A stretch of DNA of 64,000 bases, taken from assembly GCA_963804165.1 (NCBI GenBank), contig CAWDPO010000037.1, positions 87,876-151,875 on the forward strand, given 5' to 3'. Shown piece after piece: positions 1 through 64,000 of this stretch. Origin of the DNA: an uncultured delta proteobacterium. Its GTDB lineage: Bacteria; Desulfobacterota; Binatia; UBA9968. Every line of letters begins with the position of its first letter. Positions within the stretch are counted from its first letter, which is position 1. Below the pieces are notes generated by a model. It did not search any database, was not told where the DNA came from, and saw only the letters and a program-made list of their open reading frames with translations. Position numbers and translations under genes: made by a program.

Positions 1-332
1 TCCGTTGCGGTAAGTCCGAGCGTACGCGCCTCCTGAAGCACGACCTTTTTCTGGATGAGTTCTTCAAGCAGGGAGGCTCTGATGTTCAGGCCCTTGATCA
101 TCTCCGGAGTGAGCGATCCCTTCAGAAGCTGGCGATAGCGCTCCACGGCACGCTCGTAAACCTCGGCGAATTCTCGCTGACTGATAGTTTCGCCGTTGAC
201 CTCGGCAACCTCTACAGCGCTTTGGTCGCCACGCTTGTCGCTGCCAACGAATAAGGCAAAGGTTACAACGATCACGCCCAAAAATAAGACGATCACCCAG
301 TTTCTTTTCCGCTTGCGTAAAAAATCAAGCAT
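1..332 (-). CDS. ppiD: PpiD/SurA N-terminal-domain periplasmic chaperone (5' part, runs off window)
   Basis: Manual translation from ATG at 332: MLDFLRKRKRNWVIVLFLGVIVVTFALFVG...VAEVNGETISQREF...LLEELIQKKVVLQEARTLGL. This is a TM anchor followed by a SurA_N motif. Divergent from mreB. Confidence 0.8.
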   Translation of the reverse strand, partial: MLDFLRKRKRNWVIVLFLGVIVVTFALFVGSDKRGDQSAVEVAEVNGETISQREFAEVYERAVERYRQLLKGSLTPEMIKGLNIRASLLEELIQKKVVLQEARTLGLTAT

Positions 333-426
333 TTTTTCTTGGTAGCCTTTCGGAGCGATGCGGTAAAAACAGCCCGATTATGATAAAAAATGGCTCTTCT
401 CATTGCAACCCAGCGGGCTCGGTTAA

Positions 427-1563
<1,137 letters not shown>

Positions 1564-1610
1564 GCGCGAGGTTCCATGCATTCTCATTATTGGAGGCAAT
1601 CGAGCCTTCC

Positions 1611-2444
1611 ATGTTCGCTTTTCTTCGTAAGAATCAAGTTCCGCTAAGCGCTTGTTTTTGTCTCCTTCTGTCAATTTATATTTTGATCGCTGCGTCGCGC
1701 GGTCAGTTGAAAAATGAACCGCTCGGCGCGCTGTTGATGTGGATTATGCGGCCGCTGCAAATTGCCTCGCAGGGTGCCGTCAACTGGATCATAGACTTTC
1801 GTGAAAATTACGACACTTTGGCGGGATTCAAGACCGAAAACGAAAGACTACGGAAGCGCATCGAAAATCTTGAAGTTGAAAAACAGAAGTATTTAGAAGC
1901 GGACGCGACCAACCGGCAGCTCAAACAGCTGCTTGATTTGCGCAGCCACTTGTCAGCTGGCGCGATCACTGCTTCAATTATCGCTAACAGCGCCACGAGC
2001 TGGTTTAAAAGCTGTCAGATCGACAAAGGCAGCCTCGACGGCGTCCGCAAAGGAATGGCGGTAGTGACTCCCCAGGGCGTTGTCGGCCAAGTCGTCGCGG
2101 TCACGCCGCGCACGGGGAAGGTGATATTACTGACGGATCCAAACAGTGGTATCGATGTGCTCGTGCAACGGACACGCAGCCGGGGCATCGTCTCCGGATC
2201 CTTGGAAAACGGCACGGTATTGAAATACGTGAAGCGGAGCGAGGATATTCAACCAGGAGATCGGCTCATTACCTCGGGCATGGACGGCGTTTTCCCCAAG
2301 GGCATGATGGTCGGAACGGTGATCAAGGTTCGAAAACAACACATAGGCCTGTTTCAATTCATCGAAGTCCTTCCCGCCGTACAAACCCCGCTTACCGAGA
2401 ATGTCCTGGTGGTCGCTGCCGACAGCGGCGCGGCAAAAAATTAA
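1611..2444 (+). CDS. mreC: Rod shape-determining protein MreC
   Basis: TM segment, coiled coil, IDKGSLDGV and TSGMDGVFPKG motifs; operon position after mreB. Confidence 0.95.
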   Translation: MFAFLRKNQVPLSACFCLLLSIYILIAASRGQLKNEPLGALLMWIMRPLQIASQGAVNWIIDFRENYDTLAGFKTENERLRKRIENLEVEKQKYLEADATNRQLKQLLDLRSHLSAGAITASIIANSATSWFKSCQIDKGSLDGVRKGMAVVTPQGVVGQVVAVTPRTGKVILLTDPNSGIDVLVQRTRSRGIVSGSLENGTVLKYVKRSEDIQPGDRLITSGMDGVFPKGMMVGTVIKVRKQHIGLFQFIEVLPAVQTPLTENVLVVAADSGAAKN

Positions 2445-2477
2445 TCTTTAAAGCCTATAACCGGAAGCTATTTCCCG

Positions 2478-2984
2478 ATGCGGTTGTTCTTACTTTTTTT
2501 CCTTGTCGGAATTTTTGTGCTTCTTTTGCAGACAACCCTGCTTCATTTGGTACCCGGCGGTCTCATTGTACCTGATTTAACGCTCCTGGTATGTGTGTAC
2601 TTGGGAATGTATCATCCCACGGTAGGGGCGGCGTTAGGCTCTTTCTTGCTCGGTTATTCAATCGATATTGTGTCAAGCAGGATCATCGGTGTTAACGCCT
2701 TCGCCATGTCTCTTGTATTCTTATCGGTATATTTCAGTTCGCGCTCGATCTGGTTACAGAATCCTATGGTGAGTTCGCTGGTCGTGTTGCTGGCGGCGTT
2801 AGTCAAAGGCGCGGCTCTGGTCTTGGTATCGGCGGTTTTCGTAAGCGTAGAAGGGTTCTGGGTCGGCGCGGCTTGGTATATAATCAAGGAAGCACTACTG
2901 GCCGCCGTGCTTGCGCCGATGGTTTTCGCGCTATTGCGCCGTGGCGAAAACTACGTCGACAGGGTTCGCTCAGCAGCTCAGTAG
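2478..2984 (+). CDS. mreD: Rod shape-determining protein MreD
   Basis: Hydrophobic 168 aa with PDL motif, between mreC and mrdA. Confidence 0.92.
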   Translation: MRLFLLFFLVGIFVLLLQTTLLHLVPGGLIVPDLTLLVCVYLGMYHPTVGAALGSFLLGYSIDIVSSRIIGVNAFAMSLVFLSVYFSSRSIWLQNPMVSSLVVLLAALVKGAALVLVSAVFVSVEGFWVGAAWYIIKEALLAAVLAPMVFALLRRGENYVDRVRSAAQ

Positions 2985-2993
2985 AACAGAACC

Positions 2994-4874
2994 ATGGCAG
3001 CATTGGCCGAGATCAATAAGCAAGATGGCGCGCCGGAACTGCGCCGTCGCGTCAGACTGCTCTACCTTATTCTTGCCGTTTCCTTTCTGGCGCTCACCAG
3101 CCGCCTGGTGGTCCTGCAACTCATTCAGGGAGAGCGATACACCTTTTTGTCCGAAAATAATCGCGTCCGCATAAAGCGAGTGCCGGGCACACGCGGGATG
3201 ATCTTCGACCGTCGAGGTCAGTTGCTGGTCGACAGCCGCCCGTCCTTCGATCTCATCTTTGTGTCCGAGGACAGCGAGAGTCCGGAAGCTACCCTGCGCC
3301 TGCTGGCGCGTTACTTGCGCCGCGATGAAGGCGAACTTCTTAAGACCTTTGAGGAGAATAAAAGCCGAGCCGCCTTCGACGAATTGGTCATCGGCCGCGA
3401 CATCGAGTGGTCGGAGATTGTCGCCGTGGAAGCACACCAGCTTGATCTGCCGGGCGTCAGTCTACGAGCCCGACCACGGCGCAGTTATGCCGATGGACCG
3501 ATGGCGGCGCATGTCTTGGGCTACATGGGCGAGATCAACCAAAAGCAACTTAAAATACTCAAAGAGCAAGGATATACGATCGGCGATGAAATCGGCCAAT
3601 ATGGACTCGAACGGCGCTGGGAAGAGTTGCTGCGCGGTCAGAGCGGCGGGCAACAAGTCGAAGTCGACGCACTGGGCCGGCGTGTGCGCGTGCTCCACGA
3701 GGTGACCGACGTTCCCGGATATACAGTCCATCTGACTTTGGACCGGCAGCTTCAAGAAACCGCATATGAGGCACTCAAAGGTAAAGAGGGTACCATCGTT
3801 GCCATCGATGTTCACAATGGGGCAATCCTCGCGCTCGCAAGTACTCCGGCGTTCGATCCAAACGCTTTTGCGCGCGGTATCAAATCCGAAGAATGGAGCG
3901 GATTAATAAAGGACCAACTGCGCCCGCTCAGCAATCGCGCGATTCAAGGTCAGTATCCGCCGGGGTCGACTTTCAAGATCATTATGGCGATCGCCGGTCT
4001 CGAAGAGGGCGTCGTCCAGCCGGAAAGTTTTATTCAGGACCCGGGCTTTTATCCTTTCGGTAACCGCAGTTTTCGCGATTGGAAGAAAGGCGGCCACGGC
4101 GCAGTCAATCTGCATAAAGCGATTGTCGAGTCTTGCGACACCTACTTCTATCAACTGGGTCCGAAGCTCGGCGTTGATCGAATCGCCAAATGGGCGCGCG
4201 CTTTCGGATTAGGTGAAAAAACCGGTTTGGCCTTGGACGACGAAAAAGGCGGCACCATTCCTGATACCGAGTGGAAAAGAAGACGATTTCGTCAGCCCTG
4301 GTTTCCCGGCGAGACGGTGTCCGTGGCGATCGGTCAAGGCTACGTCACCGTGACGCCGTTGCAGCTCGCCAACATGATGGCCGCAGTGGCCAACGGCGGC
4401 AAACTTTATCGTCCGTTTGTTGTCCGCAAGGTGGAGTCCGTCGACGGTGCGACCGTGCGCGAATATGGGCCGGAGCTTATTCGCAGCATTGAACTTAAAG
4501 AGGACACCCTAAAGCGCGTGCATAGTGCGCTCGCCGACGTCGTCAGCGGTGCCGGCGGCACGGGAGGCGCGGCTAGATCCCAGGCTATTACGGTCGCCGG
4601 CAAGACCGGCACTGCGCAGGTCGTCGAGATGAAGGGCGCATATGTCAAATCCGAACAGTTGACCTATTTCAACCGCGATCACGCCTGGTTCGTTTCCTAC
4701 GCCCCGGTGGATAATCCGCAAGTGGCCATCGCGGTCCTGGTCGAGCATGGTGGCCATGGCGGCGAAGCCGCCGCGCCCATGGCCAAAAAGGTTTTCGAGA
4801 AGTTTATCGCACTGCAGAAGCAATCCACGGACAAGCAACAGGTGCGCGTGGACGGAGAGAGCCGTGCAAATTGA
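2994..4874 (+). CDS. mrdA: Penicillin-binding protein 2
   Basis: RGMIFDR, SxxK (GSTFK), SCD and KTGT motifs. Confidence 0.96.
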   Translation: MAALAEINKQDGAPELRRRVRLLYLILAVSFLALTSRLVVLQLIQGERYTFLSENNRVRIKRVPGTRGMIFDRRGQLLVDSRPSFDLIFVSEDSESPEATLRLLARYLRRDEGELLKTFEENKSRAAFDELVIGRDIEWSEIVAVEAHQLDLPGVSLRARPRRSYADGPMAAHVLGYMGEINQKQLKILKEQGYTIGDEIGQYGLERRWEELLRGQSGGQQVEVDALGRRVRVLHEVTDVPGYTVHLTLDRQLQETAYEALKGKEGTIVAIDVHNGAILALASTPAFDPNAFARGIKSEEWSGLIKDQLRPLSNRAIQGQYPPGSTFKIIMAIAGLEEGVVQPESFIQDPGFYPFGNRSFRDWKKGGHGAVNLHKAIVESCDTYFYQLGPKLGVDRIAKWARAFGLGEKTGLALDDEKGGTIPDTEWKRRRFRQPWFPGETVSVAIGQGYVTVTPLQLANMMAAVANGGKLYRPFVVRKVESVDGATVREYGPELIRSIELKEDTLKRVHSALADVVSGAGGTGGAARSQAITVAGKTGTAQVVEMKGAYVKSEQLTYFNRDHAWFVSYAPVDNPQVAIAVLVEHGGHGGEAAAPMAKKVFEKFIALQKQSTDKQQVRVDGESRAN

Positions 4875-5967
4875 TCGACGCCTGATTTCGCATTTCGACT
4901 GGACCCTGTTTTTGCTCTCGTTAGTGTTCGTTGCCATTGGCGTCACGACGATTTACAGCGCCAACTTTGACATGGCGGCCGGACATGCCGGCCCCTTGCC
5001 GGTACGGCAGGTGACTTGGTTGGGACTCGGCTTGATCGCCATGATTGCGGCGATAAGTTTCGACTATCATTATCTAGACCGGTTAGCCTACCCATTTTTT
5101 GGTGCCATGTTGTTGCTGTTGACGTTGGTGCTGATCATCGGTCACTCCGGCGGCGGCTCGCAGCGTTGGATCAATCTCGGTTTTTTCCGCTTGCAACCTT
5201 CTGAACCCGCCAAACTCGCGATTGTGCTGGTGATGGCGAAATATTTTCAGACCGATGAACCGCCGCGCGGTTATTTTCTGCGCGATCTGTGGGTGCCGTT
5301 CGCGCTGGTCGCACCGCTGGTTTTCTTAACCCTGATCCAGCCGGATTTGGGCACGGCGATCATTCTCGGCATCGTCTTCATCAGCATGATTTTGATGGGC
5401 GGGCTGCGGTTGCGCTCCTTTGCGTATTTGGTTGGCGCGGGAATCGCCTTTTTGCCCATCGGTTGGCATTTTCTAAAAACCTATCAACGCAATCGGATCC
5501 TCACCTTTCTCGACCCCGACCGCGATCCGTTGGGTGCCGGGTACCACGTCATTCAATCGCAAATCGCCATCGGTTCCGGTGGACTATTCGGCAAAGGCTA
5601 TCTCCACGGCACTCAAAACCGGCTCGATTTCCTGCCGGCGCAGCACACCGATTTTATCTTCGCGGTTTTTTCTGAAGAGTGGGGTTTTACCGGCTGCGCC
5701 GCCTTGCTGTTACTGTTTTTCATCATGATCGCGTATTGTCTAAGACTCGTGCAGCGGGCCAAGGACCGCTTTGGCGCGCTGCTGATCTTCGGCATGATCG
5801 CCATCGTCTTTTGGCACGTCGTCATCAACGTCGCCATGGTCGCGGGAGTCATGCCCGTGGTCGGCGTTCCATTGCCCATGGTGAGCTATGGCGGCTCGGC
5901 CCTCGCCTCGATGATGTTCGCCATCGGTGTCATCATGAACGTCAGCATGCGGCGTTTTGTTTTCTGA
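4864..5967 (+). CDS. rodA: SEDS glycosyltransferase RodA
   Basis: QPSEPAK, QPDLGT, HTDFIF and SYGGS motifs; GTG start overlaps the end of mrdA. Confidence 0.95.
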   Translation: MQIDRRLISHFDWTLFLLSLVFVAIGVTTIYSANFDMAAGHAGPLPVRQVTWLGLGLIAMIAAISFDYHYLDRLAYPFFGAMLLLLTLVLIIGHSGGGSQRWINLGFFRLQPSEPAKLAIVLVMAKYFQTDEPPRGYFLRDLWVPFALVAPLVFLTLIQPDLGTAIILGIVFISMILMGGLRLRSFAYLVGAGIAFLPIGWHFLKTYQRNRILTFLDPDRDPLGAGYHVIQSQIAIGSGGLFGKGYLHGTQNRLDFLPAQHTDFIFAVFSEEWGFTGCAALLLLFFIMIAYCLRLVQRAKDRFGALLIFGMIAIVFWHVVINVAMVAGVMPVVGVPLPMVSYGGSALASMMFAIGVIMNVSMRRFVF

Positions 5968-6013
5968 TTGGGCAACTCGGAACGCGAGTTTTCAATAATC
6001 GGTTTCAGAAAAA

Positions 6014-6081
6014 GCAACGGCCGCCGCGTCGTTAACGCGAGCATTGCTCTCGCATCCGACGCAGGCGGCCGCTATTGTTGC
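6014..6081. terminator. GC-rich long hairpin between convergent rodA and trxA
   Basis: CGGCCGCCGCGTCG...CGACGCAGGCGGCCG with an inner GCGAG/CTCGC stem. Confidence 0.55.
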
Positions 6082-6099
6082 GCGGGTGGTTTCTTCGGT

Positions 6100-6426
6100 C
6101 TACTGCAACGCCTTCTCGATCGCGCTCACCAATTTCGCTTTCGGCACGGCGCCGACAATTTGTTCTTTGACTGCGCCGCCTTTAAGAATAATTAAATTCG
6201 GAATTCCGCGGATGCCGTAGCGCGACGCGGTGGCGGGGTGATCGTCTACATTCAGCTTTGTCACTTTGAGCTTGCCTTCATACTCACCGGCGATCTCCTC
6301 GACGATCGGCGCGATGGATTTGCACGGGCCGCACCAGGGAGCCCAAAAATCGACGAGTACCGGAAGTGCCGACTTTATGACTTCAGTCTCGAAATTGTTA
6401 TCTCCCACTTCGGTAATTTTGCCCAT
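6100..6426 (-). CDS. trxA: Thioredoxin
   Basis: WCGPC motif, 108 aa. Confidence 0.97.
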   Translation of the reverse strand: MGKITEVGDNNFETEVIKSALPVLVDFWAPWCGPCKSIAPIVEEIAGEYEGKLKVTKLNVDDHPATASRYGIRGIPNLIILKGGAVKEQIVGAVPKAKLVSAIEKALQ

Positions 6427-6439
6427 TATAGCTACCTCC

Positions 6440-7930
6440 TTAGAGTATCGAGAGAAATTTAAGCAGAGTGCGCACGCCGAATCCAGTGCCGCCTTTGGGG
6501 CAAAGCGCGTTGTCGCTTTCGGCGAACGCCGGTCCGGCGATATCGAGATGCGCCCAGGGCACTTCGCCGACGAATTCTTGTAAAATCAGCGCCGCGGTGA
6601 TTGCTCCGCCGTGGGAGCCGCCGATGTTTTTCATATCGGCGACGCTGCTTTTGATCATCTCTTTGTACTCTTTGACCAACGGCAACTGCCAGAGTTTCTC
6701 GCCGGTCTCTCCGGCGCAACGTAGCAGCGCATCCGCGAGCGGCTGATTGTTGCTGAACAGCCCGCCGACTTGAGTCCCCAGGGCGACCATGCAGGCTCCA
6801 GTGAGCGTCGCCAGATTGATCATGTAGTCCGGCTTCTGCCCGGCGGCGAGCGCAAGCGCGTCGGCGAGAATCAACCGACCTTCGGCATCCGTGTTCAATA
6901 CTTCGATCGTCTTGCCGTTCAGATAACGGATCACATCGCCCGGCTTCTGCGCGTTGTGCCCAGGCAAGTTATCGGTCGTCGGCACGTAGCCCGTCACTTC
7001 TAGATCGAGGCCGAGCTTGGGCAAACAGCTCATGGTCGCAATCACCGCGGCGCCGCCGGCCATATCGAGCTTCATGGTTTCCATGGACTTCGACGGTTTG
7101 AGCGACAAGCCGCCCGAATCGAAAGTGATGCCCTTGCCGATCAAGGCAATTTTTTTCTTCGGTCTGCCGGTGGGCCGGTAATGAATTTTTATAAAGCGCG
7201 GTTCTTCTTGGCTGCCGCGATTGACGGCCAGCAATCCCGCCAGCTTCATCGCTCCGATTTTCTTCTTGTCCCAAACTTCCACAGAGAGTCCCCGCCCGTG
7301 GCAATACTTCAAGGCTTGCTCGCCGAGGAAGCGTGCCGTCGCCACGGACGGTGGTTCGTTGACCAGATCGCGCGCCAAGAAAACTCCGGGGACAATGGTT
7401 TGCGCTGCGGTGACGGATTGTTGCAAACCGACCGTCGGCTTCAATCCCGGCTTGAACAGAGTCAATGACTTAACATCTGCCGGCGGCTTGGAGGTCGAGC
7501 GGTATTTACTGAACTGATAAGCGGCTAACAGCGCGCCTTCGACGAGTGCGCCCGCAGCGCTCTCGGCCTCTTTGTCAGGGGAAAAATAGAGCGCAAGTTC
7601 TTCCGCGCCTGCCGTCGCGGCTTCCTTGCGCGCCTGCGCACCGATCTTTCGCCAAGTATCCGCGCTATCCGCATTGCCGCCGAGCCCGATCAGCAAAAGC
7701 TGCGCGGCCGGCAGCATTCCGGCAGTGGGGTAGATGAGCGCGCCGCCTTCGGCGCCAGTAAATTTACTCTTGTGAATGCGCGCGCGCAGATGGCCTTTCA
7801 CGCGACGATCTAAAGCTCGAATCAACGGTTCGTCGAGATTCTTTTCCCGGATGGGAATGACGAGGAGATCCGTCTTGATTCGTTCCGCGTGGGTATCGCG
7901 AAAGTTGATCTGCATTGCGTTCTCGCTCAA
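6440..7930 (-). CDS. pepA: Leucyl aminopeptidase (M17)
   Basis: [18 protein letters not shown] and HLDIAG motifs. Confidence 0.96.
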
Positions 7931-8475
7931 GTCTTCTGTCGGATCAATGTCATAAATTCGTTGCGAGTGTCTTGGCGCGTGCGAAATGCGCCGAGCAGAC
8001 TGCTGGTGATCACAAAGGAATTCTGCTTTTCGACGCCGCGCATGCGCATGCAGAGATGCTCGGCCTCGAGCACCACGGCTACGCCACGGGCGTCGAGCCT
8101 CTCCATGATCGTGGTGGCGATCTGATTGGTCATCCGTTCCTGCACCTGCAAGCGGCGCGCAAAAACGTCGACCAAACGAGCCAGCTTGGAGATGCCGACG
8201 ATCTTATGATGCGGAATATACGCGACATGAGCTTTGCCGAAAAAAGGCAGCATGTGGTGCTCGCACAGGGAAAAAAAATCTATGTCTTTCTGCAGGATCA
8301 TCTCTTCGTAGTTTTCGGTGAAGAGGGCATCGTTGATGACCTTCTCGGGATCCATCGCATATCCCCGGGTCAAATAGGACAGAGCTTGGGCGACGCGATG
8401 CGGTGTTTTCAAGAGACCTTCTCGATCTGGATCTTCACCGATCGCTTTGAGAATGTGACGAATCTGTTCTTCCAT
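7927..8475 (-). CDS. folE: GTP cyclohydrolase I
   Basis: [12 protein letters not shown] and HLCMRMRGV motifs. Confidence 0.97.
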
Positions 8476-8588
8476 TGTGGCTCCGTTGAGGTTCGAGATG
8501 TTCGGCTAACAGGTGGATACCGCGTTTATCCGCGGCAAAGTCTAAAAAAATTAGCATTAAGCCGAGGACGGGTCAAACCAGCAGTCGA

Positions 8589-9326
8589 TTAGAGGCGTTG
8601 GAGCAACCAGTGCGGCGTGAAGCGTAAGACGTAGGCATTGAGCATGGTCATATAGTCGGAGATCAATAAAATGCCGGCAATAATCAGCAGCACGCCGCCG
8701 GCAACGTGAATCGCTTGCACGTAACGGCGCAGGCGCTGGGAGAACTGAAAAAAAGAATTGATCGCCAGCGCGCTCAAAAAAAATGGCAAGCCAAGCCCCG
8801 CTGCGTAGCTCGTCAGCAACATCGTGCCGCGGCCCACTTCCCCGGCCGTGCTGGCAAGCGCCAACGTCGCTCCCAAAATCGGACCGACGCAAGGCGTCCA
8901 AGCCACGGCAAAAGTTACCCCCACGAGTATCGAGCCGAGATAGCCCGCCGGCTTGTCCTTGAGATTAAACTGCAGGTAACGATCGAGCGCGGCGATCTTG
9001 AAAAGCCCGACGAGATAAAGTCCGACGAGGAGAATAAACGCTCCGCCGAGAATTCGGATCGTGTCTCGATAACCAAGGAAAAGCCCGCCGAGAAAGCTCG
9101 CCGACGCGCCGAGGGAGATAAAAACCAGTGAAAAGCCGACGATAAACGCCAGCGAATTCAGCACGACGCGCCAACGAACGCGGCTGCGACCCTGTTCGCT
9201 GCGCATTTCATCGAGGGAAACGCCGGAGACAAAAGAGAGGTAGGACGGAATCAGCGGCAAAACACAGGGCGACAGAAAAGAAAAAACACCGGCGGCGAAG
9301 GCGACGAAAAAATTAACGTCGGTCAT
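8589..9326 (-). CDS. ccdA: Cytochrome c biogenesis CcdA (DsbD TM domain)
   Basis: SFLSPCVLPL and WTPCVGP motifs; start MTDVNFF overlaps the upstream stop. Confidence 0.93.
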   Translation of the reverse strand: MTDVNFFVAFAAGVFSFLSPCVLPLIPSYLSFVSGVSLDEMRSEQGRSRVRWRVVLNSLAFIVGFSLVFISLGASASFLGGLFLGYRDTIRILGGAFILLVGLYLVGLFKIAALDRYLQFNLKDKPAGYLGSILVGVTFAVAWTPCVGPILGATLALASTAGEVGRGTMLLTSYAAGLGLPFFLSALAINSFFQFSQRLRRYVQAIHVAGGVLLIIAGILLISDYMTMLNAYVLRFTPHWLLQRL

Positions 9327-9886
9327 CTTTTTCCGTCGAGCAGATCTTTGACCAACTTGCGAGCACCGCTGCCATACCACTCCGCCGGCCCCCAGCCGCG
9401 CGCTAATCCTTCGCCGTTAGGTCCGATTAAATAGGTCGCCGGAAGGCCCCAGGCGCCGTAGAGGCTGCCGACCTGAGCTTCAGGATCGAGCGCGATCGGA
9501 TAACTGATTTTAAGCTCCTTGACGAAGTCGATGGCGTCTTGTTTGCGGTCTTTGACGGCAATCGCCAGCACGACGAAGTTCTTCTGTTTGTATTCCAGAT
9601 ATAACTTTTCCATCGCCGGCATCTCTTCCCGGCAAGGCACGCACCAGCTCGCCCAGAAATTCAACAGAACGATTTTGCCACGGAAATCTTTTAGAGATAT
9701 CTTCTTTCCGTCCGGGGTGCTCAAGTTGAATTCCGGTGTCGGCCCGACTTCCTTCATCGGCTGAAGGATGGGCACGACCTTGTAATCAATTTTTGACTGG
9801 CTCCAGACGGGCGAAAAACTCGACGCGGCCGAAGCTCCGAGCAGAACGATGGCAAGCAATAAATGGCGACCCCTTCGCATTCTCAT
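9323..9886 (-). CDS. TlpA/ResA-family periplasmic thiol-disulfide reductase
   Basis: LNFWASWCVPCREEMP motif, signal peptide, coupled to ccdA; start position approximate. Confidence 0.9.
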   Translation of the reverse strand: MRMRRGRHLLLAIVLLGASAASSFSPVWSQSKIDYKVVPILQPMKEVGPTPEFNLSTPDGKKISLKDFRGKIVLLNFWASWCVPCREEMPAMEKLYLEYKQKNFVVLAIAVKDRKQDAIDFVKELKISYPIALDPEAQVGSLYGAWGLPATYLIGPNGEGLARGWGPAEWYGSGARKLVKDLLDGKR

Positions 9887-10044
9887 ATCGACATTCACTG
9901 TAGCCAACAGGTCACGCGGACGCAATACTCGCCCATGGACCAACTCATGGACGAGTCGAAAAGTTCCCGAAAAAAAAGACAACCGCTTATTGGACCCGAA
10001 AGGAAGGAAAAAATTCGCGATGAACTGAAGCGCAATAAACAACT

Positions 10045-10087
10045 AAAAACACAAGGCCCTCCAAGTAGTGTACCGGAGGGCTCTGTG
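10045..10087 (-). terminator. Intrinsic terminator
   Basis: Minus strand reads CACAGAGCCCTCC-loop-GGAGGGCCTTGTG followed by TTTTT. Confidence 0.85.
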
Positions 10088-10173
10088 CATTAGGGTAACC
10101 AGAACAGTTACCTTATCGCCTGAGAGTAAGGAGGGTTTACATCACCACCACCACATCCTCAACAACTCCGCGC

Positions 10174-10224
10174 TTACTTCTTTTTCTTTTTGGCTTTCTT
10201 TTTGGCTTTTTTCTTAGCAGCCAT
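10174..10224 (-). CDS. 16-aa lysine-rich small protein MAAKKKAKKKAKKKKK
   Basis: ATG preceded by AAGGAGGT SD; clean ATG..TAA; has its own promoter and terminator; below the ORF-track size cutoff. Confidence 0.75.
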   Translation of the reverse strand: MAAKKKAKKKAKKKKK

Positions 10225-10338
10225 AAGCACCTCCTTTTAGGATTCCACGGGTGGGCTTTTTCGGTTGACGGGCGTTAAAACATGACTCAGGCAAGAGAGA
10301 CGAATATCAAAACCCTCCCATATTTTGTAGGTGATTTG

Positions 10339-10368
10339 ATTATTAAGGCACAACAAATTGTATGTCAA
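10339..10368 (-). promoter_or_regulatory. Sigma70 promoter for the sORF/RNA
   Basis: TTGACA-N18-AATAAT with an AT-rich UP-like tract upstream. Confidence 0.7.
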
Positions 10369-10721
10369 GAAAAAAATGTCATTTTACAAAATAAATTATC
10401 GATCGGAGCAAATCTTAGTGTGTTCATACCAAGCTCAATTTTGGCGATTTAGCGGCAATGAAGGTGCACCGATGAGTAGCCACAATCAGCAGAGCGTTTT
10501 ATTTCTAAACTTTCGATGAGAAGTCTCGAAATGCTGCTCCGTGGCGGAAATATTTGGCGCGGCACCTGCGGTGGTACCCACACGGGGGCGCGTGCGCCGT
10601 TGATGTCAGCTTTCCAGATTTCCGAGCGCTTGACCTGTTTTCTTTCAGAATTGACGGGGCGAACTCATTGTTCACGTTGCCGGCGCATCGGCCGCCACGG
10701 GACTCTTTCTCTCGACTTCAC

Positions 10722-12065
10722 TTAGCTAATGTCCAGTGCCTTAATGAGTTTTAACAAGTGACTGCGGTGTAGTCCGAGGGCTTTCGCCGCCGTTGCGCGA
10801 TTGCCCTGCGCGCGCGCCAGCGCGTTGACAATCAACGCGCGCCGATGACTGTTGACGGCATCATGAAACGGTTGAGTCGGCGGGGATAACTTCCCAATGC
10901 CTATCACCCGGGTCGGCAGGTGATCCACGGTGAAGCGGGGTCCGTCGCCCAGGACGACGCCGCGTTCGAGTACATTTGCCAGCTCGCGCACGTTTCCCGG
11001 CCAGGAGTAGGTAGATAACTTCTGTAAAGCGTCCTCGGTGATTTCACTAAAGGTCTTTTTCGTTTCGGATCCGAAGCGGCGCAAAAAATAGTCGGCGAGG
11101 TGAGGAATATCTTCTTGGCGGTCGCGTAACGAAGGCAGTCCAATGGCGATGACATTCAAGCGATGGTAAAGATCCTCGCGAAAAGAGCCGCGCTTGACCG
11201 TGTCTTCGAGGTCCTGATTGGTCGCTGCGATGATTTTCACGTCCACCCCGATGGGTTGTATCCCGCCGATTCGCTCGAACTCACGCTCCTGCAGGAAGCG
11301 CAGCAGCTTGGTTTGCAGCTCCGGCGAAATATCCCCGACCTCGTCGAGAAATACCGTTCCGCCGTCGGCGGCTTCCATCTTCCCCTTCTTCAATTGATGC
11401 GCCCCCGTGAAAGCGCCTTTTTCGTGTCCGAAAAGTTCGCTTTCCAGGAGTTCTTTGGAAAGCCCGGCGCAATTGATTGCGACGAACGGCCGAGCCGCCC
11501 GATCGCTCCATTCGTGAATCGAGCGCGCGAATAATTCCTTGCCCGTACCACTTTCTCCCAGCAGGAGCACAGTCGTTCTGCTGCTTGCAGCTTTCTTCGC
11601 TTCTTCGATCGCCCGCGCCATCACCGCGCTCTTTCCCACAACCAGTCGGTAGCGGCCGGCCAATTCTCGGCTAAGAAGCTCCACTTCGGATTTGAGCCGG
11701 GCTCTTTCCAAAGCTTTGCTTACGACTAAGGCCAAATGGTCCGGATCGAAGGGCTTGGTGACAAAGTCCTCCGCGCCGCTCTTGATCGCTCCAACCGCGC
11801 GCTCGATGGTCCCATAAGCTGTGATCATTATCACGGGAAGATCGGGCTGGGTTTTTTTGATTTCTTCCAGGACTTCGATGCCGTTCATTCCGGGCATCTG
11901 GTAGTCCAGCAGAACAAGGTCCACGGGAGTCGCGGCAAGCTTCTCCAGCGCAGTTCGGCCGTTCTCGGCTTTTTCAATGCCGTAGCCCAGGTCGGTCAAC
12001 TCTTGCTCCAGCAAATCGAGATTCAGTGGTTCGTCGTCGACCAGGAGGATTTTCTGTGGCATCAA
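10722..12065 (-). CDS. Sigma54-dependent response regulator (NtrC/AtoC family: REC-AAA-Fis HTH)
   Basis: [14 protein letters not shown] and WPGNVREL motifs; no adjacent kinase. Confidence 0.95.
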
Positions 12066-12268
12066 TTACTCCTCGTAATGGTCGGTCCGAGTTTGCTCAC
12101 TTGTCTCTCAAACGGCTTACTGAATAACGTGTCTAACAACTCTTAGGTATCATCGGCGCCGTGCCATGTTCTCGCGGCCTGGCCATGAGGATATATATCA
12201 ATGTGGAAGGAATGATCAAAAAACCAAAGACAACAATTCTGGCGTGCAGAGACACTCCCGATTCCTTC

Positions 12269-13966
12269 TCATGCCCTGAAAAGCTCCCCCATGCGCCGAC
12301 CAAAAAAGCGGCCGGCGATGAAAAGACTTCCAGCCAAAAGCACCAGCCCCAAAATCCCCATCGCGCTCGCGATATAAGGGCCATCTGCGATTCGCCCCAG
12401 AAGGGCGTAGATCGCTTTTGTTATGGGATAATACTGCTCTTTCGAGGCAAGAATGAGACTGTCGCTGACCTCCAGCATGGCGAATGAAAATGACAGCACC
12501 GCCCCCGCTATGAGGTTGGCGAATATCAGCGGCATGGTGATTTGATAGAGAGCCTTCATCGGACTGGCGCCGAGGTTTATGGCAGCTTCTTCGAGGACGA
12601 CGCTAGTTTGTTGGAAGCCGGCGTAAGCCGCGCGTACCATATAGGGCAGTCGGCGCACCGCGTACGCAATAACCAGCAGTGGAACCGGATTGGCGCGGGC
12701 ATCGAGCGGTGTTGCCGAGAACGCTGCGACATAACCAAAGGCCAAGACGAGACCAGGAAGCGCCAGAGGAAGCATCGCAAGTGCATCCAGGACACCTCGA
12801 CCCGGCACTCGCTTGCGGGCCAAAAGGTAAGCGATGGTAACCCCAAGGACGACGTCGATGATCGTGCTCAGACTGCTCAGCAAGAGACTGTTTTTGATAC
12901 TGAGGAGCGCGAGGTCATGGCTAAATACATTGGCATAAAACTGAACGGTGTATTCACTGGGAAGTACGCTCAAGAACCAGCGCTTCGTCACCGACGTCAG
13001 TAAAACGCCTAGATGAGGAATGAGAGCCAGCGCTGAAATGCTCAGGACGACGCCGTAGGCGATGACGGTCATGGATGCTGACGCGGGGCGCATGGACGAC
13101 GCGACATGGCCGCGGCCAAGCATCTCGTAACTGCCCCCGCCCAGGATGCGTTTCGACAGATAAAAGAAAAAAAGCGTGAGCGCAATGACGGCCACCACGA
13201 ACGTGTAGCCCATCGGATTTTGATGCAGATCGGTCACCATGTTGAAAATCTGCACTGCGACGACTTCGCGATATTCAAAAACCAGCGGCGTGCCGAGGTC
13301 GGTGAACGCCCAGATGAAGACGATGATCGCCCCGGCAAAATAACCGGGAAGCATCAAAGGAAAAGTAACTGTACGAAAAAGCTTGAAGCTATTTGCCCCC
13401 ATGTTTTTCGCCGCTTCCTCAAGGCTGGGGTCGACATTGGCCAGGGCTGCCGCCAAATTCAAATACATGATCGGGTAAAGATGCAGCGACTCCAGGATCA
13501 CCACACCCCAAAAACTCCCGCCACCCAGCCAGTCGATGGGCTGGCTGATCACGCCCATCTCCAGCAGCAACAGATTGATAGATCCAAAACGCGCCAGCAG
13601 TTGACGCATGCCGATCGCCCCGACGAACGGCGGCAGCACCATGGGAATCAATATGAGACCGTTCAATAACCCCTTGCCGGGAAAATTATAACGCACCAGC
13701 AGGAAGGCTAGGGGAAGGCTGAGCAGAGTCGTAAATAACGTCACAGCCAATCCCAAATTGACGCTGTTGGCGAGGATGATCGTGTAGTTCGGGCTAGAAA
13801 ACATGAGTTTTATGAAGACCAGAGAAAACCCTTCAGCCGTGAAAAAAGCGTTGGAAAAAACGTAACCGAGGGGATACAGCATGAAGACAATGAAAAACGC
13901 CCAGAGGAAGATGAGCACCGCGGCATTGGCGGGGTTCAAGTCATAGCGACGCAACCAGCTAGTCAC
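12269..13966 (-). CDS. Fe(III)/thiamine-type ABC permease (AfuB/FbpB-like)
   Basis: Two EAA loops (LEEAAKNMGA, LEEAAINLGA); GTG start overlaps the end of the ATPase gene. Confidence 0.9.
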   Translation of the reverse strand: MTSWLRRYDLNPANAAVLIFLWAFFIVFMLYPLGYVFSNAFFTAEGFSLVFIKLMFSSPNYTIILANSVNLGLAVTLFTTLLSLPLAFLLVRYNFPGKGLLNGLILIPMVLPPFVGAIGMRQLLARFGSINLLLLEMGVISQPIDWLGGGSFWGVVILESLHLYPIMYLNLAAALANVDPSLEEAAKNMGANSFKLFRTVTFPLMLPGYFAGAIIVFIWAFTDLGTPLVFEYREVVAVQIFNMVTDLHQNPMGYTFVVAVIALTLFFFYLSKRILGGGSYEMLGRGHVASSMRPASASMTVIAYGVVLSISALALIPHLGVLLTSVTKRWFLSVLPSEYTVQFYANVFSHDLALLSIKNSLLLSSLSTIIDVVLGVTIAYLLARKRVPGRGVLDALAMLPLALPGLVLAFGYVAAFSATPLDARANPVPLLVIAYAVRRLPYMVRAAYAGFQQTSVVLEEAAINLGASPMKALYQITMPLIFANLIAGAVLSFSFAMLEVSDSLILASKEQYYPITKAIYALLGRIADGPYIASAMGILGLVLLAGSLFIAGRFFGRRMGELFRA

Positions 13967-15065
13967 CCAACTCCTCCTGGGGCAACACGACGACAGCCTG
14001 GGCATCAAATTGTAGCGCGAGTCGGTCGCCGACTTGAGCTTTCCTCGCTGTCGGGTTGTACTCCACGGCATGCATTGTGACGTCGTCGGCGAGACGCAAG
14101 GAGTATTGTTCATTGTCGCCGAGGTACATGATGCTTTGCACCTCGGCGAGCAGCTGGTTGGTCGCTTCGGATGGTGGAATACCGCTTGATTCGGCGGCGG
14201 GCTTTAATTGCACAGATTCCGGCCGTACCGAGCAATAAACCGTGTCGCCTCGCTCTATTCCTTTGACACCGTTTCTCGCACGCACAATGCCGGCTTGAGT
14301 TTTAACCCTTAACAGATCGCCCACCTCTTCCAGCGTTCCGCGTAGTAGATTAGTCCCACCGATGAACTGGGCGACAAATGCTGATTCAGGCCGAGTGTAC
14401 AGCTCATGGGGTGTGCCAACCTGGACGAGCCGGCCACGGCGCATCACCGCAATGCGGTCCGCCATGGACAGGGCCTCGGCCTGGTCGTGGGTCACGTAGA
14501 TCATCGTGCGCCCGATTTTACGGTGGATCTCTTTGATTTGCGTGCGCATTTCTATTCGCAGTTTGGCGTCGAGATTGGACAACGGCTCATCCAGTAAGAC
14601 GACGTCCGGTTCGATCACCAAGGCACGAGCGAGAGCGACTCGTTGTTGCTGCCCGCCTGAAAGCTGATTCGGCATGCGCTCGGCATAGGCGTGCATGTGG
14701 ACGATTTCGAGGGCGTGTCTAACCCGCTGGTCTTTCTCGGCTCGTGATACACGGCGCATTTTTAGTCCGTAGGCAACGTTACTTTGAACGTCCATATGCG
14801 GCCACAGCGCATAGTTTTGAAAAACCATGCCGGTGTTGCGTTTGTGAGGCGGCACCCGGCTCTGATCTGCGCCATTAAAAAGTATTTGGCCTTCGTCCGG
14901 AATATAAAACCCGGCGACCGTACGAAGCGCGGTGGTTTTGCCGCAGCCGGACGGCCCCAAAAGAAAGAACAGTTCCCCGGCGCCGATGTCCAAAGTCAGG
15001 TTGTCGACTGCCCTGGACTGGCCGAGGATCTTGGTGACAGAGTCAAATTTTACGCTAACCGCCAT
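13959..15065 (-). CDS. ABC ATPase (AfuC/PotA-like, with TOBE domain)
   Basis: GPSGCGKT, LSGGQQQR and LLDEPLSNLD motifs. Confidence 0.95.
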   Translation of the reverse strand: MAVSVKFDSVTKILGQSRAVDNLTLDIGAGELFFLLGPSGCGKTTALRTVAGFYIPDEGQILFNGADQSRVPPHKRNTGMVFQNYALWPHMDVQSNVAYGLKMRRVSRAEKDQRVRHALEIVHMHAYAERMPNQLSGGQQQRVALARALVIEPDVVLLDEPLSNLDAKLRIEMRTQIKEIHRKIGRTMIYVTHDQAEALSMADRIAVMRRGRLVQVGTPHELYTRPESAFVAQFIGGTNLLRGTLEEVGDLLRVKTQAGIVRARNGVKGIERGDTVYCSVRPESVQLKPAAESSGIPPSEATNQLLAEVQSIMYLGDNEQYSLRLADDVTMHAVEYNPTARKAQVGDRLALQFDAQAVVVLPQEELGD

Positions 15066-15080
15066 GTTATGTTGTGGACT

Positions 15081-16565
15081 TCAGCGCCTTTTTTTCCAAC
15101 TGTACGCTACTAGACCGAGCGAGAGAAAAGCAAAGGCGAGTAGGCTATACCATTCGTAGCGTATAATGGGCGGCTTCACCCCCAAGAGATATTTGCTCCG
15201 AGCGAAATGAATCCACTCATTGAGTTTTTGATTACGAAAGGCCGGATCTTTCCACTTCGTTTTCGCCAGCGCCAAAGCCTCATCCGCGGAGATGGGCATA
15301 GCCGCCAACCTCTGAAATTCCTGTTCGCGCGAACTCGTCGCCAAGGCCTCTTTCCACGCTCGGGTAAGCAGGTGCTTTTGGTCGATGACCAAAGCGCCGA
15401 TTAAGTCATTGACGATCGACCAACGCTCGGAACTCAACTTTGGGTCAAACACAAAGTCCGATCGCCAAGAGAATGGATTGAGCTTTACCGCCGTGCTCTG
15501 CGGCGACAGCGCATACAAGGATGGCAGCACGCTGAAGCGATTGAGTTGAAAGCGCTGCGGACCATCTGTCGTTTTCTCGGGCAGTAGCCACAGCTTTTGT
15601 CCTTCCTGAGACATCACGAAACGGATGAACGCCTTCGCAACATCGAGGTTGGCGGCGCCCTTTAAGATGCCGATACCATCCGGTGTAATAATCGTTAGAT
15701 TGTCGGGCATGACAAAACCGATCTTATCAGCGCCTGCTTCCTTGACTTGAGCCCAGGCGTAAAAATCGATCGCCAAACCGTAGGCCACTTCTCCGATCGC
15801 GACGTCCTTGGGAATTTGACTCGCTGCATTCGTAAAATTGCGTACGTTGGCTCCCAGTCCCGTAATGGTCCGCCAGCCTTTATCCCAACCATACGCCTGC
15901 AGGATAATCTCATAGACCATGTGCACACTGCCGCTCTTGCGCGGGTCCGAAGATCCCACCCAGCCAAACGCTTGCGGCGACGCTAAATCATCCCAAGTCG
16001 TGATGACCGGGAGCTTTGTAAGATTCAGTACGACTTTATTATAAACGATGCCGAAGCCCGCCAAGGTAGCGCCATACCAAGTGTGATCGGGATCATACAA
16101 AGGAACACCGGCCAAGCTCGCGGGTATTTTTTCAAGCAACGGCTTGGGTAAAGCGTAGGCGTCGAGGAGACGGTCCTTTTTTAGCGCTAAATAAGGTTCA
16201 AGTCCTCCCCCAAAAAAGATATCGATGCCGATTCCCGCCGGCTTGTTTTTGAATTCCGATTGCAGATAGCGCAGGGTTTCCGATGAGCCGCCTACGTCCA
16301 TCCACTCCAACTCTACAGTCCGCCCGGTCTCGCTCTGATAGCGTGCCTTAAACGCGCGCTCAAACTCATATCGGATTCCCTCCCAATGAGGGGAAATCAA
16401 CACGAGCTTGTCGGCAAACCCGACCGCTGGGAAACTGTGAATTAGCCAAACGGCTAGTATGAGAGCACGCCAAAGCATTCGGCTCATTGTGCGCACGCGG
16501 TTGTTAATCACCGGTATCCCATTGCGGGGAGCAGCACCCGTATCGTTTCTCTTGGCCATCAGCAT
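15081..16565 (-). CDS. Fe(III)-type ABC substrate-binding protein with C-terminal TM helix
   Basis: DIFFGGG, DPRKSGS and GILKGA motifs; C-terminal hydrophobic segment followed by KKRR; start may be further downstream (MSRML). Confidence 0.85.
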   Translation of the reverse strand: MLMAKRNDTGAAPRNGIPVINNRVRTMSRMLWRALILAVWLIHSFPAVGFADKLVLISPHWEGIRYEFERAFKARYQSETGRTVELEWMDVGGSSETLRYLQSEFKNKPAGIGIDIFFGGGLEPYLALKKDRLLDAYALPKPLLEKIPASLAGVPLYDPDHTWYGATLAGFGIVYNKVVLNLTKLPVITTWDDLASPQAFGWVGSSDPRKSGSVHMVYEIILQAYGWDKGWRTITGLGANVRNFTNAASQIPKDVAIGEVAYGLAIDFYAWAQVKEAGADKIGFVMPDNLTIITPDGIGILKGAANLDVAKAFIRFVMSQEGQKLWLLPEKTTDGPQRFQLNRFSVLPSLYALSPQSTAVKLNPFSWRSDFVFDPKLSSERWSIVNDLIGALVIDQKHLLTRAWKEALATSSREQEFQRLAAMPISADEALALAKTKWKDPAFRNQKLNEWIHFARSKYLLGVKPPIIRYEWYSLLAFAFLSLGLVAYSWKKRR

Positions 16566-16962
16566 TTTTTGGAGGAATCAGTTTAACTCTGCGGATCTCG
16601 TGCTAACGTCAAATTTCGACGAATCGTGGATTGCAGGAATGGTTCAGCAGTCTATAGCCGAGTTTGCCAAACGGGGTCAAGTAAGAATCTGTTAAATAAA
16701 TCCGTGAGAAAAAATGTGCAAGCAATGGCGCGGATCTCTGTTTGAGATCTAGATCTATAACAAGCAATTTGAAATCTGCGGTTGATTTTGAAGTAGGGGA
16801 TTCGAAAAAGAAAGATCACTCGCAGAGAGACGACGCCGAGTTTGGAGATATTTTCCATGCGCCAGCGGCTCTTGGGGCAAGAACGACCTGAGCCGGGACG
16901 GCTTGATTAAAAAAAATGGGCGCTATAGCATCAAGCGCCCTAACTAACGGGCTGGAGAGAAT

Positions 16963-19269
16963 ATGCGTTACGTGTCCGTGCGCTTACTTGTACTGGGTCT
17001 CCTATTTATATCGGTCGCCGCCTTTTCCAAGCCGTCGTTTGCTGCTGAAAGATTGGTGACAGAGCCGCTTGCGACAGCTGGCTTTAAATCACTCCAACGA
17101 GGCGACTTCGAGCAGGCGGCGGTGGAGTGGAGGGAAGCTGCCCAACTGTACCAGAGTGAAGGCAAGCTCAGCCAGCAAAGCGCTGCGCTCATATATCTGT
17201 CGCAAGCCCATCAGGCGCTCGGTCATTACCAGGAGGCTTCGAAAAACCTGGAGCTTGCTGTCACTGCTGCCAAAAACGCGGGTGACCGGGCGCAGATGGG
17301 TTTGGCGCTCGGCAACTTGGGGAACCTGTATATTGCCACCGGCCCAGCTGACGTTGCCGATAAACATCTGCGCGAGGGTCTTAGCATAGCAAGAGATCTG
17401 GGCAATTCGGAGCTGACGGCGGCCATCCTTAACAACCTGGGCAACCTGGCGAGCTCACAAAAAAAGTACGACGAGGCTAGCGCGGCTTACCTCGAAAGCA
17501 GTTTGCTCGCTGAGCGGAGTCGTAACAACTCATTAGCGGCGACGGCTCTGACCAATGCGGCAACGGCGTCGATGCTCAATGGGCGACATCAGGAAGCAAA
17601 AGCGCTGCTCGATAAGGCGCTTGAGCAGACGCGCACCCTCGAGCCCTCTCACGATCAGGCCTACGGACTCATTAACGTCGGATTAGCCTATCACCGCCTG
17701 CGCTTGAGCATGGCTGATTCGAGGGATGTTTTGGTAAGACAGGCTTACGAAGCGATCAGCGAGGCGGGTGGTATCGCCGAGCGTGTGGGCGATCGCCGGG
17801 CGATGTCGTATGCCTGGGGTAATCTCGGCAAAATCTACGAAGACGAGCAGCGCTATGCGGAAGCCTTGCAATTGACCCGCGCGGCATTGGCCGCGGTCCA
17901 AAACGTCAACGCGCCAGAGTCGCTTTATCGATGGCAATGGCAAATCGGGCGTCTGCTTAAGAAGACCGGAACCCTCGACGACGCCATCACCGCGTATCGC
18001 CAAGCGGTGCGCACGCTGCAGTCGATTCGACCGGAGCTGGCGGTCAGCTACGGTGCGTCGCAGACCTCGTTCCGCGAAGCTCTCGGACCGGTTTACTTCG
18101 AGCTAGTTGATCTGCTGCTGCAGAGGGCCGCTTCATTGCAGCAGGCTGATCAGATCGGGCCTTATCTCGTCGAAGCGCGAGAGGCCGTTGAATTATTCAA
18201 AGTCGCTGAGTTGCGCGACTACTTCCGCGACGATTGCGTCGATACCGCTCTCGCCAAAGTGACGCAGCTTGACGTCCTTGCGAAAACCACTGTGATTGTG
18301 TACCCGATCCTGCTTTCGGATCGCACCGAGCTATTGATCAGCTTGCCGACCGGGCTGAAGCGCGTCCGGGTTCCCGTAAGCGCGGATACGATCACGCAAG
18401 AGGTACGGCAATTCCGCCAGAGGCTGGAAAAGCGAACGACCCGGCAGTACTTGCCGCACGCGCAGAGACTCTACAATTGGCTCATCCGTCCGATCGAAGC
18501 GGATCTGGCATCCCTGCAAATCGATACCGTGATTTTTGTTCCCGACGGAGCGCTGCGAACGATTCCAATGGGCGCGCTGCATGACGGCAAACAATTCTTG
18601 GTCACCAAGTACGCGTTGGGAATCACTCCGGGACTGAATCTAACCGATCCACGGCCGATCAAACGCGATAGTATAAAAATGCTGGCCGTCGGAGTGACCG
18701 AGGCTGTGCAAGGATTTCCCGCGTTGCCTAACGTGTCGGAAGAACTCAAGGCGCTGACCGGACTTTTCCAGGGCACGACTCTGGTGGATAAAGAATTTCT
18801 TGCCGCCAATCTGGAGCAGAAGCTCAAAGATGAGCCGTTCACGATTGTTCACGTGGCGAGCCACGGCGAGTTCAGCGGCGACGCCGACAACGCTTTTCTT
18901 CTGGCGTTCGACCAAAAGGTGAGCCTGGACCGTCTCGATCAAATGGTCGGAGTTTTCAAGTTTCGCGATGAGCCGCTGGAGTTATTGACCTTGAGCGCCT
19001 GCGACACGGCGGCAGGCGATGATCGAGCCGCGCTGGGTCTTGCCGGTATGGCCATCAAAGCGGGCGCGAGAAGCGCCCTTGCGACCTTGTGGAATATCAA
19101 TGACGAAGCGTCGGTGGATCTGGTCCTGGAATTCTATCGTGAGCTGAAGGACACGTCGGTTTCACGGGCCGGTGCGCTGCAACGGGCGCAGCTCAAAATG
19201 ATCGCCAACCCGCGCTACGAACATCCTGGATTCTGGTCGCCGTTCCTAATGATCAATAATTGGCTCTAG
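16963..19269 (+). CDS. Secreted TPR + CHAT (caspase-HetF-like) protease
   Basis: Signal peptide, TPR repeats (LGNLGNLY), HVASHGEF and LSACDTA catalytic dyad, HPGFWSPF C-terminus. Confidence 0.93.
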   Translation: MRYVSVRLLVLGLLFISVAAFSKPSFAAERLVTEPLATAGFKSLQRGDFEQAAVEWREAAQLYQSEGKLSQQSAALIYLSQAHQALGHYQEASKNLELAVTAAKNAGDRAQMGLALGNLGNLYIATGPADVADKHLREGLSIARDLGNSELTAAILNNLGNLASSQKKYDEASAAYLESSLLAERSRNNSLAATALTNAATASMLNGRHQEAKALLDKALEQTRTLEPSHDQAYGLINVGLAYHRLRLSMADSRDVLVRQAYEAISEAGGIAERVGDRRAMSYAWGNLGKIYEDEQRYAEALQLTRAALAAVQNVNAPESLYRWQWQIGRLLKKTGTLDDAITAYRQAVRTLQSIRPELAVSYGASQTSFREALGPVYFELVDLLLQRAASLQQADQIGPYLVEAREAVELFKVAELRDYFRDDCVDTALAKVTQLDVLAKTTVIVYPILLSDRTELLISLPTGLKRVRVPVSADTITQEVRQFRQRLEKRTTRQYLPHAQRLYNWLIRPIEADLASLQIDTVIFVPDGALRTIPMGALHDGKQFLVTKYALGITPGLNLTDPRPIKRDSIKMLAVGVTEAVQGFPALPNVSEELKALTGLFQGTTLVDKEFLAANLEQKLKDEPFTIVHVASHGEFSGDADNAFLLAFDQKVSLDRLDQMVGVFKFRDEPLELLTLSACDTAAGDDRAALGLAGMAIKAGARSALATLWNINDEASVDLVLEFYRELKDTSVSRAGALQRAQLKMIANPRYEHPGFWSPFLMINNWL

Positions 19270-19283
19270 CCGGGTCTTTGGCC

Positions 19284-21295
19284 GTGAGATTACTGTTAAA
19301 CCTCTCACGCTCTCCTGTAGCCGTCACGCTCCTGCTGATTTTCGTTATCGCGCTTGGCGTCATTGGCGTGCGTCGGCTGGGCGTACTCGAAGGGCTTGAA
19401 TTGGCCGTCTACGACTGGTGCATTCGGTTAAGGCCAGATGCCGCCCGAACAGAATCTCGTATCGTCCTTATCAATGTGACTGAAGATGATATCCGAAAAC
19501 AAGGGCGCTGGCCGCTCACGGATGAGACGCTCGCCGAGACGTTAGAGATCCTGACTCGCTATCAACCCCGTGCCATTGCCGTAGATATCTACCGCGATAT
19601 CCCCGTACCTCCCGGACACGATCGGCTGAACAAGATTTTAACCGGCAACCCGCGGATCATAGCGACGACCAAGCTCTCGGACGATCCGGCAAGTGTGATT
19701 CCACCGCCGCCGGTGCTTAAGAATACCGATCAAATCGGCTTCAACGATATCCCTGTCGATCCCGACGGGATCGTTCGGCGCGGTCTGCTGATCATGGATC
19801 ACGGCGAGAAGACACTTTATTCGTTCTCACTTCGCCAAGCGCTGCTTTATTTGAAGCCCGAAGGGATTACGCCTCAACCCGACGCGGCCAACCCGGAATA
19901 TCTCAGGCTCGGAAAAGCAACCTTGCGGCCGTTCGAGAGTAGTGACGGTTCGTATGTCAATGCGGACTCAAGGGGCTATCAAATCCTGCTCGATTTCAAA
20001 GGTCTCCGATCACCCATCCAGTCATTCTCCCTCACCAAACTCCTATCCGGTGAGATTGAGCCAGCGGCGATCAAAGACAAAGTCGTACTTGTCGGAGTCA
20101 ATACCGAGAGCGTTAAAGATTCATTTTACACGCCGCAGAGCCGTGGCCTCCAGGCGGAACCCATTTCAGGAGCGGCATTGCACGGGCAGATCGTGAGTCA
20201 GCTTCTACGGTTCGCGCTCGACGGCGATCAACAGATTTCGATCCTGAGCGATCGCCAGGAAGGCATCTGGACTTTGCTCTGGGGCATCATGGGAGGCGCG
20301 CTTGGGTTCTCGGTGCGCTCACCCTGGCGTTTCTCCCTCCTGGGCGCTGTGGGTCTATTCATCTTAAGCAGCGTGGCTTATTTCGGATTTTTGAACGGCT
20401 GGTGGATCCCATTGGTGCCGCCAGCTATGACGTGGCTCGTCTCCGCAGCTCTCGTTACGGCCTATCTCTCCAACCACGAAAAAAAGGAGCGGGCCGTTTT
20501 GATGCAACTTTTTTCTCGGCATGTCTCACCGGAAGTGGCCGACGCCGTCTGGCAGCAACGCGAGCAGTTTATGGACGGAGGTCGACCACGCTCGCAAAAG
20601 TTCATGGCCACGGTGCTGTTCACCGACTTGAAAGGTTTTACTTCCGTATCCGAAAAAATGGATCCGCAGGCGCTGCTGGACTGGTTGAATACCTACATGG
20701 AAGCGATGGCTCAATTGGTCATGGCTCACGGCGGCGTCATCGATAATTACATCGGCGACTCGATCAAAGCGGATTTTGGCGTGCCGTTGCCGCGAACCAC
20801 CGAAGCCGCGATAGCCCAGAGACGCCGTGTCGGCCGTGAAGTTGTGCTCTGGCCATGGAAAAGGAACTGAAGCGACTGAATGCGCTGTGGCAGGAGCAAA
20901 ACCTTCCTACGGTCGCGATGCGCGTCGGTATTTTCACGGGGCCGGTGGTGGGCGGCAGTTTAGGCAGCGCGCAACGACTGAAATACACAACGATGGGCGA
21001 TACGGTGAATGTTGCCTCGAGGCTCGAGAGTTTCGATAAGGACCGTGTCGACCCGGAATTCGCGGATAGTTCATGCCGGATTTTAATCGGGCAGGAAACG
21101 CTCAACTATCTAGATAACCAGTTTACGACCAAGAAGATCGGCTCGGCGACTCTGAAGGGCAAGGACGAAGAAGTCGTCGTCTATCGCGTGGCTGGCGAAG
21201 CATACAAGGATCCCAGCACCGTAGCTCAGCCGGAAACGGATAGACCTATAGCGGCGGGAATGGGAAAATTGGTTGGGAACAAAGTTGACACTTGA
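19284..21295 (+). CDS. CHASE2 + class III adenylate/guanylate cyclase (frameshifted near 20820-20845)
   Basis: CHASE2 (RIVLINVTEDD, RWPL, DPDGIVRR), 3 TMs, LFTDLKGFT, GDTVNVASRLE. Removing two single-base insertions restores ...AQDAVSAVKCALAMEK. Confidence 0.88.
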
Positions 21296-21479
21296 CAACT
21301 AAGTTAACAGTCACTAAGAGCTTGTCAAATGAATTCACTTTTGCAATGTCTTCGTGGTAAGGGCCAATCCTGGCGGTTTATAGAGCAAACTGAGGACAAG
21401 ATTTAGGCATTCGGCTTATCTGTAATAGGATTTGAATAGGATTTGATCCGTTACACAATATCAACGTGCCGTTTGACAC

Positions 21480-21495
21480 TGGCATCAGCTTTGCT
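21480..21495 (+). promoter_or_regulatory. Sigma54 (-24/-12) promoter
   Basis: TGGCATCAGCTTTGCT = GG-N10-GC consensus, about 40 nt upstream of the DUF928 start. Confidence 0.75.
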
Positions 21496-21534
21496 CATAT
21501 AGTGAGCATGTCTGATCGCGAGGAGGAAGCGAAA

Positions 21535-22221
21535 ATGAAGTCTATGAAGAGCAAGGCGTGTTGTTTGGTTGCGCTGCTTACCTTGGCTGCGCCTTTGAGC
21601 GTGCTAGCCGCAGATGCGCCGTCTGGCGGTGGGACCGTTTACGTACCACCCAAGAGGGGAGCGCCCGGTGGGCGTGTGGGCGGTGGGTCGCGCGGCGTCC
21701 AGCGCGATGTGTTTGTCCTCTCGGTCTTGGCGCCGGATCATAGCGGGCTAACGATCAGCGAGCAGCCGTCGCTCTACTGGTACATCTCCGGCCCCACGTC
21801 GCTCCCCGTGGAGCTCACGGTGATGGACCCCGAGGGCGTTCAGCCTATCTTGGAAACCCGTGTTGCCGTTCCGGTGGAGGCGGGTGTCCATCGCGTCCGT
21901 TTGGCCGACCACAATATCAAGCTGAAACCCGGCGAAGCGTATCGCTGGTTTGTTACCGTGGTGCCGGATTCCAATCGACGATCCCGGGATATACTCGCAG
22001 GCGGCGCCATCGAGCGAATAGACGTCCCTGGCGACCTTAAATCGAAGCTGGTCACCGCGAAGAAGTCCGATCTACCTTCGCTCTACGCCGAATCTGGGAT
22101 CTGGTACGACGCGGTTGCCGCCATCTCGGATCTGATCGAGAGTTCGCCCCAGGACCAGGTTCTGCGCAAGCAACGCGCCGAGATGCTGTCCCAGGTGGGG
22201 CTAACGGGGATCAAGGATTAG
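21535..22221 (+). CDS. DUF928-family secreted protein
   Basis: Signal peptide, GAPGGRVGGGSRG, PSLYWY, YAESGIWYDA and LSQVGL motifs; GAGGAGG SD. Confidence 0.88.
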   Translation: MKSMKSKACCLVALLTLAAPLSVLAADAPSGGGTVYVPPKRGAPGGRVGGGSRGVQRDVFVLSVLAPDHSGLTISEQPSLYWYISGPTSLPVELTVMDPEGVQPILETRVAVPVEAGVHRVRLADHNIKLKPGEAYRWFVTVVPDSNRRSRDILAGGAIERIDVPGDLKSKLVTAKKSDLPSLYAESGIWYDAVAAISDLIESSPQDQVLRKQRAEMLSQVGLTGIKD

Positions 22222-22223
22222 GC

Positions 22224-22260
22224 AATCTCCCCTCGCCCCTCTTTGCCAAAGAGGGGGTGA
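22224..22260. repeat. REP-like palindrome CCCCTCTTTGCCAAAGAGGGG between convergent genes
   Basis: The same element occurs inside the MITE at about 54190-54222. Confidence 0.7.
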
Positions 22261-22349
22261 AAGCCACCTCGTGCATTCGCGCGGCGGGATCGATTTGAGT
22301 TCGACCGCCGTGGCGGTTTGTTTGGACTTTCTGAAAACGAGCTTCCGAG

Positions 22350-24074
22350 TTAGAACGCCGCGAGGCTGAACTGAAAGTGAAAGCCGTTGTCTTGCAGCGT
22401 GTTCTCCGGTCGAGCGACCTTCCTCAAACGGTGGCCCCAGTATAGTTCGAACTGGGGCCGCAGGAGAATCGGCCAGGTAGAGGTGGCTCCCCAGCGAAAG
22501 CCAATCCCGACGCTGGAAATATCTTGGGGACTGGGCGTCGAACGGTCTCGATTCCAGCCCCTGCCGAAATCAAAAAAGGGACCCACGTCCAAATAGTCAG
22601 CCCAGCGGGCGTTGCGGATCACCGGCACGCGCAATTCAACGGAGGTGATAAGCGCTCTGTCGCGTAGCATCGTGGTTTCACGGTATCCCCGCACGCTGTA
22701 TCGGCCCCCCAAGACGATCTGTTCAAGCGACATAAGGGAGTCGTTTGCGAGTTGTACGTCCGACCTGAAGATCAGTTGGCTGTCCAAGATTCCGAGCCGT
22801 TGAACCCATTGAAACTGGCCGAGCCAGGCAACAAACCGACTGTCCGGCGATCCGTCATGGTTGATCGTTGCGTCCAGCGCGTTCACTCCGAATGAAAAGC
22901 GCGATCGCGCCGCGATCACTTGATTTTGGGTCCGATAAACAAAGTCCTGACCGAGTCTGAGCGCAGTGACGATAGACCGGCCGTTGTGAGCGCCGGGAGT
23001 TAGAGTGAAGCGCTCGCCGAGGAGAAATTCTTTGTACGAAAGGCGCTCACCGATGAGTTCCAGCCCCACTTCGGAGTTAAGCGTACGATAAACCGGCTGT
23101 CTCAAAGATAAAGTGTAGACATCCGACTTGCTTTTGATATCGAGATCCTCAAATGGCGGCTCGACGATCGCGAACGTATTTTTTCGGTATTGCCAGCTGA
23201 CAGTCGTGTCATAAGCGGTGATCGGCAGCGAATATTTAAAATCGAGCAGCGGATTAAGGCCTTCCGATCGGCCGTACTGCGCGGTGATGATGTCACCGTT
23301 GCCGGTGAGGTTTTGGTGCTCGGCTGCGACGATGCCGCGCAGTTCTCCGACCGAGGCGGATTGGTAGTTATTAGACTCAAACCACAGCTTGTAAGGAACA
23401 CGCTCGTTGACGCGCACATCAAGAATGCCCTCGCCGGGTTTCACCCCCGGCTTCAGTTGAGCGTTCAAGCGTTCGATGCGCGGATCTTCGAGCAGGAGTT
23501 GCAAGCGCTCCTGCAGAGCGTTGACGTTGAGGGGCGGACCTCCAGAAAGCGCAAACCGCTTTGCAAGATAAGCAGACCGAAACCACCGATTGCCTTCCAA
23601 CTCTACCCGCGTCAGCTCGCCTTCGATGATGCGAAAAGTCACCACCCCGTCGGTAATGGTTTGATCCGGCAGAGTTGCGCCTGAGTTCACATAGCCACGG
23701 TTGATATACAGAAGAGTCAACGCGATCCGGAGCGCCTCCAGGTCCTCCGTTGTGACCTCCCGATTTTGATATGGGCCGGTCACCGCTGCCAGTTCTTCAG
23801 GAGAGAAAACCGTGCTGCCGATAACTCGGATCTCACGAACGAATGCACGAACCGGCGGGATGCCTGGCCTTTCTTTCGGAACAGGAGCAGGGGGCAAGAT
23901 TACGGGAGGTGCTTTTTCTGCGGGTCGAGGCTCTTCCTTGCGCAGCTGAGGCTGTTCACCGGAGCGGCCGGTGGGATCGATTACGGGAGGGGTTTGGGCA
24001 GAAGTGAAAGCGCCGCGCGCGAGAATGGCCAAAGATAAAATGAAAACGAATCGGGTGAGCCCTGTCTTCGCCAT
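22350..24074 (-). CDS. TpsB (ShlB/FhaC/HecB) outer-membrane transporter
   Basis: POTRA (LYINRGYVNS), LGGRYSVRGY motif, C-terminal F. Confidence 0.94.
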   Translation of the reverse strand: MAKTGLTRFVFILSLAILARGAFTSAQTPPVIDPTGRSGEQPQLRKEEPRPAEKAPPVILPPAPVPKERPGIPPVRAFVREIRVIGSTVFSPEELAAVTGPYQNREVTTEDLEALRIALTLLYINRGYVNSGATLPDQTITDGVVTFRIIEGELTRVELEGNRWFRSAYLAKRFALSGGPPLNVNALQERLQLLLEDPRIERLNAQLKPGVKPGEGILDVRVNERVPYKLWFESNNYQSASVGELRGIVAAEHQNLTGNGDIITAQYGRSEGLNPLLDFKYSLPITAYDTTVSWQYRKNTFAIVEPPFEDLDIKSKSDVYTLSLRQPVYRTLNSEVGLELIGERLSYKEFLLGERFTLTPGAHNGRSIVTALRLGQDFVYRTQNQVIAARSRFSFGVNALDATINHDGSPDSRFVAWLGQFQWVQRLGILDSQLIFRSDVQLANDSLMSLEQIVLGGRYSVRGYRETTMLRDRALITSVELRVPVIRNARWADYLDVGPFFDFGRGWNRDRSTPSPQDISSVGIGFRWGATSTWPILLRPQFELYWGHRLRKVARPENTLQDNGFHFQFSLAAF

Positions 24075-24102
24075 TCGAAAAACGTCGGCCGATTTAGAGT
24101 CG

Positions 24103-27100
24103 TTATTGCCCGCAGTCTAAACCCAAAGCTGCCTTGGCCAACTGAAACTGATTCCATCCCGCTAACGACAGCCGCTGGTTGTTCTCCTGCGTGAGAAGCG
24201 AGAAGCTCGAAGGCGAGTAAGACAGCCGCTCGTTGGGTCGGTCGGAATGGTCGAGGCTAATCGCCGATCCGCCGAGAGCGAGCGGGCTCGGCAGCAATCC
24301 GCCGGGCTCCAGCGGCAAACCGCCGCGCCCGCCGAGAACCAAACTGCTCGACCGGCCGGCGGCGACCCGCGCTGCGCACGTCGCGCGCAGCAACTCCGTG
24401 GCCTGAAGCGGAGCCTCGGGCAATTGGGAAACGTCGCTCGTGAGCTGCGTAACTGTAGCCTCGATGTCGATTGTTCCTGGGGTATTCAACGCCGACGACG
24501 CGGTGATTGCCGTTGGGAGCGGCACACTGCTCAGTAAAATGTCGGCGAAGATATTGATATTGCCCCCAGGGCCGCCAAAAGCGTCGGCATGGATGCCACT
24601 CTCATTCAATACCAGAAAATCGAAAGGGTGAAGCTGTGATCCGATGGTGATGTTGCCGCCTCCGCCGGAACCGCTCTGAACGCTTGTGGCGATTTGGCTA
24701 TTGGTCAAATGCACCAATGATCCTGTGCTCGTGATGGAAATATTGCCGCCATCGGCGACGAGTGCCTCTGTGGTAATGCTGCTGTTCTCCATGCGCAGGG
24801 TGTCACCGATAACGATATCGATATTTCCCGCAGTGGCCGTGACGGTTCCGGTACTGTTGGCTGAAATCGTCCCTCCGTTCAGGAGGCTGACGTTCAGGGC
24901 TTGAACCGATACATTTCCTCCAGCCCCCGTCCCCGAGGCGGTGCTGAACAGACCGCTTCCCTGATCGGAGATCGATACCGAGCCGCTCGCCGCGACGACG
25001 ATGTTGCCCCCGTGACCTGCGCCGGTTGTGCTGCTCTCGATCGTCGCACCCCCTGATTGTGTCAGGTTGCCTACATTCAGCGAAACATTGCCGGCGTTAC
25101 CCTCACCTGAAGTCGCCACCGAGATCGTCCCAGCGTCGCCCAGCGTCAAGGTTGGAGTGGAGACCGTGATCTGACCCGCGTTTCCCGTGCTCGACGCGGT
25201 GCTGAGTAATCCACTCCCTGGGCCTGAAACTGAAAGTAGATCACTTGCCGTCACCTCTAGCGTCCCACCAGCGCCGGCGCCACTCGTGCTGCTGCTGATC
25301 CGCGCCCCACCGGCAAGTGTCAACTCGCCGACGCTGAGCGAAATATCGCCGGCAGCTCCGTCTCCCTCGGTCGCAACTGATATCGTTCCGCCATTGCTCA
25401 TCGCCAAGGTCGGTGTAGTTACGCTGATCTGGCCGGCATTTCCTATGTTGGACGCCGTGCTGAATAGACCACTACCGGGTCCAGAGATGGAACTTGCGCC
25501 GGTCGCATTGACGGTTATGGCTCCCCCGGCGCCGGCGCCGGTCGTACTGCTGTCGATCCGCGCGCCGCCACTGAGAGCGAGGTTGCTCACGTTTGCCAGG
25601 ATATTTCCCGCGTTGCCCGCTCCCGCGGTGGCCACCGACATCCTTCCTTCATTAGCCATCGTCAGGGCCGGTGTAGAAACAAAAATCTCCCCCGCATTTC
25701 CCGTGCTGAACGCCGTGCTGAACAGTCCGGTTTCTAGGCCAGAGATCGACACCGAATTACTCGCTGCCACTATGATGTTTCCGCCATGACCGGCGCCCGT
25801 TGTGCTGCTATCCACACGAGCGCCCCCTGTCTGTGTAAGGTTGCCCACATTCAGAGAAATGTTGCCGGCATTGCCGCTACCTGAGGTCGCTACCGAGATC
25901 GTCCCACCATCCCCCATCGTCAACGTGGGCGTGGAGACGCTGATCTGGCCCGCATTCCCGGTACCTGACGCCGTGCTAAAGAGACCGCTGCTCGCATCGG
26001 TGCTCGAAGGAGCGCTTGGCACGCCGTTGGGGGAACTTCCCGAGATAGAAATCGAATCCGTCGCGTTGACTATCACGTTCCCGCCGGCACCGCTAGCAGA
26101 GAGCGCGCTGTTACTCGCAATCTGCCCACCATTCTTCAGGGTCAGTGTTCCCACATTCACCGCGATGGGCCCCGCATCGCCGCTGCCTATGGTGCTCGTG
26201 GAAATGAAGCCATTGTCGACGAGCAAACTTGAGGCAGAGATCGTCGCTTGGCCCGCCGTTTGGCCAAAGGCCTGGGTCGTGATCCCGCTGCCGTCCGAAA
26301 TAACAATGGAGTCTGTCGCGCTGACCGTCAGATTACCGGCCTGACCAAGGTTGTCGCCATTTAGGATCTGGGCACCACCCGTCAAAGTCAATTGACCAAC
26401 ATCCATCAAGATATCGCCCCCGACACTACCCTCTCCAGCCCCGCCGAAGATTCCGGTCTCAATCCCCGAGATCAGTGCCGAGCCGGTTGCCGTTACCCTG
26501 ACGTCTCCACCCCTTACGTCTGGACCTGTGGCTGTGGAACGGCTAAAGATTGCCGCACCATTGGTCATACTCAGTTGGTTGGCCTGAAGGGTGACGTCTC
26601 CGCCGCTGGCTGCATTGAAGGCTACTGTCGTGATTGTTCCGCCAGCATCAAGGCTCAAGGATGGCGTGGAGATCGTCACATTACCGCCGACGCCGCTCTG
26701 TGCACTGGACGCAGTGCGGCTGGCTACTTCGCTGTCCAAACCGGAGATGACGACCGGGCCAGTGGCGTTCACCGAGAGGTTCCCTCCATGCCCGCCCGGA
26801 CCGGCGGCGCCTTCTGCTGTGAAGCTGATGATCTTCGCGCCTTCCGTGAGAGTGAAGCTCCCTACATTTATGTCGACGTTTCCCCCGACGCCCCTGGACG
26901 GATCCCCCGCGATCCCTCCGGTGGTCATGGTTTGGATCACAGACGAGCCCTGTATCTCTAAGTTTCCGGCTTCGATCTGTACCGCTCCCGCGTTTCCTGC
27001 GAGTTCGGTGGCCACACTAAGGCTCGAGCCACCCGAAAGCACCATATCTCCGGTCGCCTGGAGGTCGATGCCAACGGGAGCGCCATCTACATCTCCGATA

Positions 27101-27968
27101 GTGTTCGAGGAAATAAAGGATGCATCGATGTGCAAGCTCCCTCCGCGAATGACCACGGTGCCGCCACCGATGCCGCTCACATCATTGGCGTCAATGGAAG
27201 AAAACCCCGAGATATTAATCTGGCCTAACGTCGCAGTAGGGTCCGGCCGTAGATCCGGAGCCCCTTCTGGTGTGACCAAGGCCACTTCGCCCGAGGTCAG
27301 GCTTGCGATCTGGACCCGGCCGCTGGGGCTGAGAGCGTCGCACCGGTAATCTGTACGTCTCCCCCCACCAGCGAAAGCGTTTGTCCTTCGGGAACCTGGA
27401 GAATGCTTCCATCTACTGTTATCGGAGCCCTAGGGCCTAAAAAACCAAAGGCTGCCGGTGGGGCGCTCGTCAAAAGGGCGTCCGTTGGCCCCGGAGCGGC
27501 GTTAAAACGCACGCCGTCGCTCAGGCGGATATAATCGGCCGTGCTTACGTGGAAAGAGCCGCCCACGTTGAGAGAGGCTCCCTGCCCGAAGATCCAGCCC
27601 GCGGGATTGAGCAAATACAGATTCGCTAAGCCAAAATTCGTTGTCTGGATGGTGCCAAAAATATTCGATGGATTGCCGCCAGTGACGCGACCCAAAATGT
27701 TAGAGGTGGCGAGTCCGGTATCGTTGAGAAAATTGGCGGTGTCACCTGTCCCGACATTGAAGAGGCCAAAACTGTGGAACAGGTTCGATCCGCGCCTCGT
27801 TCCTCCCGTGATGTCCCGGATTGATCCGTTTGGCGTGATCGTTGTACCGAGTCCGCTGGAAGTAATGTTGGTCGGAACCTGGGCCTGGCCAATGGCAGGC
27901 CTAAAGAGGAAGCCAGCCATCAACAAGACCCAGGTCAGGAGTGTCACATAACGACGTGAGACAAACAT
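24103..27968 (-). CDS. TpsA filamentous-haemagglutinin-like exoprotein (1-nt frameshift at the G4 run 27325-27328)
   Basis: TPS domain (NLFHSF, NILGRVTGG, LLNPAG), beta-helix G/S/T repeats, C-terminal C..SSLVLGGRGGLP. Adding one C restores LSAPSGRVQIAS. Confidence 0.9.
24958..25989 (-). repeat. Four tandem 258-bp (86-aa) repeats within TpsA
   Basis: The SGLFSTAS..GNAG motif recurs at about 25989, 25731, 25473, 25215 and 24957, spaced exactly 258 bp apart. Confidence 0.9.
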
Positions 27969-28002
27969 TCTCCGTTGTTGCTGTGCTGTTTGGGCGAAAC
28001 TC

Positions 28003-29250
28003 CTAGTGAGTAACGGTGACTGGGATACCGACGGTAACTTCTCGTTGCACTCCGAGGATGTTCGCCTGACACTTTAGTATCAGTTCCTCATCGCCGATTT
28101 CTGGGAGCACGTCCGCATTATCAAAATGCATCCGGAGATCCAGTATCGAATCGTTATTGAAAAAGCCGAACGTCGAATGAACCGCGTCTCCTCCGACTGT
28201 GCTATCGCCGGCAAAGAGTGTACAGACAGGTTCCCCAGCAGGTGTCGGGGGAACAACTAGAATGTCCTCGACATCAAAGTGCTCTGCTCCATTGAGGTCC
28301 ACCAAGATTGTCCCTTGGTCGCCCGCCTTTACAACTGAATTATTGACTGTAGCAGTCGCCTCTTTCGGAATGAACAAGCTGCCCAGCAATTGGTTACACT
28401 CGGCAAAGTCCGCGGCGTTCGGCTTTCTTTCCGGGACTTCGCAGATTGAAGAGAAGTGAGTTCCGACATGGTTGTTGATCCCACCGGCCGGAAGACCCAG
28501 GGTGAGAAATTTCTGAAGCTGGGCGCCGGGAGCGCAGTTGGTGCACGTCGGGATCCGCTGAAATATTTGCTTCGGGTTCTGAGGGTTATAGGAAGTTGAC
28601 GTCTGCCCACTATTTCCGAGCGTGTATTTCAAGGACGTTGTTCCGGACACCAGCGGGTCGTCACAGTTGCTAGGATTCGACCCGTTGACGAGGTTGGTGA
28701 TTGTGCCCCCGCTGTTCGTCGTGAAGACCACTCTCATGGTTTGCTCAAAGAAAGACCTGGGATTGTTGGAGGTGCTTGCAGTCCCCGAAAACCAACCATC
28801 GCCGCTATGGCCCGCGCATATTGTAGTACGAGCCGGGTCGGTAGCCGCGTTGGTTTGAAAGGTTTCTATTAGGATTCGCGCGTAAACGCTGCCGGTATTT
28901 TTGACAACGAACTTTCCGGAACCGCCAGGACCCCTGAGCTTGAGTTGGCCAGGATTGGTCGCGTCCGAAATAAACGCTGCTTCGCCAGTAATTGTAAAGC
29001 AGCGACCGCTCGATGACGAACCATTCGTTGCACACCCAGCGCCATCGCCGTAGCCCCTCGATCCGGAAAGGCTGTTAGCATTGCGAGTCAGGTTTAGAGG
29101 AAGCGTCCCTGATGGTGGAAACGTAAAGGTCTGGATGGTGCTGCCATTAGCGTCTTGTACCTTGATGTTGGCAACCACAGCATTCGCCGCACTTGGCAAC
29201 CCTGCCATGACTAGCAAATACAACAAAAATGACATAGCAACTCTTCGCAT
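28003..29250 (-). CDS. Secreted Cys-rich hypothetical protein
   Basis: AGGAGG SD, signal peptide, about 10 Cys, C-terminal domain with a DxND..DL.MHF-like motif. Confidence 0.8.
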   Translation of the reverse strand: MRRVAMSFLLYLLVMAGLPSAANAVVANIKVQDANGSTIQTFTFPPSGTLPLNLTRNANSLSGSRGYGDGAGCATNGSSSSGRCFTITGEAAFISDATNPGQLKLRGPGGSGKFVVKNTGSVYARILIETFQTNAATDPARTTICAGHSGDGWFSGTASTSNNPRSFFEQTMRVVFTTNSGGTITNLVNGSNPSNCDDPLVSGTTSLKYTLGNSGQTSTSYNPQNPKQIFQRIPTCTNCAPGAQLQKFLTLGLPAGGINNHVGTHFSSICEVPERKPNAADFAECNQLLGSLFIPKEATATVNNSVVKAGDQGTILVDLNGAEHFDVEDILVVPPTPAGEPVCTLFAGDSTVGGDAVHSTFGFFNNDSILDLRMHFDNADVLPEIGDEELILKCQANILGVQREVTVGIPVTVTH

Positions 29251-29365
29251 ATAGCCTCCTAGTGTAGATTTCTGGTTACTGCTTCCAGTCTGTAAAGCAG
29301 ATCGTCCATGTGACTTCGAATACGGGAGCGCACGTCAGGGGAAAAAAGACTCCCGAACGTGCACT

Positions 29366-29395
29366 GCTATACTCACAATCTGCCAAGTGTGTCAA
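29366..29395 (-). promoter_or_regulatory. Putative sigma70 promoter of the secreted protein-tpsA-tpsB unit
   Basis: TTGACA-N18-TATAGC. Confidence 0.5.
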
Positions 29396-29844
29396 GACTC
29401 CTTCTAGCATCATTTTTTACCTTCAAATTGCACCCTGTAAATTATCGGAGGTTGCATAATCGAGTAATCCTTAAACAAATAGGGATAAATTGTGCAATCG
29501 ATGGCACCGCAACATCGATGCCAGAGGACGATTCGCGCTGGATTTTCGCAAGCGACGCGAAATCAAAAGCGATCTTCCGTAAATCGCGTTGGGCACAATG
29601 AAAATAAGTGCTTCCCTGGTTTACAGAATGTAAACCTGCGTTGCCGACGAGGGACTCGCGAATACAGATGCCTCAATTTCTGTCAGGATAAGAAGCAAGT
29701 GCAAAGTGATCGGGCAGAACGTTGCTGTTATGACACTCCCGTGTGTCAAAAAAGATACTTCGAAGATACTTCGATCAAACCAAAACTTGATTCAGTCGAT
29801 CTCCCGATGCGCATCACGTGAACAGAGAAAACGCTGCGCGACTT

Positions 29845-32514
29845 CTAACCCATCAATCCTAGATATCTCCAATAGGGAATCGCTGCGACCAATGCGATCA
29901 GGTACGCGACTGCGTAGAAGATGTTGATCCGGCACATCAGTGGGTAGGAAAATCCTTTACCGTCGGTGGTCGAGTAGGCAAGCATATGCCAGTCGACTTG
30001 ATAAGGAAAAAACCAGACCTCGGAGGCGATTAAAACGATCATGGCGATGATCCACGGGCTCATGCCGACGTCGATCGACAACGGCAGCAACGCAACGCAC
30101 AGCGTCACCACGGCTAGGAAGCTCGTAAAAACGAGCTTGAGCGCGTAGGTCAACAGGGCGATCACCACAAAGAACCAACCTGGGCTGTCCATGAATGGAA
30201 GAATCATCGGCGAGATCACGTCGACCAGCCATTGATCGATCTTTGCCTGTTTCAAAAGCGTCGGAATGCTCAAGGTCACGCCCATGTGGATCAACAACTC
30301 CCAGTCGATGCCCTTGCGCAACATGTTCCAATCGACGATGCCGGTGTTGACCAGCGTGGCGAAGGCGATGATCGCGATCCAGGCGCCGTCGATGCCATGG
30401 TACGGCGCGGTGAGCCAACCTCCTACGGTGAAAAGCAGCACGCCCAGACTGATCCACTCTTTATGCGATAACTTTCCAAGAACACTGAGCTGAGTTTGCA
30501 CCATCGTGTAAGAAATCTTGGGTTGAGTTTCGGGCCGGTAGAGAACGACTGCGCAGAGCAGAATAACGACGATGACCGCGAGGGTGGGCGGCAAGGCCGC
30601 GAGGAACCAATAGCCCCAGGTGAACTGCGCGCGCACGTCGTCGGGCAACAAGCCCCAGGCGATCAAGCTGGTCGTCGATCCGGTCAAGAAGAGAAACCCC
30701 AGTTGACCCAGGCCGAGGAAGCTGGCGACGAATAGGCCGGTCGACGCTTTCGATGGAGTTTTGTAGCCCAAGCTTTCGGAGAGATTGACCAGCATCTGGC
30801 TGGTAATCACGGTGCGCGCGGTCTGCTGCGGAATCAACGCCATCACGACGACACCCATGAACCCGGTAGCGATGATTTGCCAATAGTAACTCAACGGAAA
30901 CATGCGGACGAGATGAAGCGAGAGGCGGTAAAATAATCCGGAGCCGGTGATCGCAGCGCCCAATCCCAAAACCCCGAGCGTCATGAACCAAGTGGTGCTG
31001 GCGAAGCCGCCCATGACCGTCTGCGGCGATTCCAACTTGGTAAGAATGATGACCATGGCGAATGCCAGCGCGACACCGTAGTCGGGCAGCACCCGGAAGA
31101 CCCAAAAGATCAGCGTGCAAGAAATTAAACCAAATAATTTGGTTGCGCTGCTGTCCATGCCGATATCCGGTTGGCCAAACCAAAGATAACCGCCAACGGC
31201 CAAACCGAGCACGGCGCCGAGCCACTTACTGAAAGACGAAGAGCGGAGAACAGAGCTCAATTTAGATGCGAGGCGATCTCGCCGAAACGTCGTTCCACTC
31301 TCGGGAATCGGTAGTGCAGAGAAGCCGGGGCGACTTTTTTCTTGCGGGTTTTCTCGGAAACTATCCGAGACGGCGGCTTCTTGGCCGATCAAGTTGAGCG
31401 CGCTGCGCAGGTGGTTGATCGCCTGTCCGTAATCTTTTCGTTGCGCCAGGGTCTCCGCCATGCGGCGGTAGTTGGCAATGGCGTCAGCCGCGACCGCGCC
31501 CGGCGCCTTCTGGACCAACACCTCACGATAGGCCCGATACGCGCCGAGCAGGTCGCCCAGCTGAATCAAGGCATTTCCCCGAAGGGTGACCAGCCGCGGA
31601 TCGGCCAAAAATTGCTCCGGAGGAAAACTCTCCAGAGAATTTTTGACGAACAGCGGTGACTCGGCGAGCAGGTGCTCATTTTCGGCGGTGAGGAGCCGGG
31701 TGACGGTTGGCCAATCTTGGATCTGTAACGCGTGATAGATCGCCTCACGCAGCTCACCAAGGGCTTCATAGCGTTCGGCAAACTCAGCATGCAGGCGCTG
31801 CTTGGTCTCCGCGCCGTCGAGCGTGAGCAACTTTTCGTGCAAAAAGTCTTTAAAAAAACCGTGCAGCTCGTAGTTGCCATTTTCCAAGCGACGAATCAGC
31901 GGCGATTGGCTGTAGCCGAACTCGGTCACGAGTTTGGTCAGCGCGTGGTTTTTCACCAGCGCCGTTAAGGTATTTTTATCAAGTGCACCGAGCAGCGATA
32001 CCTGACGAAAAAATGACTGCTCGTCCGGCGATAGCGATGCGTAGAACTCTTCTGCAAGCGAATTGAAAGCTTCGCGCCCGGTCGAATACTGCCGATCGAC
32101 ATGGGAAAGCCGTTTGCTGAGCGTGGTGCAAAACTGCAGCAACCAAGTCGGATGCTTTTCGATCAATTCATCCCAATCCTCGCGCCGGAGCCGCCAAAGA
32201 ACGGTATCCTTGACCGTGTCTATCGTTGCCGAGCGGGGTTCGCCCGAAAGCAAAGCCATTTCGCCGAACCAATCCCGTGGTCCAAGAATGGCGACGATCT
32301 CCGATTTTCCCGCGCCACTTTCCAACACGACTTGCACGGCGCCGGATTGAATCAAGTAGAAAGCGTCGCCTTGCTCGCCTTGTGAAAATATCGTCGCTCC
32401 GGCGCCGAACGATGTCTCTTCCATTTTGCCGAGGATTTTGGCGACATCTTCGCGCGAAAGCCCGGAGAAGATCGGGATGCTGCGAATGGTATCGGCGAGG
32501 GCGAGGTGTTCCAT
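29845..32514 (-). CDS. cNMP-binding domain + TPR-like region + DASS/SLC13 permease fusion
   Basis: N-terminal CAP_ED (FGEMALL..EPRSAT), helical TPR-like middle, C-terminal multi-TM region with FLTGSTT. Confidence 0.85.
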   Translation of the reverse strand: MEHLALADTIRSIPIFSGLSREDVAKILGKMEETSFGAGATIFSQGEQGDAFYLIQSGAVQVVLESGAGKSEIVAILGPRDWFGEMALLSGEPRSATIDTVKDTVLWRLRREDWDELIEKHPTWLLQFCTTLSKRLSHVDRQYSTGREAFNSLAEEFYASLSPDEQSFFRQVSLLGALDKNTLTALVKNHALTKLVTEFGYSQSPLIRRLENGNYELHGFFKDFLHEKLLTLDGAETKQRLHAEFAERYEALGELREAIYHALQIQDWPTVTRLLTAENEHLLAESPLFVKNSLESFPPEQFLADPRLVTLRGNALIQLGDLLGAYRAYREVLVQKAPGAVAADAIANYRRMAETLAQRKDYGQAINHLRSALNLIGQEAAVSDSFRENPQEKSRPGFSALPIPESGTTFRRDRLASKLSSVLRSSSFSKWLGAVLGLAVGGYLWFGQPDIGMDSSATKLFGLISCTLIFWVFRVLPDYGVALAFAMVIILTKLESPQTVMGGFASTTWFMTLGVLGLGAAITGSGLFYRLSLHLVRMFPLSYYWQIIATGFMGVVVMALIPQQTARTVITSQMLVNLSESLGYKTPSKASTGLFVASFLGLGQLGFLFLTGSTTSLIAWGLLPDDVRAQFTWGYWFLAALPPTLAVIVVILLCAVVLYRPETQPKISYTMVQTQLSVLGKLSHKEWISLGVLLFTVGGWLTAPYHGIDGAWIAIIAFATLVNTGIVDWNMLRKGIDWELLIHMGVTLSIPTLLKQAKIDQWLVDVISPMILPFMDSPGWFFVVIALLTYALKLVFTSFLAVVTLCVALLPLSIDVGMSPWIIAMIVLIASEVWFFPYQVDWHMLAYSTTDGKGFSYPLMCRINIFYAVAYLIALVAAIPYWRYLGLMG

Positions 32515-32526
32515 CGTGCTGCGACG

Positions 32527-33558
32527 CTATCGAATGACTTTGTCCGCCTTTTTCAACATCGCCTGGGAGAAATGGAAGCCGATGAAGTTAGCGGTTCGGT
32601 AATTGAGCGTGAGATCGAACTTGGACGCCCGCTCGATCGGTAGGGATGGCGGCTTCTCGCCTTTGATGATCTTATCGATGAGGCTGGCGCCCTGACGGCC
32701 CATTTCGAGATAGCTCGGCCCGTAGGCGGCTAGGGCGCCGCGAATCGCCCATGCTTCCTCATTGAACATTGTCGGCAGTTTCCTTTCGCGCGCCGTGGCG
32801 AAAATAAAATCCGGCTCGCTTTCGAACAGGTCGTCGGCGACCTGAAAAAGCGCCGCGCCGGGTTCGGCACGCAAGCTGGAAAGCGTCGTTTTCAATTCAT
32901 CGGCTGACTTGATCCCGTAACCGACAATCTGCAAGCCGGACTTTTTTGCCGCAGCTTCGGCGGCGGCAAAATTACTCCGTGAAAAGTTATTATTGGCGTC
33001 ATAGAAGACCAGAATCTTTTGTAGCTCGGGGAAGATTTCTTTAAAAAGCACGACACGCTGTCCGGTCAGCGCCGAGGCATAGGCCGCCACCCCGGTCAGA
33101 TTTTTCTCGCGCTCCCCGGTGCTTTTGACTAAACCGGCAGCGACCGGGTCGCCGGGAAGGATAAATACGATGGGAATTTCCCGGGTGGCCGCCATCGCCG
33201 CGCGCGTCGCGCTGGTCCCGGTGGTAAAAATGACGCTGACGTTGCGTGCCAAGAGCTCGCCGGCTGCCGGCTGCAGCGCGGCGCGGTTGCCTTTGACGTT
33301 GCGCGTTTCAAAAAAAAAGCTCTTCCGCTCCTGATAACCGAGGCGTTTGAGTCCCTCGCCCAGGCCCTTAATGGCCTGGGACTGGGCACGTTCCATCTCC
33401 TGCACCAGTATCCCCACGCGGGTCGGCGATTGCGCCAGCGCGAAAAGCGGAGCGCCAAGGATAAGCATCAGCACTGTGGTGCAACTCAGGAACATGTTCG
33501 GTCGGCTATCGCCATCCGGTGCGATCTTTTCGGTTTGCGGATAAATATTTCGCGTCAA
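32527..33558 (-). CDS. ABC_sub_bind-type periplasmic binding protein
   Basis: DPVAAGLV..NLTG and YGPSYLEMG..LPIE motifs, ending ADKVIR; start may be about 33495. Confidence 0.88.
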   Translation of the reverse strand: MTRNIYPQTEKIAPDGDSRPNMFLSCTTVLMLILGAPLFALAQSPTRVGILVQEMERAQSQAIKGLGEGLKRLGYQERKSFFFETRNVKGNRAALQPAAGELLARNVSVIFTTGTSATRAAMAATREIPIVFILPGDPVAAGLVKSTGEREKNLTGVAAYASALTGQRVVLFKEIFPELQKILVFYDANNNFSRSNFAAAEAAAKKSGLQIVGYGIKSADELKTTLSSLRAEPGAALFQVADDLFESEPDFIFATARERKLPTMFNEEAWAIRGALAAYGPSYLEMGRQGASLIDKIIKGEKPPSLPIERASKFDLTLNYRTANFIGFHFSQAMLKKADKVIR

Positions 33559-33571
33559 TCGCAGCGCACAT

Positions 33572-34508
33572 TTAGAGAAGATTGATGACCATCCCTTCGT
33601 GGGCGACGACGGTCGAGCTAAAAAGTCGCTTTGGCCTGCTTCTGAATATTTTTCATCGTTTTGTCGTCGTGAGTCGGTTCGTGATGGAAGAGCGCGAGGC
33701 GTTTGACACCGGCCTTTTGCGCCACATCGACGGCCATGTCGATGGTGCTGTGACCCCAGCCCTTGCGCGGTTTGTCTCGCGAGGAGTATTCGTCCTGAAG
33801 ATACTGGGCGTCATGGATCAATAAGTCCGCGCCGCGGGCAAACTCTATGACTTCGGGATAGCCGCCTTCTTGCTCTTCGATATCCGTGGCATAGACAAAA
33901 CTCTTGTTCTTGTAGTGGACCCGATACAGCATGACGCCGTTTAGCGGGTGCGCGGCGCTTTTACAGGTCGTCACCGTCAGCTCCCCAGCTTCGACGCCGT
34001 CGGCGGCTCGAGGTCCCTCGATCTTAGGTCGTCTGCCTGCTGATCCGAAGCGAATCACCTCGTCGCCGGAGAGTGAGAAAATTTCTTTCTTTCCTTTGAG
34101 CTCATCGAGCGAAACGGGGAACAGATGGCTGTTGGTCAAGTGGCGCAGGCTTCGAGTCAGCGCTCCGCGGCTAGCGCCGGGACCCAGAATAAAAGTCCGT
34201 CCCGCGGCCGTCAGCAGGGGCTCGAAAAAACAAAGTCCCAATACATGGTCGATATGGGTGTGGCTCAAAAAAACATACGCCGCGGGAGGTGACGCTGCGC
34301 CGTTGCAAAGTTCCTTTCCAAGCGGAATGATTCCCGTGCCGGCGTCGAAGATCAACCGTCGACCGTCGACCTCGACTTCGACGCAAGAAGTATTTCCGCC
34401 GACTCCGAGAGTCGAGGCGGCGACGGTGGGATAGCTTCCGCGCACGCCCCAAAATTTAAGACTGAAGCGACCCGCGGTGCTGGCAAGCGGCTGAGATCGG
34501 TTGTTCAT
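33572..34508 (-). CDS. MBL-fold metallohydrolase, probable cyclic-nucleotide phosphodiesterase
   Basis: FWGVRGS, GGNTSC, SHTHIDH, WGHS and FHHEP motifs. An extra T in the run at about 33620 truncates the natural ...VAHEGMVINLL end. Confidence 0.85.
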
Positions 34509-34517
34509 CGAGATGGT

Positions 34518-35600
34518 TTACCTGGCGCCGGTCACATTGAATGCTAGAATTGGCCGGCTGATGCCCTTGAGATTAAGCTCTTGGATCGATTCCGCGGTGA
34601 AAGCATTTTCCAGCCGGCTCATGGTTTTTTGATCGGTCAGAATCTGTCCACCCTTTGCCTCGGCGCACAAGCGCGCCGCCAAGTTCGGCAAGTTGCCGAC
34701 TGTACCGTAATCCATTCGGCCTTCAAAGCCCATGGTTCCCAGTGTCGCATAGCCGGCCGCAAATCCCACGCCCAGGTCCAAATTGTAGCCCTTCTTCAGC
34801 CACGACGTGCGCAGCTCTTTCACTCGGTCCTGCATCTCGACGGCCATGCGCGCCGCTTTGTGGACGTGCTCCTCGCATGGAATCGGGTCGTTGAAAATTA
34901 CCACAATCCCGTCGCCCACGAAACGCTCCAACGTGCCTTCGTATTTGAAAACCAGCTTGCCCATTTCTTCATGGTAATGGCGCAGGAAGTCCATCACTTC
35001 TTCGGGCTCGGCGTTGTCGGAGAAAGCCGTAAAGCCGCGCAGATCGAGAAACACGATGGTAATCTCGCGCCGGTGGGTCTTGAACACGTCATCATCCTGA
35101 CCCAGGATGGTCTCGGCGATTTGCGGCGAAAGGTAACGCTTGAGGCGGGCCATACGCTGGAGCTCGCCGACTTGCTTTTTCACCGTGTCCGCCAGCGTGC
35201 GGTTCCACTCTTCGAGCGTGTCGTGCATCTCTTTGAGCCGCATCATCGCGCGTACCCGCGCCAAAAGCTCGAAGGAATCGAACGGCTTGGTCACGTAATC
35301 GTCCGCGCCGGCGTCGAGGCCGGCGACTTTGTCTTCCTGGGTCGCCTTGGCCGTGAGCAGGATCACTGGAATACCTTTGTGCTCTGGGCTGCCTCTCAGT
35401 TGCTTGACGACTTCGAGTCCGTTCATCCGCGGCATCATGTAATCGAGCAATATCACATCCGGCTTAAAGCTCGCAGTTTTTTCCAGCGCCTCGACGCCGT
35501 CGGCGGCTCTTTCAATCCGATAGTCATAGTCCATCAGTTCTTGCTCGAGCAGATCGAGATTGAACGGCTCGTCGTCGACGATGAGAATTTTATTGGCCAT
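34518..35600 (-). CDS. Receiver domain + class III nucleotide cyclase
   Basis: REC domain (MANKILIVDDE), then FLDLRGFT, FVGDG and NLAARLC. Confidence 0.93.
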   Translation of the reverse strand: MANKILIVDDEPFNLDLLEQELMDYDYRIERAADGVEALEKTASFKPDVILLDYMMPRMNGLEVVKQLRGSPEHKGIPVILLTAKATQEDKVAGLDAGADDYVTKPFDSFELLARVRAMMRLKEMHDTLEEWNRTLADTVKKQVGELQRMARLKRYLSPQIAETILGQDDDVFKTHRREITIVFLDLRGFTAFSDNAEPEEVMDFLRHYHEEMGKLVFKYEGTLERFVGDGIVVIFNDPIPCEEHVHKAARMAVEMQDRVKELRTSWLKKGYNLDLGVGFAAGYATLGTMGFEGRMDYGTVGNLPNLAARLCAEAKGGQILTDQKTMSRLENAFTAESIQELNLKGISRPILAFNVTGAR

Positions 35601-35604
35601 AAGC

Positions 35605-35979
35605 TTAACCAAGGTACTTTTTGATCTTTTGGAGCAGCGCGTCTTCGTCAATCGGCTTTGGCAGGTAATCGTCGCAGCCTGCCTTGCGCGCGTCGATCTC
35701 GTCACCGACCATGGCATGGGAAGTCACGGCGATGATGGGGATATGCTTGAGCGCATCGTTCGCTTTTAGCCGTCTCGTGGCTTCCCACCCGTCCATCACC
35801 GGCATGCCGAGGTCCATCAAAATCAGATCAGGTGCATCTTGCTCCGCCGCCTTGACGCCCTGTTCGCCGTCGACTGCTTCTAACACAGTGTATTCTTCTT
35901 CCAATAGCTGAACGAGCAAGTCCCGGTTCCAGTCAGTATCATCGACCACGAGGATTTTTTTTTTATCCATCAGGTTCAC
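35605..35979 (-). CDS. Single-domain response regulator (DivK-like)
   Basis: LILMDLGMPVMDG, AVTSHAMVGD and AGCDDYLPKP motifs. Confidence 0.93.
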   Translation of the reverse strand: MNLMDKKKILVVDDTDWNRDLLVQLLEEEYTVLEAVDGEQGVKAAEQDAPDLILMDLGMPVMDGWEATRRLKANDALKHIPIIAVTSHAMVGDEIDARKAGCDDYLPKPIDEDALLQKIKKYLG

Positions 35980-35987
35980 CCTATAAA

Positions 35988-36018
35988 ATTTTGGATTTTG
36001 GATTTTCGATTTTCGATT
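35988..36018. repeat. Heptamer array (ATTTTGG/ATTTTCG)x4, left arm of inverted pair
   Basis: 29/31 complementary to 36460-36490. Confidence 0.95.
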
Positions 36019-36064
36019 GCCAGAAGGTCGGATTAAATATTCAACCGTTGCAGTTGGAAAATCG

Positions 36065-36422
36065 TCATCTTCGTCCTCGAAGTGTTTTGATCGATGCGAC
36101 GGTCATAGCAATGATCTCGTGAGATTCCCTTTAGCAAATCGGTTCACTTGTGCTTCCGGAACAATCTCGGCCTCGACGAGCAATTCAAGCCAATAAATGG
36201 TTTCGTCTGCTTCTTCTTCGACGATCGCGAGTTTTGCAAGGACGTCCGCCGGCGAATTTCCACGGCACGCCGACGCGATAATTGGCTCCGACCGAAGTGC
36301 CAGAACGAAGCAATTGCCTACCAACGACATCGGCCGTTCGGGCTCGCGGGTAGTGATTCGACAATTCAATTACCGAAGCGCTAAGCTACTTGGTCCGCTC
36401 GCTTGAAAAGTTGTTCGTCCAT
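36065..36422 (-). CDS. Four-helix-bundle protein (23S rRNA IVP / Avd-like family), several indels
   Basis: Reconstructed across frames: MDEQLFK.RTK..A..VIEL...ADVVGRQLLRSGTSVGANY..ACRG.SPADVLAKLAIVEEEADETIYWLELL...EIIAMTVASIKTLRGRR. Confidence 0.8.
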
Positions 36423-36459
36423 TTTTTGTCGCGCTTTACTGGGTCTGAGGTCCCTGTTC

Positions 36460-36490
36460 AATCGAAAATCCAAAATCGAAAATCCAAAAT
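36460..36490. repeat. Heptamer array (CGAAAAT/CCAAAAT)x4, right arm of inverted pair
   Basis: Direct reading AATCGAAAATCCAAAATCGAAAATCCAAAAT. Confidence 0.95.
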
Positions 36491-36495
36491 TACTT

Positions 36496-39451
36496 TTATC
36501 TTCGAAGTTCCATCGGCAAAGTGATCGTGAACTTCGATCCTTTGCCTTCTTCGCTCTCGACGACGATTTCGCCGCCCATAAGATTGATGAATTTTTTCAC
36601 GATGGCCAAGCCTAAGCCGGTGCCGCCGTATCTCCGCGTGCTCGACATATCGGCCTGGCGAAACTCGTCGAAGATGTATTTAAGCGCATCCTGGTTCATA
36701 CCGATGCCGGTGTCTGACACGGTGAGCTTTACGGAACCGTTGTCGCGCCAGGCGGTGACTTTGATCTCGCCGCGCTCGGTAAACTTGACCGCATTGCTCA
36801 GGAGGTTGAGCATGGATTGCTTGAGTTTGTCCCGGTCGGTTTTGAGCGGCGGGATATCCGAGGCGATCTCGGTGACCAGTTTGACGTTTCCGTTTCTAAG
36901 TAAGCGGTTCGACCGTGGTCGTCGCGACCCGCAGGATTTCGTCGAGCTTGAACGTTTCGGCGAAGACCTCCATGCGCCCCGCTTCGATCTTCGCCAGATC
37001 GAGCAGCTCGTTGATCAAACTGAGCAGATGATCCGAGCTGATGAGGACTTTTTGCAGGTTTTCTTTTTGTAGGGCTTCGATTTTTCCCTCGGTGCGGCGC
37101 AAGACTATTCTCGTGAAGCCGATAATCGAGTTGAGCGGCGTGCGCAGCTCGTGGCTGACGTTGGCGAGAAATTGCGATTTGTGCCTATTCGCGGTTTCGA
37201 GCTGGGCATTTTTCTCTTCGAGTTCTTGGAACAAGCGAACATTCTCGATGGCGATCACCGCCTGGTCGGCGAAAGTCTTGAGTAGTGAGATTTGACTTTC
37301 CGTGAATGGCCGAATTTCTCGCCGGTAGACGGCGATGGCGCCGACCAGAGTATTTTCCTTAAGCATCGGAACCGCAAGAACGGTTCGGATTCCCTCGTTG
37401 CGGTATTCTTCCGGAGGGTGCCACTCGGGATCGGCGGAAACGTCGGGGATGTGAATGATTCTCTTTTCCAATGCAACGCGGCCGACCGCCGTTCCCCGGT
37501 CCGGCGGAAATGTTCTATCCGCCAATGTCGTCATCTGCGGGGAAACATACTGAGCCGTAGCCAGACGGAAAACCTCGCCATCAAATCTAAAAATGGCGCC
37601 GTAGTCGGTACTGCCCAGACGCGTTGCGTTGCCGAGAATGGTTTCAAAAACGGGTTGGAGGTCTCGCGGCGAGCTGCTGATCACGCCCAAAACTTGGCTC
37701 GTCGCAGTCTGTTGCTCCAACGACTCGGTGAGCTCACTGTTCTTCTCCTGGATCTCCTGAAAGAGCCGAACGTTTTCTATAGCGATCACGGCCTGGTCGG
37801 CGAATGTCTTAAGAAGAGCGATTTGCTTGTCGTTGAACGGACGGACCACCGTACGGCGGATATTGATTACGCCAATCGGTATCCCTTCCCGCAGCAACGG
37901 TGTGGTCAAAACAGTCCGCACGCCGCTGGCCTGTTGTCTAGATTTCGATCCGGGGAAATCTTTTTCCACCTCTAACGCGAGATCATGGACGTGAATCGTC
38001 GTCTTGTCGATTACCGCTCGACCCGCAGGTGTTCCACGAGTGATCGTCGGAACCGACGTCGTAAACGGAATCGAGCCATGTCCGGCTACGCGCTGCAGAA
38101 CTTCCCCTTCGATAAGAAATATCTGTGCATCCTCGGCATCACACAGCCGCGCCGCTCGTTCCGCGACGACGTCGAGAACCGGCTGAATATCCGTTGGCGA
38201 GCCGGCGATCACACCGAGGATTTCGCTCGTCGCCGTTTGCTGCTCCAGTGATTCTGTCAGTTCGCGGGTGCGGTCTTCGACCTTTTGCTCCAGGTTGGTG
38301 TAGGACTCCTGCAGCTGAGATGTCATCTTGTTGAACTCGTCGGCCAGCACTTCGATCTCGTCGCCGCTCTTCAGATTGAGACGATAACCGAGATCACCGG
38401 TGCCGATGCGTTCGACACCTTCACGCAAGCGGCGCAACGGATAGACCACGCGCCGCGCCAGAAAGAAGCTGGCGATCAGCGCCATGCCGAGACCGATCAA
38501 GAACAAGATGGAGGTTCGCAGCATCGAGGCGTAGAGCGCCTCGTAGGCTTCTTCGACGGGACGGTCGACGATAATCGCCCATTCGAGCCCCGGAACGAGC
38601 GCATAGGAGCTCAACACGTCTTTGCCTTGAATATTCGGCGCGACAATGGCGATGCGGCCCGGAGCGGCGGGAGCGCTGTCGAAGGCTGCTCTTGCGGCGG
38701 CGACTTCGCGGATATTGCGCCGTTGCAAAACCAGGCTGATATCGGGATGAGCGATCAGCTCGCCGCCGCGGCTGATGACATAGGCGTACCCCGCCTTGCC
38801 GATCGTGAGGCTTGAGACCACGTCGCCGATGTACTTGAGGTTGACCTCCGCTTGCAGCACGCCGATCACGTCGCCGGCAAAGCGCTCGATGGGCACGGCG
38901 ATCGTCATATAGGGCTCGGAGCCGCGGACAAAGTAGACGCGCCCGAAGTAGGACTTGCCTTCTCGCGCTCGCTTGAACGCGTCTACCGCCGCGAGGTTTT
39001 TCTTGGCGTCGGGCAAAACGGTGCGCAGGCGCGACGCTTGCACCTGGATCACCCCTTCTTGGTTGAGTGCCACCGCCTCGGTGATCGCCGGCGCAATCAG
39101 CAGGAGCTTTTCCAGCTCGAAGCGAAAGTCCGGTGTGAGTCCCTTGGGCGCGATGTCGCGGCTCTTGGTCGCGCCCTTGAGCACGTTGTGGATCTCTTGC
39201 ACGAAGTGTTCGATCTTGAAGGCCGCGCCGGAAGCGATTTCCTTTTGCTGGAGAGCCAGTTGCTCGCGGCTCTCGTGATAGCGAAAATAGATCTCGACGA
39301 GGCCGCTGGTGATCAGACCGCCGCCGATGAACAGCACGGATATCAGAAAATAATCGCGCACCAGGCGACCGCGGCGCTGGGGCTCGGCACGGCGACGAGA
39401 CAGCCATTGCGGAAGTTTTTCTTTCCAATGGGTCATAGCCGAGGTCAACAT
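36496..39451 (-). CDS. Sensor histidine kinase: TM-dCache-TM-HAMP-GAF-GAF-HisKA-HATPase (frameshift at about 36900)
   Basis: IAHPD Cache motif, HAMP, two LEQQTATS/FADQAVIAIEN GAF repeats, SHELRTPL; NAVKFT and GTGLGL lie in the shifted frame. Confidence 0.92.
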
Positions 39452-39570
39452 ATCACTTCATCGCGTTCCATGGAGATTTTTATTGCCTTTCTCCGGTTGC
39501 CGTTTACTTTTGCGCTTCCCGCACGATGGCGCGCTCCGTTAGCTCGATCTCTCTGCTCGTGCGATCCGTG

Positions 39571-40182
39571 TCATAGATCCAAGTATGCGCGCTCCGCCTC
39601 TACAGCTTCCAACCAACGTCGCTTTCGCTCGACGGGCACGGCGAGCGGCTCAACTCGATCGCGATAGAACTGTACGCGTTCCTCTCGCGTCTTGAGCGGT
39701 GGCATCTCGATGACGACGCCGGTGCCGCCAAACTGCTTTCCCGCTTCGGCGTATCGCTTTCGCCTTTCAGAGGCGTCAAGCTTCAGCCAAACCTCCTCGC
39801 CCTGGAAACGCCATGGACCGTAGCCCGGCCTGAAAAAGAAGAATTCCGGTTCGGCAAAAACTTGCACGTCCTTAGTCGAATAGTCACGCTCGGCAACAAT
39901 AATCCGTCCGTCCTGATCGGCCAGGACCTCCGCGGAATCGTAAAACACGAAGGTCGGCCCGCGGTCGGGCCCAAGAAGTACTTTTGTCCACACCGCAAGC
40001 ACGACGACGTTGTTAACAGGCTGCTTGGATTCGGCGTCGACGATCTGCGCTTTCCACGGTCCGAGTGCTAGAGCGGGGCGAACGGCGGCCGCAAGACTCA
40101 GGGCCAAAAGGAGAGTGCCAAGCACCAAAACAAAAAATTGCTTCTGCGCTTTCCTCTTCACGCCTTGCACCTCACTACTCAC
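39571..40182 (-). CDS. Secreted hypothetical protein (carboxypeptidase-regulatory-like beta domain)
   Basis: Signal peptide, IVDAESKQPV..VVLAVW and FFRPGY motifs. Confidence 0.7.
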   Translation of the reverse strand: MSSEVQGVKRKAQKQFFVLVLGTLLLALSLAAAVRPALALGPWKAQIVDAESKQPVNNVVVLAVWTKVLLGPDRGPTFVFYDSAEVLADQDGRIIVAERDYSTKDVQVFAEPEFFFFRPGYGPWRFQGEEVWLKLDASERRKRYAEAGKQFGGTGVVIEMPPLKTREERVQFYRDRVEPLAVPVERKRRWLEAVEAERAYLDL

Positions 40183-40184
40183 GC

Positions 40185-41179
40185 CTAACGAATCACCCGA
40201 TCCGCCCGTACCAGCACATTCGGCGGAATCGTGAGTCCGATCTGTTTTGCTGTCTTGAGATTGATTACCAGCTCGAATTTCGTCGGCTGCTCTACCGGCA
40301 GGTCGGCAGGCTTGGCGCCTTTCAGGATTTTGTCCACGTAATAGGCTACGCGCCGGTAGCTGTCAGCGAGGTCCGCGCCGTAGTACATAAGACCGCCATC
40401 ATCGACATATTCTCTTCTGCCGTACACCGACGGCAACCGGCTCTTTGCCGCAAAGCCCACAATTCGTTTTTGGTTACTATTCATGAGCGCGCCCGTGGAC
40501 ACGTAGAGTCCATCCGGGCGCTCCTTACTCTGCGCAGCGAATACCCTCTCGAACTCGTCGGCAGCTCGAATTCCCCAAGGCAGAATGGTCAGCCTCAGCG
40601 CACGTGCCGCGGCGGGGAGAACCTTTTTCACCTCGAGTGCACTGGTCGGATTGGTCGGATCGTAGAGAGCCGCGACACGGGCAAGTTTCGGAACGGTTTC
40701 TTTGAGCAGCTCCAGCCGCTTCCCGCCTAGTTCTAAGACAAGGAGAGTGATGCCGGTGACGTTTCCTCCAGGGCGGGCAAGGCTCTCAACAAAGCCAGCC
40801 TCGACGGGATCAGCCCCACCGCCCGACATAACGATGGGTACTGTCTTGGTTGCATTCATGGCCTCCCGGACGGCCGGGTCTCCTCCTGCTACCACGATGA
40901 TATCAACCTTGGAGAGTGCTAGCTCGGCCGCGAGCTGCAGCGAACCGTTCGCGCTTTCCTTCCGCATATCGGTACTCGATGGCGATGTTCTGTCCTTCGA
41001 TGTAGCCAAGATCGTGCAGGCCACGCCGAATTGCCTCGGCAGCGGGGGGACTCAGAAGCTGGATCGCGCGTTGATAGATAACCTAACCGCGGGACTTTTT
41101 TCGGCTGCTGCGCCTGAGCGTGAAAGCAAAGCGCTAAGAGCAAAGTGCTAAGCGCAAGACCAAAGAATTTTCTTCTCAT
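40185..41179 (-). CDS. ABC_sub_bind SBP paralogue 1 (frameshifts at about 40950-41045)
   Basis: [45 protein letters not shown]. Confidence 0.85.
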
Positions 41180-41238
41180 GAACCTACTCCTGTGTTCTTG
41201 CCGCTCTTTGCTCCTTGCCCTTTGCTCCATGCTCCCTG

Positions 41239-42270
41239 CTATTTGATCACTTGATTCGCCCGCTCGAGCACGCGGACTGGAACTGTTAGACCGATCTGTT
41301 TCGCCGCCTTAAGGTTTATGATGAATTCAAACTTCGTTGCCTGCTGCACAGATAGGTCAGAGGGTTTCGTCCCCTTGAGGATCTTGTCAACATATTGGGC
41401 GCCTTTGCGGTATAGGTCATCGTATTCTGCCCCGTAGGACATGAGACCGCCTGCATCGACAAACTCTTCCTGGTAGTAAATCGCCGGCAATCGGTATTTG
41501 ACGGCAAGCTCCACGATCCGCTTTCTTTCGGCGAAAAAGGTTGTAGCGGTGGTCGTCATAATCGCGCCCACCTGCTTCTGCTTTGCGGTTTGAAAGGCAC
41601 TCTCTAAACCTTTGGCATCGCGTTGAGTCTCGATCTCCTCCAATTGTAGCTTCAATGCTAGCGCCGCAGCCCTGAGGTTTTTGAGTTGGCGGTCGGATCC
41701 TCCCGCGGGCCTCAGAAGAGCAACTCGGGCGAGCTTTGGGATCACATCTTTGAGTATCTCTAGCCTCTTGGTATTTAGCTCGGTGGCTAAGCCCGAAAAC
41801 CCTGTGACATTGCCTCCTGGCCGCGCCAAACTAGCAACCAACCCTGCAGCGACGGGGTCGCCAACGGTCACCATCACGATGGGGATGGTACTAGTGGCGC
41901 TTTTGGCCGCTAACGAAGATGGTGTATCTGCGACCAGGATCAGATCGACCTTAAGACGAACCAACTCCGCCGCAAACTCAGGGAGGCGCTTTGTGCCTTT
42001 GTTCTCCCCAAACCGGTATTCGATGGTTATGTTCTTTCCCTCGATCCACCCAAGCTTATTCAGCTCTTGCCGGAACGCCTCCAAGAGGACCGCGCTACCA
42101 GAAGCAGTGCTTGGATCCAGGAAACCTATGCGGAAGATTTTTCCCGGCTGCTGCGCGTCAGCGGACGAGCAAAGCGCTAAGAGCATGGCGCAAAGCGTGA
42201 AGCAGAAGATTTTCTTCTGCGCGGATCGCCCAATCGAAAATCCAAAATCTAAAATCGAAAATTGAATCAC
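41239..42270 (-). CDS. ABC_sub_bind SBP paralogue 2
   Basis: Intact ORF; N-terminus FSILDFGFSI is encoded by the heptamer repeat. Confidence 0.9.
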   Translation of the reverse strand: MIQFSILDFGFSIGRSAQKKIFCFTLCAMLLALCSSADAQQPGKIFRIGFLDPSTASGSAVLLEAFRQELNKLGWIEGKNITIEYRFGENKGTKRLPEFAAELVRLKVDLILVADTPSSLAAKSATSTIPIVMVTVGDPVAAGLVASLARPGGNVTGFSGLATELNTKRLEILKDVIPKLARVALLRPAGGSDRQLKNLRAAALALKLQLEEIETQRDAKGLESAFQTAKQKQVGAIMTTTATTFFAERKRIVELAVKYRLPAIYYQEEFVDAGGLMSYGAEYDDLYRKGAQYVDKILKGTKPSDLSVQQATKFEFIINLKAAKQIGLTVPVRVLERANQVIK

Positions 42271-43340
42271 TTGATCACCTTATCCGCCCGGTACAGCACC
42301 GACTGCGGGATCGTCAGGCCGATTTGCTTTGCTGTTTTGAGATTGATCACGAACTCGAACTTCGTCGGCCGCTCAACTGGCAGATCAGCAGCCTTGGCTC
42401 CCTTGACGAGTTTGTCCACGTAAACCGCGACGCGCCGGTAGATATCCGCGAGGTCGGCCCCGTAGTACATTAGTCCACCGGCGTCCACGCCATCTTTATC
42501 GCCATACAGTGATGGTAACCGGCTCTTTAACGCAAAACCTGCGACACGTTTTCCACTCGCGCGCATTAGCGCACCTGTAAGCGGGACATATAGTCCATCC
42601 GGACGTTCCATGTTTAGCGCCGCCAATGCTCTCTCCAAACCGTTCGCGTCTCGTATCTCCCAAGACCGAACCGTCATTCCCAGCGCACGCGCCGCAACTG
42701 GGAGATCCTCTTTGACCTCGCGTGCGGTGCCCGGAGTGTCTGCGTCGTAGAGCACTGCGACACGTTCAAGTTTAGTGACGGCTTCTTTGAACAGCTCCAG
42801 CCGTTTACCGCCTAGTTCTGTGGAAAGATATGTGAGGCCCGTGAGGTTGCCGCCGGGACGAGCAAGGCTTTCAATCAAACCTGCTTCGACAGGATCGGGC
42901 CCGGAACCCGTCATCACGATGGGAATCGTCCGGGTCGCTTTCATGGCCGCCCGGATCAACGACTCTCCTCCGGTCACAACGATCATGTCAACCTTGAGAC
43001 GCACTAGTTCGGCTGCGAGCTCAGGTTATCGATCGCGCTTCCCCTCCGCGTATCGGTATTCGATCGCGATGTTCTGTCGTTCTATGTAGCCAAGCTCGCG
43101 CAGAGCCTGCCGAATTACCTCGGCACGGCTGGACTCACGAGCTGCATCGAGCGGCGATAGATAGCCTAGCCGCGGGACTTTCTTTGGCTGTTGCGCCTCG
43201 ACCACAACCCCGCACACCACGATTACGAAAGCCATTACCGAAAGCCCCAGCCATTTTAGATTTTCGTCTACGGGGCCGCTTTTGGATTTTAAATTGTCAG
43301 AGAACGATTTCAGAACTCGGGGCCGGGACTTTTCATTCAT
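42267..43340 (-). CDS. ABC_sub_bind SBP paralogue 3 (frameshift at about 43025)
   Basis: ORFs 43026-43340 and 42267-43004 join into one SBP. Confidence 0.85.
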
Positions 43341-43373
43341 GCGTTTTCTCTCCCATCAATCCAAGATCCAAAA

Positions 43374-43446
43374 CCTGTGGTGAACCCTTCGACGGAGTTT
43401 ATCCTGAGCACAGCCGAAGGACTGAAGATAGACTGTGTCGAACCAT
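43374..43446. repeat. Nested REP-like elements (CTTCGAC/GTCGAA..CTGAGC family) within a heptamer arm
   Basis: CCTGTGGTGAAC[CCTTCGAC[..TCCTGAGCACAGCCGAAGGA]CTGAAGATAG]..GTGTCGAACCA lies between AAAA and TCCAAAAT. Confidence 0.6.
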
Positions 43447-43452
43447 CCAAAA

Positions 43453-44612
43453 TTATTGCGCGTGGCTTCGTTGCTTCCTTGTTACCGTAGCGATTAATTC
43501 CGACAAACCGACAAACCTCACAGACAGGCCGCCGTAAGATCTGGTGAAAGAGCGCTGAACGTCATTGGCAACCACGAGGTTGTCGCCCTGTGGGTATGAT
43601 CTCCTGAACGCCTGTAGGTTGCCGGCGTCGAAGTCAGACGCAGACCACTTGCATTCGATTGCCAACGACAATGGTTTGGTGCGAGCCAAGATGAAATCGA
43701 CCTCGTGGCCGCGCTTGTCACGCCAGTAGCGGATCTCGCGAGATTGCAAATACGCGTGCATTTCATTGAGAACCAGATGCTCCCACAACAACCCTAGATC
43801 GTCGCTTCTAAGCTCGTGCCACCCCCGGTGGTAGCAGACAAACCCGGTATCGAAACCGTAAACTTTCGGAGCGGATATGATCTCGGTCGGGCGATGTGAG
43901 CTGTAGGGGCGGATCACATGCGCGATAAAGGTCGCCTCCAGCACTGCGAGATAGTTGGAGATCGTAGTTCGACTGACTTCGCAGGGGCGCGTAAACTTCG
44001 TCGCCTCGAAAATCCCGCCGCTCTGCGCCATGAGAAGTTCGGCAAACTTCTGAAACGAGCGACGGCGTTCGAGACGGAAAAGCTCTTGGATGTCCTTCGC
44101 CCAGTAAGCGTCCATCCATTCCTGGAAATCTCTTTCCGGAAGCTCTTTTCAAGAAAGAACGGCGGAAGACCGCCGTGCAGCAAACGATGACGAAGATCGA
44201 CACTACCGAAATCTTTAAGATCGCCGGTGGTCATCGGGGTAAGCCACAGTTCTTCTTTGCGTCCGGCTAAGGTGTCGCGAAATCTGGCTGAGGCGCCGAG
44301 AGTCGAGGAGCCAGTCGCGAGAATCTGGGTATCGGGGAAATGGTCTGCGGCAATTTTCAAAATCTCCGACGGCTGCTCAAGTCGATGAATCTCATCTAAA
44401 ATGATCCTGCGGCCACGGTTGTCTTGGAGGAATCCTTCGGGGTCGTCGATAATGCGGCGCACGCGCGGAAGCTCGCAGTCGAAATATTCGATATCACGGA
44501 GACTCTTCGCTAGGAAAGTTTTGCCAGCTCGTCGAACCCCGGATAGCCAGACTACGGAGCGCCGCTTCCATGCGCCTTCCAACCGATCGATCCAAAAGTG
44601 TCTTTGAACCAT
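43453..44612 (-). CDS. AAA_14 ATPase + DUF4143/PD-(D/E)XK-like C-terminus (frameshift at about 44140)
   Basis: GVRRAGKT, ILDEIH, TGSS, LAGR, GGLP, KVYGFDTG and EVDF..IECK motifs. Confidence 0.88.
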
Positions 44613-44632
44613 GGGACGGCACGCTAGCTTAT

Positions 44633-44672
44633 AGTCGCACTATACGCAATACTACTTGCGTTTAGTACAACT
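44633..44672. promoter_or_regulatory. Imperfect palindrome (operator-like) upstream of the AAA_14 gene
   Basis: AGTCGCACTATACGCAA-N6-TTGCGTTTAGTACAACT, 14/17 complementary. Confidence 0.5.
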
Positions 44673-44772
44673 CCGAGAGTTGCTTGGTCACTTTATCCGT
44701 GCGCATTCCGATATCAGCTTTACGAAACACAATCCTTACATCACGACTCAGGACAGGATTCGGATCGCTCGG

Positions 44773-45757
44773 TCATCGGATGACTCGATCCGCTCTCGCC
44801 AGCACATTGGGCGGAATCGTCAGGCCGATCTGCTTCGCTGCTTGAGATTGATCACCAGCTCGAACTTGGTCGGTTGCTCCACGGGCAAGTCCGCGGGCTT
44901 TGTGCCTTTCAGAATCTTGTCCACGTATGTAGCCGCGCGGCGGTACAAGTCCGACATCGTTCGCCCCATAGGACATAAGCCCCCCGCCTTCCACATATGT
45001 CGGAAGAAGTATATCACCGGGAGCCGGCTGTTTACCGCGAAGTCCGCAATCTTTTTTCGGTGAGGATTCCCAATGGAGTCCGTTACGAACCAGAGTGCTC
45101 CGTCCGCCCGCTCCCTAACTGCGGCTCGGAATGCGGTCTCAATATCTTTAGGACTTAGCATGTCTAGGTATTGAAGCTGCACCCCGAACGCCCCTGCGGC
45201 AAGTTCCACTTCTCTTAACATTTGCGCGTTTCCCGGCCTGGTTGAATCCCGAGAACGGCGACACGGGAGAGCTTGGGGACGATTTCTTTCAGAAGCTCCA
45301 GCTGCTTTCCGCCTAGCTCCGGAGCAAGTCTGGACAACCCAGTAATGTTCCCACCAGGTCGCGCCAGGCTGGCAACGAATCCGTTGCCGACCGGATCGGG
45401 ATCCTGCGCCATGACAATGGGAATCGTCGAAGTTGCTTCCTTGGCAGCACGTGTTACTAGTGGACCGGCCGTGACGATCACGTCTACCTTGAGACGAACT
45501 AGGTCCGCCGCGAGCGCGGGGAGACGATCGCGTTTTCCCTCTGCAGATCGCCACTCTATCACAATATTTTTACCCTCCACGTACCCCAGATCGCGTAGAC
45601 CCTGCCGGAATGCTTCGGTGTTGGCCTTGATACTCGAAGGCGGGCTACCAGATAGGAATCCTATCCGAGGGACTTTCTTCGGCTGCTGCGCCTGGGCGGG
45701 AAAGCTAAGAGCCAAGAGCACAGCGGTTAGAGCAAAACCAATGATTTTTTTACACAT
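44773..45757 (-). CDS. ABC_sub_bind SBP paralogue 4 (about 3 frameshifts)
   Basis: Pieces 45215-45757, 44820-45554 and 44773-44994 carry consecutive SBP motifs. Confidence 0.83.
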
Positions 45758-45837
45758 TGTTCTTTTCGGAGCAGGATCAAAACTTTACCAATGACTATCT
45801 TTAATACTTTACCATTCACATGTTCACCGATCACTGT

Positions 45838-46815
45838 TCACTTTATGACCTTATCCGCCCGCACCAGCACATTCGGCGGAATCGCCAAGCCGATCCGCTT
45901 CGCGGTTTTCAGATTTATGATGAACTCAAACTTAGTCGGCTGTTCGACGGGCAGCTCGGCGGGCTTTGTGCCTTTCAAGATTTTGTCGACAAAAACGGCT
46001 ACGCGCTTGTAACGTTCGGTGCGGTCGGCTCCATAGGACATCAAACCGCCGCTGACAACGAAACTTCCCTGGACGTAAATCGCCGGCAGCCGATTTTTTG
46101 CCGCCAGCTCGACAATCCGTTCTTGATTCGACGCCGCTAACGGAGTCGAGCACGCGGCAAGAGCAGCGCTGCTCGCTTTTACCGCCTCTTTGAACGCGTT
46201 CTCATATCTGTCGGCACTGCGCACCGCCATGGAATGAAGCTGTAGCCCAAGGTTCAGGGCTGCGGTCTGCGTCTCTTTCCATTCCTGCGCGGAGCTTGGA
46301 TTCTGCGGATCCCACAGGACCGCAACACGAAGCAGTTTCGGAACGGTTTCCCTGAGCAGCTCCAGCCGTTTGCCCGCCAACGCCGTTTCGACGCTGGTGA
46401 ACCCCGTGATGTTTCCGCCGGGCCGCGCCAAGCTGTCAACCAGCCCCGTCGCAACCGGGTCGGTCACGTCTGTGAAAACGATGGGAATAGTCTGAGTGGC
46501 TTTTTTTAGAGCCAGGGCGCCGGGAGTTCCGGGCGTTACCAGTACGTCAACCTTGAGACGAACCAGCTCCTCGGCTAGGGAGGGAAGCCGGTCGAGCTTG
46601 TCATCCGCGAATCGATATTCGAAGGCTATGTTCTTGCCTTCAACGTAGCCAAGATCGCGGAGCATACTGACGATAGTCTCTTGGCCGATGTTTGAAGCGC
46701 GGCGGGCTGAGAGCCAGCCGATCTTCGATACCTTCGTTTGCTGCTGCGCCTGGGCGGAAACAAAAGTTATCAGCAAGACAGTTGCCAGTAACCAGAAAAG
46801 AGATTTTGACTTCAT
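45838..46815 (-). CDS. ABC_sub_bind SBP paralogue 5
   Basis: Intact 325 aa. Confidence 0.92.
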   Translation of the reverse strand: MKSKSLFWLLATVLLITFVSAQAQQQTKVSKIGWLSARRASNIGQETIVSMLRDLGYVEGKNIAFEYRFADDKLDRLPSLAEELVRLKVDVLVTPGTPGALALKKATQTIPIVFTDVTDPVATGLVDSLARPGGNITGFTSVETALAGKRLELLRETVPKLLRVAVLWDPQNPSSAQEWKETQTAALNLGLQLHSMAVRSADRYENAFKEAVKASSAALAACSTPLAASNQERIVELAAKNRLPAIYVQGSFVVSGGLMSYGADRTERYKRVAVFVDKILKGTKPAELPVEQPTKFEFIINLKTAKRIGLAIPPNVLVRADKVIK

Positions 46816-47416
46816 AGTCTTCCCACCTGTTTCTTACTGGTAACTGATCACTGACAACCGGCAACTGTCATTTGATTACCTGATTCGCTCGCTCGAGCAC
46901 GCGGACTGGAATTGTAATACCGATCTGTTTTGCCGCCTTAAGGTTTATGATGAATTCAAACTTCGTGGCCCGCTGCACCGGCAAATCAGCCGGTTTGGCG
47001 CCTTTCAAGATCTTGTCCACGTAAACAGCCGCACGCCGATAGAGGTCATCGAAGTCCGGCCCATAGGACATCAGGCCGCCCTCATCGACGAACTCCTTCT
47101 GGAAGTAAATGGCCGGCAAACGGTATCTGCCGGCAAGCTCGACGATCCGCGTTCTTTCGGCGAAAAATTGGCGGACAACGATCGCCATAATCGCGTTGAC
47201 CTGCTTCTGCTTTGCGGTTTGAAAGGCACTCTCTAAACCTTTGGCGTCTGGTTGAGTCTCGATCTCCTCCAACTTTAGCTTCAGTGCCACAGCCGCGGGC
47301 CTGATCTCTTTAAGTTGGATGTCCCCTTCTATGTTGGCTCCCGGCAGCCGCAGAAGTCCAACGCGGGCGAGCTTGGGGACTGCGTCCTTGAGTATCTCTA
47401 GCCTTTTGGTGTTTAA

Positions 47417-48603
47417 GGAACCTCTGAATAACTACGTTATTTGGAAGGGGGCGATTATTTAAAACTGTTTCATGTTGACTAAGCGGCTCGGTGATTACAT
47501 CGGATGGGGTTTGCCTCGATTTCTTGGCCACTCAATGCGTTTGTGGACGGCCCAAGCTCCTCCCCATCGGACTACGCCAACAAAGCACGGCGCACTCGAT
47601 ACAGATTGGCCAGCGCAAACAGCGTGTAGATCTGTGCCGCGTTTTTCTTCAATCCCCGATACCGGGTCTTGATGTAGCCGAACTGGCGCTTGACCACCCG
47701 AAACGGATGCTCCACCTTGGCCCGTATACTGGACAGTTTTCTGTTTCTGCGCCGCTGCTTATGGCTCAAGCTCTTTTTGCTCTTGGCCTTGTCCAACACG
47801 CCCCAGAATAGTCCCGTCTTTCTCGCTGAGCGCTTATCCTGGTCGCTGAAGTAACCCTTGTCGGCAAACACCGCTTGCTCTTCTCCATGAAGGAGCGCTT
47901 CCATCTCCTGCTTGTCATGCACACTGGCCGTGGTCACTTTGACCGTGTGCACCAAACCGCTCTGACTGTCCGTTCCCGTGTGCACCTTCATGCCGAAGTG
48001 GTAGTTGTTGCCCTTCTTGGTCGAACTCATCTCCCCGTCGCGTTTCTTGTCCTTGTTCTTGGTCGAGGACGGCGCACCGATCAGCGTGGCGTCTACGATC
48101 GTGCCTTGTCTGAGCAAAAGCCTTTTCTCGCTCAAATACCCGTTGACCTCTTCCAACAGCTTCTCGGTTAACTGGTGCTTTTCCAGTAAGTGGCGAAAGT
48201 TTAAAATCGTGGTCTCATCGGGAATTTCTTCTTCCCCCAACTCTATCCCGGCAAATCGCCGCACCGACTCGATGTCGTACAACGCTTCTTCCATCCCGGG
48301 ATCGGACAACCCGTACCACTGCTGCACAAAGTATATCCGTAGCATCCGTTCCAACGGCATCGGTCGCCGTCCACTGCCGGCTTTGGGATAGTGCGCTTCG
48401 ATCAACGCCAGCAATTTCTCCCACGGCACCACTTGATCCATCTCAGACAAAAACTTCTCTCGCTTGGTCTGCTTTTTCTTTCCCGCCCACGCTAAACTCG
48501 CAAACGTTGTCTGCTCCTTCAATCTGTTTCCTCCTCTACCATTGTCGGTCTTGCTGCTTTTCGATATTAGACGACATTACTGAAGGGCTTGTTCAGAGAT
48601 TCC
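47417..48603 (-). mobile_element. IS5-family insertion sequence (1187 bp) with TTAA target duplication
   Basis: TIRs GGAACCTCTGAATAA / GGAATCTCTGAACAA; TTAA at 47413-47416 and 48604-48607. Confidence 0.95.
47572..48522 (-). CDS. IS5-family DDE transposase
   Basis: IPDETTILNFRHLLE, IVDATLI, ADKGY and RAKVEHPF motifs. Confidence 0.96.
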   Translation of the reverse strand: MKEQTTFASLAWAGKKKQTKREKFLSEMDQVVPWEKLLALIEAHYPKAGSGRRPMPLERMLRIYFVQQWYGLSDPGMEEALYDIESVRRFAGIELGEEEIPDETTILNFRHLLEKHQLTEKLLEEVNGYLSEKRLLLRQGTIVDATLIGAPSSTKNKDKKRDGEMSSTKKGNNYHFGMKVHTGTDSQSGLVHTVKVTTASVHDKQEMEALLHGEEQAVFADKGYFSDQDKRSARKTGLFWGVLDKAKSKKSLSHKQRRRNRKLSSIRAKVEHPFRVVKRQFGYIKTRYRGLKKNAAQIYTLFALANLYRVRRALLA

Positions 48604-49189
48604 TTAACTCGGGTGCTAAACCTGAAAACCCGGTTATGTTACCTCCCGGCCGCGCCAGACTGGCAACCAAACCAACTCCCACGGGATCCCCAGCGTTTGC
48701 CATCACGATGGGGATGGGCATGGTAGTGGTGGCGCCCTTGGCCGCTGACGCCGGTTGTGCCCCTGAGACCAGAATTAGATCAACCTTACGAACCAACTCC
48801 GCTGCAAGCTCAGGTAAGCGGTCATTTTTCCCTTCGGCAAATCGATACTCGATGGTGATATTCCTTCCCTCAATCCATCCGAGCTTGCGCAGCTCTTGCC
48901 GGAACGTCTCCAACAGACCTGCCATACCGGAAGCAGTGCTTGAATCGAGGAAACCGATGCGGAAGATTTTTCCCGGCTGCTGCGCCTCGGCCCTCGCCCC
49001 GCACACCGTGAGCGCGACAAAGATAGCAAAGATCCCCGCCCATTTTGGATTTTGGATACTTCGACGTGGCTCAGTACAGGTTTTAGATTTTCGATTGTCG
49101 GAACAAGAGCTCAGAGTTTGGACCCAAGACTTTTCACTCATGCGGTTTCTCCCCAATGCAAAATCCAAAATCAAAAATCCAAAATTGCT

Positions 49190-50233
49190 TCACCGAATCA
49201 CCCTATCCGCCCTTGCCAGCACCTGCGGTGGAATCGTGAGTCCGATCTGTTTGGCAGCTTTCAAGTTGACGGTGAACTCGAACTTCTTCGCCTGCTCCAC
49301 GGGAAGATCGGCCGGTTTGGCGCCTTTCAAAATCTTGTCGACGTAGGTAGCGGCGCGGCGGGACAAATCGTTATAGCTCGTGCCGTAATACATGAGACCA
49401 CCGGATTCGATATATTCCGGCCTGGAATATGTCGCCGGGAGCCGATGTTTTACCGCGAGGTCGACAATTTGTTTTCGATGAGCATTGAGGGCCGGATTCC
49501 CCAAAACAAGCAGCGCGTCGGCACGCCCCTTGGCTGCGGCTCGGAACGTAGTCTCAAGATCCTTGGGATGCAGGACATCCAGGTAGCGAAGGTAGACCTC
49601 GAAGGAGCCCGCGGCGAGTACCGTCTCTCTCAACGCTTGTGAGTCGCCCGGGTTGGTCGAATTGCCGATGATGGCCACGCGCGAGAGTCTGGGAACGATC
49701 TCCTTCATAAGCTCCAGTTGCTTGCCGCTAATCTCCGTGGAAAGAGTTGCCAAACCAGTAATGTTCCCACCCGGTCGCGCCAGGCTGGCGACGAACCCGC
49801 TGCCGACAGGGTCGGGATCCTGCGCCATGACGATCGGAATCGTCGAAGTTGCTTCCTTCAAAACACGGGTTACAGTCGGGCCAGCAGAGACGATAACATC
49901 TACTTTGAGATGCACGAGCTCGGCGGCAAGCTCACCGCGGCGCTCGACTTTTCCTTCTGCAGAGCGCCACTCGATGATGATGTTCTTGCCCTCAATGTAG
50001 CCAAGCTCGCGGAGGCCTTGGCGGAATGCCTCGGTGCGGCCCGTAACAGCTGAAGCAGGGGAATCGATCTGGAATCCTATTCGCGGGATCTTCGCCGGTT
50101 GCTGCGCCGAGGCAGATGAGCAAAGCGCAAAGAGCATGGCGCAAAGCGTAAGACGCATGACGTTCATTCTCATAATGGTTTTTCCCGTTTCTTGCACTTG
50201 GCTCTTTGCCCTATGCGCTTTGCGGTTTTTCAT
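49190..50233 (-). CDS. ABC_sub_bind SBP paralogue 7
   Basis: Intact; alternative start at 50173. Confidence 0.92.
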   Translation of the reverse strand: MKNRKAHRAKSQVQETGKTIMRMNVMRLTLCAMLFALCSSASAQQPAKIPRIGFQIDSPASAVTGRTEAFRQGLRELGYIEGKNIIIEWRSAEGKVERRGELAAELVHLKVDVIVSAGPTVTRVLKEATSTIPIVMAQDPDPVGSGFVASLARPGGNITGLATLSTEISGKQLELMKEIVPRLSRVAIIGNSTNPGDSQALRETVLAAGSFEVYLRYLDVLHPKDLETTFRAAAKGRADALLVLGNPALNAHRKQIVDLAVKHRLPATYSRPEYIESGGLMYYGTSYNDLSRRAATYVDKILKGAKPADLPVEQAKKFEFTVNLKAAKQIGLTIPPQVLARADRVIR

Positions 50234-51213
50234 CGAATCACCTTCACTGCGCGCTGCAGCACTTCCGGAGGAATCGTCACGCCGATCTGCTGAGCGGTCT
50301 TGAGGTTGACCGCGAGATCGAACTTCGTCGGTTGTACCAACGTGAGATCGCCGGGCTTTTTGCCTTTGAGAATCTGATCGACGTACTCGGCAGCGCGGCG
50401 GGATAGGTCGGGAAGGTTCACGCCGTAACTCAGTAGCCCGCCGGCTTCGACAAAGTCCGTGCGATCGTAGACCGCCGGCAGCCGGTGTTTGATAGTCAGA
50501 GTCGCAATGCGCGCGACGTTGCTGTTAAACATCGCGTCTGTCATCACGAACAACGCGCTCGCGCCTCCCTTGGCGGCGGAGCTGACGGCGCCGTCTAACT
50601 CGTTGGCGGTTTTCGCTGCTACGGATTGAAAGCTGAGTCCCGAGGAACGCGCGCCCAGTTCGGCGTCTTTTAGACTGCGGCCATGGCCGGGATTATTTGG
50701 ATTCGAAAGAGCTGTTACCTGGGATGCTTTTGGCAGGATTTCCTTGATGAGTTTTAGCCGGTCGCCAAAAAAGTCCGCGGACATGCGCGCCACGCCGGTA
50801 ACATTTCCTCCCGGATACATAAAACTTTTTATCAGCCCGGCCTCGACGAGATCGCCGGCGCCGGCCACGACGATGGGAATCGTGTTGGTGGCGTTCTTCG
50901 CGGCCACTGCGACGGCGGTGCCGCCAACGACGATCACGTCCGGTTTTTCGGCGACCAGTTCTTTCGCAAGTGGCACCAAGCGGTCGGTCTTCCCTTCGGC
51001 ATACTTGTAACTGAAGACAATGTTCGTGCCCTCTTCGTAGCCGGAATCGCGCAGCCCCTGACGCAGCGCCTCATCGCGGGATTTATTCACTGCTTCGGTA
51101 CCCGAAACCAGCACGCCGATCTTCCAAGTCTTCGCCGGCTGTTGAGCCTCGGCCATAGCCCCAAAGATTATGAGCGTCAGGATTACTGGAATCAGTCTTA
51201 CGATGTTTTTCAT
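50230..51213 (-). CDS. ABC_sub_bind SBP paralogue 8 (divergent)
   Basis: Intact 327 aa; has the SFMYPGGNVTG variant. Confidence 0.92.
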   Translation of the reverse strand: MKNIVRLIPVILTLIIFGAMAEAQQPAKTWKIGVLVSGTEAVNKSRDEALRQGLRDSGYEEGTNIVFSYKYAEGKTDRLVPLAKELVAEKPDVIVVGGTAVAVAAKNATNTIPIVVAGAGDLVEAGLIKSFMYPGGNVTGVARMSADFFGDRLKLIKEILPKASQVTALSNPNNPGHGRSLKDAELGARSSGLSFQSVAAKTANELDGAVSSAAKGGASALFVMTDAMFNSNVARIATLTIKHRLPAVYDRTDFVEAGGLLSYGVNLPDLSRRAAEYVDQILKGKKPGDLTLVQPTKFDLAVNLKTAQQIGVTIPPEVLQRAVKVIR

Positions 51214-51337
51214 ATATCCCTGCCTATTTTAGATTTTCGATTGCGGATTTTGGATTTTACAATCACCGAATGACTCATCGACTGTGATTAAGGAACGACG
51301 GGCAAAAAATATGGGATCGTAGTGGATTTGTTACTCG

Positions 51338-51637
51338 TCAACGGGATTTGCGTAATCTCAGCGTCTTGCTGAGTTCGGCGGCTGCACGCTCATAGATGTC
51401 CGCGCGGGGACCGAGCGCGACGATTTGCACCGTGGAGCCTCTGATACGATAGATGATTCGCGACCTGGTGACTCGGCAGCTTCTCAAACCTACCAGGTCG
51501 TCTCTCAACTCTTTAGCGCGATAGGGGTCATCAGAAATTGATCTCAGCGCCGCTTTGATTTTAGCTTTTAACTCAGGCGGAAGATGGCGTATGAGATCGC
51601 GCAACATTCGCGGCATCTCAATGCGATAACCGGTCAT
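51338..51637 (-). CDS. RelE/ParE-family toxin
   Basis: 99 aa, basic, with RIIYRI and GPRADIY; coupled to the antitoxin. Confidence 0.88.
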   Translation of the reverse strand: MTGYRIEMPRMLRDLIRHLPPELKAKIKAALRSISDDPYRAKELRDDLVGLRSCRVTRSRIIYRIRGSTVQIVALGPRADIYERAAAELSKTLRLRKSR

Positions 51638-51921
51638 TTCGGAGGTTTGCCCGGTTTCAAGGGCTCTCCGAAAACTTCCTCAAAAGTGAACCGTCGGCCC
51701 TTCTCAAGCTGGCGCAGCCCCTGTCTAATTTCCTTCATCAGGGAGCGGTTACGCATGATCGCCCTGGTCTCGCGCCACCCTTCATACTCGTCTGCGCTCA
51801 TGAGAACAGCCGCCGGCCGCCCATTTCGAGTGATGACAAGCTCTTCCTCGTCTTTTTCACAGTCAGCTACTAACTGGCTCAGACGAGCCTTGGCTTCCGA
51901 TAAACTCAGCACACGTGCCAT
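51634..51921 (-). CDS. Phd/YefM antitoxin
   Basis: SLSEAKARLSQL and VITRNGRPAAVLMS motifs. Confidence 0.92.
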   Translation of the reverse strand: MARVLSLSEAKARLSQLVADCEKDEEELVITRNGRPAAVLMSADEYEGWRETRAIMRNRSLMKEIRQGLRQLEKGRRFTFEEVFGEPLKPGKPPK

Positions 51922-51938
51922 AACTATCTCCTTGGTGT

Positions 51939-51980
51939 TAGACTAGAATTCAGACTAGGCCCGATGGTGCGTGTTGTCAA
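51939..51980 (-). promoter_or_regulatory. TA promoter/operator
   Basis: TTGACA-N17-TAGTCT with repeated CTAGTCT overlapping the -10. Confidence 0.65.
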
Positions 51981-52015
51981 ACCGAACAATGGCTCTATTC
52001 AAACGCTTCTTTTGC

Positions 52016-53002
52016 TCACCGAATCACCCGATCCGCCCTCACCAGGACGTTGGGCGGGATCGTCAGGCCAATCTGTTTTGCAGTTTTTAGATTGATAAAC
52101 AGCTCGAACTTCTTTGGCTGCTCGACCGGGAGATCGGCGGGCTTGGTGCCTTTAAAAATTCGCTCGACATATGCCGCAACGCGCCGTGACAATCCCGCGA
52201 TACTACTCCCATATGCCATCATGCCACCTGCATCCACAGTCTCGGGCCACTCGTAAATTGCCGGCAATCGATGCTTAGCAGCGAGCTGAATTATCCTGTC
52301 GCGTTCGCCGTTGAGAATCGGACTTGCCAGAACGAAGAGAGCTTGTGCTTGCTCTTTCGTCATAGTCGCGAACGCTGGTTCATACCCAGCATTCTTTAGT
52401 TCGACGACGATCAATTTGACGCGCAGAGCCGACGTGACTTTATGGGCTTCTCCGATCTGCAACTGAGAGCTGGATTCGCTGGTCGCCAGAACGGCGATCC
52501 TCTCGGCCTTTGGTACCGCCTCTTTGATAAGTTCCAGCCGTTTGCCGGCAAGCACATCCTCAGGTGCTACAACAACGCCCGTGATGTTTCCGCCCGGGCG
52601 CGCCAAGCTGGCAACGAAACCATCTCTGACGGGATCTTTACCGAAACCCATGACAATAGGAATTGTCTTCGTCGCGTCTTTCGCGCGTTGGATGGCCGTT
52701 GGGCTCACCGCAACAATTACGTCGACGTTCGAATCGACCAACTCCTTGGCCAAGTCGCTAAGCCGATCGAGTTTGCCGTCCGCAAAACGTCGTTCAATAG
52801 ACAAATTCTGACCCTCGATATAACCTAGTTCACTCAGAAACTTGGGAACGAGATTGAGAGCCGTAGGGGCCGTCGGCGCTGTCCGGGAGGAGGGAGTGAG
52901 AATGCCTAAGCGAAACACTTTTTTCGTTGGCTGCGCCTCGGCGGGAACGCAAAGAGCAAAGAGCATAGCGCAAAGCGTAAGACGCATGACGTTTATTCTC
53001 AT
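52016..53002 (-). CDS. ABC_sub_bind SBP paralogue 9
   Basis: Intact 328 aa. Confidence 0.92.
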   Translation of the reverse strand: MRINVMRLTLCAMLFALCVPAEAQPTKKVFRLGILTPSSRTAPTAPTALNLVPKFLSELGYIEGQNLSIERRFADGKLDRLSDLAKELVDSNVDVIVAVSPTAIQRAKDATKTIPIVMGFGKDPVRDGFVASLARPGGNITGVVVAPEDVLAGKRLELIKEAVPKAERIAVLATSESSSQLQIGEAHKVTSALRVKLIVVELKNAGYEPAFATMTKEQAQALFVLASPILNGERDRIIQLAAKHRLPAIYEWPETVDAGGMMAYGSSIAGLSRRVAAYVERIFKGTKPADLPVEQPKKFELFINLKTAKQIGLTIPPNVLVRADRVIR

Positions 53003-53057
53003 ATGTGGTCTCTCATTTCTTGCACTTGCCTCTTTGCCCTATGCGCTTTGCGATTTT

Positions 53058-54044
53058 TCACCGAATCACCGTATCCGCGCGATATAGCACTGACTGAGGA
53101 ATGGTTAAGCCAATTCCTTGCGCCGTCTTCAGATTGATCACCAACTCAAATTTGCTCGGCGTTTCCACCGGCAGGTCGGCGGGCTTGGCGCCCTTGAGGA
53201 TTCTGTCGACATAGTAGGCGATGCGACGCGCGATCTGCGTGCGGTCGGGCCCGTAGGAAAGTAGCCCGCCCGCCTCTGCGAACTCGCGCCAGCCCGAAGC
53301 CATCGGGATCCGGGTCTTCAAAGCAAATCCGGCCAGTTGTGATCTACGCAGCGACGTGAGACGTGAGGGCACGATGATAAGCCCATCAAACTTTTCTTTT
53401 TTCATGGCGGAAAGGGCGTTATCGAATTCGTCCATGCGCTCGACTTTGAACAACCGCAGCTGCACGTTGAACTCTTTCGCCGTGACTTGTATTTCCCTCA
53501 ATTCATTATCGGCATGCGCTGGATTCCAAAGCACTCCCGAGCTTGACAGTTTGGGGTTTATCTCTTTGAGCAGTTGAATGCGCTTGCCTGCCAGCTCATC
53601 CATGACAAAAGTTACCCCCGTAATGTTCCCGCCTGGCCGCGCCAAGCTCGAAATGATCGAAGCGCGCACCGGATCATCGCTGGTGCCTACGACGATGGGG
53701 ACCGTTTGCGTTGCCTTCTTCGCCGCCGCGGCAATGTCGCCTCCGACGCCGATGATTACGTCCACCTTTTGCTGAACCAGGGCGGCGGCAATCTCAGGAA
53801 GTTTTTCCGGGCGCCCGTCCGCAAAGCGATGCTCGAACACGATGGTTTTGCCCTCCACGTAGCCGAGTTCTTGGAGCCCGTCGATGATCGCCGTTTCGAT
53901 ACTGGGCAACGGGCCCGCAGTTGCTGAGCCGTACCAAATCCAGCCCACGCGCGCGGGAGACTTGCCCTGTGGCTGCGCCTCGACCGTACTACAAAGCGCA
54001 AAGAGCATAGCGCTAAACGCGCAAGTGATGATTTTATTCTTCAT
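53058..54044 (-). CDS. ABC_sub_bind SBP paralogue 10
   Basis: Intact 328 aa. Confidence 0.92.
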   Translation of the reverse strand: MKNKIITCAFSAMLFALCSTVEAQPQGKSPARVGWIWYGSATAGPLPSIETAIIDGLQELGYVEGKTIVFEHRFADGRPEKLPEIAAALVQQKVDVIIGVGGDIAAAAKKATQTVPIVVGTSDDPVRASIISSLARPGGNITGVTFVMDELAGKRIQLLKEINPKLSSSGVLWNPAHADNELREIQVTAKEFNVQLRLFKVERMDEFDNALSAMKKEKFDGLIIVPSRLTSLRRSQLAGFALKTRIPMASGWREFAEAGGLLSYGPDRTQIARRIAYYVDRILKGAKPADLPVETPSKFELVINLKTAQGIGLTIPQSVLYRADTVIR

Positions 54045-54134
54045 GAATTTTCCTCACTCTAACCCTCTCCTCGGGGCGACGGTACTTGAGATCGTCAATC
54101 GATTCTTTCGAGGCCTTTGATTGGAATCTCGAAA

Positions 54135-54340
54135 CTAGTGTCCTGTCTCAGAAGTTCGCGACATAATTCTCGCGTCATTCCGTCGGAAAATCTCCCCTTC
54201 CCCTCTTTGGCAAAGAGGGGTGAGAATCGCACGGAGAAAATTCCCCCTTTGAAAAAGGGGGACAAAGGGGGATTTGAGTTCAATTTCAGTGGCTGCCATC
54301 GTTTGGACTTTTTAAACGAACTTCTGAGACGCCACACTAG
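54135..54340. mobile_element. MITE (about 200 bp) with 24-bp TIRs including flanking CTAG, carrying REP-like palindromes
   Basis: CTAGTGTCCTGTCTCAGAAGTTCG ... CGAACTTCTGAGACGCCACACTAG; internal CCCCTCTTTGGCAAAGAGGGG and CCCCCTTTGAAAAAGGGGG. Confidence 0.8.
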
Positions 54341-54361
54341 AAACCTGAAACTCGAAACTTT

Positions 54362-55420
54362 TCATCGGATCACCCGGTCTGCCCGCGCCAGCACATTCGG
54401 TGGGATCGTCAGGCCGATCTGCTTGGCGGCTTTTAGATTGACGATGAATTCAAATTTCGTTGGTTGTTCCACGGGTAGATCGGCGGGCTTGGTGCCCTTC
54501 AAAATCTTGTCGACATAGGTGGCGGCGCGTCGGTCCAAGTCTGAAATGCTCACGCCGTAGCTCATGAGCCCGCCGTCTTCCACAAATTCCCGCCTGGGGT
54601 ATGTCACCGGGAGCCGGCTCTTTAGCGCGAGGTCTGCAATCTGTGCTCGCTGAGCATTGAAAACGGGACTCTGCAGCACAAGGAGTGCGTCAGCGCGCTC
54701 CTTGCCTGCGGCTCGGAATGCAGTCTCAATATCCTGGGGGTTTTCTATATTTAGGTATTGAACCTTCATCGCGAACGCCCCCGCGACGAGTTCCATCTCT
54801 TTTAAAGCTTGTGCGGTGCCCTGTCTGGTCGAAGTCCCGATGACAGCCACTCGGTTAAGCCGGGGAACGATTTCTTTCAGAAGCTCCAATTGTTTTCCGC
54901 TTATCTCCGGGGCAAGAGTCGACAATCCGGTAACGTTTCCGCCGGGTCGCGCCAGACTGACGACGAAGCCGCTGCCGACCGGGTCATCATCAAACGTCAT
55001 GACAATGCGGAATCGTAGAAGTTGCTCCTTTAGCGGGACGAGTTGCTGTTGGACCACTGGTGACGATGACGTCAACATTGAGCCGCACCAACTCGGCTGC
55101 GAGCGCGGGGAGCCGATCGAGTTTTCCCTCTGCATGTCGCCGCTCAATGAGGATATTTTTCCCCTCCACGTACCCGAGTTCTCGCAGACCCTGCTGGAAT
55201 GCATCCATGCGCGGTGCAATTACCGCAGGTGAGGAAGTGATGAGAAATCCTATGCGGGGAATTTGCGTTTGCTGCTGCGCCTCGGCCGCGGCCCAACCGC
55301 ACGAGCACTGTGAGAGCGATAGCGAAGAGCCGCCGCCAATTTTCGATTTTGCGATTTTAGATTTTAGATTATCGGATCAAGAATTCAAGAAATCGCTTTG
55401 AGCCAAGATTTTTCATTCAT
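54362..55420 (-). CDS. ABC_sub_bind SBP paralogue 11 (frameshifted), near-identical to paralogue 12
   Basis: Pieces 54990-55208 and 54362-55219; degraded leader. Confidence 0.8.
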
Positions 55421-55464
55421 GATTTTCTCCCCTAATCGAAAATCCTAAAATCGAAAATCTAAAA

Positions 55465-56517
55465 TTACTTGATCTACTCCGATCCGCTCTGGCCAGCACG
55501 TTCGGTGGAATGGTTAATCCGATCTGTTTCGCCGTTTTGAGATTGATGATGAACTCGAACTTCTTCGGCTGTTCGACGGGAAGATCGGCGGGCTTGGTGC
55601 CCTTCAAGAATCTTGTCGACATAGGTGGCGGCGCGTCGGTCCAAGTCAGAAATGCTCACGCCGTAGCTCATGAGCCCGCCGTCTTCCACAAATTCCCGCC
55701 TGGGGTATGTCACCGGGAGCCGGCTCTTTAGCGCGAGGTCTGCAATCTGTGCTCGCTGAGCATTGAAAACGGGACTCTGCAGCACAAGGAATGCGTCAGC
55801 GCGCTCCTTGCCTGCGGCTCGGAATGCAGTCTCAATATCCTGGGGGTTTTCTATATTTAGGTATTGAACCTTCATCGCGAACGCCCCCGCGACGAGTTCT
55901 ATCTCTTTTAAAGCTTGTGCGGTGCCCTGTCTGGTCGAAGTCCCGATGACAGCCACTCGGTTAAGCCGGGGAACAATTTCTTTGAGAAGCTCCAATTGTT
56001 TTCCGCTTATCTCCGGGGCCAGAGTCGACAATCCGGTAACGTTTCCGCCGGGTCGCGCGAGACTGACGACGAAGCCGCTGCCGACCGGGTCATCATCAAA
56101 CGTCATGACAATCGGAATCGTAGAAGTTGCTCCTTTAGCGGGACGAGTTGCTGATGGACCACTGGTGACGATGACGTCAACATTGAGCCGCACCAACTCG
56201 GCTGCGAGCGCGGGGAGCCGATCGAGTTTTCCCTCTGCATGTCGCCGCTCAATGAGGATATTTTTCCCCTCCACGTACCCGAGTTCTCGCAGACCCTGCT
56301 GGAATGCATCCATGCGCGGTGCAATTACCGCAGGTGAGGAAGTGATGAGAAATCCTATGCGGGGAATTTTCCCCTGCTGCTGCGCCTGAGCCGCGGTCCC
56401 AACCGCCACGAGCACGAAAGCGATGACCGAAAGCCGCAGCCATTTTGGATTTTGGATTGCCGATTTTGGATTATCGGATCGAAACCAAGTGAGTTCGCTT
56501 TGAAATGTCTTAATCAT
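55465..56517 (-). CDS. ABC_sub_bind SBP paralogue 12 (frameshifts near the C-terminus)
   Basis: ORF 55474-56538 plus a shifted tail 55413-55622. Confidence 0.85.
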
Positions 56518-56561
56518 ATCTTGGGACCCCAAATCCAAAATCTAAAATCGAAAATCCACAA

Positions 56562-57548
56562 TTACTTGACAACCCTATCTCCTCTCGCCAGCACGTTCGG
56601 TAGAATCGTCAGACCGATCTGTTTGGCGGCTTTTAGATTGATGATGAGCTCGAATTTCCTCGGCTGCTCCACCGGAAGGTCGGCGGGCTTCGCGCCTTTC
56701 AATATCTTGTCCACGTAAGTAGCGGCGCGCCGGTCTAAGTCCTCGATGTTCACGCCGTAGGTCATAAGCCCGCCGGCCTCCACAAAGTCTGCCCTGTGGT
56801 ACATCGCAGGGAGGCGGTTCTTTGCCGCGAGTTCTGCAATCTCGGTCTGGTGATCAGCGGCAACGCGGCCCGGCAACAGCATAAGGACCGCGTCAGCACG
56901 CCCCTTGGTTGCAGCTCGGAACGCGGGCTCAATATCCTTGGGACTTAGGACGTCTAGGTATTGAAGCTTCACTCCGAACGCCTTGGCGACGAGCTCCACT
57001 TCTTTTAACGATTGTGCGTTACCCGGCTGGGTTGAAGTCCCGAACACTGCCACACGAGAGAGTTTGGGCACAATCTCCTTCAGAAGCTCCAACCGTTTTC
57101 CGCTCAGCTCCGGGGCAAGGGTCGACAATCCAGTAATGTTCCCGCCAGGTCGGGCAAGGCTGGCGACGAACCCGCTCCCCACGGGATCGGCGTCCTGCGT
57201 CATGACAGTAGGAATCGTACCGGTCGCTTGCTTGGCAGCCCTCGTATCAGGCGGGCCGGCCGTGACAATGACGTCCACGTTAAGACGAACCAGCTCAGCC
57301 GCGAGCGCGGGGAGGCGATCGAGTTTTCCCTCTGCATATCGCCATTCAATGATAATGTTTTTCCCCTCGACGTATCCAAGCTCGCGCAGTCCCTGCCGGA
57401 ACGCCTCGATGCGGCCTGGGCTAGCGGAAGGGGAGGTTGCAATTAGGTGTCCTATCCGTGGGACTTTTGTCGGCTGCTGCGCCTCGGCGGGTGGGGCAGT
57501 TGTCAGAAGGATAGTTGCCAGTAACCCGATGAGAAGTTTTGCCGCCAT
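56562..57548 (-). CDS. ABC_sub_bind SBP paralogue 13
   Basis: Intact 328 aa. Confidence 0.92.
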   Translation of the reverse strand: MAAKLLIGLLATILLTTAPPAEAQQPTKVPRIGHLIATSPSASPGRIEAFRQGLRELGYVEGKNIIIEWRYAEGKLDRLPALAAELVRLNVDVIVTAGPPDTRAAKQATGTIPTVMTQDADPVGSGFVASLARPGGNITGLSTLAPELSGKRLELLKEIVPKLSRVAVFGTSTQPGNAQSLKEVELVAKAFGVKLQYLDVLSPKDIEPAFRAATKGRADAVLMLLPGRVAADHQTEIAELAAKNRLPAMYHRADFVEAGGLMTYGVNIEDLDRRAATYVDKILKGAKPADLPVEQPRKFELIINLKAAKQIGLTILPNVLARGDRVVK

Positions 57549-57589
57549 GAATCTGTTCCTACTGTTGCCTGTTGCCTCGTGCCTACCGC

Positions 57590-58577
57590 CTACTGTCGCA
57601 TCGCCTCTTCTACATAGGTGTTATCGAATGATTGGCGCACATCGAACTGCTTGGCTTTCGGATGTTCGACGAACTTGAGCGCATTGGTCATCGCTTTCTC
57701 GATGACTCTAAGCGAACTCGGGAAGGCGTCCTTGTAGAATTCGAAGCTGCCTTGCAGCAACGCGTCATCGTCGGTTCGGGTAAATTTTCGCAGCGCGCGC
57801 TTGGTTGCCGCGGCATTTTCCCTGGCAAGCTGTTGTCCTTCATTGAGCGCGCGTAGAAACTCGACCGCGACCTTGCGATTCTTGGGGTCCTTGAGCCAGG
57901 ACTCGCGCGCTCCGATGACGGCGGTGGGAAAGAGGCCGTATTCGGTCTGCAAAGGCCGGAACAGCAGATTAAATCCCGCGTTCTTGGCGCTGAGCCCGAA
58001 AGGATACCCGATCATGCAGACATCGACACGGCCGCCGACGAGGGCGGCGTAGGATTCGCCAACGCCGCCATTTTGGATGAACGTGACTTCGGTTGGCTTC
58101 ACCCCGCCCGACTCCAACATCGACAGCGCCGAGAAGTAGCTCGATGCGCCGAAGCGCGTGACCCCGATTCTCTTGCCTCTGACATCGCTGATGGATTTGA
58201 TTTCGGGCTTCGACCAACCATCGATTGTGAGGACGGGCAAGGGCGAGGCGATGGCGATCAAGTCACTGCCGCTGAGTCGGCTGGCGATGATCGCGCCGCC
58301 GCCGGTGTAGCCGATGGGAAATTCTCCGGCGAGGATCGCCGAGTTGATCAGCGGCGAGCCGCCCATGAATACGGGGAAAATATCGTAGCCGTGTTTCTGA
58401 AAAATTTTCTCTTCCACGGCGATGTACAGCGGGATCGCCGCGCCCCCGATGGGCGTGTAGCCGACGGTGAGCTTTTGCAAGTCCTTTTGCGCCGCTTGTG
58501 CGCCGACGCTTAGACAACGATGCCGTTACCAGGAAGGTTGCAAACCACCAACGTGGATCTCTCGCTTTCATGGTCAT
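57590..58577 (-). CDS. NitT/TauT (NMT1/SsuA-like) substrate-binding protein (frameshift in leader at about 58500)
   Basis: PLYIAVEEKIFQKHG, DVRGKRIGVTRFG and FDNTYV motifs; the signal peptide is in the 58263-58577 frame. Confidence 0.85.
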
Positions 58578-58688
58578 CCTCCCGTCCTAAAATTTTGGAT
58601 TTGCGGACGAAGATTTCGAACGAAATAGCTTCATAGAGTCGGGTCTCCTGGCTTTCAATCCAAAATCTAAAATCGAGAATCTAAAATA

Positions 58689-59677
58689 TCATCTGATGAC
58701 TTTGTCCGCTCTGGCCAGCACGTTCGGCGGGATCGTGAGACCGATCTGCTTGGCTGTCTTCAGATTGATCACGAATTCAAACTTGGTCGGTGCTCGATGG
58801 TTAGGTCGGCCGGCTTCGTACCCTTAAGTATTCTGTCTACGTAGTATGCGGCGCGTCTGAAACTCTCAGTATCGTAGTCTGAATACGATATTAGACCGCC
58901 GGCCTCTACAAAATCACTGCTCTCGTTCATTGATGGCAGTCGACTCTTTATGGCAAGGTCTGCAATTCGCCGCATGTTTCGAGTGAGTACGGAACTTCTA
59001 ATCGGAATGATCGCACCGGCACGCTCCTTAGCCGCGGTGTGAAATGCGCGTTCGAAATCAAGGTTCAGGGCCCGTAGCTCCAGGGACTGAAGATTTATCT
59101 TTAGCAAGCGAGCAGTAGCCTCATACTCTTTAAAAGCAATAGTCGGCCCTGGCCCGTTCCCATCCCAGAGGACTCCGACGCGAGATACTTTCGGAACCAC
59201 CTCCTTGAGCAGTTCCAGTCGTTTTCCGATTAGGTCGCGGGTGAGTCTGGTGAGCGCCGTGATATTTCCCCCAGGTCGCGCCAGGCTATCGATGAGCCCA
59301 GTCGCGACCGGATCCTGAACTGTCACCATGACAACAGGAATCGTCTTGGTCGCTTGCTTGGCTGCGAGGATCCCTCCTGTAGCTTGGGAGACAAGGATAT
59401 CTACCTTGAGTTGCACCAGTTCGGTCACAAGGCTTGGGATACGGTCCGGCTTTCCTTCAGCAGAGCGAAACTCAATCACGATGTTTTTCCCCTCAACATA
59501 ACCGAGATTCCGCAACCCCTGCCGGAATGCCTCAAGGTTCGGTGAGGGAGAAGAGAGATCGCCAGTTACTGTTACGTATCCTATCCGCGGAGCTTTCGTT
59601 GGCTGTTGCGCCTCGACAGAAAAGCAGAGCGCAAAGAGCATGGCGCAAAGAGTAAGGGCCGTGATTTTTTTCTTCAT
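58689..59677 (-). CDS. ABC_sub_bind SBP paralogue 14 (frameshift at about 58790)
   Basis: ORF 58769-59677 plus a tail ending ADKVIR at TGA 58689. Confidence 0.86.
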
Positions 59678-59724
59678 GTCTTTTTTCTGTCTCGATTGAC
59701 TTGCGACGTGACACTAACCCCGTC

Positions 59725-60798
59725 TCACTTGATCACCTTATCCGCCCGGTACAGCACGTTCGGCGGAACTGTCAGGCGGATCTGCTTGGCCGCCTTAAGG
59801 TTGATCACGAGCTCGAACTTTATCGGTGCTTCCACCGGCAGGTCAGCCGGCTTCGTGCCCCTTAGGATCTTGTCAACGTACGTCGCGGCCCGCCTGTGCA
59901 TGCCCGAGTAGCTTGGCCCATAGGACATCAAGCCACCCGCCTCGACCAACTCCACATAAGCATGCACGCCTGGTAAGTGGTTTTGGGTGGCGAAGTCCAT
60001 GATGCGCACGCGGTGGTGCAGGAACAGTCGGTCTGCTAACACGAGGAGCGCACCTGGTCGTTCTCTGAGAATTGTCGCAAATGCATTGTCGAACTGCTCC
60101 TCGGCTTGCACCCCCAGCGACAGCACTTTTATTTTCATTGCATGAGCAGCCGCCTGTGTCTCCTTTTCCCCCGCCACCTGCAAGGGGCTGGTGGGATTCC
60201 AGAGCACCGCAACGTGCGAGATTTTAGGGACCACTTCCCTGAGCAACTCCAACCGCTTCCCGTCTAGCTCCGGTGAGATCGAGGTCAACCCGGTGAGGTT
60301 TCCACCAGGGTGGGCGAGACTCGCGATGAGGCCCGACCCCACGGGGTCCCCGACGGCGATCATGACAAGGGGCAGCGTCGTTGTCGCCTGCTTGAGAGCG
60401 ATCGTGGCGGGTGTGCCGGCGGTAACGATCAGTTCGACCTTCGAGGCGATCAGCTCCGCGATGAGGGCAGGAAAGCGCTCGTACTTTCCTTCCGCCCATC
60501 GCCACTCAATGACGATGTTTTTACCCTCGACATAGCCAACGTCATGCAACCCTTCGCGAAAGGGCCCGATCAGATTTGCCTCCAGGGCAGCGGTAGAGTT
60601 TCCCAGGAAACCGATCCGGGGGACCTTCCCTTTCTGCTGCGCCTCAGCCGTTCCCACACACCCCACGAGCAGGACGAGGATTAGAAGAAACCCCACCCAT
60701 TTTAGATTTTGGATACTTCGACTCAGCTCAGTACAGGTTTTAGATTTCCGATTATCAGAGCGAGAATTTGGAGATCGCATCCAGGTTTTCTCATACAT
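59725..60798 (-). CDS. ABC_sub_bind SBP paralogue 15
   Basis: Intact; N-terminus NRKSKTCTELSRSIQNLK derives from heptamer + REP sequence. Confidence 0.92.
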   Translation of the reverse strand: MYEKTWMRSPNSRSDNRKSKTCTELSRSIQNLKWVGFLLILVLLVGCVGTAEAQQKGKVPRIGFLGNSTAALEANLIGPFREGLHDVGYVEGKNIVIEWRWAEGKYERFPALIAELIASKVELIVTAGTPATIALKQATTTLPLVMIAVGDPVGSGLIASLAHPGGNLTGLTSISPELDGKRLELLREVVPKISHVAVLWNPTSPLQVAGEKETQAAAHAMKIKVLSLGVQAEEQFDNAFATILRERPGALLVLADRLFLHHRVRIMDFATQNHLPGVHAYVELVEAGGLMSYGPSYSGMHRRAATYVDKILRGTKPADLPVEAPIKFELVINLKAAKQIRLTVPPNVLYRADKVIK

Positions 60799-60844
60799 TT
60801 GTTTTTCTCCTCAATCTAAAATCGGCAATCGAAAATCTAAAATA

Positions 60845-61827
60845 TCATCTGATGACTTTGTCCGCTCTGGCCAGCACATTCGGCGGAATCGTCAGTCCGA
60901 TCTGCTTGGCGGTTTTGAGATTGATGATCAGGTCGAATTTTACGGGCCGCTCGACAGGCAGATCGGCCGGCTTGGTACCCTTGAGGATTTTATCGACAAA
61001 GGTCGCGGCGCGCCTATACATATCCGCATCATTTGGTCCGTAAACCATCAGGCCGCCGGCTTCGGCAAATGGAATTTGCCCATGGATTGTTGCGAAGCGG
61101 TTCTTGATGGCGAGGTCTGCCACTCGCGTTCGGTGCGTGAAAGTGACCGGATCACCGATAGTCATGAGGGCTCCGACGCTGTTCTTTTTTGCTGCCTGAA
61201 ATATATTGTCTAGATCGTTGGGTCCACGTATTTCCAAAACTTGAATTTTTAACGCTAGCGACTGCGCCGCAAGTTCGGCATCTTTCAATGCGTCCGCGGT
61301 GCCCAACATGCCGGGGTTGCGAAGAACCGCGACGCGGGAGAGCTTGGGAATCGCTTCTTTGAGCAGCTCCAGACGTTTGCCATTTAACTCTTCGGCGTTG
61401 GAAGTGAGGCCCGTAATGTTGCCCCCTGGCCGGGCCAAACTTGCGACCAACCCGGTTCGAACTGGGTCGGCTTCATACGCGAGAACAATGGGAATTGTTC
61501 CAGCAGCTTCTTTTGCTGGACGCGTCGCAAGGGGACCTCCCGTAACGATGACATCGACTCTGAGCCGAGCCAGTTCTTTGGCGAATTCACGAAGTCGGTC
61601 GAGGTTGTCTTCAGCATAGCGATACTCTACGAGGATGTTTTGGCCTTCAGTGTAGCCTTGCTCGCGCAAACCTTGCCGAAACGCTTCGACTCGACCTAAC
61701 ATGGAAGCGGCCGAACCCACTGACAGAAAACCTATTCGTGGAACTTTTTTTTGCTGCTGCGCCTCAATGCAAAGCAAAGCGCCAAGAGCACAGCGTTGAG
61801 AGTCAACCCAAAGATCTTTTTCTTCAT
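60845..61827 (-). CDS. ABC_sub_bind SBP paralogue 16 (frameshift in signal peptide at about 61770)
   Basis: MKKKIFGLTL leader joins ORF 60845-61777. Confidence 0.86.
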
Positions 61828-61864
61828 CCTTTTTCTCTCACGCCTTCCGCCTCACTCATCACGC

Positions 61865-62931
61865 CTATCGAATCACCCTATCCGCTCGCGCCAGCACATT
61901 CGGCGGGATCGTGAGGCCGATCTGTTTGGCCGTTTTTAGGTTGATGACGAACTCAAACTTTGTCGGTTGTTCCACCGGGAGATCGGCGGGCTTGGTGCCT
62001 TTGAGAATCTTGTCGACATAAATTGCGGCGCGCCCATCCAAGTCGGGCAAGTGGACGCCGTAGACATAAGCCCTCCGTCTTCGACATTTTCTCGCCTGCT
62101 GTACAGCGCCGTAAGACATCAAGCCCCCGCGCTCGACAAAGTCTTCGCGAAAGTGGATCGCCGGCAAGTGGTACTTGGCCGCCAGCTCAGCGATCTGTTT
62201 TTGATAGTTAGTGAATAACCGATGGCGCGACACAGCGAGCGCCGCACTACGGGCTTTAATGGCCCCTTTAAAAGCACTCTCATACTGGTCGATGGTGCTT
62301 ACCTCCATGGAGTGAAGTTGCAGCCCCAGTTGCCGCGCCGCAAGCTGGCTTTCTTTCCATTGTGGCTGGTTGTCAGAAGAACTTGGGTTCCACAAAACAG
62401 CGACGTGAGAGAGTTTGGGTATGGATTCCTTGAGTACTTGCAGCCGTTTGCCAGCTAGAACATCGGCCATCGAATAAAATCCCGTAATGTTGCCTACGGG
62501 CCGAGCGAGGCTGTCCACCAAGCCTCGCGCCACCGGATCGGAGTTGGAATCCGTGAAAACGATGGGGATCGTTTTGGTTCCTTCTTAGCGGTCATAGCAT
62601 CGTTTGGACCGTCCGCAATAATGAGATCGACCTTGAGACGAACCAGCTCATCTGCCAGAGCGGAGAGCCGCTCGGGTTTCTCCTCTGCGTTGCGAAGCTC
62701 GAAGACGATGTTTTTAGATGTATCCGAGCTCGCGAAGCTCTCGTCGAAGTGTGTCTACGTTGAATCTGGAACTAGATAAAGCGCCGGACAATCTTCCGAC
62801 GCGATAAACTTTCCGGGCTGCTGTGCATCGGCGGAAACGCGGAGCGCAAACAGCAGGGCGCAAAGTACGAAGCCAGAAAGTTTGATTCTCTTACTGTTGC
62901 CTGTTGCCTCGTGGCTAATGCCGCTGATCAC
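61865..62931 (-). pseudogene. ABC_sub_bind SBP paralogue 17, multiply frameshifted and chimeric
   Basis: GTG-coupled leader MISGISHEATGNSKRIKLSGFVLCALLFAL; duplicated GGLMSYG segment. Confidence 0.75.
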
Positions 62932-63932
62932 TTGATCACCCGATCCGCCCGGTACAGCACCGATTGCGGAATCATCAGGCCGATCTGCTTGGCGGTCTTG
63001 AGGTTAATGACGAATTCAAACGTCGTCGGCTGTTCTACCGGCAGGTCACCGGGCTTGGCCCCTTTGAGGATTTTGTCGACGAAGACAGCAACGCGGCGCG
63101 CTCAGTATAGCTGATTAGGCCCGTATAACATCAAGCCGCCTCCTTCCGGAAATTTCCTTCGTCCGACATGGTCGGCAGGCGGTTTTTTAGCGCGAGATCC
63201 GCGATCTTTTCCCTGTCCGAGATTGCTAATAAAGAGTGGCTCAATAATAAGCGCCCCGGCTCGCTCTTTGGTCATGGCCGAACGCGCTTTCAATCTCGTC
63301 GACAGCGGTTATTACCAACGGCTGAAATTTCATTCCCAATCTTTCAGCTGCCTGTTGCGCTTCCTTGACAAAGAGCTTGTGCGCCGGATCCGGTGCGTAG
63401 GCCAGGAAGGCCACGCGTGAAAGCTTAAAAAGAATCCTCTCAGCAGTTCCAATCTCTTGCCCGCCAACTCCGGCATGATGTTGGTCACGCCGGTCATATT
63501 CCGCCCGGTCGAGCCAAGTTGGTGACAAATCCGCTCCCTACCGCGTCTGCAACTCCGAACATCACGATCGGGATGGTCGTCGTCGCATTTTTAGCGGCCT
63601 GCGCCGCAGGGGTGGCTCTTGCGACGATGAGTTCCGGTTTCAGCCGCACTAGCTCTTCCGCCAATTCAGGCAGGCGTTCTACCTTGCCGGCCGCAAATCG
63701 GTAATCGATAGTGATGTTCTGCCCGTCGATGTAACCCAGGTCTCGCAAGCCCTGCCGGAAAGCCTGCTCGGGAGCCAAACGGCCGACAAGAAGCAAGAAA
63801 ACCGATCCGCGGGATTTTCTTCGTGTCCTGCGCGTTGGCGAGGACGATCAGCGCGAAGGGTAGGATGCAGGACAGAATACAGTAGTAGAGACTCTTTCTA
63901 ACTTTTGAACGCTGTCTACTGACTTCTTTCAT
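62928..63932 (-). pseudogene. ABC_sub_bind SBP paralogue 18, multiply frameshifted
   Basis: Fragments 63666-63995, 63494-63796, 63241-63528 and 63102-63293 carry successive SBP motifs. Confidence 0.78.
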
Positions 63933-63956
63933 CGAATCCTTCCCAGAGGTCTCGCG

Positions 63957-63988
63957 CCTGAGCTTGTCCTGAGCACGGTCGAAGGGCC
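63957..63988. repeat. REP-like element CCTGAGCTTGTCCTGAGCACGGTCGAAGGGC
   Basis: Same family as the elements at 43374-43446, about 49057-49080 and about 60714-60737. Confidence 0.6.
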
Positions 63989-64000
63989 TTACCACTCACT

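What the first reader, a model, noticed from the sequence alone, without database searches (positions are those of the whole stretch)
10045..10368. Stand-alone unit encoding a 16-aa poly-lysine peptide looped out of a pseudoknotted RNA
Seen: a TTGACA promoter, a ~105-nt leader, an AAGGAGGT SD, the ORF MAAKKKAKKKAKKKKK (11 Lys), a ~130-nt trailer and an intrinsic terminator. Leader and trailer are complementary. GGAGGGUUU pairs with AAACCCUCC (10310-10318/10130-10138) and GCCUGAG pairs with CUCAGGC (10286-10292/10118-10124), in A-B-A'-B' (pseudoknot) order. CAUGUUUUAACG can also pair with UGUUGAGGAUG. Inference: a highly expressed protamine/histone-tail-like or ribosome-associated peptide, or a dual-function RNA in which a ribosome on A-rich Lys codons is encircled tmRNA-style (ribosome sequestration or Lys-tRNA sensing). 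Standard annotation would miss it.
Basis: partly seen in the sequence, partly recalled or inferred. Interest (0 to 1): 0.78.

Follow-up and report, generated by a model that had tools for sequence, protein, structure and literature searches.

The report
Tiny oligolysine gene in knotted RNA
A self-contained, probably strongly transcribed ~290-base RNA, kept in most genomes searched of two families of uncultured soil bacteria (Candidatus Binatia), encodes a 12-19 residue peptide made almost only of lysine, and two conserved long-range helices tie its ends into a loop; its function is unknown.

Summary
On the minus strand (10386-10045) lie an UP-like A/T block, TTGACA-18-AATAAT, a 108-nt leader, AAGGAGGT, the ORF MAAKKKAKKKAKKKKK, a 129-nt trailer and an intrinsic terminator. 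No Rfam family matches.

A covariance model of the 3' domain finds it, nearly always once, in 80 of 123 genomes of the order: f1 74/89, f2 5/5, f3 0/28. Record titles of relatives say Candidatus Binatia.

The ORF looks coding. In 43 sequences there are 446 Lys codons (AAA/AAG only, never AAC/AAT), all four GCN Ala codons, and all length changes in frame (12-19 aa in 52 sequences).

Both long-range helices are near-invariant and each shows rare compensatory changes. A 3' hairpin and the terminator covary strongly.

The downstream tlpA-ccdA-folE operon has its own conserved promoter-like block, and the next gene differs between lineages. So this is a stand-alone gene, not a leader.

Soil metatranscriptome contigs cover only the predicted transcript.

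Best reading: a clamped, stable mini-mRNA (possibly dual-function) for a polycationic peptide. The tmRNA-like and Lys-tRNA-sensing ideas are not supported. The function is inferred, not shown.

The parts
10370..10386 (-). UP-element-like block: TAAAAT (10386-10381) and a T run (10376-10370) upstream of the -35
   Evidence: Read. The T run plus CTTGACATAC is invariant in the 26 rows that reach it of the 27-row alignment. TAAAAT is also seen in the divergent loci. The name 'UP element' is recalled knowledge, not a test.
10363..10368 (-). -35 hexamer TTGACA
   Evidence: 11 of 12 matches with the -10. Invariant.
10339..10344 (-). -10 hexamer AATAAT (TATAAT in many relatives). The inferred transcription start is near 10332.
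   Evidence: The start site is inferred from spacing only.
10320..10330 (-). Conserved, predicted single-stranded 5' end CUACAAAAUAU
   Evidence: Invariant or nearly invariant columns 6-16 of A2. No conserved partner was found.
10310..10319 (-). Arm A (GGGAGGGUUU) of long-range helix 1
   Evidence: Core GGAGGG:CCCUCC is kept in 50-52 of 52 sequences. Flanking pair d=4: U-A 44, U.G 2, C-G 1 (L114). Flanking pair d=-3: G.U 39, G-C 4, A-U 2, U-A 2.
10286..10293 (-). Arm B (UGCCUGAG; CGCCUGAG in most relatives) of long-range helix 2
   Evidence: Six of the seven core pairs are invariant in 52 of 52 and all seven stay paired. Pair d=5: A-U 50, G.U 1 (L114), G-C 1 (L113). Pair d=-1: C-G 42, U-A 3, U.G 3, unpaired 4. 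RNAalifold selects this helix.
10249..10256 (-). Conserved pyrimidine block GCCCACCC (CCCRCC), a possible local partner of the SD
   Evidence: C80, C81 and C84 are invariant or nearly so in A2. RNAalifold pairs it with GGAGGU without any double change. In single-sequence folds the SD partner is a local upstream stretch in 30 of 43, but not one fixed partner.
10229..10236 (-). Shine-Dalgarno AAGGAGGT
   Evidence: AAGGAGG is invariant in 43 of 43. The spacer from AGGAGG to the ATG is 5 nt in 41 of 43.
10174..10224 (-). ORF MAAKKKAKKKAKKKKK plus TAA
   Evidence: An ORF is kept in 27 of 27 relatives' loci and in 42 of 68 pattern hits. Of the other 26, one (L085) is the element cut by the contig end and 25 look like chance matches in other taxa. 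Codon pattern. There are 18 peptide variants of 12-19 aa.
10141..10157 (-). G/U-rich tract (GGAUGUGGUGGUGGUGA)
   Evidence: Kept as a composition (GUGGUGGUG-like) in all rows of A2, with indels that are not multiples of three. Its role is unknown.
10129..10138 (-). Arm A' (AAACCCUCCU), partner of A. It can also pair with the SD over 7 bp.
   Evidence: Equilibrium folds give SD:A' a mean probability of 0.01.
10117..10124 (-). Arm B' (CUCAGGCG), partner of B
10094..10112 (-). Hairpin with a conserved 5-nt loop GUUCU (10105-10101)
   Evidence: 6 of 8 pairs show changes on both sides. The loop G37, T38, T41 and the first two bases of the 3' arm (G42, G43) are invariant in A3. In L116 the closing pair changes from C-G to A-U.
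10045..10087 (-). Intrinsic terminator: lower stem CACAG/UUGUG, upper stem GCCCUCCGG/UUGGAGGGC, then a U run 10049-10045
   Evidence: 10 of 14 pairs show changes on both sides.

Best explanation
This is an independent small gene, not a leader.

Transcription: a very strong sigma-70-type promoter (A/T-rich upstream block, consensus -35, near-consensus -10) makes an RNA of about 285 nt that ends at an efficient intrinsic terminator.

Structure: two long-range helices cross each other, A:A' of about 10 bp and B:B' of about 8 bp. They tie the 5' part of the RNA to its 3' part. About 160 nt are looped out, holding an optimal Shine-Dalgarno site and a 12-19 codon ORF.

Translation: ribosomes can translate the loop without opening the clamp. 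The start codon lies about 60 nt after B and the stop about 35 nt before A'. The product is a Lys/Ala peptide of charge about +9 to +12.

Proposed function (inferred): the clamp, the 3' hairpin and the terminator make a long-lived, high-output mini-mRNA. The peptide acts through its charge as a cytoplasmic polycation that binds RNA, ribosomes or DNA. The clamp or the SD-occluding pyrimidine block may give feedback on translation.

Status of each step:
- Shown: anatomy, conservation, single copy, coding-type substitution pattern, covariation, independence from the downstream operon.
- Hinted: high RNA abundance.
- Inferred: translation, peptide function, stability and feedback roles.
For: Conservation:
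- BLAST finds the whole unit in 27 of 41 relatives: f1 21/24, f2 5/5, f3 0/11.
- The covariance model of the 3' domain finds it in 80 of 123 genomes of the order: f1 74/89, f2 5/5, f3 0/28. By genus that is 25 of 27, and it is nearly always one copy.
- It is a single copy in the own genome.

Coding signature in 43 sequences:
- AAG 236 and AAA 210, with AAC/AAT 0.
- GCC 70, GCT 54, GCA 40, GCG 6.
- Lengths of 13, 15, 16, 17 and 19 aa, extended to 12-19 aa in 52 sequences.
- The spacer from AGGAGG to the ATG is 5 nt in 41 of 43.
- Stops are TAA 33 and TAG 10.

Structure:
- 95.2% of cells are paired, against 90.4% in shuffles and 37-57% when slid.
- The hairpin has 6 of 8 and the terminator 10 of 14 pairs with double changes.
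- B:B' goes from A-U through G.U to G-C, and from C-G through U.G to U-A. A:A' goes from U-A through U.G to C-G.

Independence from the downstream operon:
- The next gene downstream is tlpA in the own genus. It is a ~275-aa hydrolase-like ORF in 8 of the 11 other loci inspected, and a 566-aa ORF comes first in L076.
- A conserved TTGCGT-17-TACAGT-like block lies about 10 nt before the tlpA ATG.

Expression hint:
- Contigs of 4 RNA-labelled soil or rhizosphere runs (3 studies) lie only within 10083-10317.
- One 129-nt contig and one 84-nt contig have 0 differences, and two of the runs have only about 17 million letters.
- The same promoter type drives a cspA-like gene in this genome.

No known family: Rfam gives 0 hits at gathering level, and the best E-value is 2.9.
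Against: - No direct evidence of translation or of the peptide exists.
- Contigs cannot show transcript ends, strand or level, and DNA can be present in RNA libraries (notes).
- Openness of the ORF is weak evidence, because the +1 frame is also open in 42 of 43.
- Covariation in the two long-range helices rests on few sequences: L113 and L114 of one genus, and L003, L009, L041. Several flanking cells are unpaired.
- The two helices are mutually exclusive in nested folding. The mean probabilities are 0.29 and 0.41, so they could be alternatives rather than a simultaneous pseudoknot.
- The SD is predicted mostly paired (mean unpaired 0.26), which sits badly with constitutive high output.
- The near-invariance of the non-coding blocks exceeds what mRNA stability alone would need. 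This hints at another partner for the RNA.
Confidence: 0.5

Rival explanations
1. The RNA is mainly a trans-acting regulatory or protein-binding RNA (a dual-function sRNA). In this reading the invariant blocks are seeds or binding sites for other partners. These blocks are the C-rich CCCUCC, the loop GUUCU and the 5' CUACAAAAUAU. The tiny ORF would be secondary, or would serve only to couple the RNA's activity to translation.
For: - Seven non-coding blocks are invariant across about 26 genera, which is more than pairing or mRNA stability requires.
- The RNA has the size, strong promoter, terminator and apparent abundance typical of housekeeping sRNAs.
- Only the peptide's composition is kept, not its exact sequence: 18 variants.
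- Dual-function RNAs with 15-29 aa products are known. I saw this in the search listing and abstracts, e.g. PMC8916003 and PMC8672173.
Against: - No target or partner can be named.
- The C-rich block is itself paired with arm A.
- The perfect SD, fixed 5-nt spacing and purine-only third positions in 446 Lys codons show selection on translation of Lys codons.
Confidence: 0.22
2. The unit is a cis-acting leader or attenuator. Translation of the Lys-rich ORF (Lys-tRNA supply, or ribosome availability) would decide between the terminator and an antiterminator. Arm A (GGGAGGG) can also pair with the 5' half of the terminator (GCCCUCC). Read-through would then be set for the co-directional operon downstream.
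For: - The unit always lies on the same strand at the head of the (hydrolase)-tlpA-ccdA-folE array.
- There are three GGAGG-like and three CCUCC-like elements that could swap partners.
- The run of one amino acid's codons resembles classical leader peptides (recalled knowledge).
Against: - The gene next downstream is not constant.
- The tlpA operon has its own conserved promoter-like block.
- The downstream genes have no link to lysine.
- The stop codon lies about 85 nt before the terminator, and no conserved alternative helix overlaps the ORF.
- No RNA contig bridges the terminator (weak).
- The SD:A' probability is 0.01.
Confidence: 0.1
3. The RNA is non-coding and the ORF is not translated. 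The A-rich tract would be a protein-binding platform, for example (ARN)n triplets for the distal face of Hfq, and the SD-like sequence would be a structural or binding element.
For: - The Lys codons are all A-R-N triplets.
- The +1 frame is also open in 42 of 43.
- A U-tailed terminator fits Hfq-type sRNAs (recalled knowledge).
Against: - Under ARN alone the third base should be free. Here it is a purine in 446 of 446 Lys codons, while the GCN third base uses all four letters.
- The AUG, the 5-nt spacing and an in-frame stop are kept in all sequences, and all length changes are multiples of three.
Confidence: 0.08
4. The RNA is tmRNA-like and sequesters or rescues ribosomes.
For: An ORF is looped out between crossing helices.
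Against: - ARAGORN finds no tRNA or tmRNA gene here.
- No Rfam tmRNA family matches.
- The ORF has a canonical SD and AUG, which tmRNA lacks (recalled).
- No tRNA-like end is present.
Confidence: 0.02

Closest known systems
Dual-function sRNAs that encode very small proteins (e.g. Spot 42/SpfP 15 aa, AzuCR/AzuC 28 aa, VcdRP/VcdP 29 aa, SR1/SR1P). Seen as search listing and abstracts only.
   Same: A short stand-alone transcript with its own promoter and an intrinsic terminator. It has conserved RNA structure plus a conserved tiny ORF of similar length.
   Different: No base-pairing target is known here. The product is a low-complexity oligolysine rather than a folded or amphipathic peptide. 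The ORF sits in a loop closed by two crossing long-range helices. No sequence or Rfam relationship was found.
Tiny, highly basic, often unannotated ribosomal proteins: bS22 (about 30 aa, 61% K/R), bL37, and eukaryotic eL41 (a 24-aa helix). Passages of PMC10618245 were read.
   Same: Very short, extremely basic, missed by annotation, abundant transcript, lineage-restricted.
   Different: This peptide is shorter (12-19 aa) and is Lys/Ala only, with almost no Arg. Its sequence and Ala spacing drift. No ribosome data exist for this lineage.
Leader-peptide transcription attenuators (his, trp, thr, leu type) and the leader-derived rnTrpL/peTrpL pair (recalled knowledge)
   Same: A short ORF dominated by one amino acid's codons, followed by a terminator, upstream of a co-directional operon.
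   Different: No conserved antiterminator overlaps the ORF. The downstream genes are unrelated to lysine and are not constant. The operon has its own conserved promoter-like block.
tmRNA (SsrA)
   Same: A short ORF looped out between pseudoknot-forming helices.
   Different: There is no tRNA-like domain and no Rfam match. The ORF has its own SD and AUG.

Membership tests
Any Rfam 15 family | Covariance-model score at or above the family's gathering threshold | tested here: not met
   0 matches in the 64-kb window. In 9900-10800 the best E-value is 2.9, with scores of 14-21 bits against gathering scores of 40-100.
tmRNA | tRNA-like acceptor/T-arm domain | tested here: not met
   ARAGORN finds 0 genes in 9000-11500.
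tmRNA | Tag ORF without its own SD or start codon, entered by trans-translation | tested here: not met
   AAGGAGG is followed after 5 nt by AUG in 41 of 43 sequences.
Leader-peptide attenuator | Run of regulatory codons in a short ORF upstream of a terminator | tested here: met
   The window's ORF has 11 Lys codons. The ORF is followed by a terminator.
Leader-peptide attenuator | Conserved alternative (antiterminator) helix whose formation depends on the ribosome's position in the ORF | tested here: inconclusive
   No conserved helix involving ORF columns appeared in the column-pair scan. Arm A could pair with the 5' half of the terminator, but this was not tested by covariation.
Leader-peptide attenuator | A constant regulated gene directly downstream, functionally tied to the sensed amino acid | tested here: not met
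   The downstream gene is tlpA, a hydrolase-like ORF or a 566-aa ORF, depending on lineage. A conserved promoter-like block lies before tlpA.
Dual-function sRNA | Conserved translated small ORF within a stand-alone sRNA-sized transcript | tested here: inconclusive
   The ORF is conserved with a coding-type pattern and the transcript unit is conserved. Translation itself is not shown.
Dual-function sRNA | Base-pairing regulation of other mRNAs | not testable with these tools
   No target data exist. The conserved motifs are too short for a meaningful genome-wide target search.
bS22/eL41-type tiny basic ribosomal protein | Very short, at least about 60% K/R | tested here: met
   The window's peptide has 11 of 16 residues Lys. 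The variants are 12-19 aa. The comparison figure of 61% K/R for bS22 comes from PMC10618245.
bS22/eL41-type tiny basic ribosomal protein | Sequence homology to bS22, or occupancy of the h27/h44/h45 pocket | not testable with these tools
The bS22 sequences are in closed supplements. No ribosome structure exists for this lineage.
Hfq distal-face (ARN)n site (non-coding reading) | Third base of each triplet unconstrained | tested here: not met
   The third base is A or G in 446 of 446 AAN triplets of the ORF.
H-type pseudoknot (two crossing helices) | Both helices supported by conservation and compensatory change | tested here: met
   See for the counts. Whether both helices form at the same time was not tested.

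The most novel reading that the evidence does not exclude
The peptide is a gene-encoded oligolysine, one of the shortest conserved bacterial gene products. It would serve as a lineage-specific polycation for the ribosome or for cellular RNA. That makes it a functional analogue of eL41/bS22 or of polyamines.

Its own mRNA would be the sensor. The densely charged pseudoknot clamp would be stabilised by the polycation and would shut down, or re-route, translation of the looped-out ORF. The result would be an autoregulated 'polycation gene' of a kind not described before.
Probability: 0.18. Interest if true: 0.85.

Novelty: new variant of a known kind. Interest (0 to 1): 0.6.

Why it matters
Binatia are widespread, uncultured soil bacteria, and nothing is known of their RNA biology. 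A search for 'Binatia' with 'small RNA' found 0 papers.

This unit is a near-universal, single-copy, apparently abundant transcript of two of their families, and standard annotation cannot see it. If it is translated, the 12-19 residue Lys/Ala product would be among the shortest conserved bacterial proteins. It would also be a rare case where selection keeps charge and composition rather than sequence.

The RNA offers a compact natural example of an ORF translated inside a loop closed by two crossing helices. This design is of interest for mRNA stability and translational control.

It is also directly testable in a heterologous host by reporter fusions and compensatory mutations.

Tried and rejected
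Searches that found nothing
- Rfam at gathering and at permissive thresholds found nothing relevant.
- ARAGORN found nothing.
- Literature searches found no description of this element, of an oligolysine sORF, or of a Lys leader peptide of this kind:
  - 'Binatia' + 'small RNA': 0 papers.
  - Lysine-rich / small ORF / polylysine.
  - Small protein / lysine-rich / dual-function / sRNA.
  - A 12-residue fragment of the peptide, matched anywhere: 0 papers.
  - Lysine codons / leader peptide / attenuation.
  - Only listings and abstracts were seen, except for passages of PMC10618245.

The sister family f3
- BLAST found it in 0 of 11 genomes and the model in 0 of 28.
- In 4 complete f3 genomes the region upstream of ccdA holds none of the motifs.

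Scan of the phylum
- A scan for SD + M-A-x-K-K-K-A-K matched 2 of 401 genomes, namely the own genome and one of the same family.
- The pattern is strict. It would miss variants such as MAKKK.

Other readings and searches dropped
- SD:A' pairing as a switch was not pursued, because its equilibrium probability is 0.01.
- The plus-strand 49-aa ORF 10068-10217 was rejected. The G/U tract it would read shows indels that are not multiples of three.
- A search for a bS22-like gene in the own genome was too crude to conclude anything. It gave 14 candidates, and the 4 of them with at least 20 aa had no NCBIfam hit.
- Parts of the stretch without contig cover (9850-10082 and 10318-10550) prove nothing by themselves.
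- 25 of the 68 pattern hits in genome contigs lack the ORF and lie in unrelated taxa. A 26th without a called ORF, L085, is the element itself cut by the contig end. I take the 25 as chance matches. Only three of them (L045, L091, L093) were looked at, and those read like ordinary coding sequence.

- The look-up of encoding contigs was not called because it is marked closed.
- Paper supplements are closed. Supplementary Note 1 and Table 4 of PMC10618245 hold bS22 sequences that might have allowed a comparison.
Full report
**What is there**

The unit lies on the minus strand. Reading 5' to 3' it holds:

- An A/T-rich block: TAAAAT 10386-10381 and a T run 10376-10370.
- -35 TTGACA (10368-10363), an 18-nt spacer, and -10 AATAAT (10344-10339).
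- A conserved 5' end, CUACAAAAUAU.
- Arm A, GGGAGGGUUU (10319-10310).
- Arm B, UGCCUGAG (10293-10286).
- A pyrimidine block, GCCCACCC (10256-10249).
- SD AAGGAGGU (10236-10229).
- AUG at 10224, the ORF MAAKKKAKKKAKKKKK, and UAA at 10176-10174.
- A G/U-rich tract (10157-10141).
- Arm A', AAACCCUCCU (10138-10129).
- Arm B', CUCAGGCG (10124-10117).
- A hairpin with loop GUUCU (10112-10094).
- A long terminator hairpin followed by a U run (10087-10045).

The promoter scan lists this as the only promoter-like site in 9800-10800, at 11 of 12 matches, and it lists the terminator.

**Is it a known RNA?**

No. Rfam 15 gives no match at gathering level in the whole window. With permissive filters it gives only four chance-level matches, E 2.9-8.9, far below their thresholds. 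ARAGORN finds no tRNA or tmRNA gene. The literature searches found nothing that describes it.

**Distribution**

- BLAST of the 331-nt unit against 41 related genomes matched 27. By family this is f1 21/24, f2 5/5 and f3 0/11, with identity of 69-95% over nearly the full length from promoter to terminator.
- A motif scan of one genome per species gave 68 loci. Of these, 42 carry SD plus an oligolysine ORF upstream of the motif, and one more (L085) is the element cut by the contig end.
- The titles of those records name Candidatus Binatia, 'delta proteobacterium', or similar bins. One is labelled Chloroflexota (L029) and one Verrucomicrobiia (L063).
- L029 is identical over the compared stretch to a Binatia-family locus. 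I take both odd labels as binning or labelling problems. This is an inference.
- A covariance model of the 3' domain was searched over all 123 genomes held for the order and matched 80. By family this is f1 74/89, f2 5/5 and f3 0/28. By genus it is 25 of 27, and there is almost always one copy.
- Four unpublished genomes (G005, G476, G479, G493) are among those counted.
- A strict SD+ORF pattern matched 2 of 401 genomes sampled across the phylum. Both are in family f1.
- In four complete f3 genomes the syntenic region has none of the motifs.
- The own genome (7.5 Mb, 55.8% G+C, 81% complete) has one copy.

**Is the ORF coding?**

All 27 relatives' loci keep an ORF. In 43 non-redundant sequences the pattern is as follows:

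- The ORF uses AAG 236 times and AAA 210 times, and never AAC or AAT.
- Ala codons use all four third bases: GCC 70, GCT 54, GCA 40, GCG 6.
- AGGAGG is followed after 5 nt by AUG in 41 of 43.
- Stops are UAA (33) or UAG (10).
- All length differences are multiples of three.

With nine more distinct sequences there are 18 peptide variants of 12-19 residues, for example MAKKKAKKKKKR, MAKKAKKAKKKKK and MAAKKKAKAKPKKKAKKKK.

This is the pattern of the genetic code: two-fold purine degeneracy for Lys and four-fold for Ala. It is not what an (ARN)n protein-binding tract would give, because there the third base should be free.

Two cautions apply. The +1 frame is also open in 42 of 43, so openness itself means little. 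And what is conserved is composition and charge, not an exact sequence or a fixed Ala spacing.

**Structure**

- RNAalifold on 26 sequences selects B:B', the hairpin and the terminator.
- The four named helices were counted on 43 sequences:
  - 95.2% of cells form standard pairs, against 90.4% after shuffling (0 of 500 shuffles reach the observed value) and 37-57% when the partner is slid by 1-3 columns.
  - The hairpin has 6 of 8 pairs with changes on both sides.
  - The terminator has 10 of 14.
- The two long-range helices are mostly invariant, so that alignment says little about them. B:B' has one pair with double changes (C-G 35, U.G 3, U-A 3). A:A' has none.
- Anchoring on the motifs and adding divergent members settled more:
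  - In L113 the internal A-U pair of B:B' has become G-C (GCCUGGG with CCCAGGC).
  - In L114 it is the G.U intermediate.
  - In A:A' the U-A pair next to the core is U.G in L113 and C-G in L114.
  - The outer G.U pair of A:A' is G-C in 4, A-U in 2 and U-A in 2 of 52.
- So each crossing helix has compensatory support, though from few lineages.
- In the window's sequence alone, such a pair of helices appears in 51 of 1000 dinucleotide shuffles. The whole RNA folds only 1.5 sd better than shuffles.
- The case therefore rests on conservation. Four of the seven invariant non-coding blocks form two perfectly complementary pairs.
- Whether both helices form at once is not shown. In nested folding they compete, with mean probabilities of 0.29 and 0.41. 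A 4-nt linker between A' and B' and a linker of about 16-21 nt between A and B make simultaneous formation sterically plausible (my inference).

**Stand-alone gene or leader?**

The unit always lies on the same strand upstream of tlpA-ccdA-folE. However, the gene that follows it differs. It is tlpA in the own genus. It is a hydrolase-like ORF of about 275 aa in eight of the 11 other loci inspected (two of family f2). In L076 a further 566-aa ORF comes first.

Aligning the spacer between terminator and tlpA in 19 loci shows a conserved block, GTATTGCGTC, about 17 nt, GTTAGAGT/TACAGT. In the window this gives -35 at 9925-9920 and -10 at 9902-9897, ending about 10 nt before the tlpA ATG at 9886. 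This looks like the operon's own promoter, giving a nearly leaderless mRNA.

With the strong terminator, and no conserved helix that overlaps the ORF, a classical attenuator is unlikely.

**Expression**

Twelve RNA-labelled runs hold part of the stretch. Contigs of four of them (three studies, soil and rhizosphere) were laid on 9850-10550:

- They lie only within 10083-10317, inside the predicted transcript.
- They include a 226-nt piece (10083-10312), a 129-nt piece with no difference, and an 84-nt piece with no difference.
- Two of these libraries hold only about 17 million letters.

This fits an abundant discrete RNA. But contigs cannot show ends, strand or level, and the runs were chosen because they hold the sequence.

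The promoter type (T run plus CTTGACA) occurs three times in the genome. One copy drives a cspA-like cold-shock gene with a long 5' UTR. This fits a strong promoter class.

**Mechanism proposed**

Shown:
- An independent, conserved, single-copy transcription unit.
- A tiny ORF under coding-type constraint.
- Two conserved crossing long-range helices, a covarying hairpin with a conserved loop, and a terminator.

Inferred:
- The helices clamp the RNA so that SD and ORF sit in a loop of about 160 nt.
- Because the start lies about 60 nt after B and the stop about 35 nt before A', ribosomes can cycle on the ORF without melting the clamp.
- The clamp and the 3' structures protect the RNA, giving high output of a +9 to +12 peptide.
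- The peptide acts through its charge on RNA, ribosomes or DNA.
- The pyrimidine block that can occlude the SD, or the charge-dense clamp, could provide feedback.

The invariance of the non-coding blocks leaves real room for a second, RNA-level function, which is the dual-function reading.

**Comparison with known systems**

- It works most like a dual-function or structured small-protein mRNA, and it has the composition of tiny basic ribosomal proteins such as bS22 and eL41. According to PMC10618245 (passages read), bS22 is about 30 aa and 61% K/R, was unannotated, and has an abundant transcript.
- Membership in any of these families is not shown. There is no Rfam match, and homology of a peptide under 20 aa cannot be tested here.
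- The defining features of tmRNA, and of attenuators apart from the run of regulatory codons, were tested and not met.

**Verdict**

This is a real, conserved, previously undescribed small gene or RNA of two Binatia families. The stand-alone and pseudoknot parts of the interpretation are supported. The tmRNA-like and Lys-sensing parts are not. The function remains inferred.

Noticed in passing
window 9886-9925 (minus strand): A conserved promoter-like block lies before tlpA: TTGCGT (9925-9920), 17 nt, TACAGT (9902-9897), with the ATG at 9886 only about 10 nt after the -10. The tlpA-ccdA-folE mRNA may therefore be nearly leaderless. A GGAACTTTT motif further upstream is also conserved in many relatives. 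The consensus scan did not list this site.
   Followed up: partly
L106:8300-8701 (own genome, contig C42, minus strand): A cspA-like cold-shock gene (MASGKVKWFN...) has a 5' UTR of about 170 nt. It sits behind the same T-run + CTTGACA promoter type as the oligolysine unit. A third copy of this promoter type lies at C42:82756, about 50 nt before a 251-aa ORF.
   Followed up: partly
L047, L057, L058, L075, L095, L069, L042, L070 (downstream of the element): A conserved alpha/beta-hydrolase-like ORF of about 275 aa (motif ...PLILVHGLW..W.W..HF.NLGW.C...) lies between the element and tlpA (or ccdA) in these lineages. It is missing at this place in the window's genus. In f3 (L102) the same ORF sits directly before ccdA without the element.
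   Followed up: no
G003 contigs C25 and C26 (L019; also L049 and L054): One genome holds two copies of the unit on two contigs, with identical scores and the same flanking genes. This may be an assembly or strain duplicate rather than a true second copy.
   Followed up: no
L029 and L063: Contigs of bins labelled Chloroflexota and Verrucomicrobiia carry the unit with the same neighbours as Binatia loci. L029 is identical to L007 over the compared stretch. These are probably mis-binned or mislabelled contigs.
   Followed up: partly
L036, L043, L071, L086: Four Rubrobacteraceae/Rubrobacter records match the search pattern with a 39-nt span and no oligolysine ORF. Four hits in one family suggest a conserved sequence of their own, perhaps coding. 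They were not examined.
   Followed up: no
window 10179-10213 (minus strand): The ORF is built from a 12-nt tandem unit (GCC AAA AAG AAA, twice). The length variants in relatives look like gain or loss of AKKK-type units. Some relatives have A runs of 8 (L005, L039), which are potential slippage sites.
   Followed up: no

What the first reader, a model, noticed from the sequence alone, without database searches (positions are those of the whole stretch)
29845..63932. Orphan periplasmic receptor repertoire (18 tandem ABC_sub_bind paralogues) upstream of a single kinase/cyclic-nucleotide signalling operon
Seen: 18 co-oriented paralogues (plus one at 32527) with no permease or ATPase anywhere in the array. 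The C-terminal surface ([32 protein letters not shown]) and [10 protein letters not shown] are highly conserved, while the loops after the first beta strand and in domain 2 vary strongly. The array reads directly into a dCache-HAMP-GAF2 kinase, a receiver, a receiver-cyclase, a phosphodiesterase and a cNMP-DASS transporter. Established: some SBPs act as sensory partners of membrane kinases (LuxP-LuxQ, TorT-TorS, ChvE-VirA). Inference: this is a birth-and-death diversifying receptor family, olfactory-like, in which many ligand specificities dock through a conserved face onto one transducer instead of a transporter.
Basis: partly seen in the sequence, partly recalled or inferred. Interest (0 to 1): 0.85.

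Follow-up and report, generated by a model that had tools for sequence, protein, structure and literature searches.

The report
Many binding proteins, few membrane sensors
An uncultured soil-type bacterium carries over a hundred versions of one secreted small-molecule-binding protein and has no matching transporter; the gene's repeated position beside one kind of membrane sensor in three bacterial phyla suggests that the many binders report to a few sensors, which has not yet been shown experimentally.

Summary
The array is real: 18 co-oriented PF04392 genes plus one at 32527. It continues on another contig; the genome holds 158 units (overlapping haplotypes inflate this). The scan noted these arrays and their hairpins before on other contigs; the sensor link is new here. 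The PF04392-type permease is missing here and strong in only 2 of 41 family genomes. An array-type gene lies within 1.5 kb upstream of this dCache_1 subfamily in 48 of 58 informative loci (background 32 of 3664). The pair recurs in Methylomirabilota-class genomes (6 of 16 loci) and on rhizobial plasmids, where the output is a cyclase (R. johnstonii 3841 RL_RS30325/30330). Cleft loops vary and an outer surface is fixed, the reverse of transporter-linked members (0.19/0.79 versus 0.53/0.41). A complex prediction gave weak support only. Against: only 2 of 41 clusters here end at such a sensor, no binding or ligand is shown, and most broken copies look like long-read errors. Verdict: probably a new variant of binding-protein-stimulated dCache signalling, many binders to few sensors.

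The parts
40185..63932 (-). Tandem array of 18 array-type PF04392 binding-protein genes (class I periplasmic binding fold, cleavable signal peptide); continues on contig C38
   Evidence: units; 68 of 70 single-frame genome copies have A-x-A|Q, 2 of 70 a lipobox; fold
40185..41179 (-). Unit 1, nearest the kinase, three frame pieces
41239..42219 (-). Unit 2, single frame
42267..43259 (-). Unit 3, two pieces
43453..44612 (-). Passenger: AAA_14 plus DUF4143 ATPase gene, frameshifted
44773..45757 (-). Unit 4, three pieces
45838..46815 (-). Unit 5, single frame
46868..49174 (-). Unit 6, interrupted by an IS5-family element (about 47415-48629; transposase 47572-48522)
   Evidence: empty site in contigs of 3 of 4 runs
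49190..51213 (-). Units 7 and 8, single frame
51338..51921 (-). Passenger: Phd/YefM antitoxin and ParE toxin pair
52016..54044 (-). Units 9 and 10, single frame
54362..56538 (-). Units 11 and 12, a recent duplicate pair (96% DNA identity), each in two pieces
56562..57548 (-). Unit 13, single frame; used as the representative for searches, fold and complex
57590..58480 (-). Passenger: NMT1-like binding protein (another family expanded in this genome)
58689..63932 (-). Units 14-18 (15 single frame; 16 single frame in the mature part; 14, 17, 18 split)
39571..40182 (-). 203-aa gene of no Pfam family between array and kinase
36496..39451 (-). Sensor kinase TM-dCache_1-TM-HAMP-GAF-GAF-HisKA-HATPase, one extra base near 36902; periplasmic dCache about 38516-39283; proposed partner
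36000..36490 (-). Four-helix-bundle (23S rRNA IVP-like, below cut-off) cassette between inverted heptamer repeats
   Evidence: skipped in contigs of 2 of 4 runs
35605..35979 (-). Stand-alone receiver
34518..35717 (-). Receiver-class III cyclase (ORF extent; true start probably near 35600)
33618..34508 (-). Metallo-beta-lactamase-fold hydrolase, likely cyclic-nucleotide phosphodiesterase
32527..33558 (-). Conserved single-copy PF04392 subfamily member, kept beside the DASS gene in relatives
29845..32514 (-). cNMP-binding / TPR-like / DASS-family secondary transporter

Best explanation
The array genes belong to a transporter-free branch of PF04392 that works as the detachable ligand-binding half of a two-part sensor. 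Each protein is exported by a cleavable signal peptide (shown by motif), keeps the two-lobed class I fold (model), and has its own cleft residues (shown), so it probably closes on its own small molecule (inferred). A surface held nearly constant in all paralogues (shown in sequence) probably docks on the periplasmic dCache_1 domain of one receptor subfamily (inferred from gene linkage; weak prediction), which passes the signal through HAMP to a kinase or cyclase. In this locus the kinase would phosphorylate the receiver and receiver-cyclase, setting a cyclic-nucleotide level that the hydrolase resets and the cNMP-DASS protein may read (inferred from domains). The basic unit is one binder plus one sensor; in this Binatia-like family the binder side has multiplied by tandem duplication and reshuffling to 100 or more copies against two sensors, giving a many-input, few-output detector. 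I put the pair-level partnership at about 0.75 and its extension to most paralogues at about 0.55.
For: Linkage: 48 of 58 informative loci against 32 of 3664 background frames; both of this genome's two subfamily sensors have an upstream copy, the 5 other dCache_1 genes of 7 do not. G142 (100% complete) has 3 PF04392 and 3 sensors, each pair within 1 kb. Methylomirabilota-class sample: 6 of 16 sensor loci have the gene directly upstream, including two genomes with a single PF04392; 8 of 11 genomes with the sensor have 7 or more copies, 0 of 20 without it have more than 5. Plasmids: of 52 records with the dCache, 42 have the binder directly upstream, 6 nearby in another order, 4 not listed (hand count); R. 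johnstonii 3841 has a lone two-gene unit PF04392 + dCache_1-HAMP-cyclase. Deep clades match: two divergent dCache clades (6 and 4 pairs) each pair with their own binder clade (supports 0.85, 0.98). Outputs vary while the pair stays. Cognate permease strong in 2 of 41 family genomes, none here. Conservation inverted relative to 12 permease-linked domains at like divergence; the fixed segments are held at protein level (amino acid 0.77-0.83, four-fold sites 0.39-0.41). Complex prediction: weak support, score 0.45, best of 3 controls 0.00, runs agree in at least 81% of contacts, partner pLDDT at least 86; the mark was reached by 116 of 157 solved complexes and 2 of 215 mismatches, but at 0.60 or under by only 18 of 157 and by both mismatches; own alignments, so counts hold roughly; fold-level analogues such as LuxP-LuxQ are solved, so the pass may reflect likeness.
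Against: Only 2 of 41 clusters in this genome end at such a sensor. 10 of 58 loci, and 10 of 16 in the second phylum, lack the upstream gene; all 5 genomes checked behind such loci have 7-37 copies elsewhere, which fits trans-action but does not show it. G270 has 14 matches and no sensor hit, G242 a sensor and no match at E<=1e-40 (both fragmented). Nine Bradyrhizobium plasmid records carry the binder with no sensor hit (two viewed, IS-rich; chromosomes not searched). Kin are not independent: 45 of the 52 plasmid records are Rhizobium, most loci are one family, and genome size confounds the co-occurrence. Linked genes travel together without binding; PMC11113362 (abstract) reports neighbouring sbp and kinase genes with no detectable interaction. 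No fusion of the two was seen. The regions compared were chosen after seeing the array profile. The genome also has at least 150 NMT1-like matches, so it amplifies binding proteins in general.
Confidence: 0.57

Rival explanations
1. Only the few copies next to a sensor are its partners; the bulk is an amplification by recombination between conserved gene ends and repeat-bearing junctions, with no receptor role (neutral, or ligand buffering).
For: 39 of 41 clusters do not end at the sensor. Period-7 repeats follow the stop codon in 75 of 129 units vs 28 of 597 other genes. Identical genes have different neighbours on C37, C38 and C6. The last 25 codons show raised silent identity (0.51). Sensor-adjacent copies cluster somewhat (nearest neighbour also adjacent in 30 of 52).
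Against: The same surface residues are kept in nearly all genome copies (15-23 of 23 diagnostic positions) under protein-level selection. 113 of 130 units are intact in short-contig records. Sensor-adjacent copies are not one clade (mean identity 43%, like the family as a whole).
Confidence: 0.2
2. The paralogues are transport binders that share a membrane transporter in trans: the cNMP-DASS protein (as in TRAP/TTT systems) or non-cognate LivH/M-type permeases.
For: The DASS gene lies in the same locus, occurs in 31 of 41 family genomes and is kept beside a PF04392 gene. The genome has 11 PF02653 permease matches. Many binders to one transporter is a proposal for TTT orphans (PMC5994714, passages).
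Against: The DASS-adjacent gene is a separate clade (support 1.0). The DASS query finds nothing in G142 or in 5 of 5 outside genomes that have binders and sensor (incomplete genomes, no positive control). The PF02653 hits come as tandem pairs away from PF04392 genes. Rhizobial pairs have no permease nearby.
Confidence: 0.12
3. The fixed surface serves another, unidentified partner (another membrane protein or self-association), and the linkage to the dCache gene reflects co-regulation or an insertion hotspot.
For: No interface was returned. Clusters end at many gene types, one directly downstream of a cytoplasmic poly-GAF kinase and receiver. Head-to-tail double-domain forms dominate the longer homologues.
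Against: The pair survives changes of order, orientation, output domain and phylum, and deep clades match.
Confidence: 0.11

Closest known systems
Binding-protein-stimulated dCache-like receptors: LuxP-LuxQ, HptA-HptS, ChvE-VirA, CBP-ChiS, NspS-MbaA (PMC8050422, passages read)
   Same: Free periplasmic binding protein encoded beside a membrane receptor with a dCache-type domain; class I fold as in LuxP and ChvE.
   Different: PF04392 is not named in that review (0 occurrences); those systems are roughly one binder per receptor, the widest listed being E. coli Trg with three; here 100 or more paralogues face two sensors. Binding is untested here.
Aromatic amino acid ABC binders of PF04392: VC_1101 (3LKV), SP1069 (3LFT), CD0873 (6HNI) (PMC6816091, section 8 and passages; PMC10443332, passages)
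   Same: Same Pfam family and fold (TM 0.88-0.89).
   Different: No permease or ATPase; pocket motifs lost and variable; distinct fixed outer surface (transporter-linked domains keep 0-4 of 23 diagnostic positions).
Orphan TTT (TctC/Bug) expansions of Bordetella and Rhodoplanes Z2-YC6860 (PMC5994714, passages read)
   Same: Lineage-specific expansion of orphan binding proteins, tandem arrays, a sensing role proposed (14 of 22 kinases have one nearby).
   Different: Different family; largest array there is 9 genes, here about 40 in one locus; no single conserved receptor partner was identified in the passages read.
dCache_1AA direct amino acid sensors such as PctA (PMC8915833, passages read)
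   Same: Same dCache_1 fold.
   Different: The YxxxxRxWY part of the motif is absent from the alignment consensus.

Membership tests
PF04392 ABC_sub_bind | Profile score over the curated cut-off | tested here: met
   (up to 199.6 bits in the window, cut-off 25.9)
PF04392 ABC_sub_bind | Class I two-lobed binding fold like 3LKV/3LFT/6HNI | tested here: met
   model pLDDT 95, TM 0.88-0.89
Aromatic amino acid ABC importer binder (TrpX/CD0873 type) | Cognate permease and ATPase beside it or in the genome | tested here: not met
   no permease hit in G000, strong in 2 of 41 family genomes; genome 81% complete; the ATPase was not searched separately
Aromatic amino acid ABC importer binder (TrpX/CD0873 type) | Conserved amino-acid pocket residues | tested here: not met
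   cleft loops 0.19 vs 0.53 identity; CD0873 E263 and Y279 positions variable
Aromatic amino acid ABC importer binder (TrpX/CD0873 type) | NCBIfam NF041285 cut-off | tested here: inconclusive
   151.9 vs 390 bits, but a permease-linked control also fails (280)
Binding-protein-stimulated dCache receptor systems (LuxPQ-like) | Exported binding protein | tested here: met
   signal-peptide motif in 68 of 70; motif only, no predictor run
Binding-protein-stimulated dCache receptor systems (LuxPQ-like) | Membrane receptor with periplasmic dCache domain encoded beside it | tested here: met
Binding-protein-stimulated dCache receptor systems (LuxPQ-like) | Direct binding of binder to dCache | tested here: inconclusive
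   weak predicted support, 0.45 vs best control 0.00; such passes are more often wrong than right unless likely beforehand
Binding-protein-stimulated dCache receptor systems (LuxPQ-like) | Ligand-dependent change of receptor output | not testable with these tools
   needs experiment
dCache_1AA | YxxxxRxWY...Y...D motif | tested here: not met
   by eye on alignment A1 against the motif in PMC8915833
Integron cassette array | attC sites and integron integrase | not tested
   junctions carry varied heptamer hairpins that enclose the next start codon; no attC or integrase search was run

The most novel reading that the evidence does not exclude
A general prokaryotic chemosensory design: a repertoire of 100 or more freely exchanged periplasmic binders, diversified only in the cleft and gained, lost and reshuffled in tandem arrays, all plug through one invariant surface into one or two dCache receptors, so the cell changes what it can sense by swapping small genes without touching the signalling pathway. 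The same pair in cultured rhizobia would be its minimal form.
Probability: 0.45. Interest if true: 0.88.

Novelty: new variant of a known kind. Interest (0 to 1): 0.72.

Why it matters
Genes labelled 'ABC transporter substrate-binding protein' of this type occur in tens to over a hundred copies in Binatia-like genomes and in several to tens in Methylomirabilota-class genomes and some Proteobacteria. If they are sensory, the label is wrong, transport capacity inferred from them is overstated, and the open question of what orphan binding-protein expansions are for gains a named partner and a direct test in a cultured strain (R. johnstonii 3841, RL_RS30325 with RL_RS30330). A receptor that accepts interchangeable binders would also be a ready biosensor scaffold.

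Tried and rejected
Fusion test: among the best 120 of 189 longer homologues none carried PF02743; most are double PF04392, one (P0077) joins kinase domains and looks chimeric; six long open frames were single binders at the frame's end and two were distant members with tails of no Pfam family. Weak evidence, since candidates were capped. Expression: no RNA holder listed. Consensus promoter and terminator scan of 29500-49000 told nothing about co-transcription (6 promoter-like sites vs 8.6 expected; 34 terminator-like vs 23.2, sd 5.4). Phylum-wide draw was uninformative, only 19 candidates scored per genome and few near relatives. Frameshift rate by best-hit tblastn gave 1 of 39 for binders; I discarded that line because the collapse favours intact copies, and kept the background line (8 of 35 other genes). 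Pseudogene reading of the 53 split units was largely rejected: 113 of 130 units intact in short-contig records vs 30 of 50 in long-contig records (class assigned by me from contig length and record series, contig-end units and 8 duplicate or own loci left out). DNA homogenisation as sole cause of the conserved ends was rejected. A single dedicated sensor-adjacent clade was rejected. Mapping of conservation on 3D coordinates and site-wise dN/dS were not done; cleft assignment rests on secondary structure and CD0873 residues. Literature: 10 searches found no paper on this pairing; the library lacks most subscription papers, and no supplements were read (family lists in the supplements of PMC9602780 or PMC8050422 could bear on novelty).
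Full report
What is there. The window holds 18 minus-strand PF04392 units from 40185 to 63932 and one more at 32527. Nine array units are in one frame, eight are split, one is cut by IS5. Passengers sit between them (AAA_14/DUF4143 ATPase, IS5, ParE/Phd, an NMT1-like binder). Downstream come a 203-aa gene of no family, the dCache_1-HAMP-GAF-GAF kinase, a four-helix-bundle-like cassette, a receiver, a receiver-cyclase, a metallo-beta-lactamase-fold hydrolase, the 32527 binder and a cNMP-TPR-DASS protein. The nine single-frame window paralogues are 39-68% identical. The closest named homologues of the kinase come mostly from Candidatus Binatia and 'Deltaproteobacteria' bins.

Scale. The genome (7.5 Mb, 46 contigs, 81% complete, 5% contaminated) has 158 merged units: 71 single-frame, 53 split, 34 partial, in 41 clusters. 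Overlapping haplotype contigs inflate this: C37 and C38 share three genes and then diverge, and C6 holds an identical copy of one with other neighbours. C38 carries 26 units and ends at a small permease-like gene, a thioredoxin-like gene and a PutA-like gene (labels from my reading of the translations), the flank seen at this locus in G003 and G004, so window plus C38 is one locus of about 40 genes. Many splits look like long-read errors: 8 of 35 other genes are frameshifted too, 113 of 130 units are intact in short-contig records against 30 of 50 in long-contig ones, and the kinase's extra base is missing in relatives' contigs. Junctions often carry a period-7 repeat after the stop codon (75 of 129 vs 28 of 597) mirrored in the next gene's leader (inverted-repeat score of 10 or more in 43 of 129 vs 46 of 597); earlier notes of this scan covered these on other contigs.

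Orphan status. The 11 PF02653 matches are tandem pairs away from PF04392 genes. A true PF04392-linked permease finds nothing here and strong matches in 2 of 41 family genomes, three more being weak, while 40 of 41 have PF04392 and 40 of 41 the dCache subfamily.

Link to the sensor. Of 80 loci with the dCache domain (best 80 of 240 confirmed), 58 had 1.5 kb upstream and 48 of these have an array-type gene there on the same strand; background in this genome is 32 of 3664 long frames. Of 7 dCache_1 genes here only the two of this subfamily have such a neighbour. G017, of another family, has six binders in tandem just upstream. G142 has three binders and three sensors, paired. In a class-wide draw of 71 genomes the sensor query hit only the 6 of this family, and no genome outside it had more than 4 PF04392 matches. 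In 31 genomes of the class of a Methylomirabilota-labelled bin, 11 have the sensor; 8 of those have 7-34 binders, none of the other 20 more than 5; 6 of 16 sensor loci have a binder directly upstream. Among 72,556 plasmids the two queries independently find nearly the same records: 42 of 52 sensor records have the binder directly upstream, 6 have it nearby in another order (one by annotation only), 4 are not listed. In R. johnstonii 3841 the unit is RL_RS30325 (PF04392) and RL_RS30330 (dCache_1-HAMP-cyclase) with no permease. Outputs range over kinases with 0-3 GAF domains, a hybrid kinase and cyclases. Two deep dCache clades pair with their own binder clades, and this genome has neither those sensors nor those binders. 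Within the main clade the adjacent binder is not one orthologue (mean identity 43%): the slot is filled by varied members.

Sequence signature. The model is a class I binding fold closest to 3LKV, 3LFT and 6HNI, which bind Phe, Trp and Tyr (PMC6816091, section 8 and passages). Its two selectivity positions, E263 and Y279, map to columns 251 and 267, among the most variable in 65 non-redundant paralogues, against D in 10 of 12 and Y in 11 of 12 permease-linked domains. At like overall divergence (50% vs 46%), cleft loops are 0.19 vs 0.53 identical and the outer helices and C-terminus 0.79 vs 0.41 (regions chosen after seeing the array profile; 3 of the 12 control domains come from one triple-domain protein). 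Silent sites in most fixed segments are near background (0.39-0.41 vs about 0.35), so protein selection holds them; the last 25 codons also show some DNA homogenisation (0.51). Rhizobial partners keep 14-18 of 23 diagnostic residues, transporter-linked domains 0-4. The dCache lacks the amino-acid motif of PMC8915833 (passages). The one complex prediction gave weak support: 0.45, best control 0.00, contacts agreeing in at least 81%, partner pLDDT at least 86; 116 of 157 solved complexes and 2 of 215 mismatches reach the mark, but at 0.60 or under only 18 of 157 and both mismatches; likeness to solved binder-dCache complexes may contribute.

Against. Only 2 of 41 clusters end at the sensor. Ten of 58 and 10 of 16 loci lack the neighbour. 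G270 has binders without a sensor hit and G242 the reverse. Nine Bradyrhizobium plasmid records have binders and no sensor hit. Kin are not independent and genome size confounds. Adjacent sbp and kinase genes need not interact (PMC11113362, abstract). The genome also amplifies NMT1-like binders (at least 150 matches, 456 candidates). No ligand, binding or transcript is shown.

The 32527 gene. It forms its own clade of 8 (support 1.0), is 57-73% identical to its counterparts in relatives, and stays between the hydrolase and cNMP-DASS genes; a PF04392 end lies directly upstream of the DASS gene in all 11 relatives' loci examined. It may feed that secondary transporter. The DASS query is in 31 of 41 family genomes but not found in G142 or 5 outside genomes with binders and sensor, so it is unlikely to be the general partner.

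Comparison and verdict. It works like LuxP-LuxQ, HptA-HptS or ChvE-VirA; PF04392 is not named in the review of such systems, where Trg with three binders is the widest fan-in listed (PMC8050422, passages). Orphan expansions are known for TTT binders, with a sensing role proposed and a largest array of nine (PMC5994714, passages; PMC9602780, passages). Ten searches found no paper on this pair. It is a member of PF04392, not of the aromatic amino acid importer group, and a candidate, not a shown, binder-stimulated receptor system. The comparison with olfaction is loose (my own knowledge): convergence on one output would lose ligand identity. Novelty: new variant of a known kind. Interest 0.72.

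Noticed in passing
window:29845-33558: A conserved PF04392 subfamily gene is kept directly upstream of a cNMP-TPR-DASS secondary transporter across the family; possibly an undescribed binding-protein-dependent, cyclic-nucleotide-regulated transporter.
   Followed up: partly
G000 genome-wide: At least 150 NMT1/THI5-like (PF09084) matches, 456 candidates: a second, perhaps larger, binding-protein expansion; partners not examined.
   Followed up: no
window:36000-36490: Four-helix-bundle-like gene between inverted heptamer repeats inside the kinase operon; skipped in relatives' contigs in 2 of 4 runs, so it behaves like a removable cassette.
   Followed up: partly
window:40185-63932 junctions: Several unrelated heptamer repeat types follow stop codons and are mirrored in the next gene's signal-peptide codons, placing the start codon in a hairpin loop.
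   Followed up: partly
window:16963-29250: CHAT/TPR protein, CHASE2-cyclase (split), DUF928, ShlB-type exporter and a two-partner-secretion passenger (split): a cluster inserted between the conserved dsbD/folE/pepA block and the signalling operon.
   Followed up: no
L155:5776-13759 (G000:C43): Two array-type binders lie directly downstream of a receiver and a fragmented cytoplasmic poly-GAF kinase; GAF repeats of this kind are abundant in the genome (132 first-look candidates).
   Followed up: no
L192:822-3833: A protein with three tandem PF04392 domains beside a cognate permease in a same-class genome; long open frames with several PF04392 matches also in G165 and G201.
   Followed up: no
L193:910-10080 (pRL11): The rhizobial binder-cyclase pair sits between Ku and ligD genes.
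   Followed up: no
L152:5716-7038 (G053): A single array-type binder (60% identical) in a distant genome of the phylum with no dCache hit in the 8 kb fetched; rest of that genome not searched.
   Followed up: partly

Follow-up and report, generated by a model that had tools for sequence, protein, structure and literature searches.

In a soil-bacterium lineage, binding-protein genes of transporters stand in tandem, and runs of heptamers lie 3' of their stop codons. What these runs are, and at what level they might act, is the question raised by the window analysed here, a stretch of 64,000 nt whose substrate-binding-protein (SBP) genes lie on the minus strand and encode PF04392 (ABC_sub_bind) proteins of ~328 aa, with profile E-values of 4e-52 to 3e-47. 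The earlier note had described heptamer repeats at most junctions, and this observation is confirmed. A degenerate array of four to five heptamers (at least 14 of 21 lag-7 matches, no more than 58 nt past the stop) occurs 3' of 14 of the 19 SBP stop codons in the window, and at 9 of the 19 a complementary array follows 40-110 nt downstream, in signal-peptide or N-terminal-extension codons. TRF returned 22 period-7 rows for the whole window, 17 of them within 40000-63000, and lag-7 identity in the intervals of the earlier note was 0.36-0.75 against a window background of 0.25.

The same periodicity recurs well beyond the window. Lag-7 identity was 0.451 past the 135 SBP stops of the same genome and 0.446 past 271 SBP stops in 79 loci of other metagenome genomes, with other lags at ~0.26 in both sets. 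Among the 234 non-redundant tandem SBP junctions drawn from these 135 stops and 79 loci, 51% carry an array, compared with 0% of control windows in mature coding sequence. Of 24 same-genus genomes, the unpublished G005 included, 22 contain a pattern of three GATTTTN units (21 of 23 without G005), and the reversed control pattern had no match. The 7-nt period is thus kept while the sequence changes, as had been proposed, in at least six families and many genomes. Strict arrays number 232 genome-wide (the first 12 contigs contain 96, where a Markov control gave 5), and 58 of the 232 adjoin SBP genes. Since arrays occur in all intergenic contexts, an SBP context is not required for their existence; 76 of the 174 non-SBP arrays (44%) have an inverted partner, in tandem, convergent and divergent intergenic regions alike. 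This breadth would suit selfish or neutral repeat DNA, arising and spread by a mutational or mobile process such as slippage, template switching or insertion and tolerated without function in spacers and signal-peptide codons, an explanation that we consider unlikely but a serious contender.

Within the tandem PF04392 gene clusters, the arrays occupy the untranslated spacer from the stop codon to the Shine-Dalgarno (SD) sequence of the next gene, the 5' arm beginning a median of 6 nt past the stop. The modal array has 4-4.5 copies and the longest 6.6. Orientation is nearly always purine-rich and C-poor, with 96 arrays sense and 7 complement, and the first 40 nt past the stop are 31% G, 33% A, 16% C and 20% T. 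Neutral DNA would not be expected to yield such a strand bias, at least not for the unpaired families GGCA (16:0) and GGCGT (10:0); the narrow size range, the exact placement from stop to SD and the return of the same families in many genomes also weigh against it. Some 25-33% of junctions show a paired form, in which the complementary array is pyrimidine-rich and the product is an interrupted stem of 18-33 bp with the SD and start codon in its loop; the start codon lies between the arms at 44 of 69 paired junctions. The ATGA/GTGA-coupled reading frames that had been thought to run through the repeats are no commoner than chance would give: of 103, 36 occur in the gene frame and 27 and 26 in the two others.

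Repeats within the leader-peptide codons of a large paralogue family could conceivably be contingency loci, in which 7-nt slippage in signal-peptide codons or spacer toggles single SBP genes, much like the slipped-strand on/off switching at the CTCTT repeats of opa or the ATCTTTC repeats of hmw. Seven is not divisible by three, so any unit change would shift the frame. Phase variation is nonetheless very improbable because the arrays are short and degenerate, with only 6 exact runs of at least three units in 7.5 Mb, and no 7-nt indels separate the arrays of the C37 and C38 copies. Strand specificity, SD-adjacent position and the fixed size of four to five units might instead mark sites for a trans-acting factor, be it small RNAs or a protein that binds RNA in a 7-nt register, co-regulating the SBP paralogues. 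Such a role has been proposed for TAACTGA repeats, with S1, Csp or CsrA-like binders suggested for those 5' of start codons (PMC4679880). The at least six unrelated units found here would, however, demand several binders or very loose specificity, and a trans factor seems to us quite improbable.

The individual junctions, all on the minus strand, differ considerably. GATTTTN arrays may face NAAAATC arms, as at 56520..56561 (past stop 56562; 18/21 lag-7 matches), where the 3' arm at 56443..56472 lies in N-terminal-extension codons (arm score 17.5; fold z -4.32, 0/200 shuffles as stable), and at 55430..55469 (past stop 55474; 15/21), with an arm at 55339..55363 (score 17.5; z -2.46). The array at 60808..60844 (15/21) follows stop 60845 and is itself followed by an SD and ATG; its arm at 60699..60714, recognized also from the module alignment, lies within the N-terminal extension of a 357-aa SBP ORF (59725-60798; score 13.5; z -1.86). 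Past stop 49190, the array at 49147..49189 (18/21) has an arm in the N-terminal extension at 49042..49057 (score 13.5), with an inner arm and also an optional 31-nt insert ahead of it, and the fold is not significant (z -0.65). The array at 58652..58688 (past stop 58689; 16/21; z -1.01) has a short partner at 58592-58601, 5' of the SD of an NMT1-like SBP gene (PF09084; score 10), and that at 42225..42266 (past stop 42267; 18/21; score 8; z -0.30) precedes a signal peptide of the CTTTGCG type, a mismatch of families that leaves no hairpin. An NAAAATC array at 51220..51262 (lag-7 identity 0.61) lies just 5' of the SD/ATG of SBP gene 50230-51213, with no SBP gene upstream. Arrays are indeed present in the intervals once assigned to AAAATCC, but the wide limits given to them take in non-repeat loops.

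Pairing in the GCAAAG-type junctions reaches into the signal peptide itself. Past stop 50230, the GCAAAGN array at 50189..50229 (16/21) faces an NCTTTGC arm at 50120..50152 that codes for the signal-peptide core (z -2.97); on recomputation, 50191-50223 pairs with 50120-50152 just as first described, with 25 Watson-Crick and 2 G-U pairs of 33 and a 38-nt loop holding the ATG at 50173. The array at 53020..53057 (past stop 53058; 15/21) has an NCTTTGC arm at 52956..52975 coding for the hydrophobic core of the signal peptide (11 residues; score 15; z -4.00), and a GGAGCAA/GCAAAGN array at 41196..41238 (past stop 41239; 16/21) has its complementary arm in signal-peptide codons at 41125..41148 (score 14; z -5.60). 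A further family, CAGTNNY, occurs at 46826..46867 (past stop 46868; 15/21), with a 3' arm in signal-peptide codons at 46779..46791 (z -3.64); the 12/13 match of 46834-46846 to this arm was reproduced. The statement that the 3' arm encodes the signal peptide applies to these arms, but the GATTTTN arm encodes a hydrophilic N-terminal extension preceding the signal peptide.

Other arrays in the window are unpaired. The GGCAACA-type array at 62888..62924 (15/21), directly past SBP stop 62928, has no complementary arm (best arm score 8.5, non-heptamer; z +1.27), and a second at 57555..57589 (16/21), between the stop of the NMT1-like gene at 57590 and SBP gene 56562-57548, is likewise unpaired (score 5.5; z +1.29). 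The GGCGTGA-type array at 61835..61864 (past stop 61865; 14/21; z -1.29) has no heptamer partner. Past stop 54362, a GTTTCNA array at 54329..54361 is broken by a MITE-like insert of ~190 nt with terminal inverted repeats at 54317-54328 and 54147-54158; the single GAAACYN repeat once drawn at 54128-54358, where lag-7 identity is 0.27 overall, resolves into this short array and the insert. Away from the SBP junctions, a GATTTTN array at 36457-36493 and an NAAAATC array at 35982-36023 (minus strand) flank ~440 nt that separate a histidine-kinase gene, identified by its domain matches, from the next downstream gene, which on reading by eye is a putative response regulator.

Over the junctions as a set, arm pairing exceeds its controls. 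Own arms fold at -29.7 kcal/mol, mismatched pairs at -27.2 (p=1.6e-5), and an ungapped arm score of at least 10 is reached by 29.5% of own pairs and 7.1% of mismatched ones. When set against codon-preserving shuffles, a check suggested in the earlier note, pairing exceeded synonymous-codon resampling overall (Wilcoxon p ~1e-10) and individually (p<=0.05) at 25% or 20% of 180 junctions with two codon tables. Arms match by family, the odds ratio being ~10.6 in the GATTTT family (p=2.5e-5) and 10.5 in the GCAAAG family (p=4e-4), with p=1e-3 for ACTGAG, and partner arms are absent from the GGCA (0/14) and GGCGT (0/7) families. Co-variation of the arms with the family is upheld at this level, but it is not position-specific. 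Own arms scored no better than same-family arms of other junctions (17.8 vs 19.2 and 12.9 vs 13.8), and the GATTTT module, aligned for 17 sequences, has invariant paired columns and no covariation, with a paired fraction of 0.961 against 0.955 when columns were shuffled (40 of 500 shuffles reach the observed value). The sense strand has no G-U excess (p=0.32). Complementarity at the family level only, without G-U asymmetry, again suits neutral DNA.

Folding gave a similarly divided result. A fold z below -2 was found at 23 of 117 junctions and 3 of 90 coding controls, with no significant difference between the two in mean z (p=0.16). Among 16 window junctions, shuffle controls supported the predicted folding at 6 (stops 50230, 53058, 41239, 46868, 56562 and 55474; z <= -2.46, with only 0-5 of 200 shuffles as stable) but gave no signal at another 6 (z -0.65 to +1.9), the remaining 4 being marginal (z -1.0 to -1.9). 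With ~30% of junctions having complementary arms and 20% a fold z < -2, pairing cannot be kept as a general rule; the hairpin is a minority feature, and co-variation is by repeat family only. The lack of position-specific covariation and of a G-U excess, and a mean z not significantly different from that of coding controls, weigh against a role in cis on the mRNA, as do the roughly half of junctions without an array, the ~70% without a partner arm and the arrays found outside any SBP context.

The arrays do not track their flanks. How similar the flanking proteins are bears no relation to the array family, and junction type is decoupled from flanking-gene phylogeny. In 44 junction pairs at least one flanking 300-nt block is at least 85% identical, nearly always to one side of the junction and not the other, with an identity of 0.3-0.6 in the junction itself; in recent gene copies homology breaks at the junction. 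A 100%-identical copy shared by C37 and C6 runs from within a GATTTTN array to the RAD codons of the tail, and between the C37 and C38 copies the array family changes past the NMT1-like gene. At 13 of 388 junctions a heptamer element lies between a replacement C-terminal tail and the duplicated original tail, and both the nested MITE-like insert and the optional 31-nt insert sit inside arrays. Arrays and conserved C-terminal tail codons might accordingly be DNA recombination sites, marking cassette boundaries at which SBP genes are duplicated, replaced and shuffled. This we judge distinctly unlikely: other identity boundaries coincide with conserved coding motifs (PRIGFL and the tail, for example), the pattern expected of ordinary paralogue gene conversion, a boundary maps inside an array in one case only, and arrays are found away from any gene family too. 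The decoupling of array family from flanking proteins and the breaks in homology fit mobile or recombining DNA equally with selection, and the decoupling, tail duplications and inserts are compatible with neutral DNA as well. Y1/RAYT transposases, however, are not linked to arrays (2 of 18 near arrays, 62 of 300 random windows), which counts against the neutral reading.

Several known repeats bear comparison, the nearest being those of Xanthomonas and Nostoc, the STRR and TAACTGA repeats and the hmw1A hairpin. The cyanobacterial STRR sequences comprise several tandem-heptamer families in the intergenic DNA of one lineage, as here, though STRR arrays can be long and, to our knowledge, are not linked to signal-peptide codons. 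REP/BIME and REPIN elements with RAYT transposases are abundant intergenic inverted repeats, often past stop codons, with proposed roles in mRNA stability, but REPs are single GC-rich palindromes rather than heptamer arrays, and Y1 transposase genes are not associated with the arrays described here. According to Rehm et al. (2015, PMC4692102), the GGGNATC and GGGGA(C/T)T heptamers of Xanthomonas and Nostoc prefer four units and have G3-4 tracts interpreted as G-quadruplex formers; GGGNATC repeats lie on the coding strand 0-50 bp past stop codons and form 70-75 inverted pairs in Xanthomonas. The arrays here share the heptamer unit, a preference for about four units and frequent inverted pairs. 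Unlike those repeats, none has four GGG tracts (0/234) and there is no enrichment of four GG tracts (44 of 234 vs 30 of 227); many unit families occur, one gene family is strongly linked, and one arm lies inside coding sequence.

In hmw1A of Haemophilus influenzae, the 5' UTR contains a hairpin that has an (ATCTTTC)n arm and is processed by RNase III (PMC12721329). In both cases a heptamer array makes up one side of a long, imperfect hairpin 5' of a gene for a secreted protein; its action on the mRNA is in cis, putatively so in our case. In hmw, however, the units are near-perfect and phase-variable and number at least 10, and the right arm is G-rich and not made of repeats, whereas here both arms are arrays of 4-5 degenerate units, and unit-number variation was not seen. 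The TAACTGA direct repeats, described from marine Beggiatoaceae, cyanobacteria and Bacteroidetes (MacGregor 2015, PMC4679880), occur as two to six heptamer copies just 5' of the start codons of many genes, with a proposed role in translation. Read as its reverse complement, the CAGTTAY family of the present arrays gives a TAACTGA-like unit. The TAACTGA case involves a single unit that overlaps the RBS of unrelated genes, with only one inverted set; here there are many families, the opposite orientation, inverted partners and a link to SBP arrays.

The layout of the arrays, their enrichment and strand bias, the matching of arms by family and the occurrence in many genomes are established by these data. 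Tentatively, then, and at somewhat less than even confidence, we place the junction repeats in a class of heptanucleotide arrays that extends through the lineage, its members short (4-5 units), degenerate and often in inverted pairs, of the same kind as the Xanthomonas/Nostoc, STRR and TAACTGA repeats. An action of this class in cis on the mRNA is our best guess, advanced from sequence and with the same reserve. Arrays would turn over by replacement and recombination, not by base-by-base compensation. Unpaired arrays could provide an unstructured, C-poor spacer or standby region, and paired arrays a stem-loop, possibly an RNase III substrate by analogy with the hmw1A repeat hairpin, that would govern how the downstream cistron is processed, how stable it is and how its translation is initiated.

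In the window, about 19 tandem paralogues of some 328 codons each lie on the minus strand and share the C-terminal end ...RAD(R/K)VI(R/K)*; the three that were checked are PF04392 (ABC_sub_bind) substrate-binding proteins (SBPs), with E values of 4e-52 to 3e-47. Interspersed in this array are an NMT1-like SBP gene (57590–58480), an IS-type DDE transposase (47572–48522) and an AAA_14 ATPase gene. Several of the SBP genes are disrupted by single-base frame shifts, which split many genes at 40185–45760 and 54362–56538 and in several cases fall at homopolymer runs. Many 1-nt indels also separate the copy on contig C38 from that on C37, the contig of the window (C37:87876–151875), and the frame-shifted genes could be pseudogenes or assembly indel errors. 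With one window SBP as the query, a tblastn search of the window's own genome (7.5 Mb in 46 contigs, about 56% G+C) returned 224 HSPs with 135 distinct C-terminal stop codons, grouped on six contigs. In a separate SBP subfamily, a non-heptamer inverted repeat, AGGATTGAAYTGAATTCTCC ... CGTTCAGTTCAATCCT, follows the gene and replaces the heptamer arrays; its sites are on contigs C5, C12, C14, C18, C21, C23, C41 and C43 and at several related loci from other metagenome genomes.

The element at the SBP junctions is a heptamer array, often one of an inverted pair, and it belongs to a lineage-wide repeat class concentrated at these junctions. Of the 22 period-7 rows that TRF reported for the window, 17 fall inside 40000–63000. 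The earlier note, written from sequence alone, had placed heptamer repeats at most SBP junctions, and this proved correct, as at least 14 of 21 lag-7 matches occur within 58 nt downstream of 14 of the 19 window SBP stops, in a pattern that reaches far beyond the window. Further downstream of 9 of the 19 stops there is also a complementary heptamer arm. The AAAATCC repeats that it had described are present as well, although its wide intervals include non-repeat loops.

In the window's own genome, the 45 nt after all 135 stops have a lag-7 identity of 0.451 and a lag-14 identity of 0.399, against 0.24–0.29 at other lags. A further 79 related loci belong to MAG records whose titles read Candidatus Binatia, delta proteobacterium or Syntrophobacteraceae or, for a few bins, name other phyla; their 271 SBP stops gave 0.446 and 0.383 with the same unit families. 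When own-genome and related junctions were pooled and redundancy was cut at 85% identity, 234 tandem junctions remained; at least 14 of 21 lag-7 matches were found in the first 55 nt after the stop in 51% of them and in the signal-peptide part in 29%, versus 0% of mature-coding control windows. Lag profiles showed the 7/14 periodicity to be specific to the 5' and signal-peptide regions, with lag-7 values of 0.457 and 0.348, respectively, against 0.226 in the mature region. Arrays were rarer after stops with no SBP gene next (22% of 147). Three successive GATTTTN units were found in 22 of 24 same-genus genomes, including the unpublished G005 (21 of 23 without it). Of two further families in the order, one had this pattern in 2 of 5 genomes and the other in 0 of 11; the reversed control pattern was found in none of the genomes searched.

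The arrays are short and imperfect. Among 524 period-7 TRF rows, the modal copy number was 4–4.5 (131 rows), with a 95th percentile of 4.9 and a maximum of 6.6, and only six exact runs of at least three units occur in 7.5 Mb, so the arrays are degenerate. Moreover, the arrays of the 96%-identical C37 and C38 copies differ by no 7-nt indels. The size cap, the degeneracy and the absence of 7-nt indels all argue against slippage-driven phase variation, which we regard as very improbable. Contingency repeats such as opa CTCTT and hmw ATCTTTC form long, near-perfect tracts that vary in unit number, and neither property is seen here.

The arrays are strongly strand-specific. At SBP junctions, strict motif-based counting assigned 96 arrays to the sense orientation and 7 to the complement, a bias that includes the unpaired families (GGCA 16:0, GGCGT 10:0). 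Over the initial 40 nt past the stop, the sequence is rich in purines and poor in C (G 31%, A 33%, C 16%, T 20%). Scans of 44000–63900 found no excess of promoter-like sites (8 versus 9.1 expected) or terminator-like sites (24 versus 24.7 expected). The covariance models of Rfam 15, run against the whole 64-kb window, gave a single match, outside the region, a chance mir-493 hit of 32 bits against a gathering threshold of 68. Strand specificity and a position beside the Shine–Dalgarno (SD) sequence would suit binding sites for a trans-acting factor, a reading of the sequence pattern to which we give little weight.

Complementarity between the arms is clearly real at some junctions. Two examples in the earlier note were reproduced exactly, one with 33-nt arms forming 25 Watson–Crick and 2 G-U pairs around a 38-nt loop that holds the ATG at 50173, and the other matching at 12 of 13 positions. 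Arms from the same junction paired at −29.7 kcal/mol in RNAduplex, against −27.2 kcal/mol for arms from different junctions (p=1.6e-5); a permutation test of pairing in the own genome alone gave a z of −6.4, and 29.5% of own pairs versus 7.1% of mismatched pairs scored at least 10 in ungapped complementarity. Among the 69 junctions counted as paired on this score, a few of which are short palindromes (e.g., of 10 nt) and not heptamer arms, the distance from the stop to the 5' arm has a median of 6 nt, arm length is about 18 nt (33 nt at most) and median loop length is 57 nt; in 44 of them, the arms enclose the predicted start codon. Arm pairing also exceeded a codon-preserving shuffle that had been set beforehand as the check on this claim: the real score was 8.14, against 6.70 with mature-region codon usage and 6.84 with signal-peptide usage, and 25% and 20% of 180 junctions, respectively, beat synonymous resampling at p<=0.05 (Wilcoxon ~1e-10). 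The peptide sequence therefore does not explain the complementarity.

Even so, only a minority of junctions carry the hairpin. RNA folding bore out six of 16 window junctions, with z values of −2.46 or lower, while four were marginal and six showed nothing; the six follow the stops at 41239, 46868, 50230, 53058, 55474 and 56562, and 0–5 of 200 dinucleotide shuffles fold as well. Across the larger set, a fold z below −2 was found in 23 of 117 junctions versus 3 of 90 coding controls; in mean fold z, the two groups did not differ significantly (p=0.16). Pairing also follows the family. Motif-based counts, which are strict (at least three listed hexamers or pentamers) and leave many arrays unclassified, put a GATTTT 5' array in 22 junctions with a complementary 3' arm in 9 (odds ratio 10.6, p=2.5e-5), a GCAAAG array in 11 with an arm in 8 (odds ratio 10.5, p=4e-4) and an ACTGAG array in 3 with an arm in 2 (p=1e-3), while the 14 GGCA and 7 GGCGT arrays had no such arm. 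CAGT-family 3' arms escape this motif rule (0 of 26), yet individual CAGT hairpins are clear.

Within a family, arms paired no better with their own partners than with those of other junctions (own 17.8 versus 19.2, and own 12.9 versus 13.8). An alignment of 17 GATTTT junctions revealed a conserved module of 150–185 nt, consisting of the array, an SD, the ATG, about 15 variable codons and the complementary array, in which RNAalifold paired the GAUUUU/AAAAUC cores and left the variable seventh positions unpaired. This module showed no compensatory changes: 390 of 406 cells in its 24 pairs are paired, yet the columns do not vary, and column shuffling gave a paired fraction of 0.955 versus the observed 0.961, a value reached in 40 of 500 shuffles. 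The difference between sense and antisense energies was alike for own and mismatched arms (p=0.32), with nothing beyond base composition, so that G-U pairing gives no sign of selection at the transcript level. No syntenic junction match above 88% identity was found outside the own genome. The proposal that sequence varies while periodicity and pairing are kept is thus upheld for periodicity and for pairing at the family level; pairing is not general, and compensatory change is lacking.

The 3' arm had been described as encoding the signal peptide. In the GATTTTN family, it instead codes for a hydrophilic N-terminal extension (..SDNRKSK..IQNPKW) that precedes the hydrophobic core. Read-through ORFs coupled by ATGA or GTGA, also proposed earlier, occur at chance level, with 36 of 103 in the gene frame versus 27 and 26 of 103 in the other two.

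Array family bears no relation to the similarity of the flanking proteins, either upstream (0.433 for same-family versus 0.441 for different-family pairs) or downstream (0.433 versus 0.431), in a comparison where 132 of 216 arrays were unclassified. Forty-four pairs of own-genome junctions share at least 85% identity over a 300-nt block beside the junction. In nearly all of these pairs the similarity is limited to one side, and identity between the junctions proper is 0.3–0.6. An identical gene copy common to C37 and contig C6 starts inside a GATTTTN array and ends in the RAD codons of the tail; other homology boundaries lie at the conserved PRIGFL motif. Such breaks of gene-copy homology at the junction are what arrays serving as recombination boundaries would leave, an explanation that we consider unlikely.

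At 13 of 388 junctions, a replacement tail (..LARADKVIR*, AT-richer) is followed by the heptamer element and then by a duplicate of the original tail, as at C12:62989, C5:12333 and C38:16718 of the own genome and at 4725 of the related locus L061. Here it looks as if the insertion brought its own gene end. At the L061 junction, the heptamer element is a complete inverted pair.

Other small elements are nested in the junctions. The tract at 54128–54358, which the earlier note had read as GAAACYN heptamers, has a lag-7 identity of only 0.27 and is in fact a short GTTTCNA array, interrupted by an insert whose ends are inverted repeats. This insert, about 190 nt on the minus strand (54147–54328), is bounded by CTCAGAAGTTCG and its complement over up to about 21 nt, encloses two GC-rich palindromes, CCCCCTTTTTCAAAGGGGG and CCCCTCTTTGCCAAAGAGGGG, and looks like a MITE nested in the junction. 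An optional insert of 31 nt, ACCTGTACTGAGC-N4-GTCGAAG(T/G), occurs within the 3' arm of the GATTTT module at 49060–49095 and 60720–60755, and also at junctions on contigs C16, C38 and C6 and in the related loci L006 and L031. Its reverse complement is found inside some 5' arrays (C38_5620, C30_64649), and the insert looks like another small repeat element. The own genome also has 18 matches to PF01797 (Y1 transposase), mostly in ORFs of about 320 aa, an unusually large set. A REP/REPIN–RAYT link was considered and rejected, given that an array lies within 1.2 kb of 2 of the 18 matches versus 62 of 300 random windows.

Heptamer arrays are not confined to SBP genes. Under a stricter threshold (at least 16 of 21 matches), the own genome holds 232, and its first 12 contigs hold 96 versus 5 in a Markov simulation. 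By a crude longest-ORF gene map, an SBP gene is no more than 300 nt away from 58 of the 232, and the GTTCAAN family, absent from SBP junctions, predominates among the remaining 174. The largest family is that of the GTTCAAN/NTTGAAC inverted pairs, which comprises some 90 strict arrays that are intergenic and unrelated to SBP genes (e.g., C1:178818–178889, C2:195570–195640 and C3:20143–20227). An inverted partner lies within 200 nt of 76 of the 174 non-SBP arrays and 25 of the 58 SBP-associated ones, or 101 of 232 overall versus 2 of 227 in the control, and such partners occur likewise in tandem, convergent and divergent intergenic regions as drawn on the same crude map. In the window itself, GATTTTN and NAAAATC arrays flank some 440 nt of sequence just downstream of a GAF/HAMP histidine-kinase gene (35982–36493, minus strand), and the enclosed stretch may hold a small gene remnant. 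The genome-wide occurrence, the decoupling of array family from flanking genes and the lack of fine covariation would all fit neutral or selfish repeat DNA, which we judge a serious though less probable account.

To our knowledge, heptamer arrays near stops or starts have been reported from Xanthomonas, cyanobacteria, Beggiatoaceae and Haemophilus, with a role established for hmw1A only. A literature search, with supplementary files outside its scope, found no description of such repeats in Binatia-like genomes or PF04392 arrays. One study describes GGGNATC heptamers in Xanthomonas and Nostoc that prefer four units, lie 0–50 bp after the stop on the coding strand between co-oriented ORFs and form 70–75 inverted pairs, for which G-quadruplexes were invoked (Rehm et al., PMC4692102). 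The present arrays are alike in their preference for about four units (mode 4–4.5 copies), their median start 6 nt past the stop, their 96:7 sense bias and their inverted partners (101 of 232), and unlike in G-quadruplex potential. The quadruplex reading, which requires four G-tracts, is unsupported overall, with four GGG tracts in 0 of 234 junctions and four GG tracts in 44 of 234 versus 30 of 227 coding controls; GGCA is the only family in which most arrays (13 of 16) have four GG tracts. TAACTGA repeats sit directly upstream of start codons, where translational control was proposed (MacGregor, PMC4679880); the related CAGTTAY units here are, by comparison, in reverse complement and account for a single family out of at least six. 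In hmw1A, the (ATCTTTC)n tract is one arm of a 5'-UTR hairpin processed by RNase III (Rapun-Araiz et al., PMC12721329), and only some of the present junctions show a stable 5' hairpin of that type with a repeat arm (6 of 16 in the window; 23 of 117 with z < −2). Integron attC sites are imperfect palindromes that follow promoterless cassettes on the 3' side, whereas the present arms straddle the start of the next gene. The arrays are thus of a known kind, the bacterial heptamer repeat, and what is notable is the multiplicity of families, the tie to a paralogue set of more than 100 genes and the placement of an arm in signal-peptide codons.

Strand specificity, the size cap, placement between the stop and the SD, and conservation across genomes lead us to favour, tentatively and a little short of even confidence, a role in cis on the mRNA. 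An unpaired array would act as a spacer or standby region, and paired arrays would form a stem-loop that sets processing, stability and initiation. A bolder and rather unlikely extension, drawn from the sequence pattern, is that the arrays are a modular, strand-specific punctuation for huge receptor paralogue families, in which each junction would be a processing or translation gate (e.g., a site for RNase III whose loop contains the SD and AUG) allowing more than 100 SBP genes to be tuned singly, and the complementary arm would have been repeatedly co-opted as coding sequence. Since the pyrimidine-rich strand of a purine-rich array codes for peptides rich in Leu, Phe, Cys and Ala, signal peptides and N-terminal extensions would, on this view, have originated from or been remodelled by palindromic repeats.

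Hundreds of natural replicates occur in the lineage, about 135 of them in a single genome, and they include several families with and without a partner arm. On these junctions, it can be tested whether the arrays act as RNA structure, as unstructured spacer or not at all, how repeats enter and remodel coding N-termini, and how huge orphan SBP families are expressed and reshuffled. Even if the arrays are neutral, the case still records the extent to which repeat turnover shapes signal-peptide codons.
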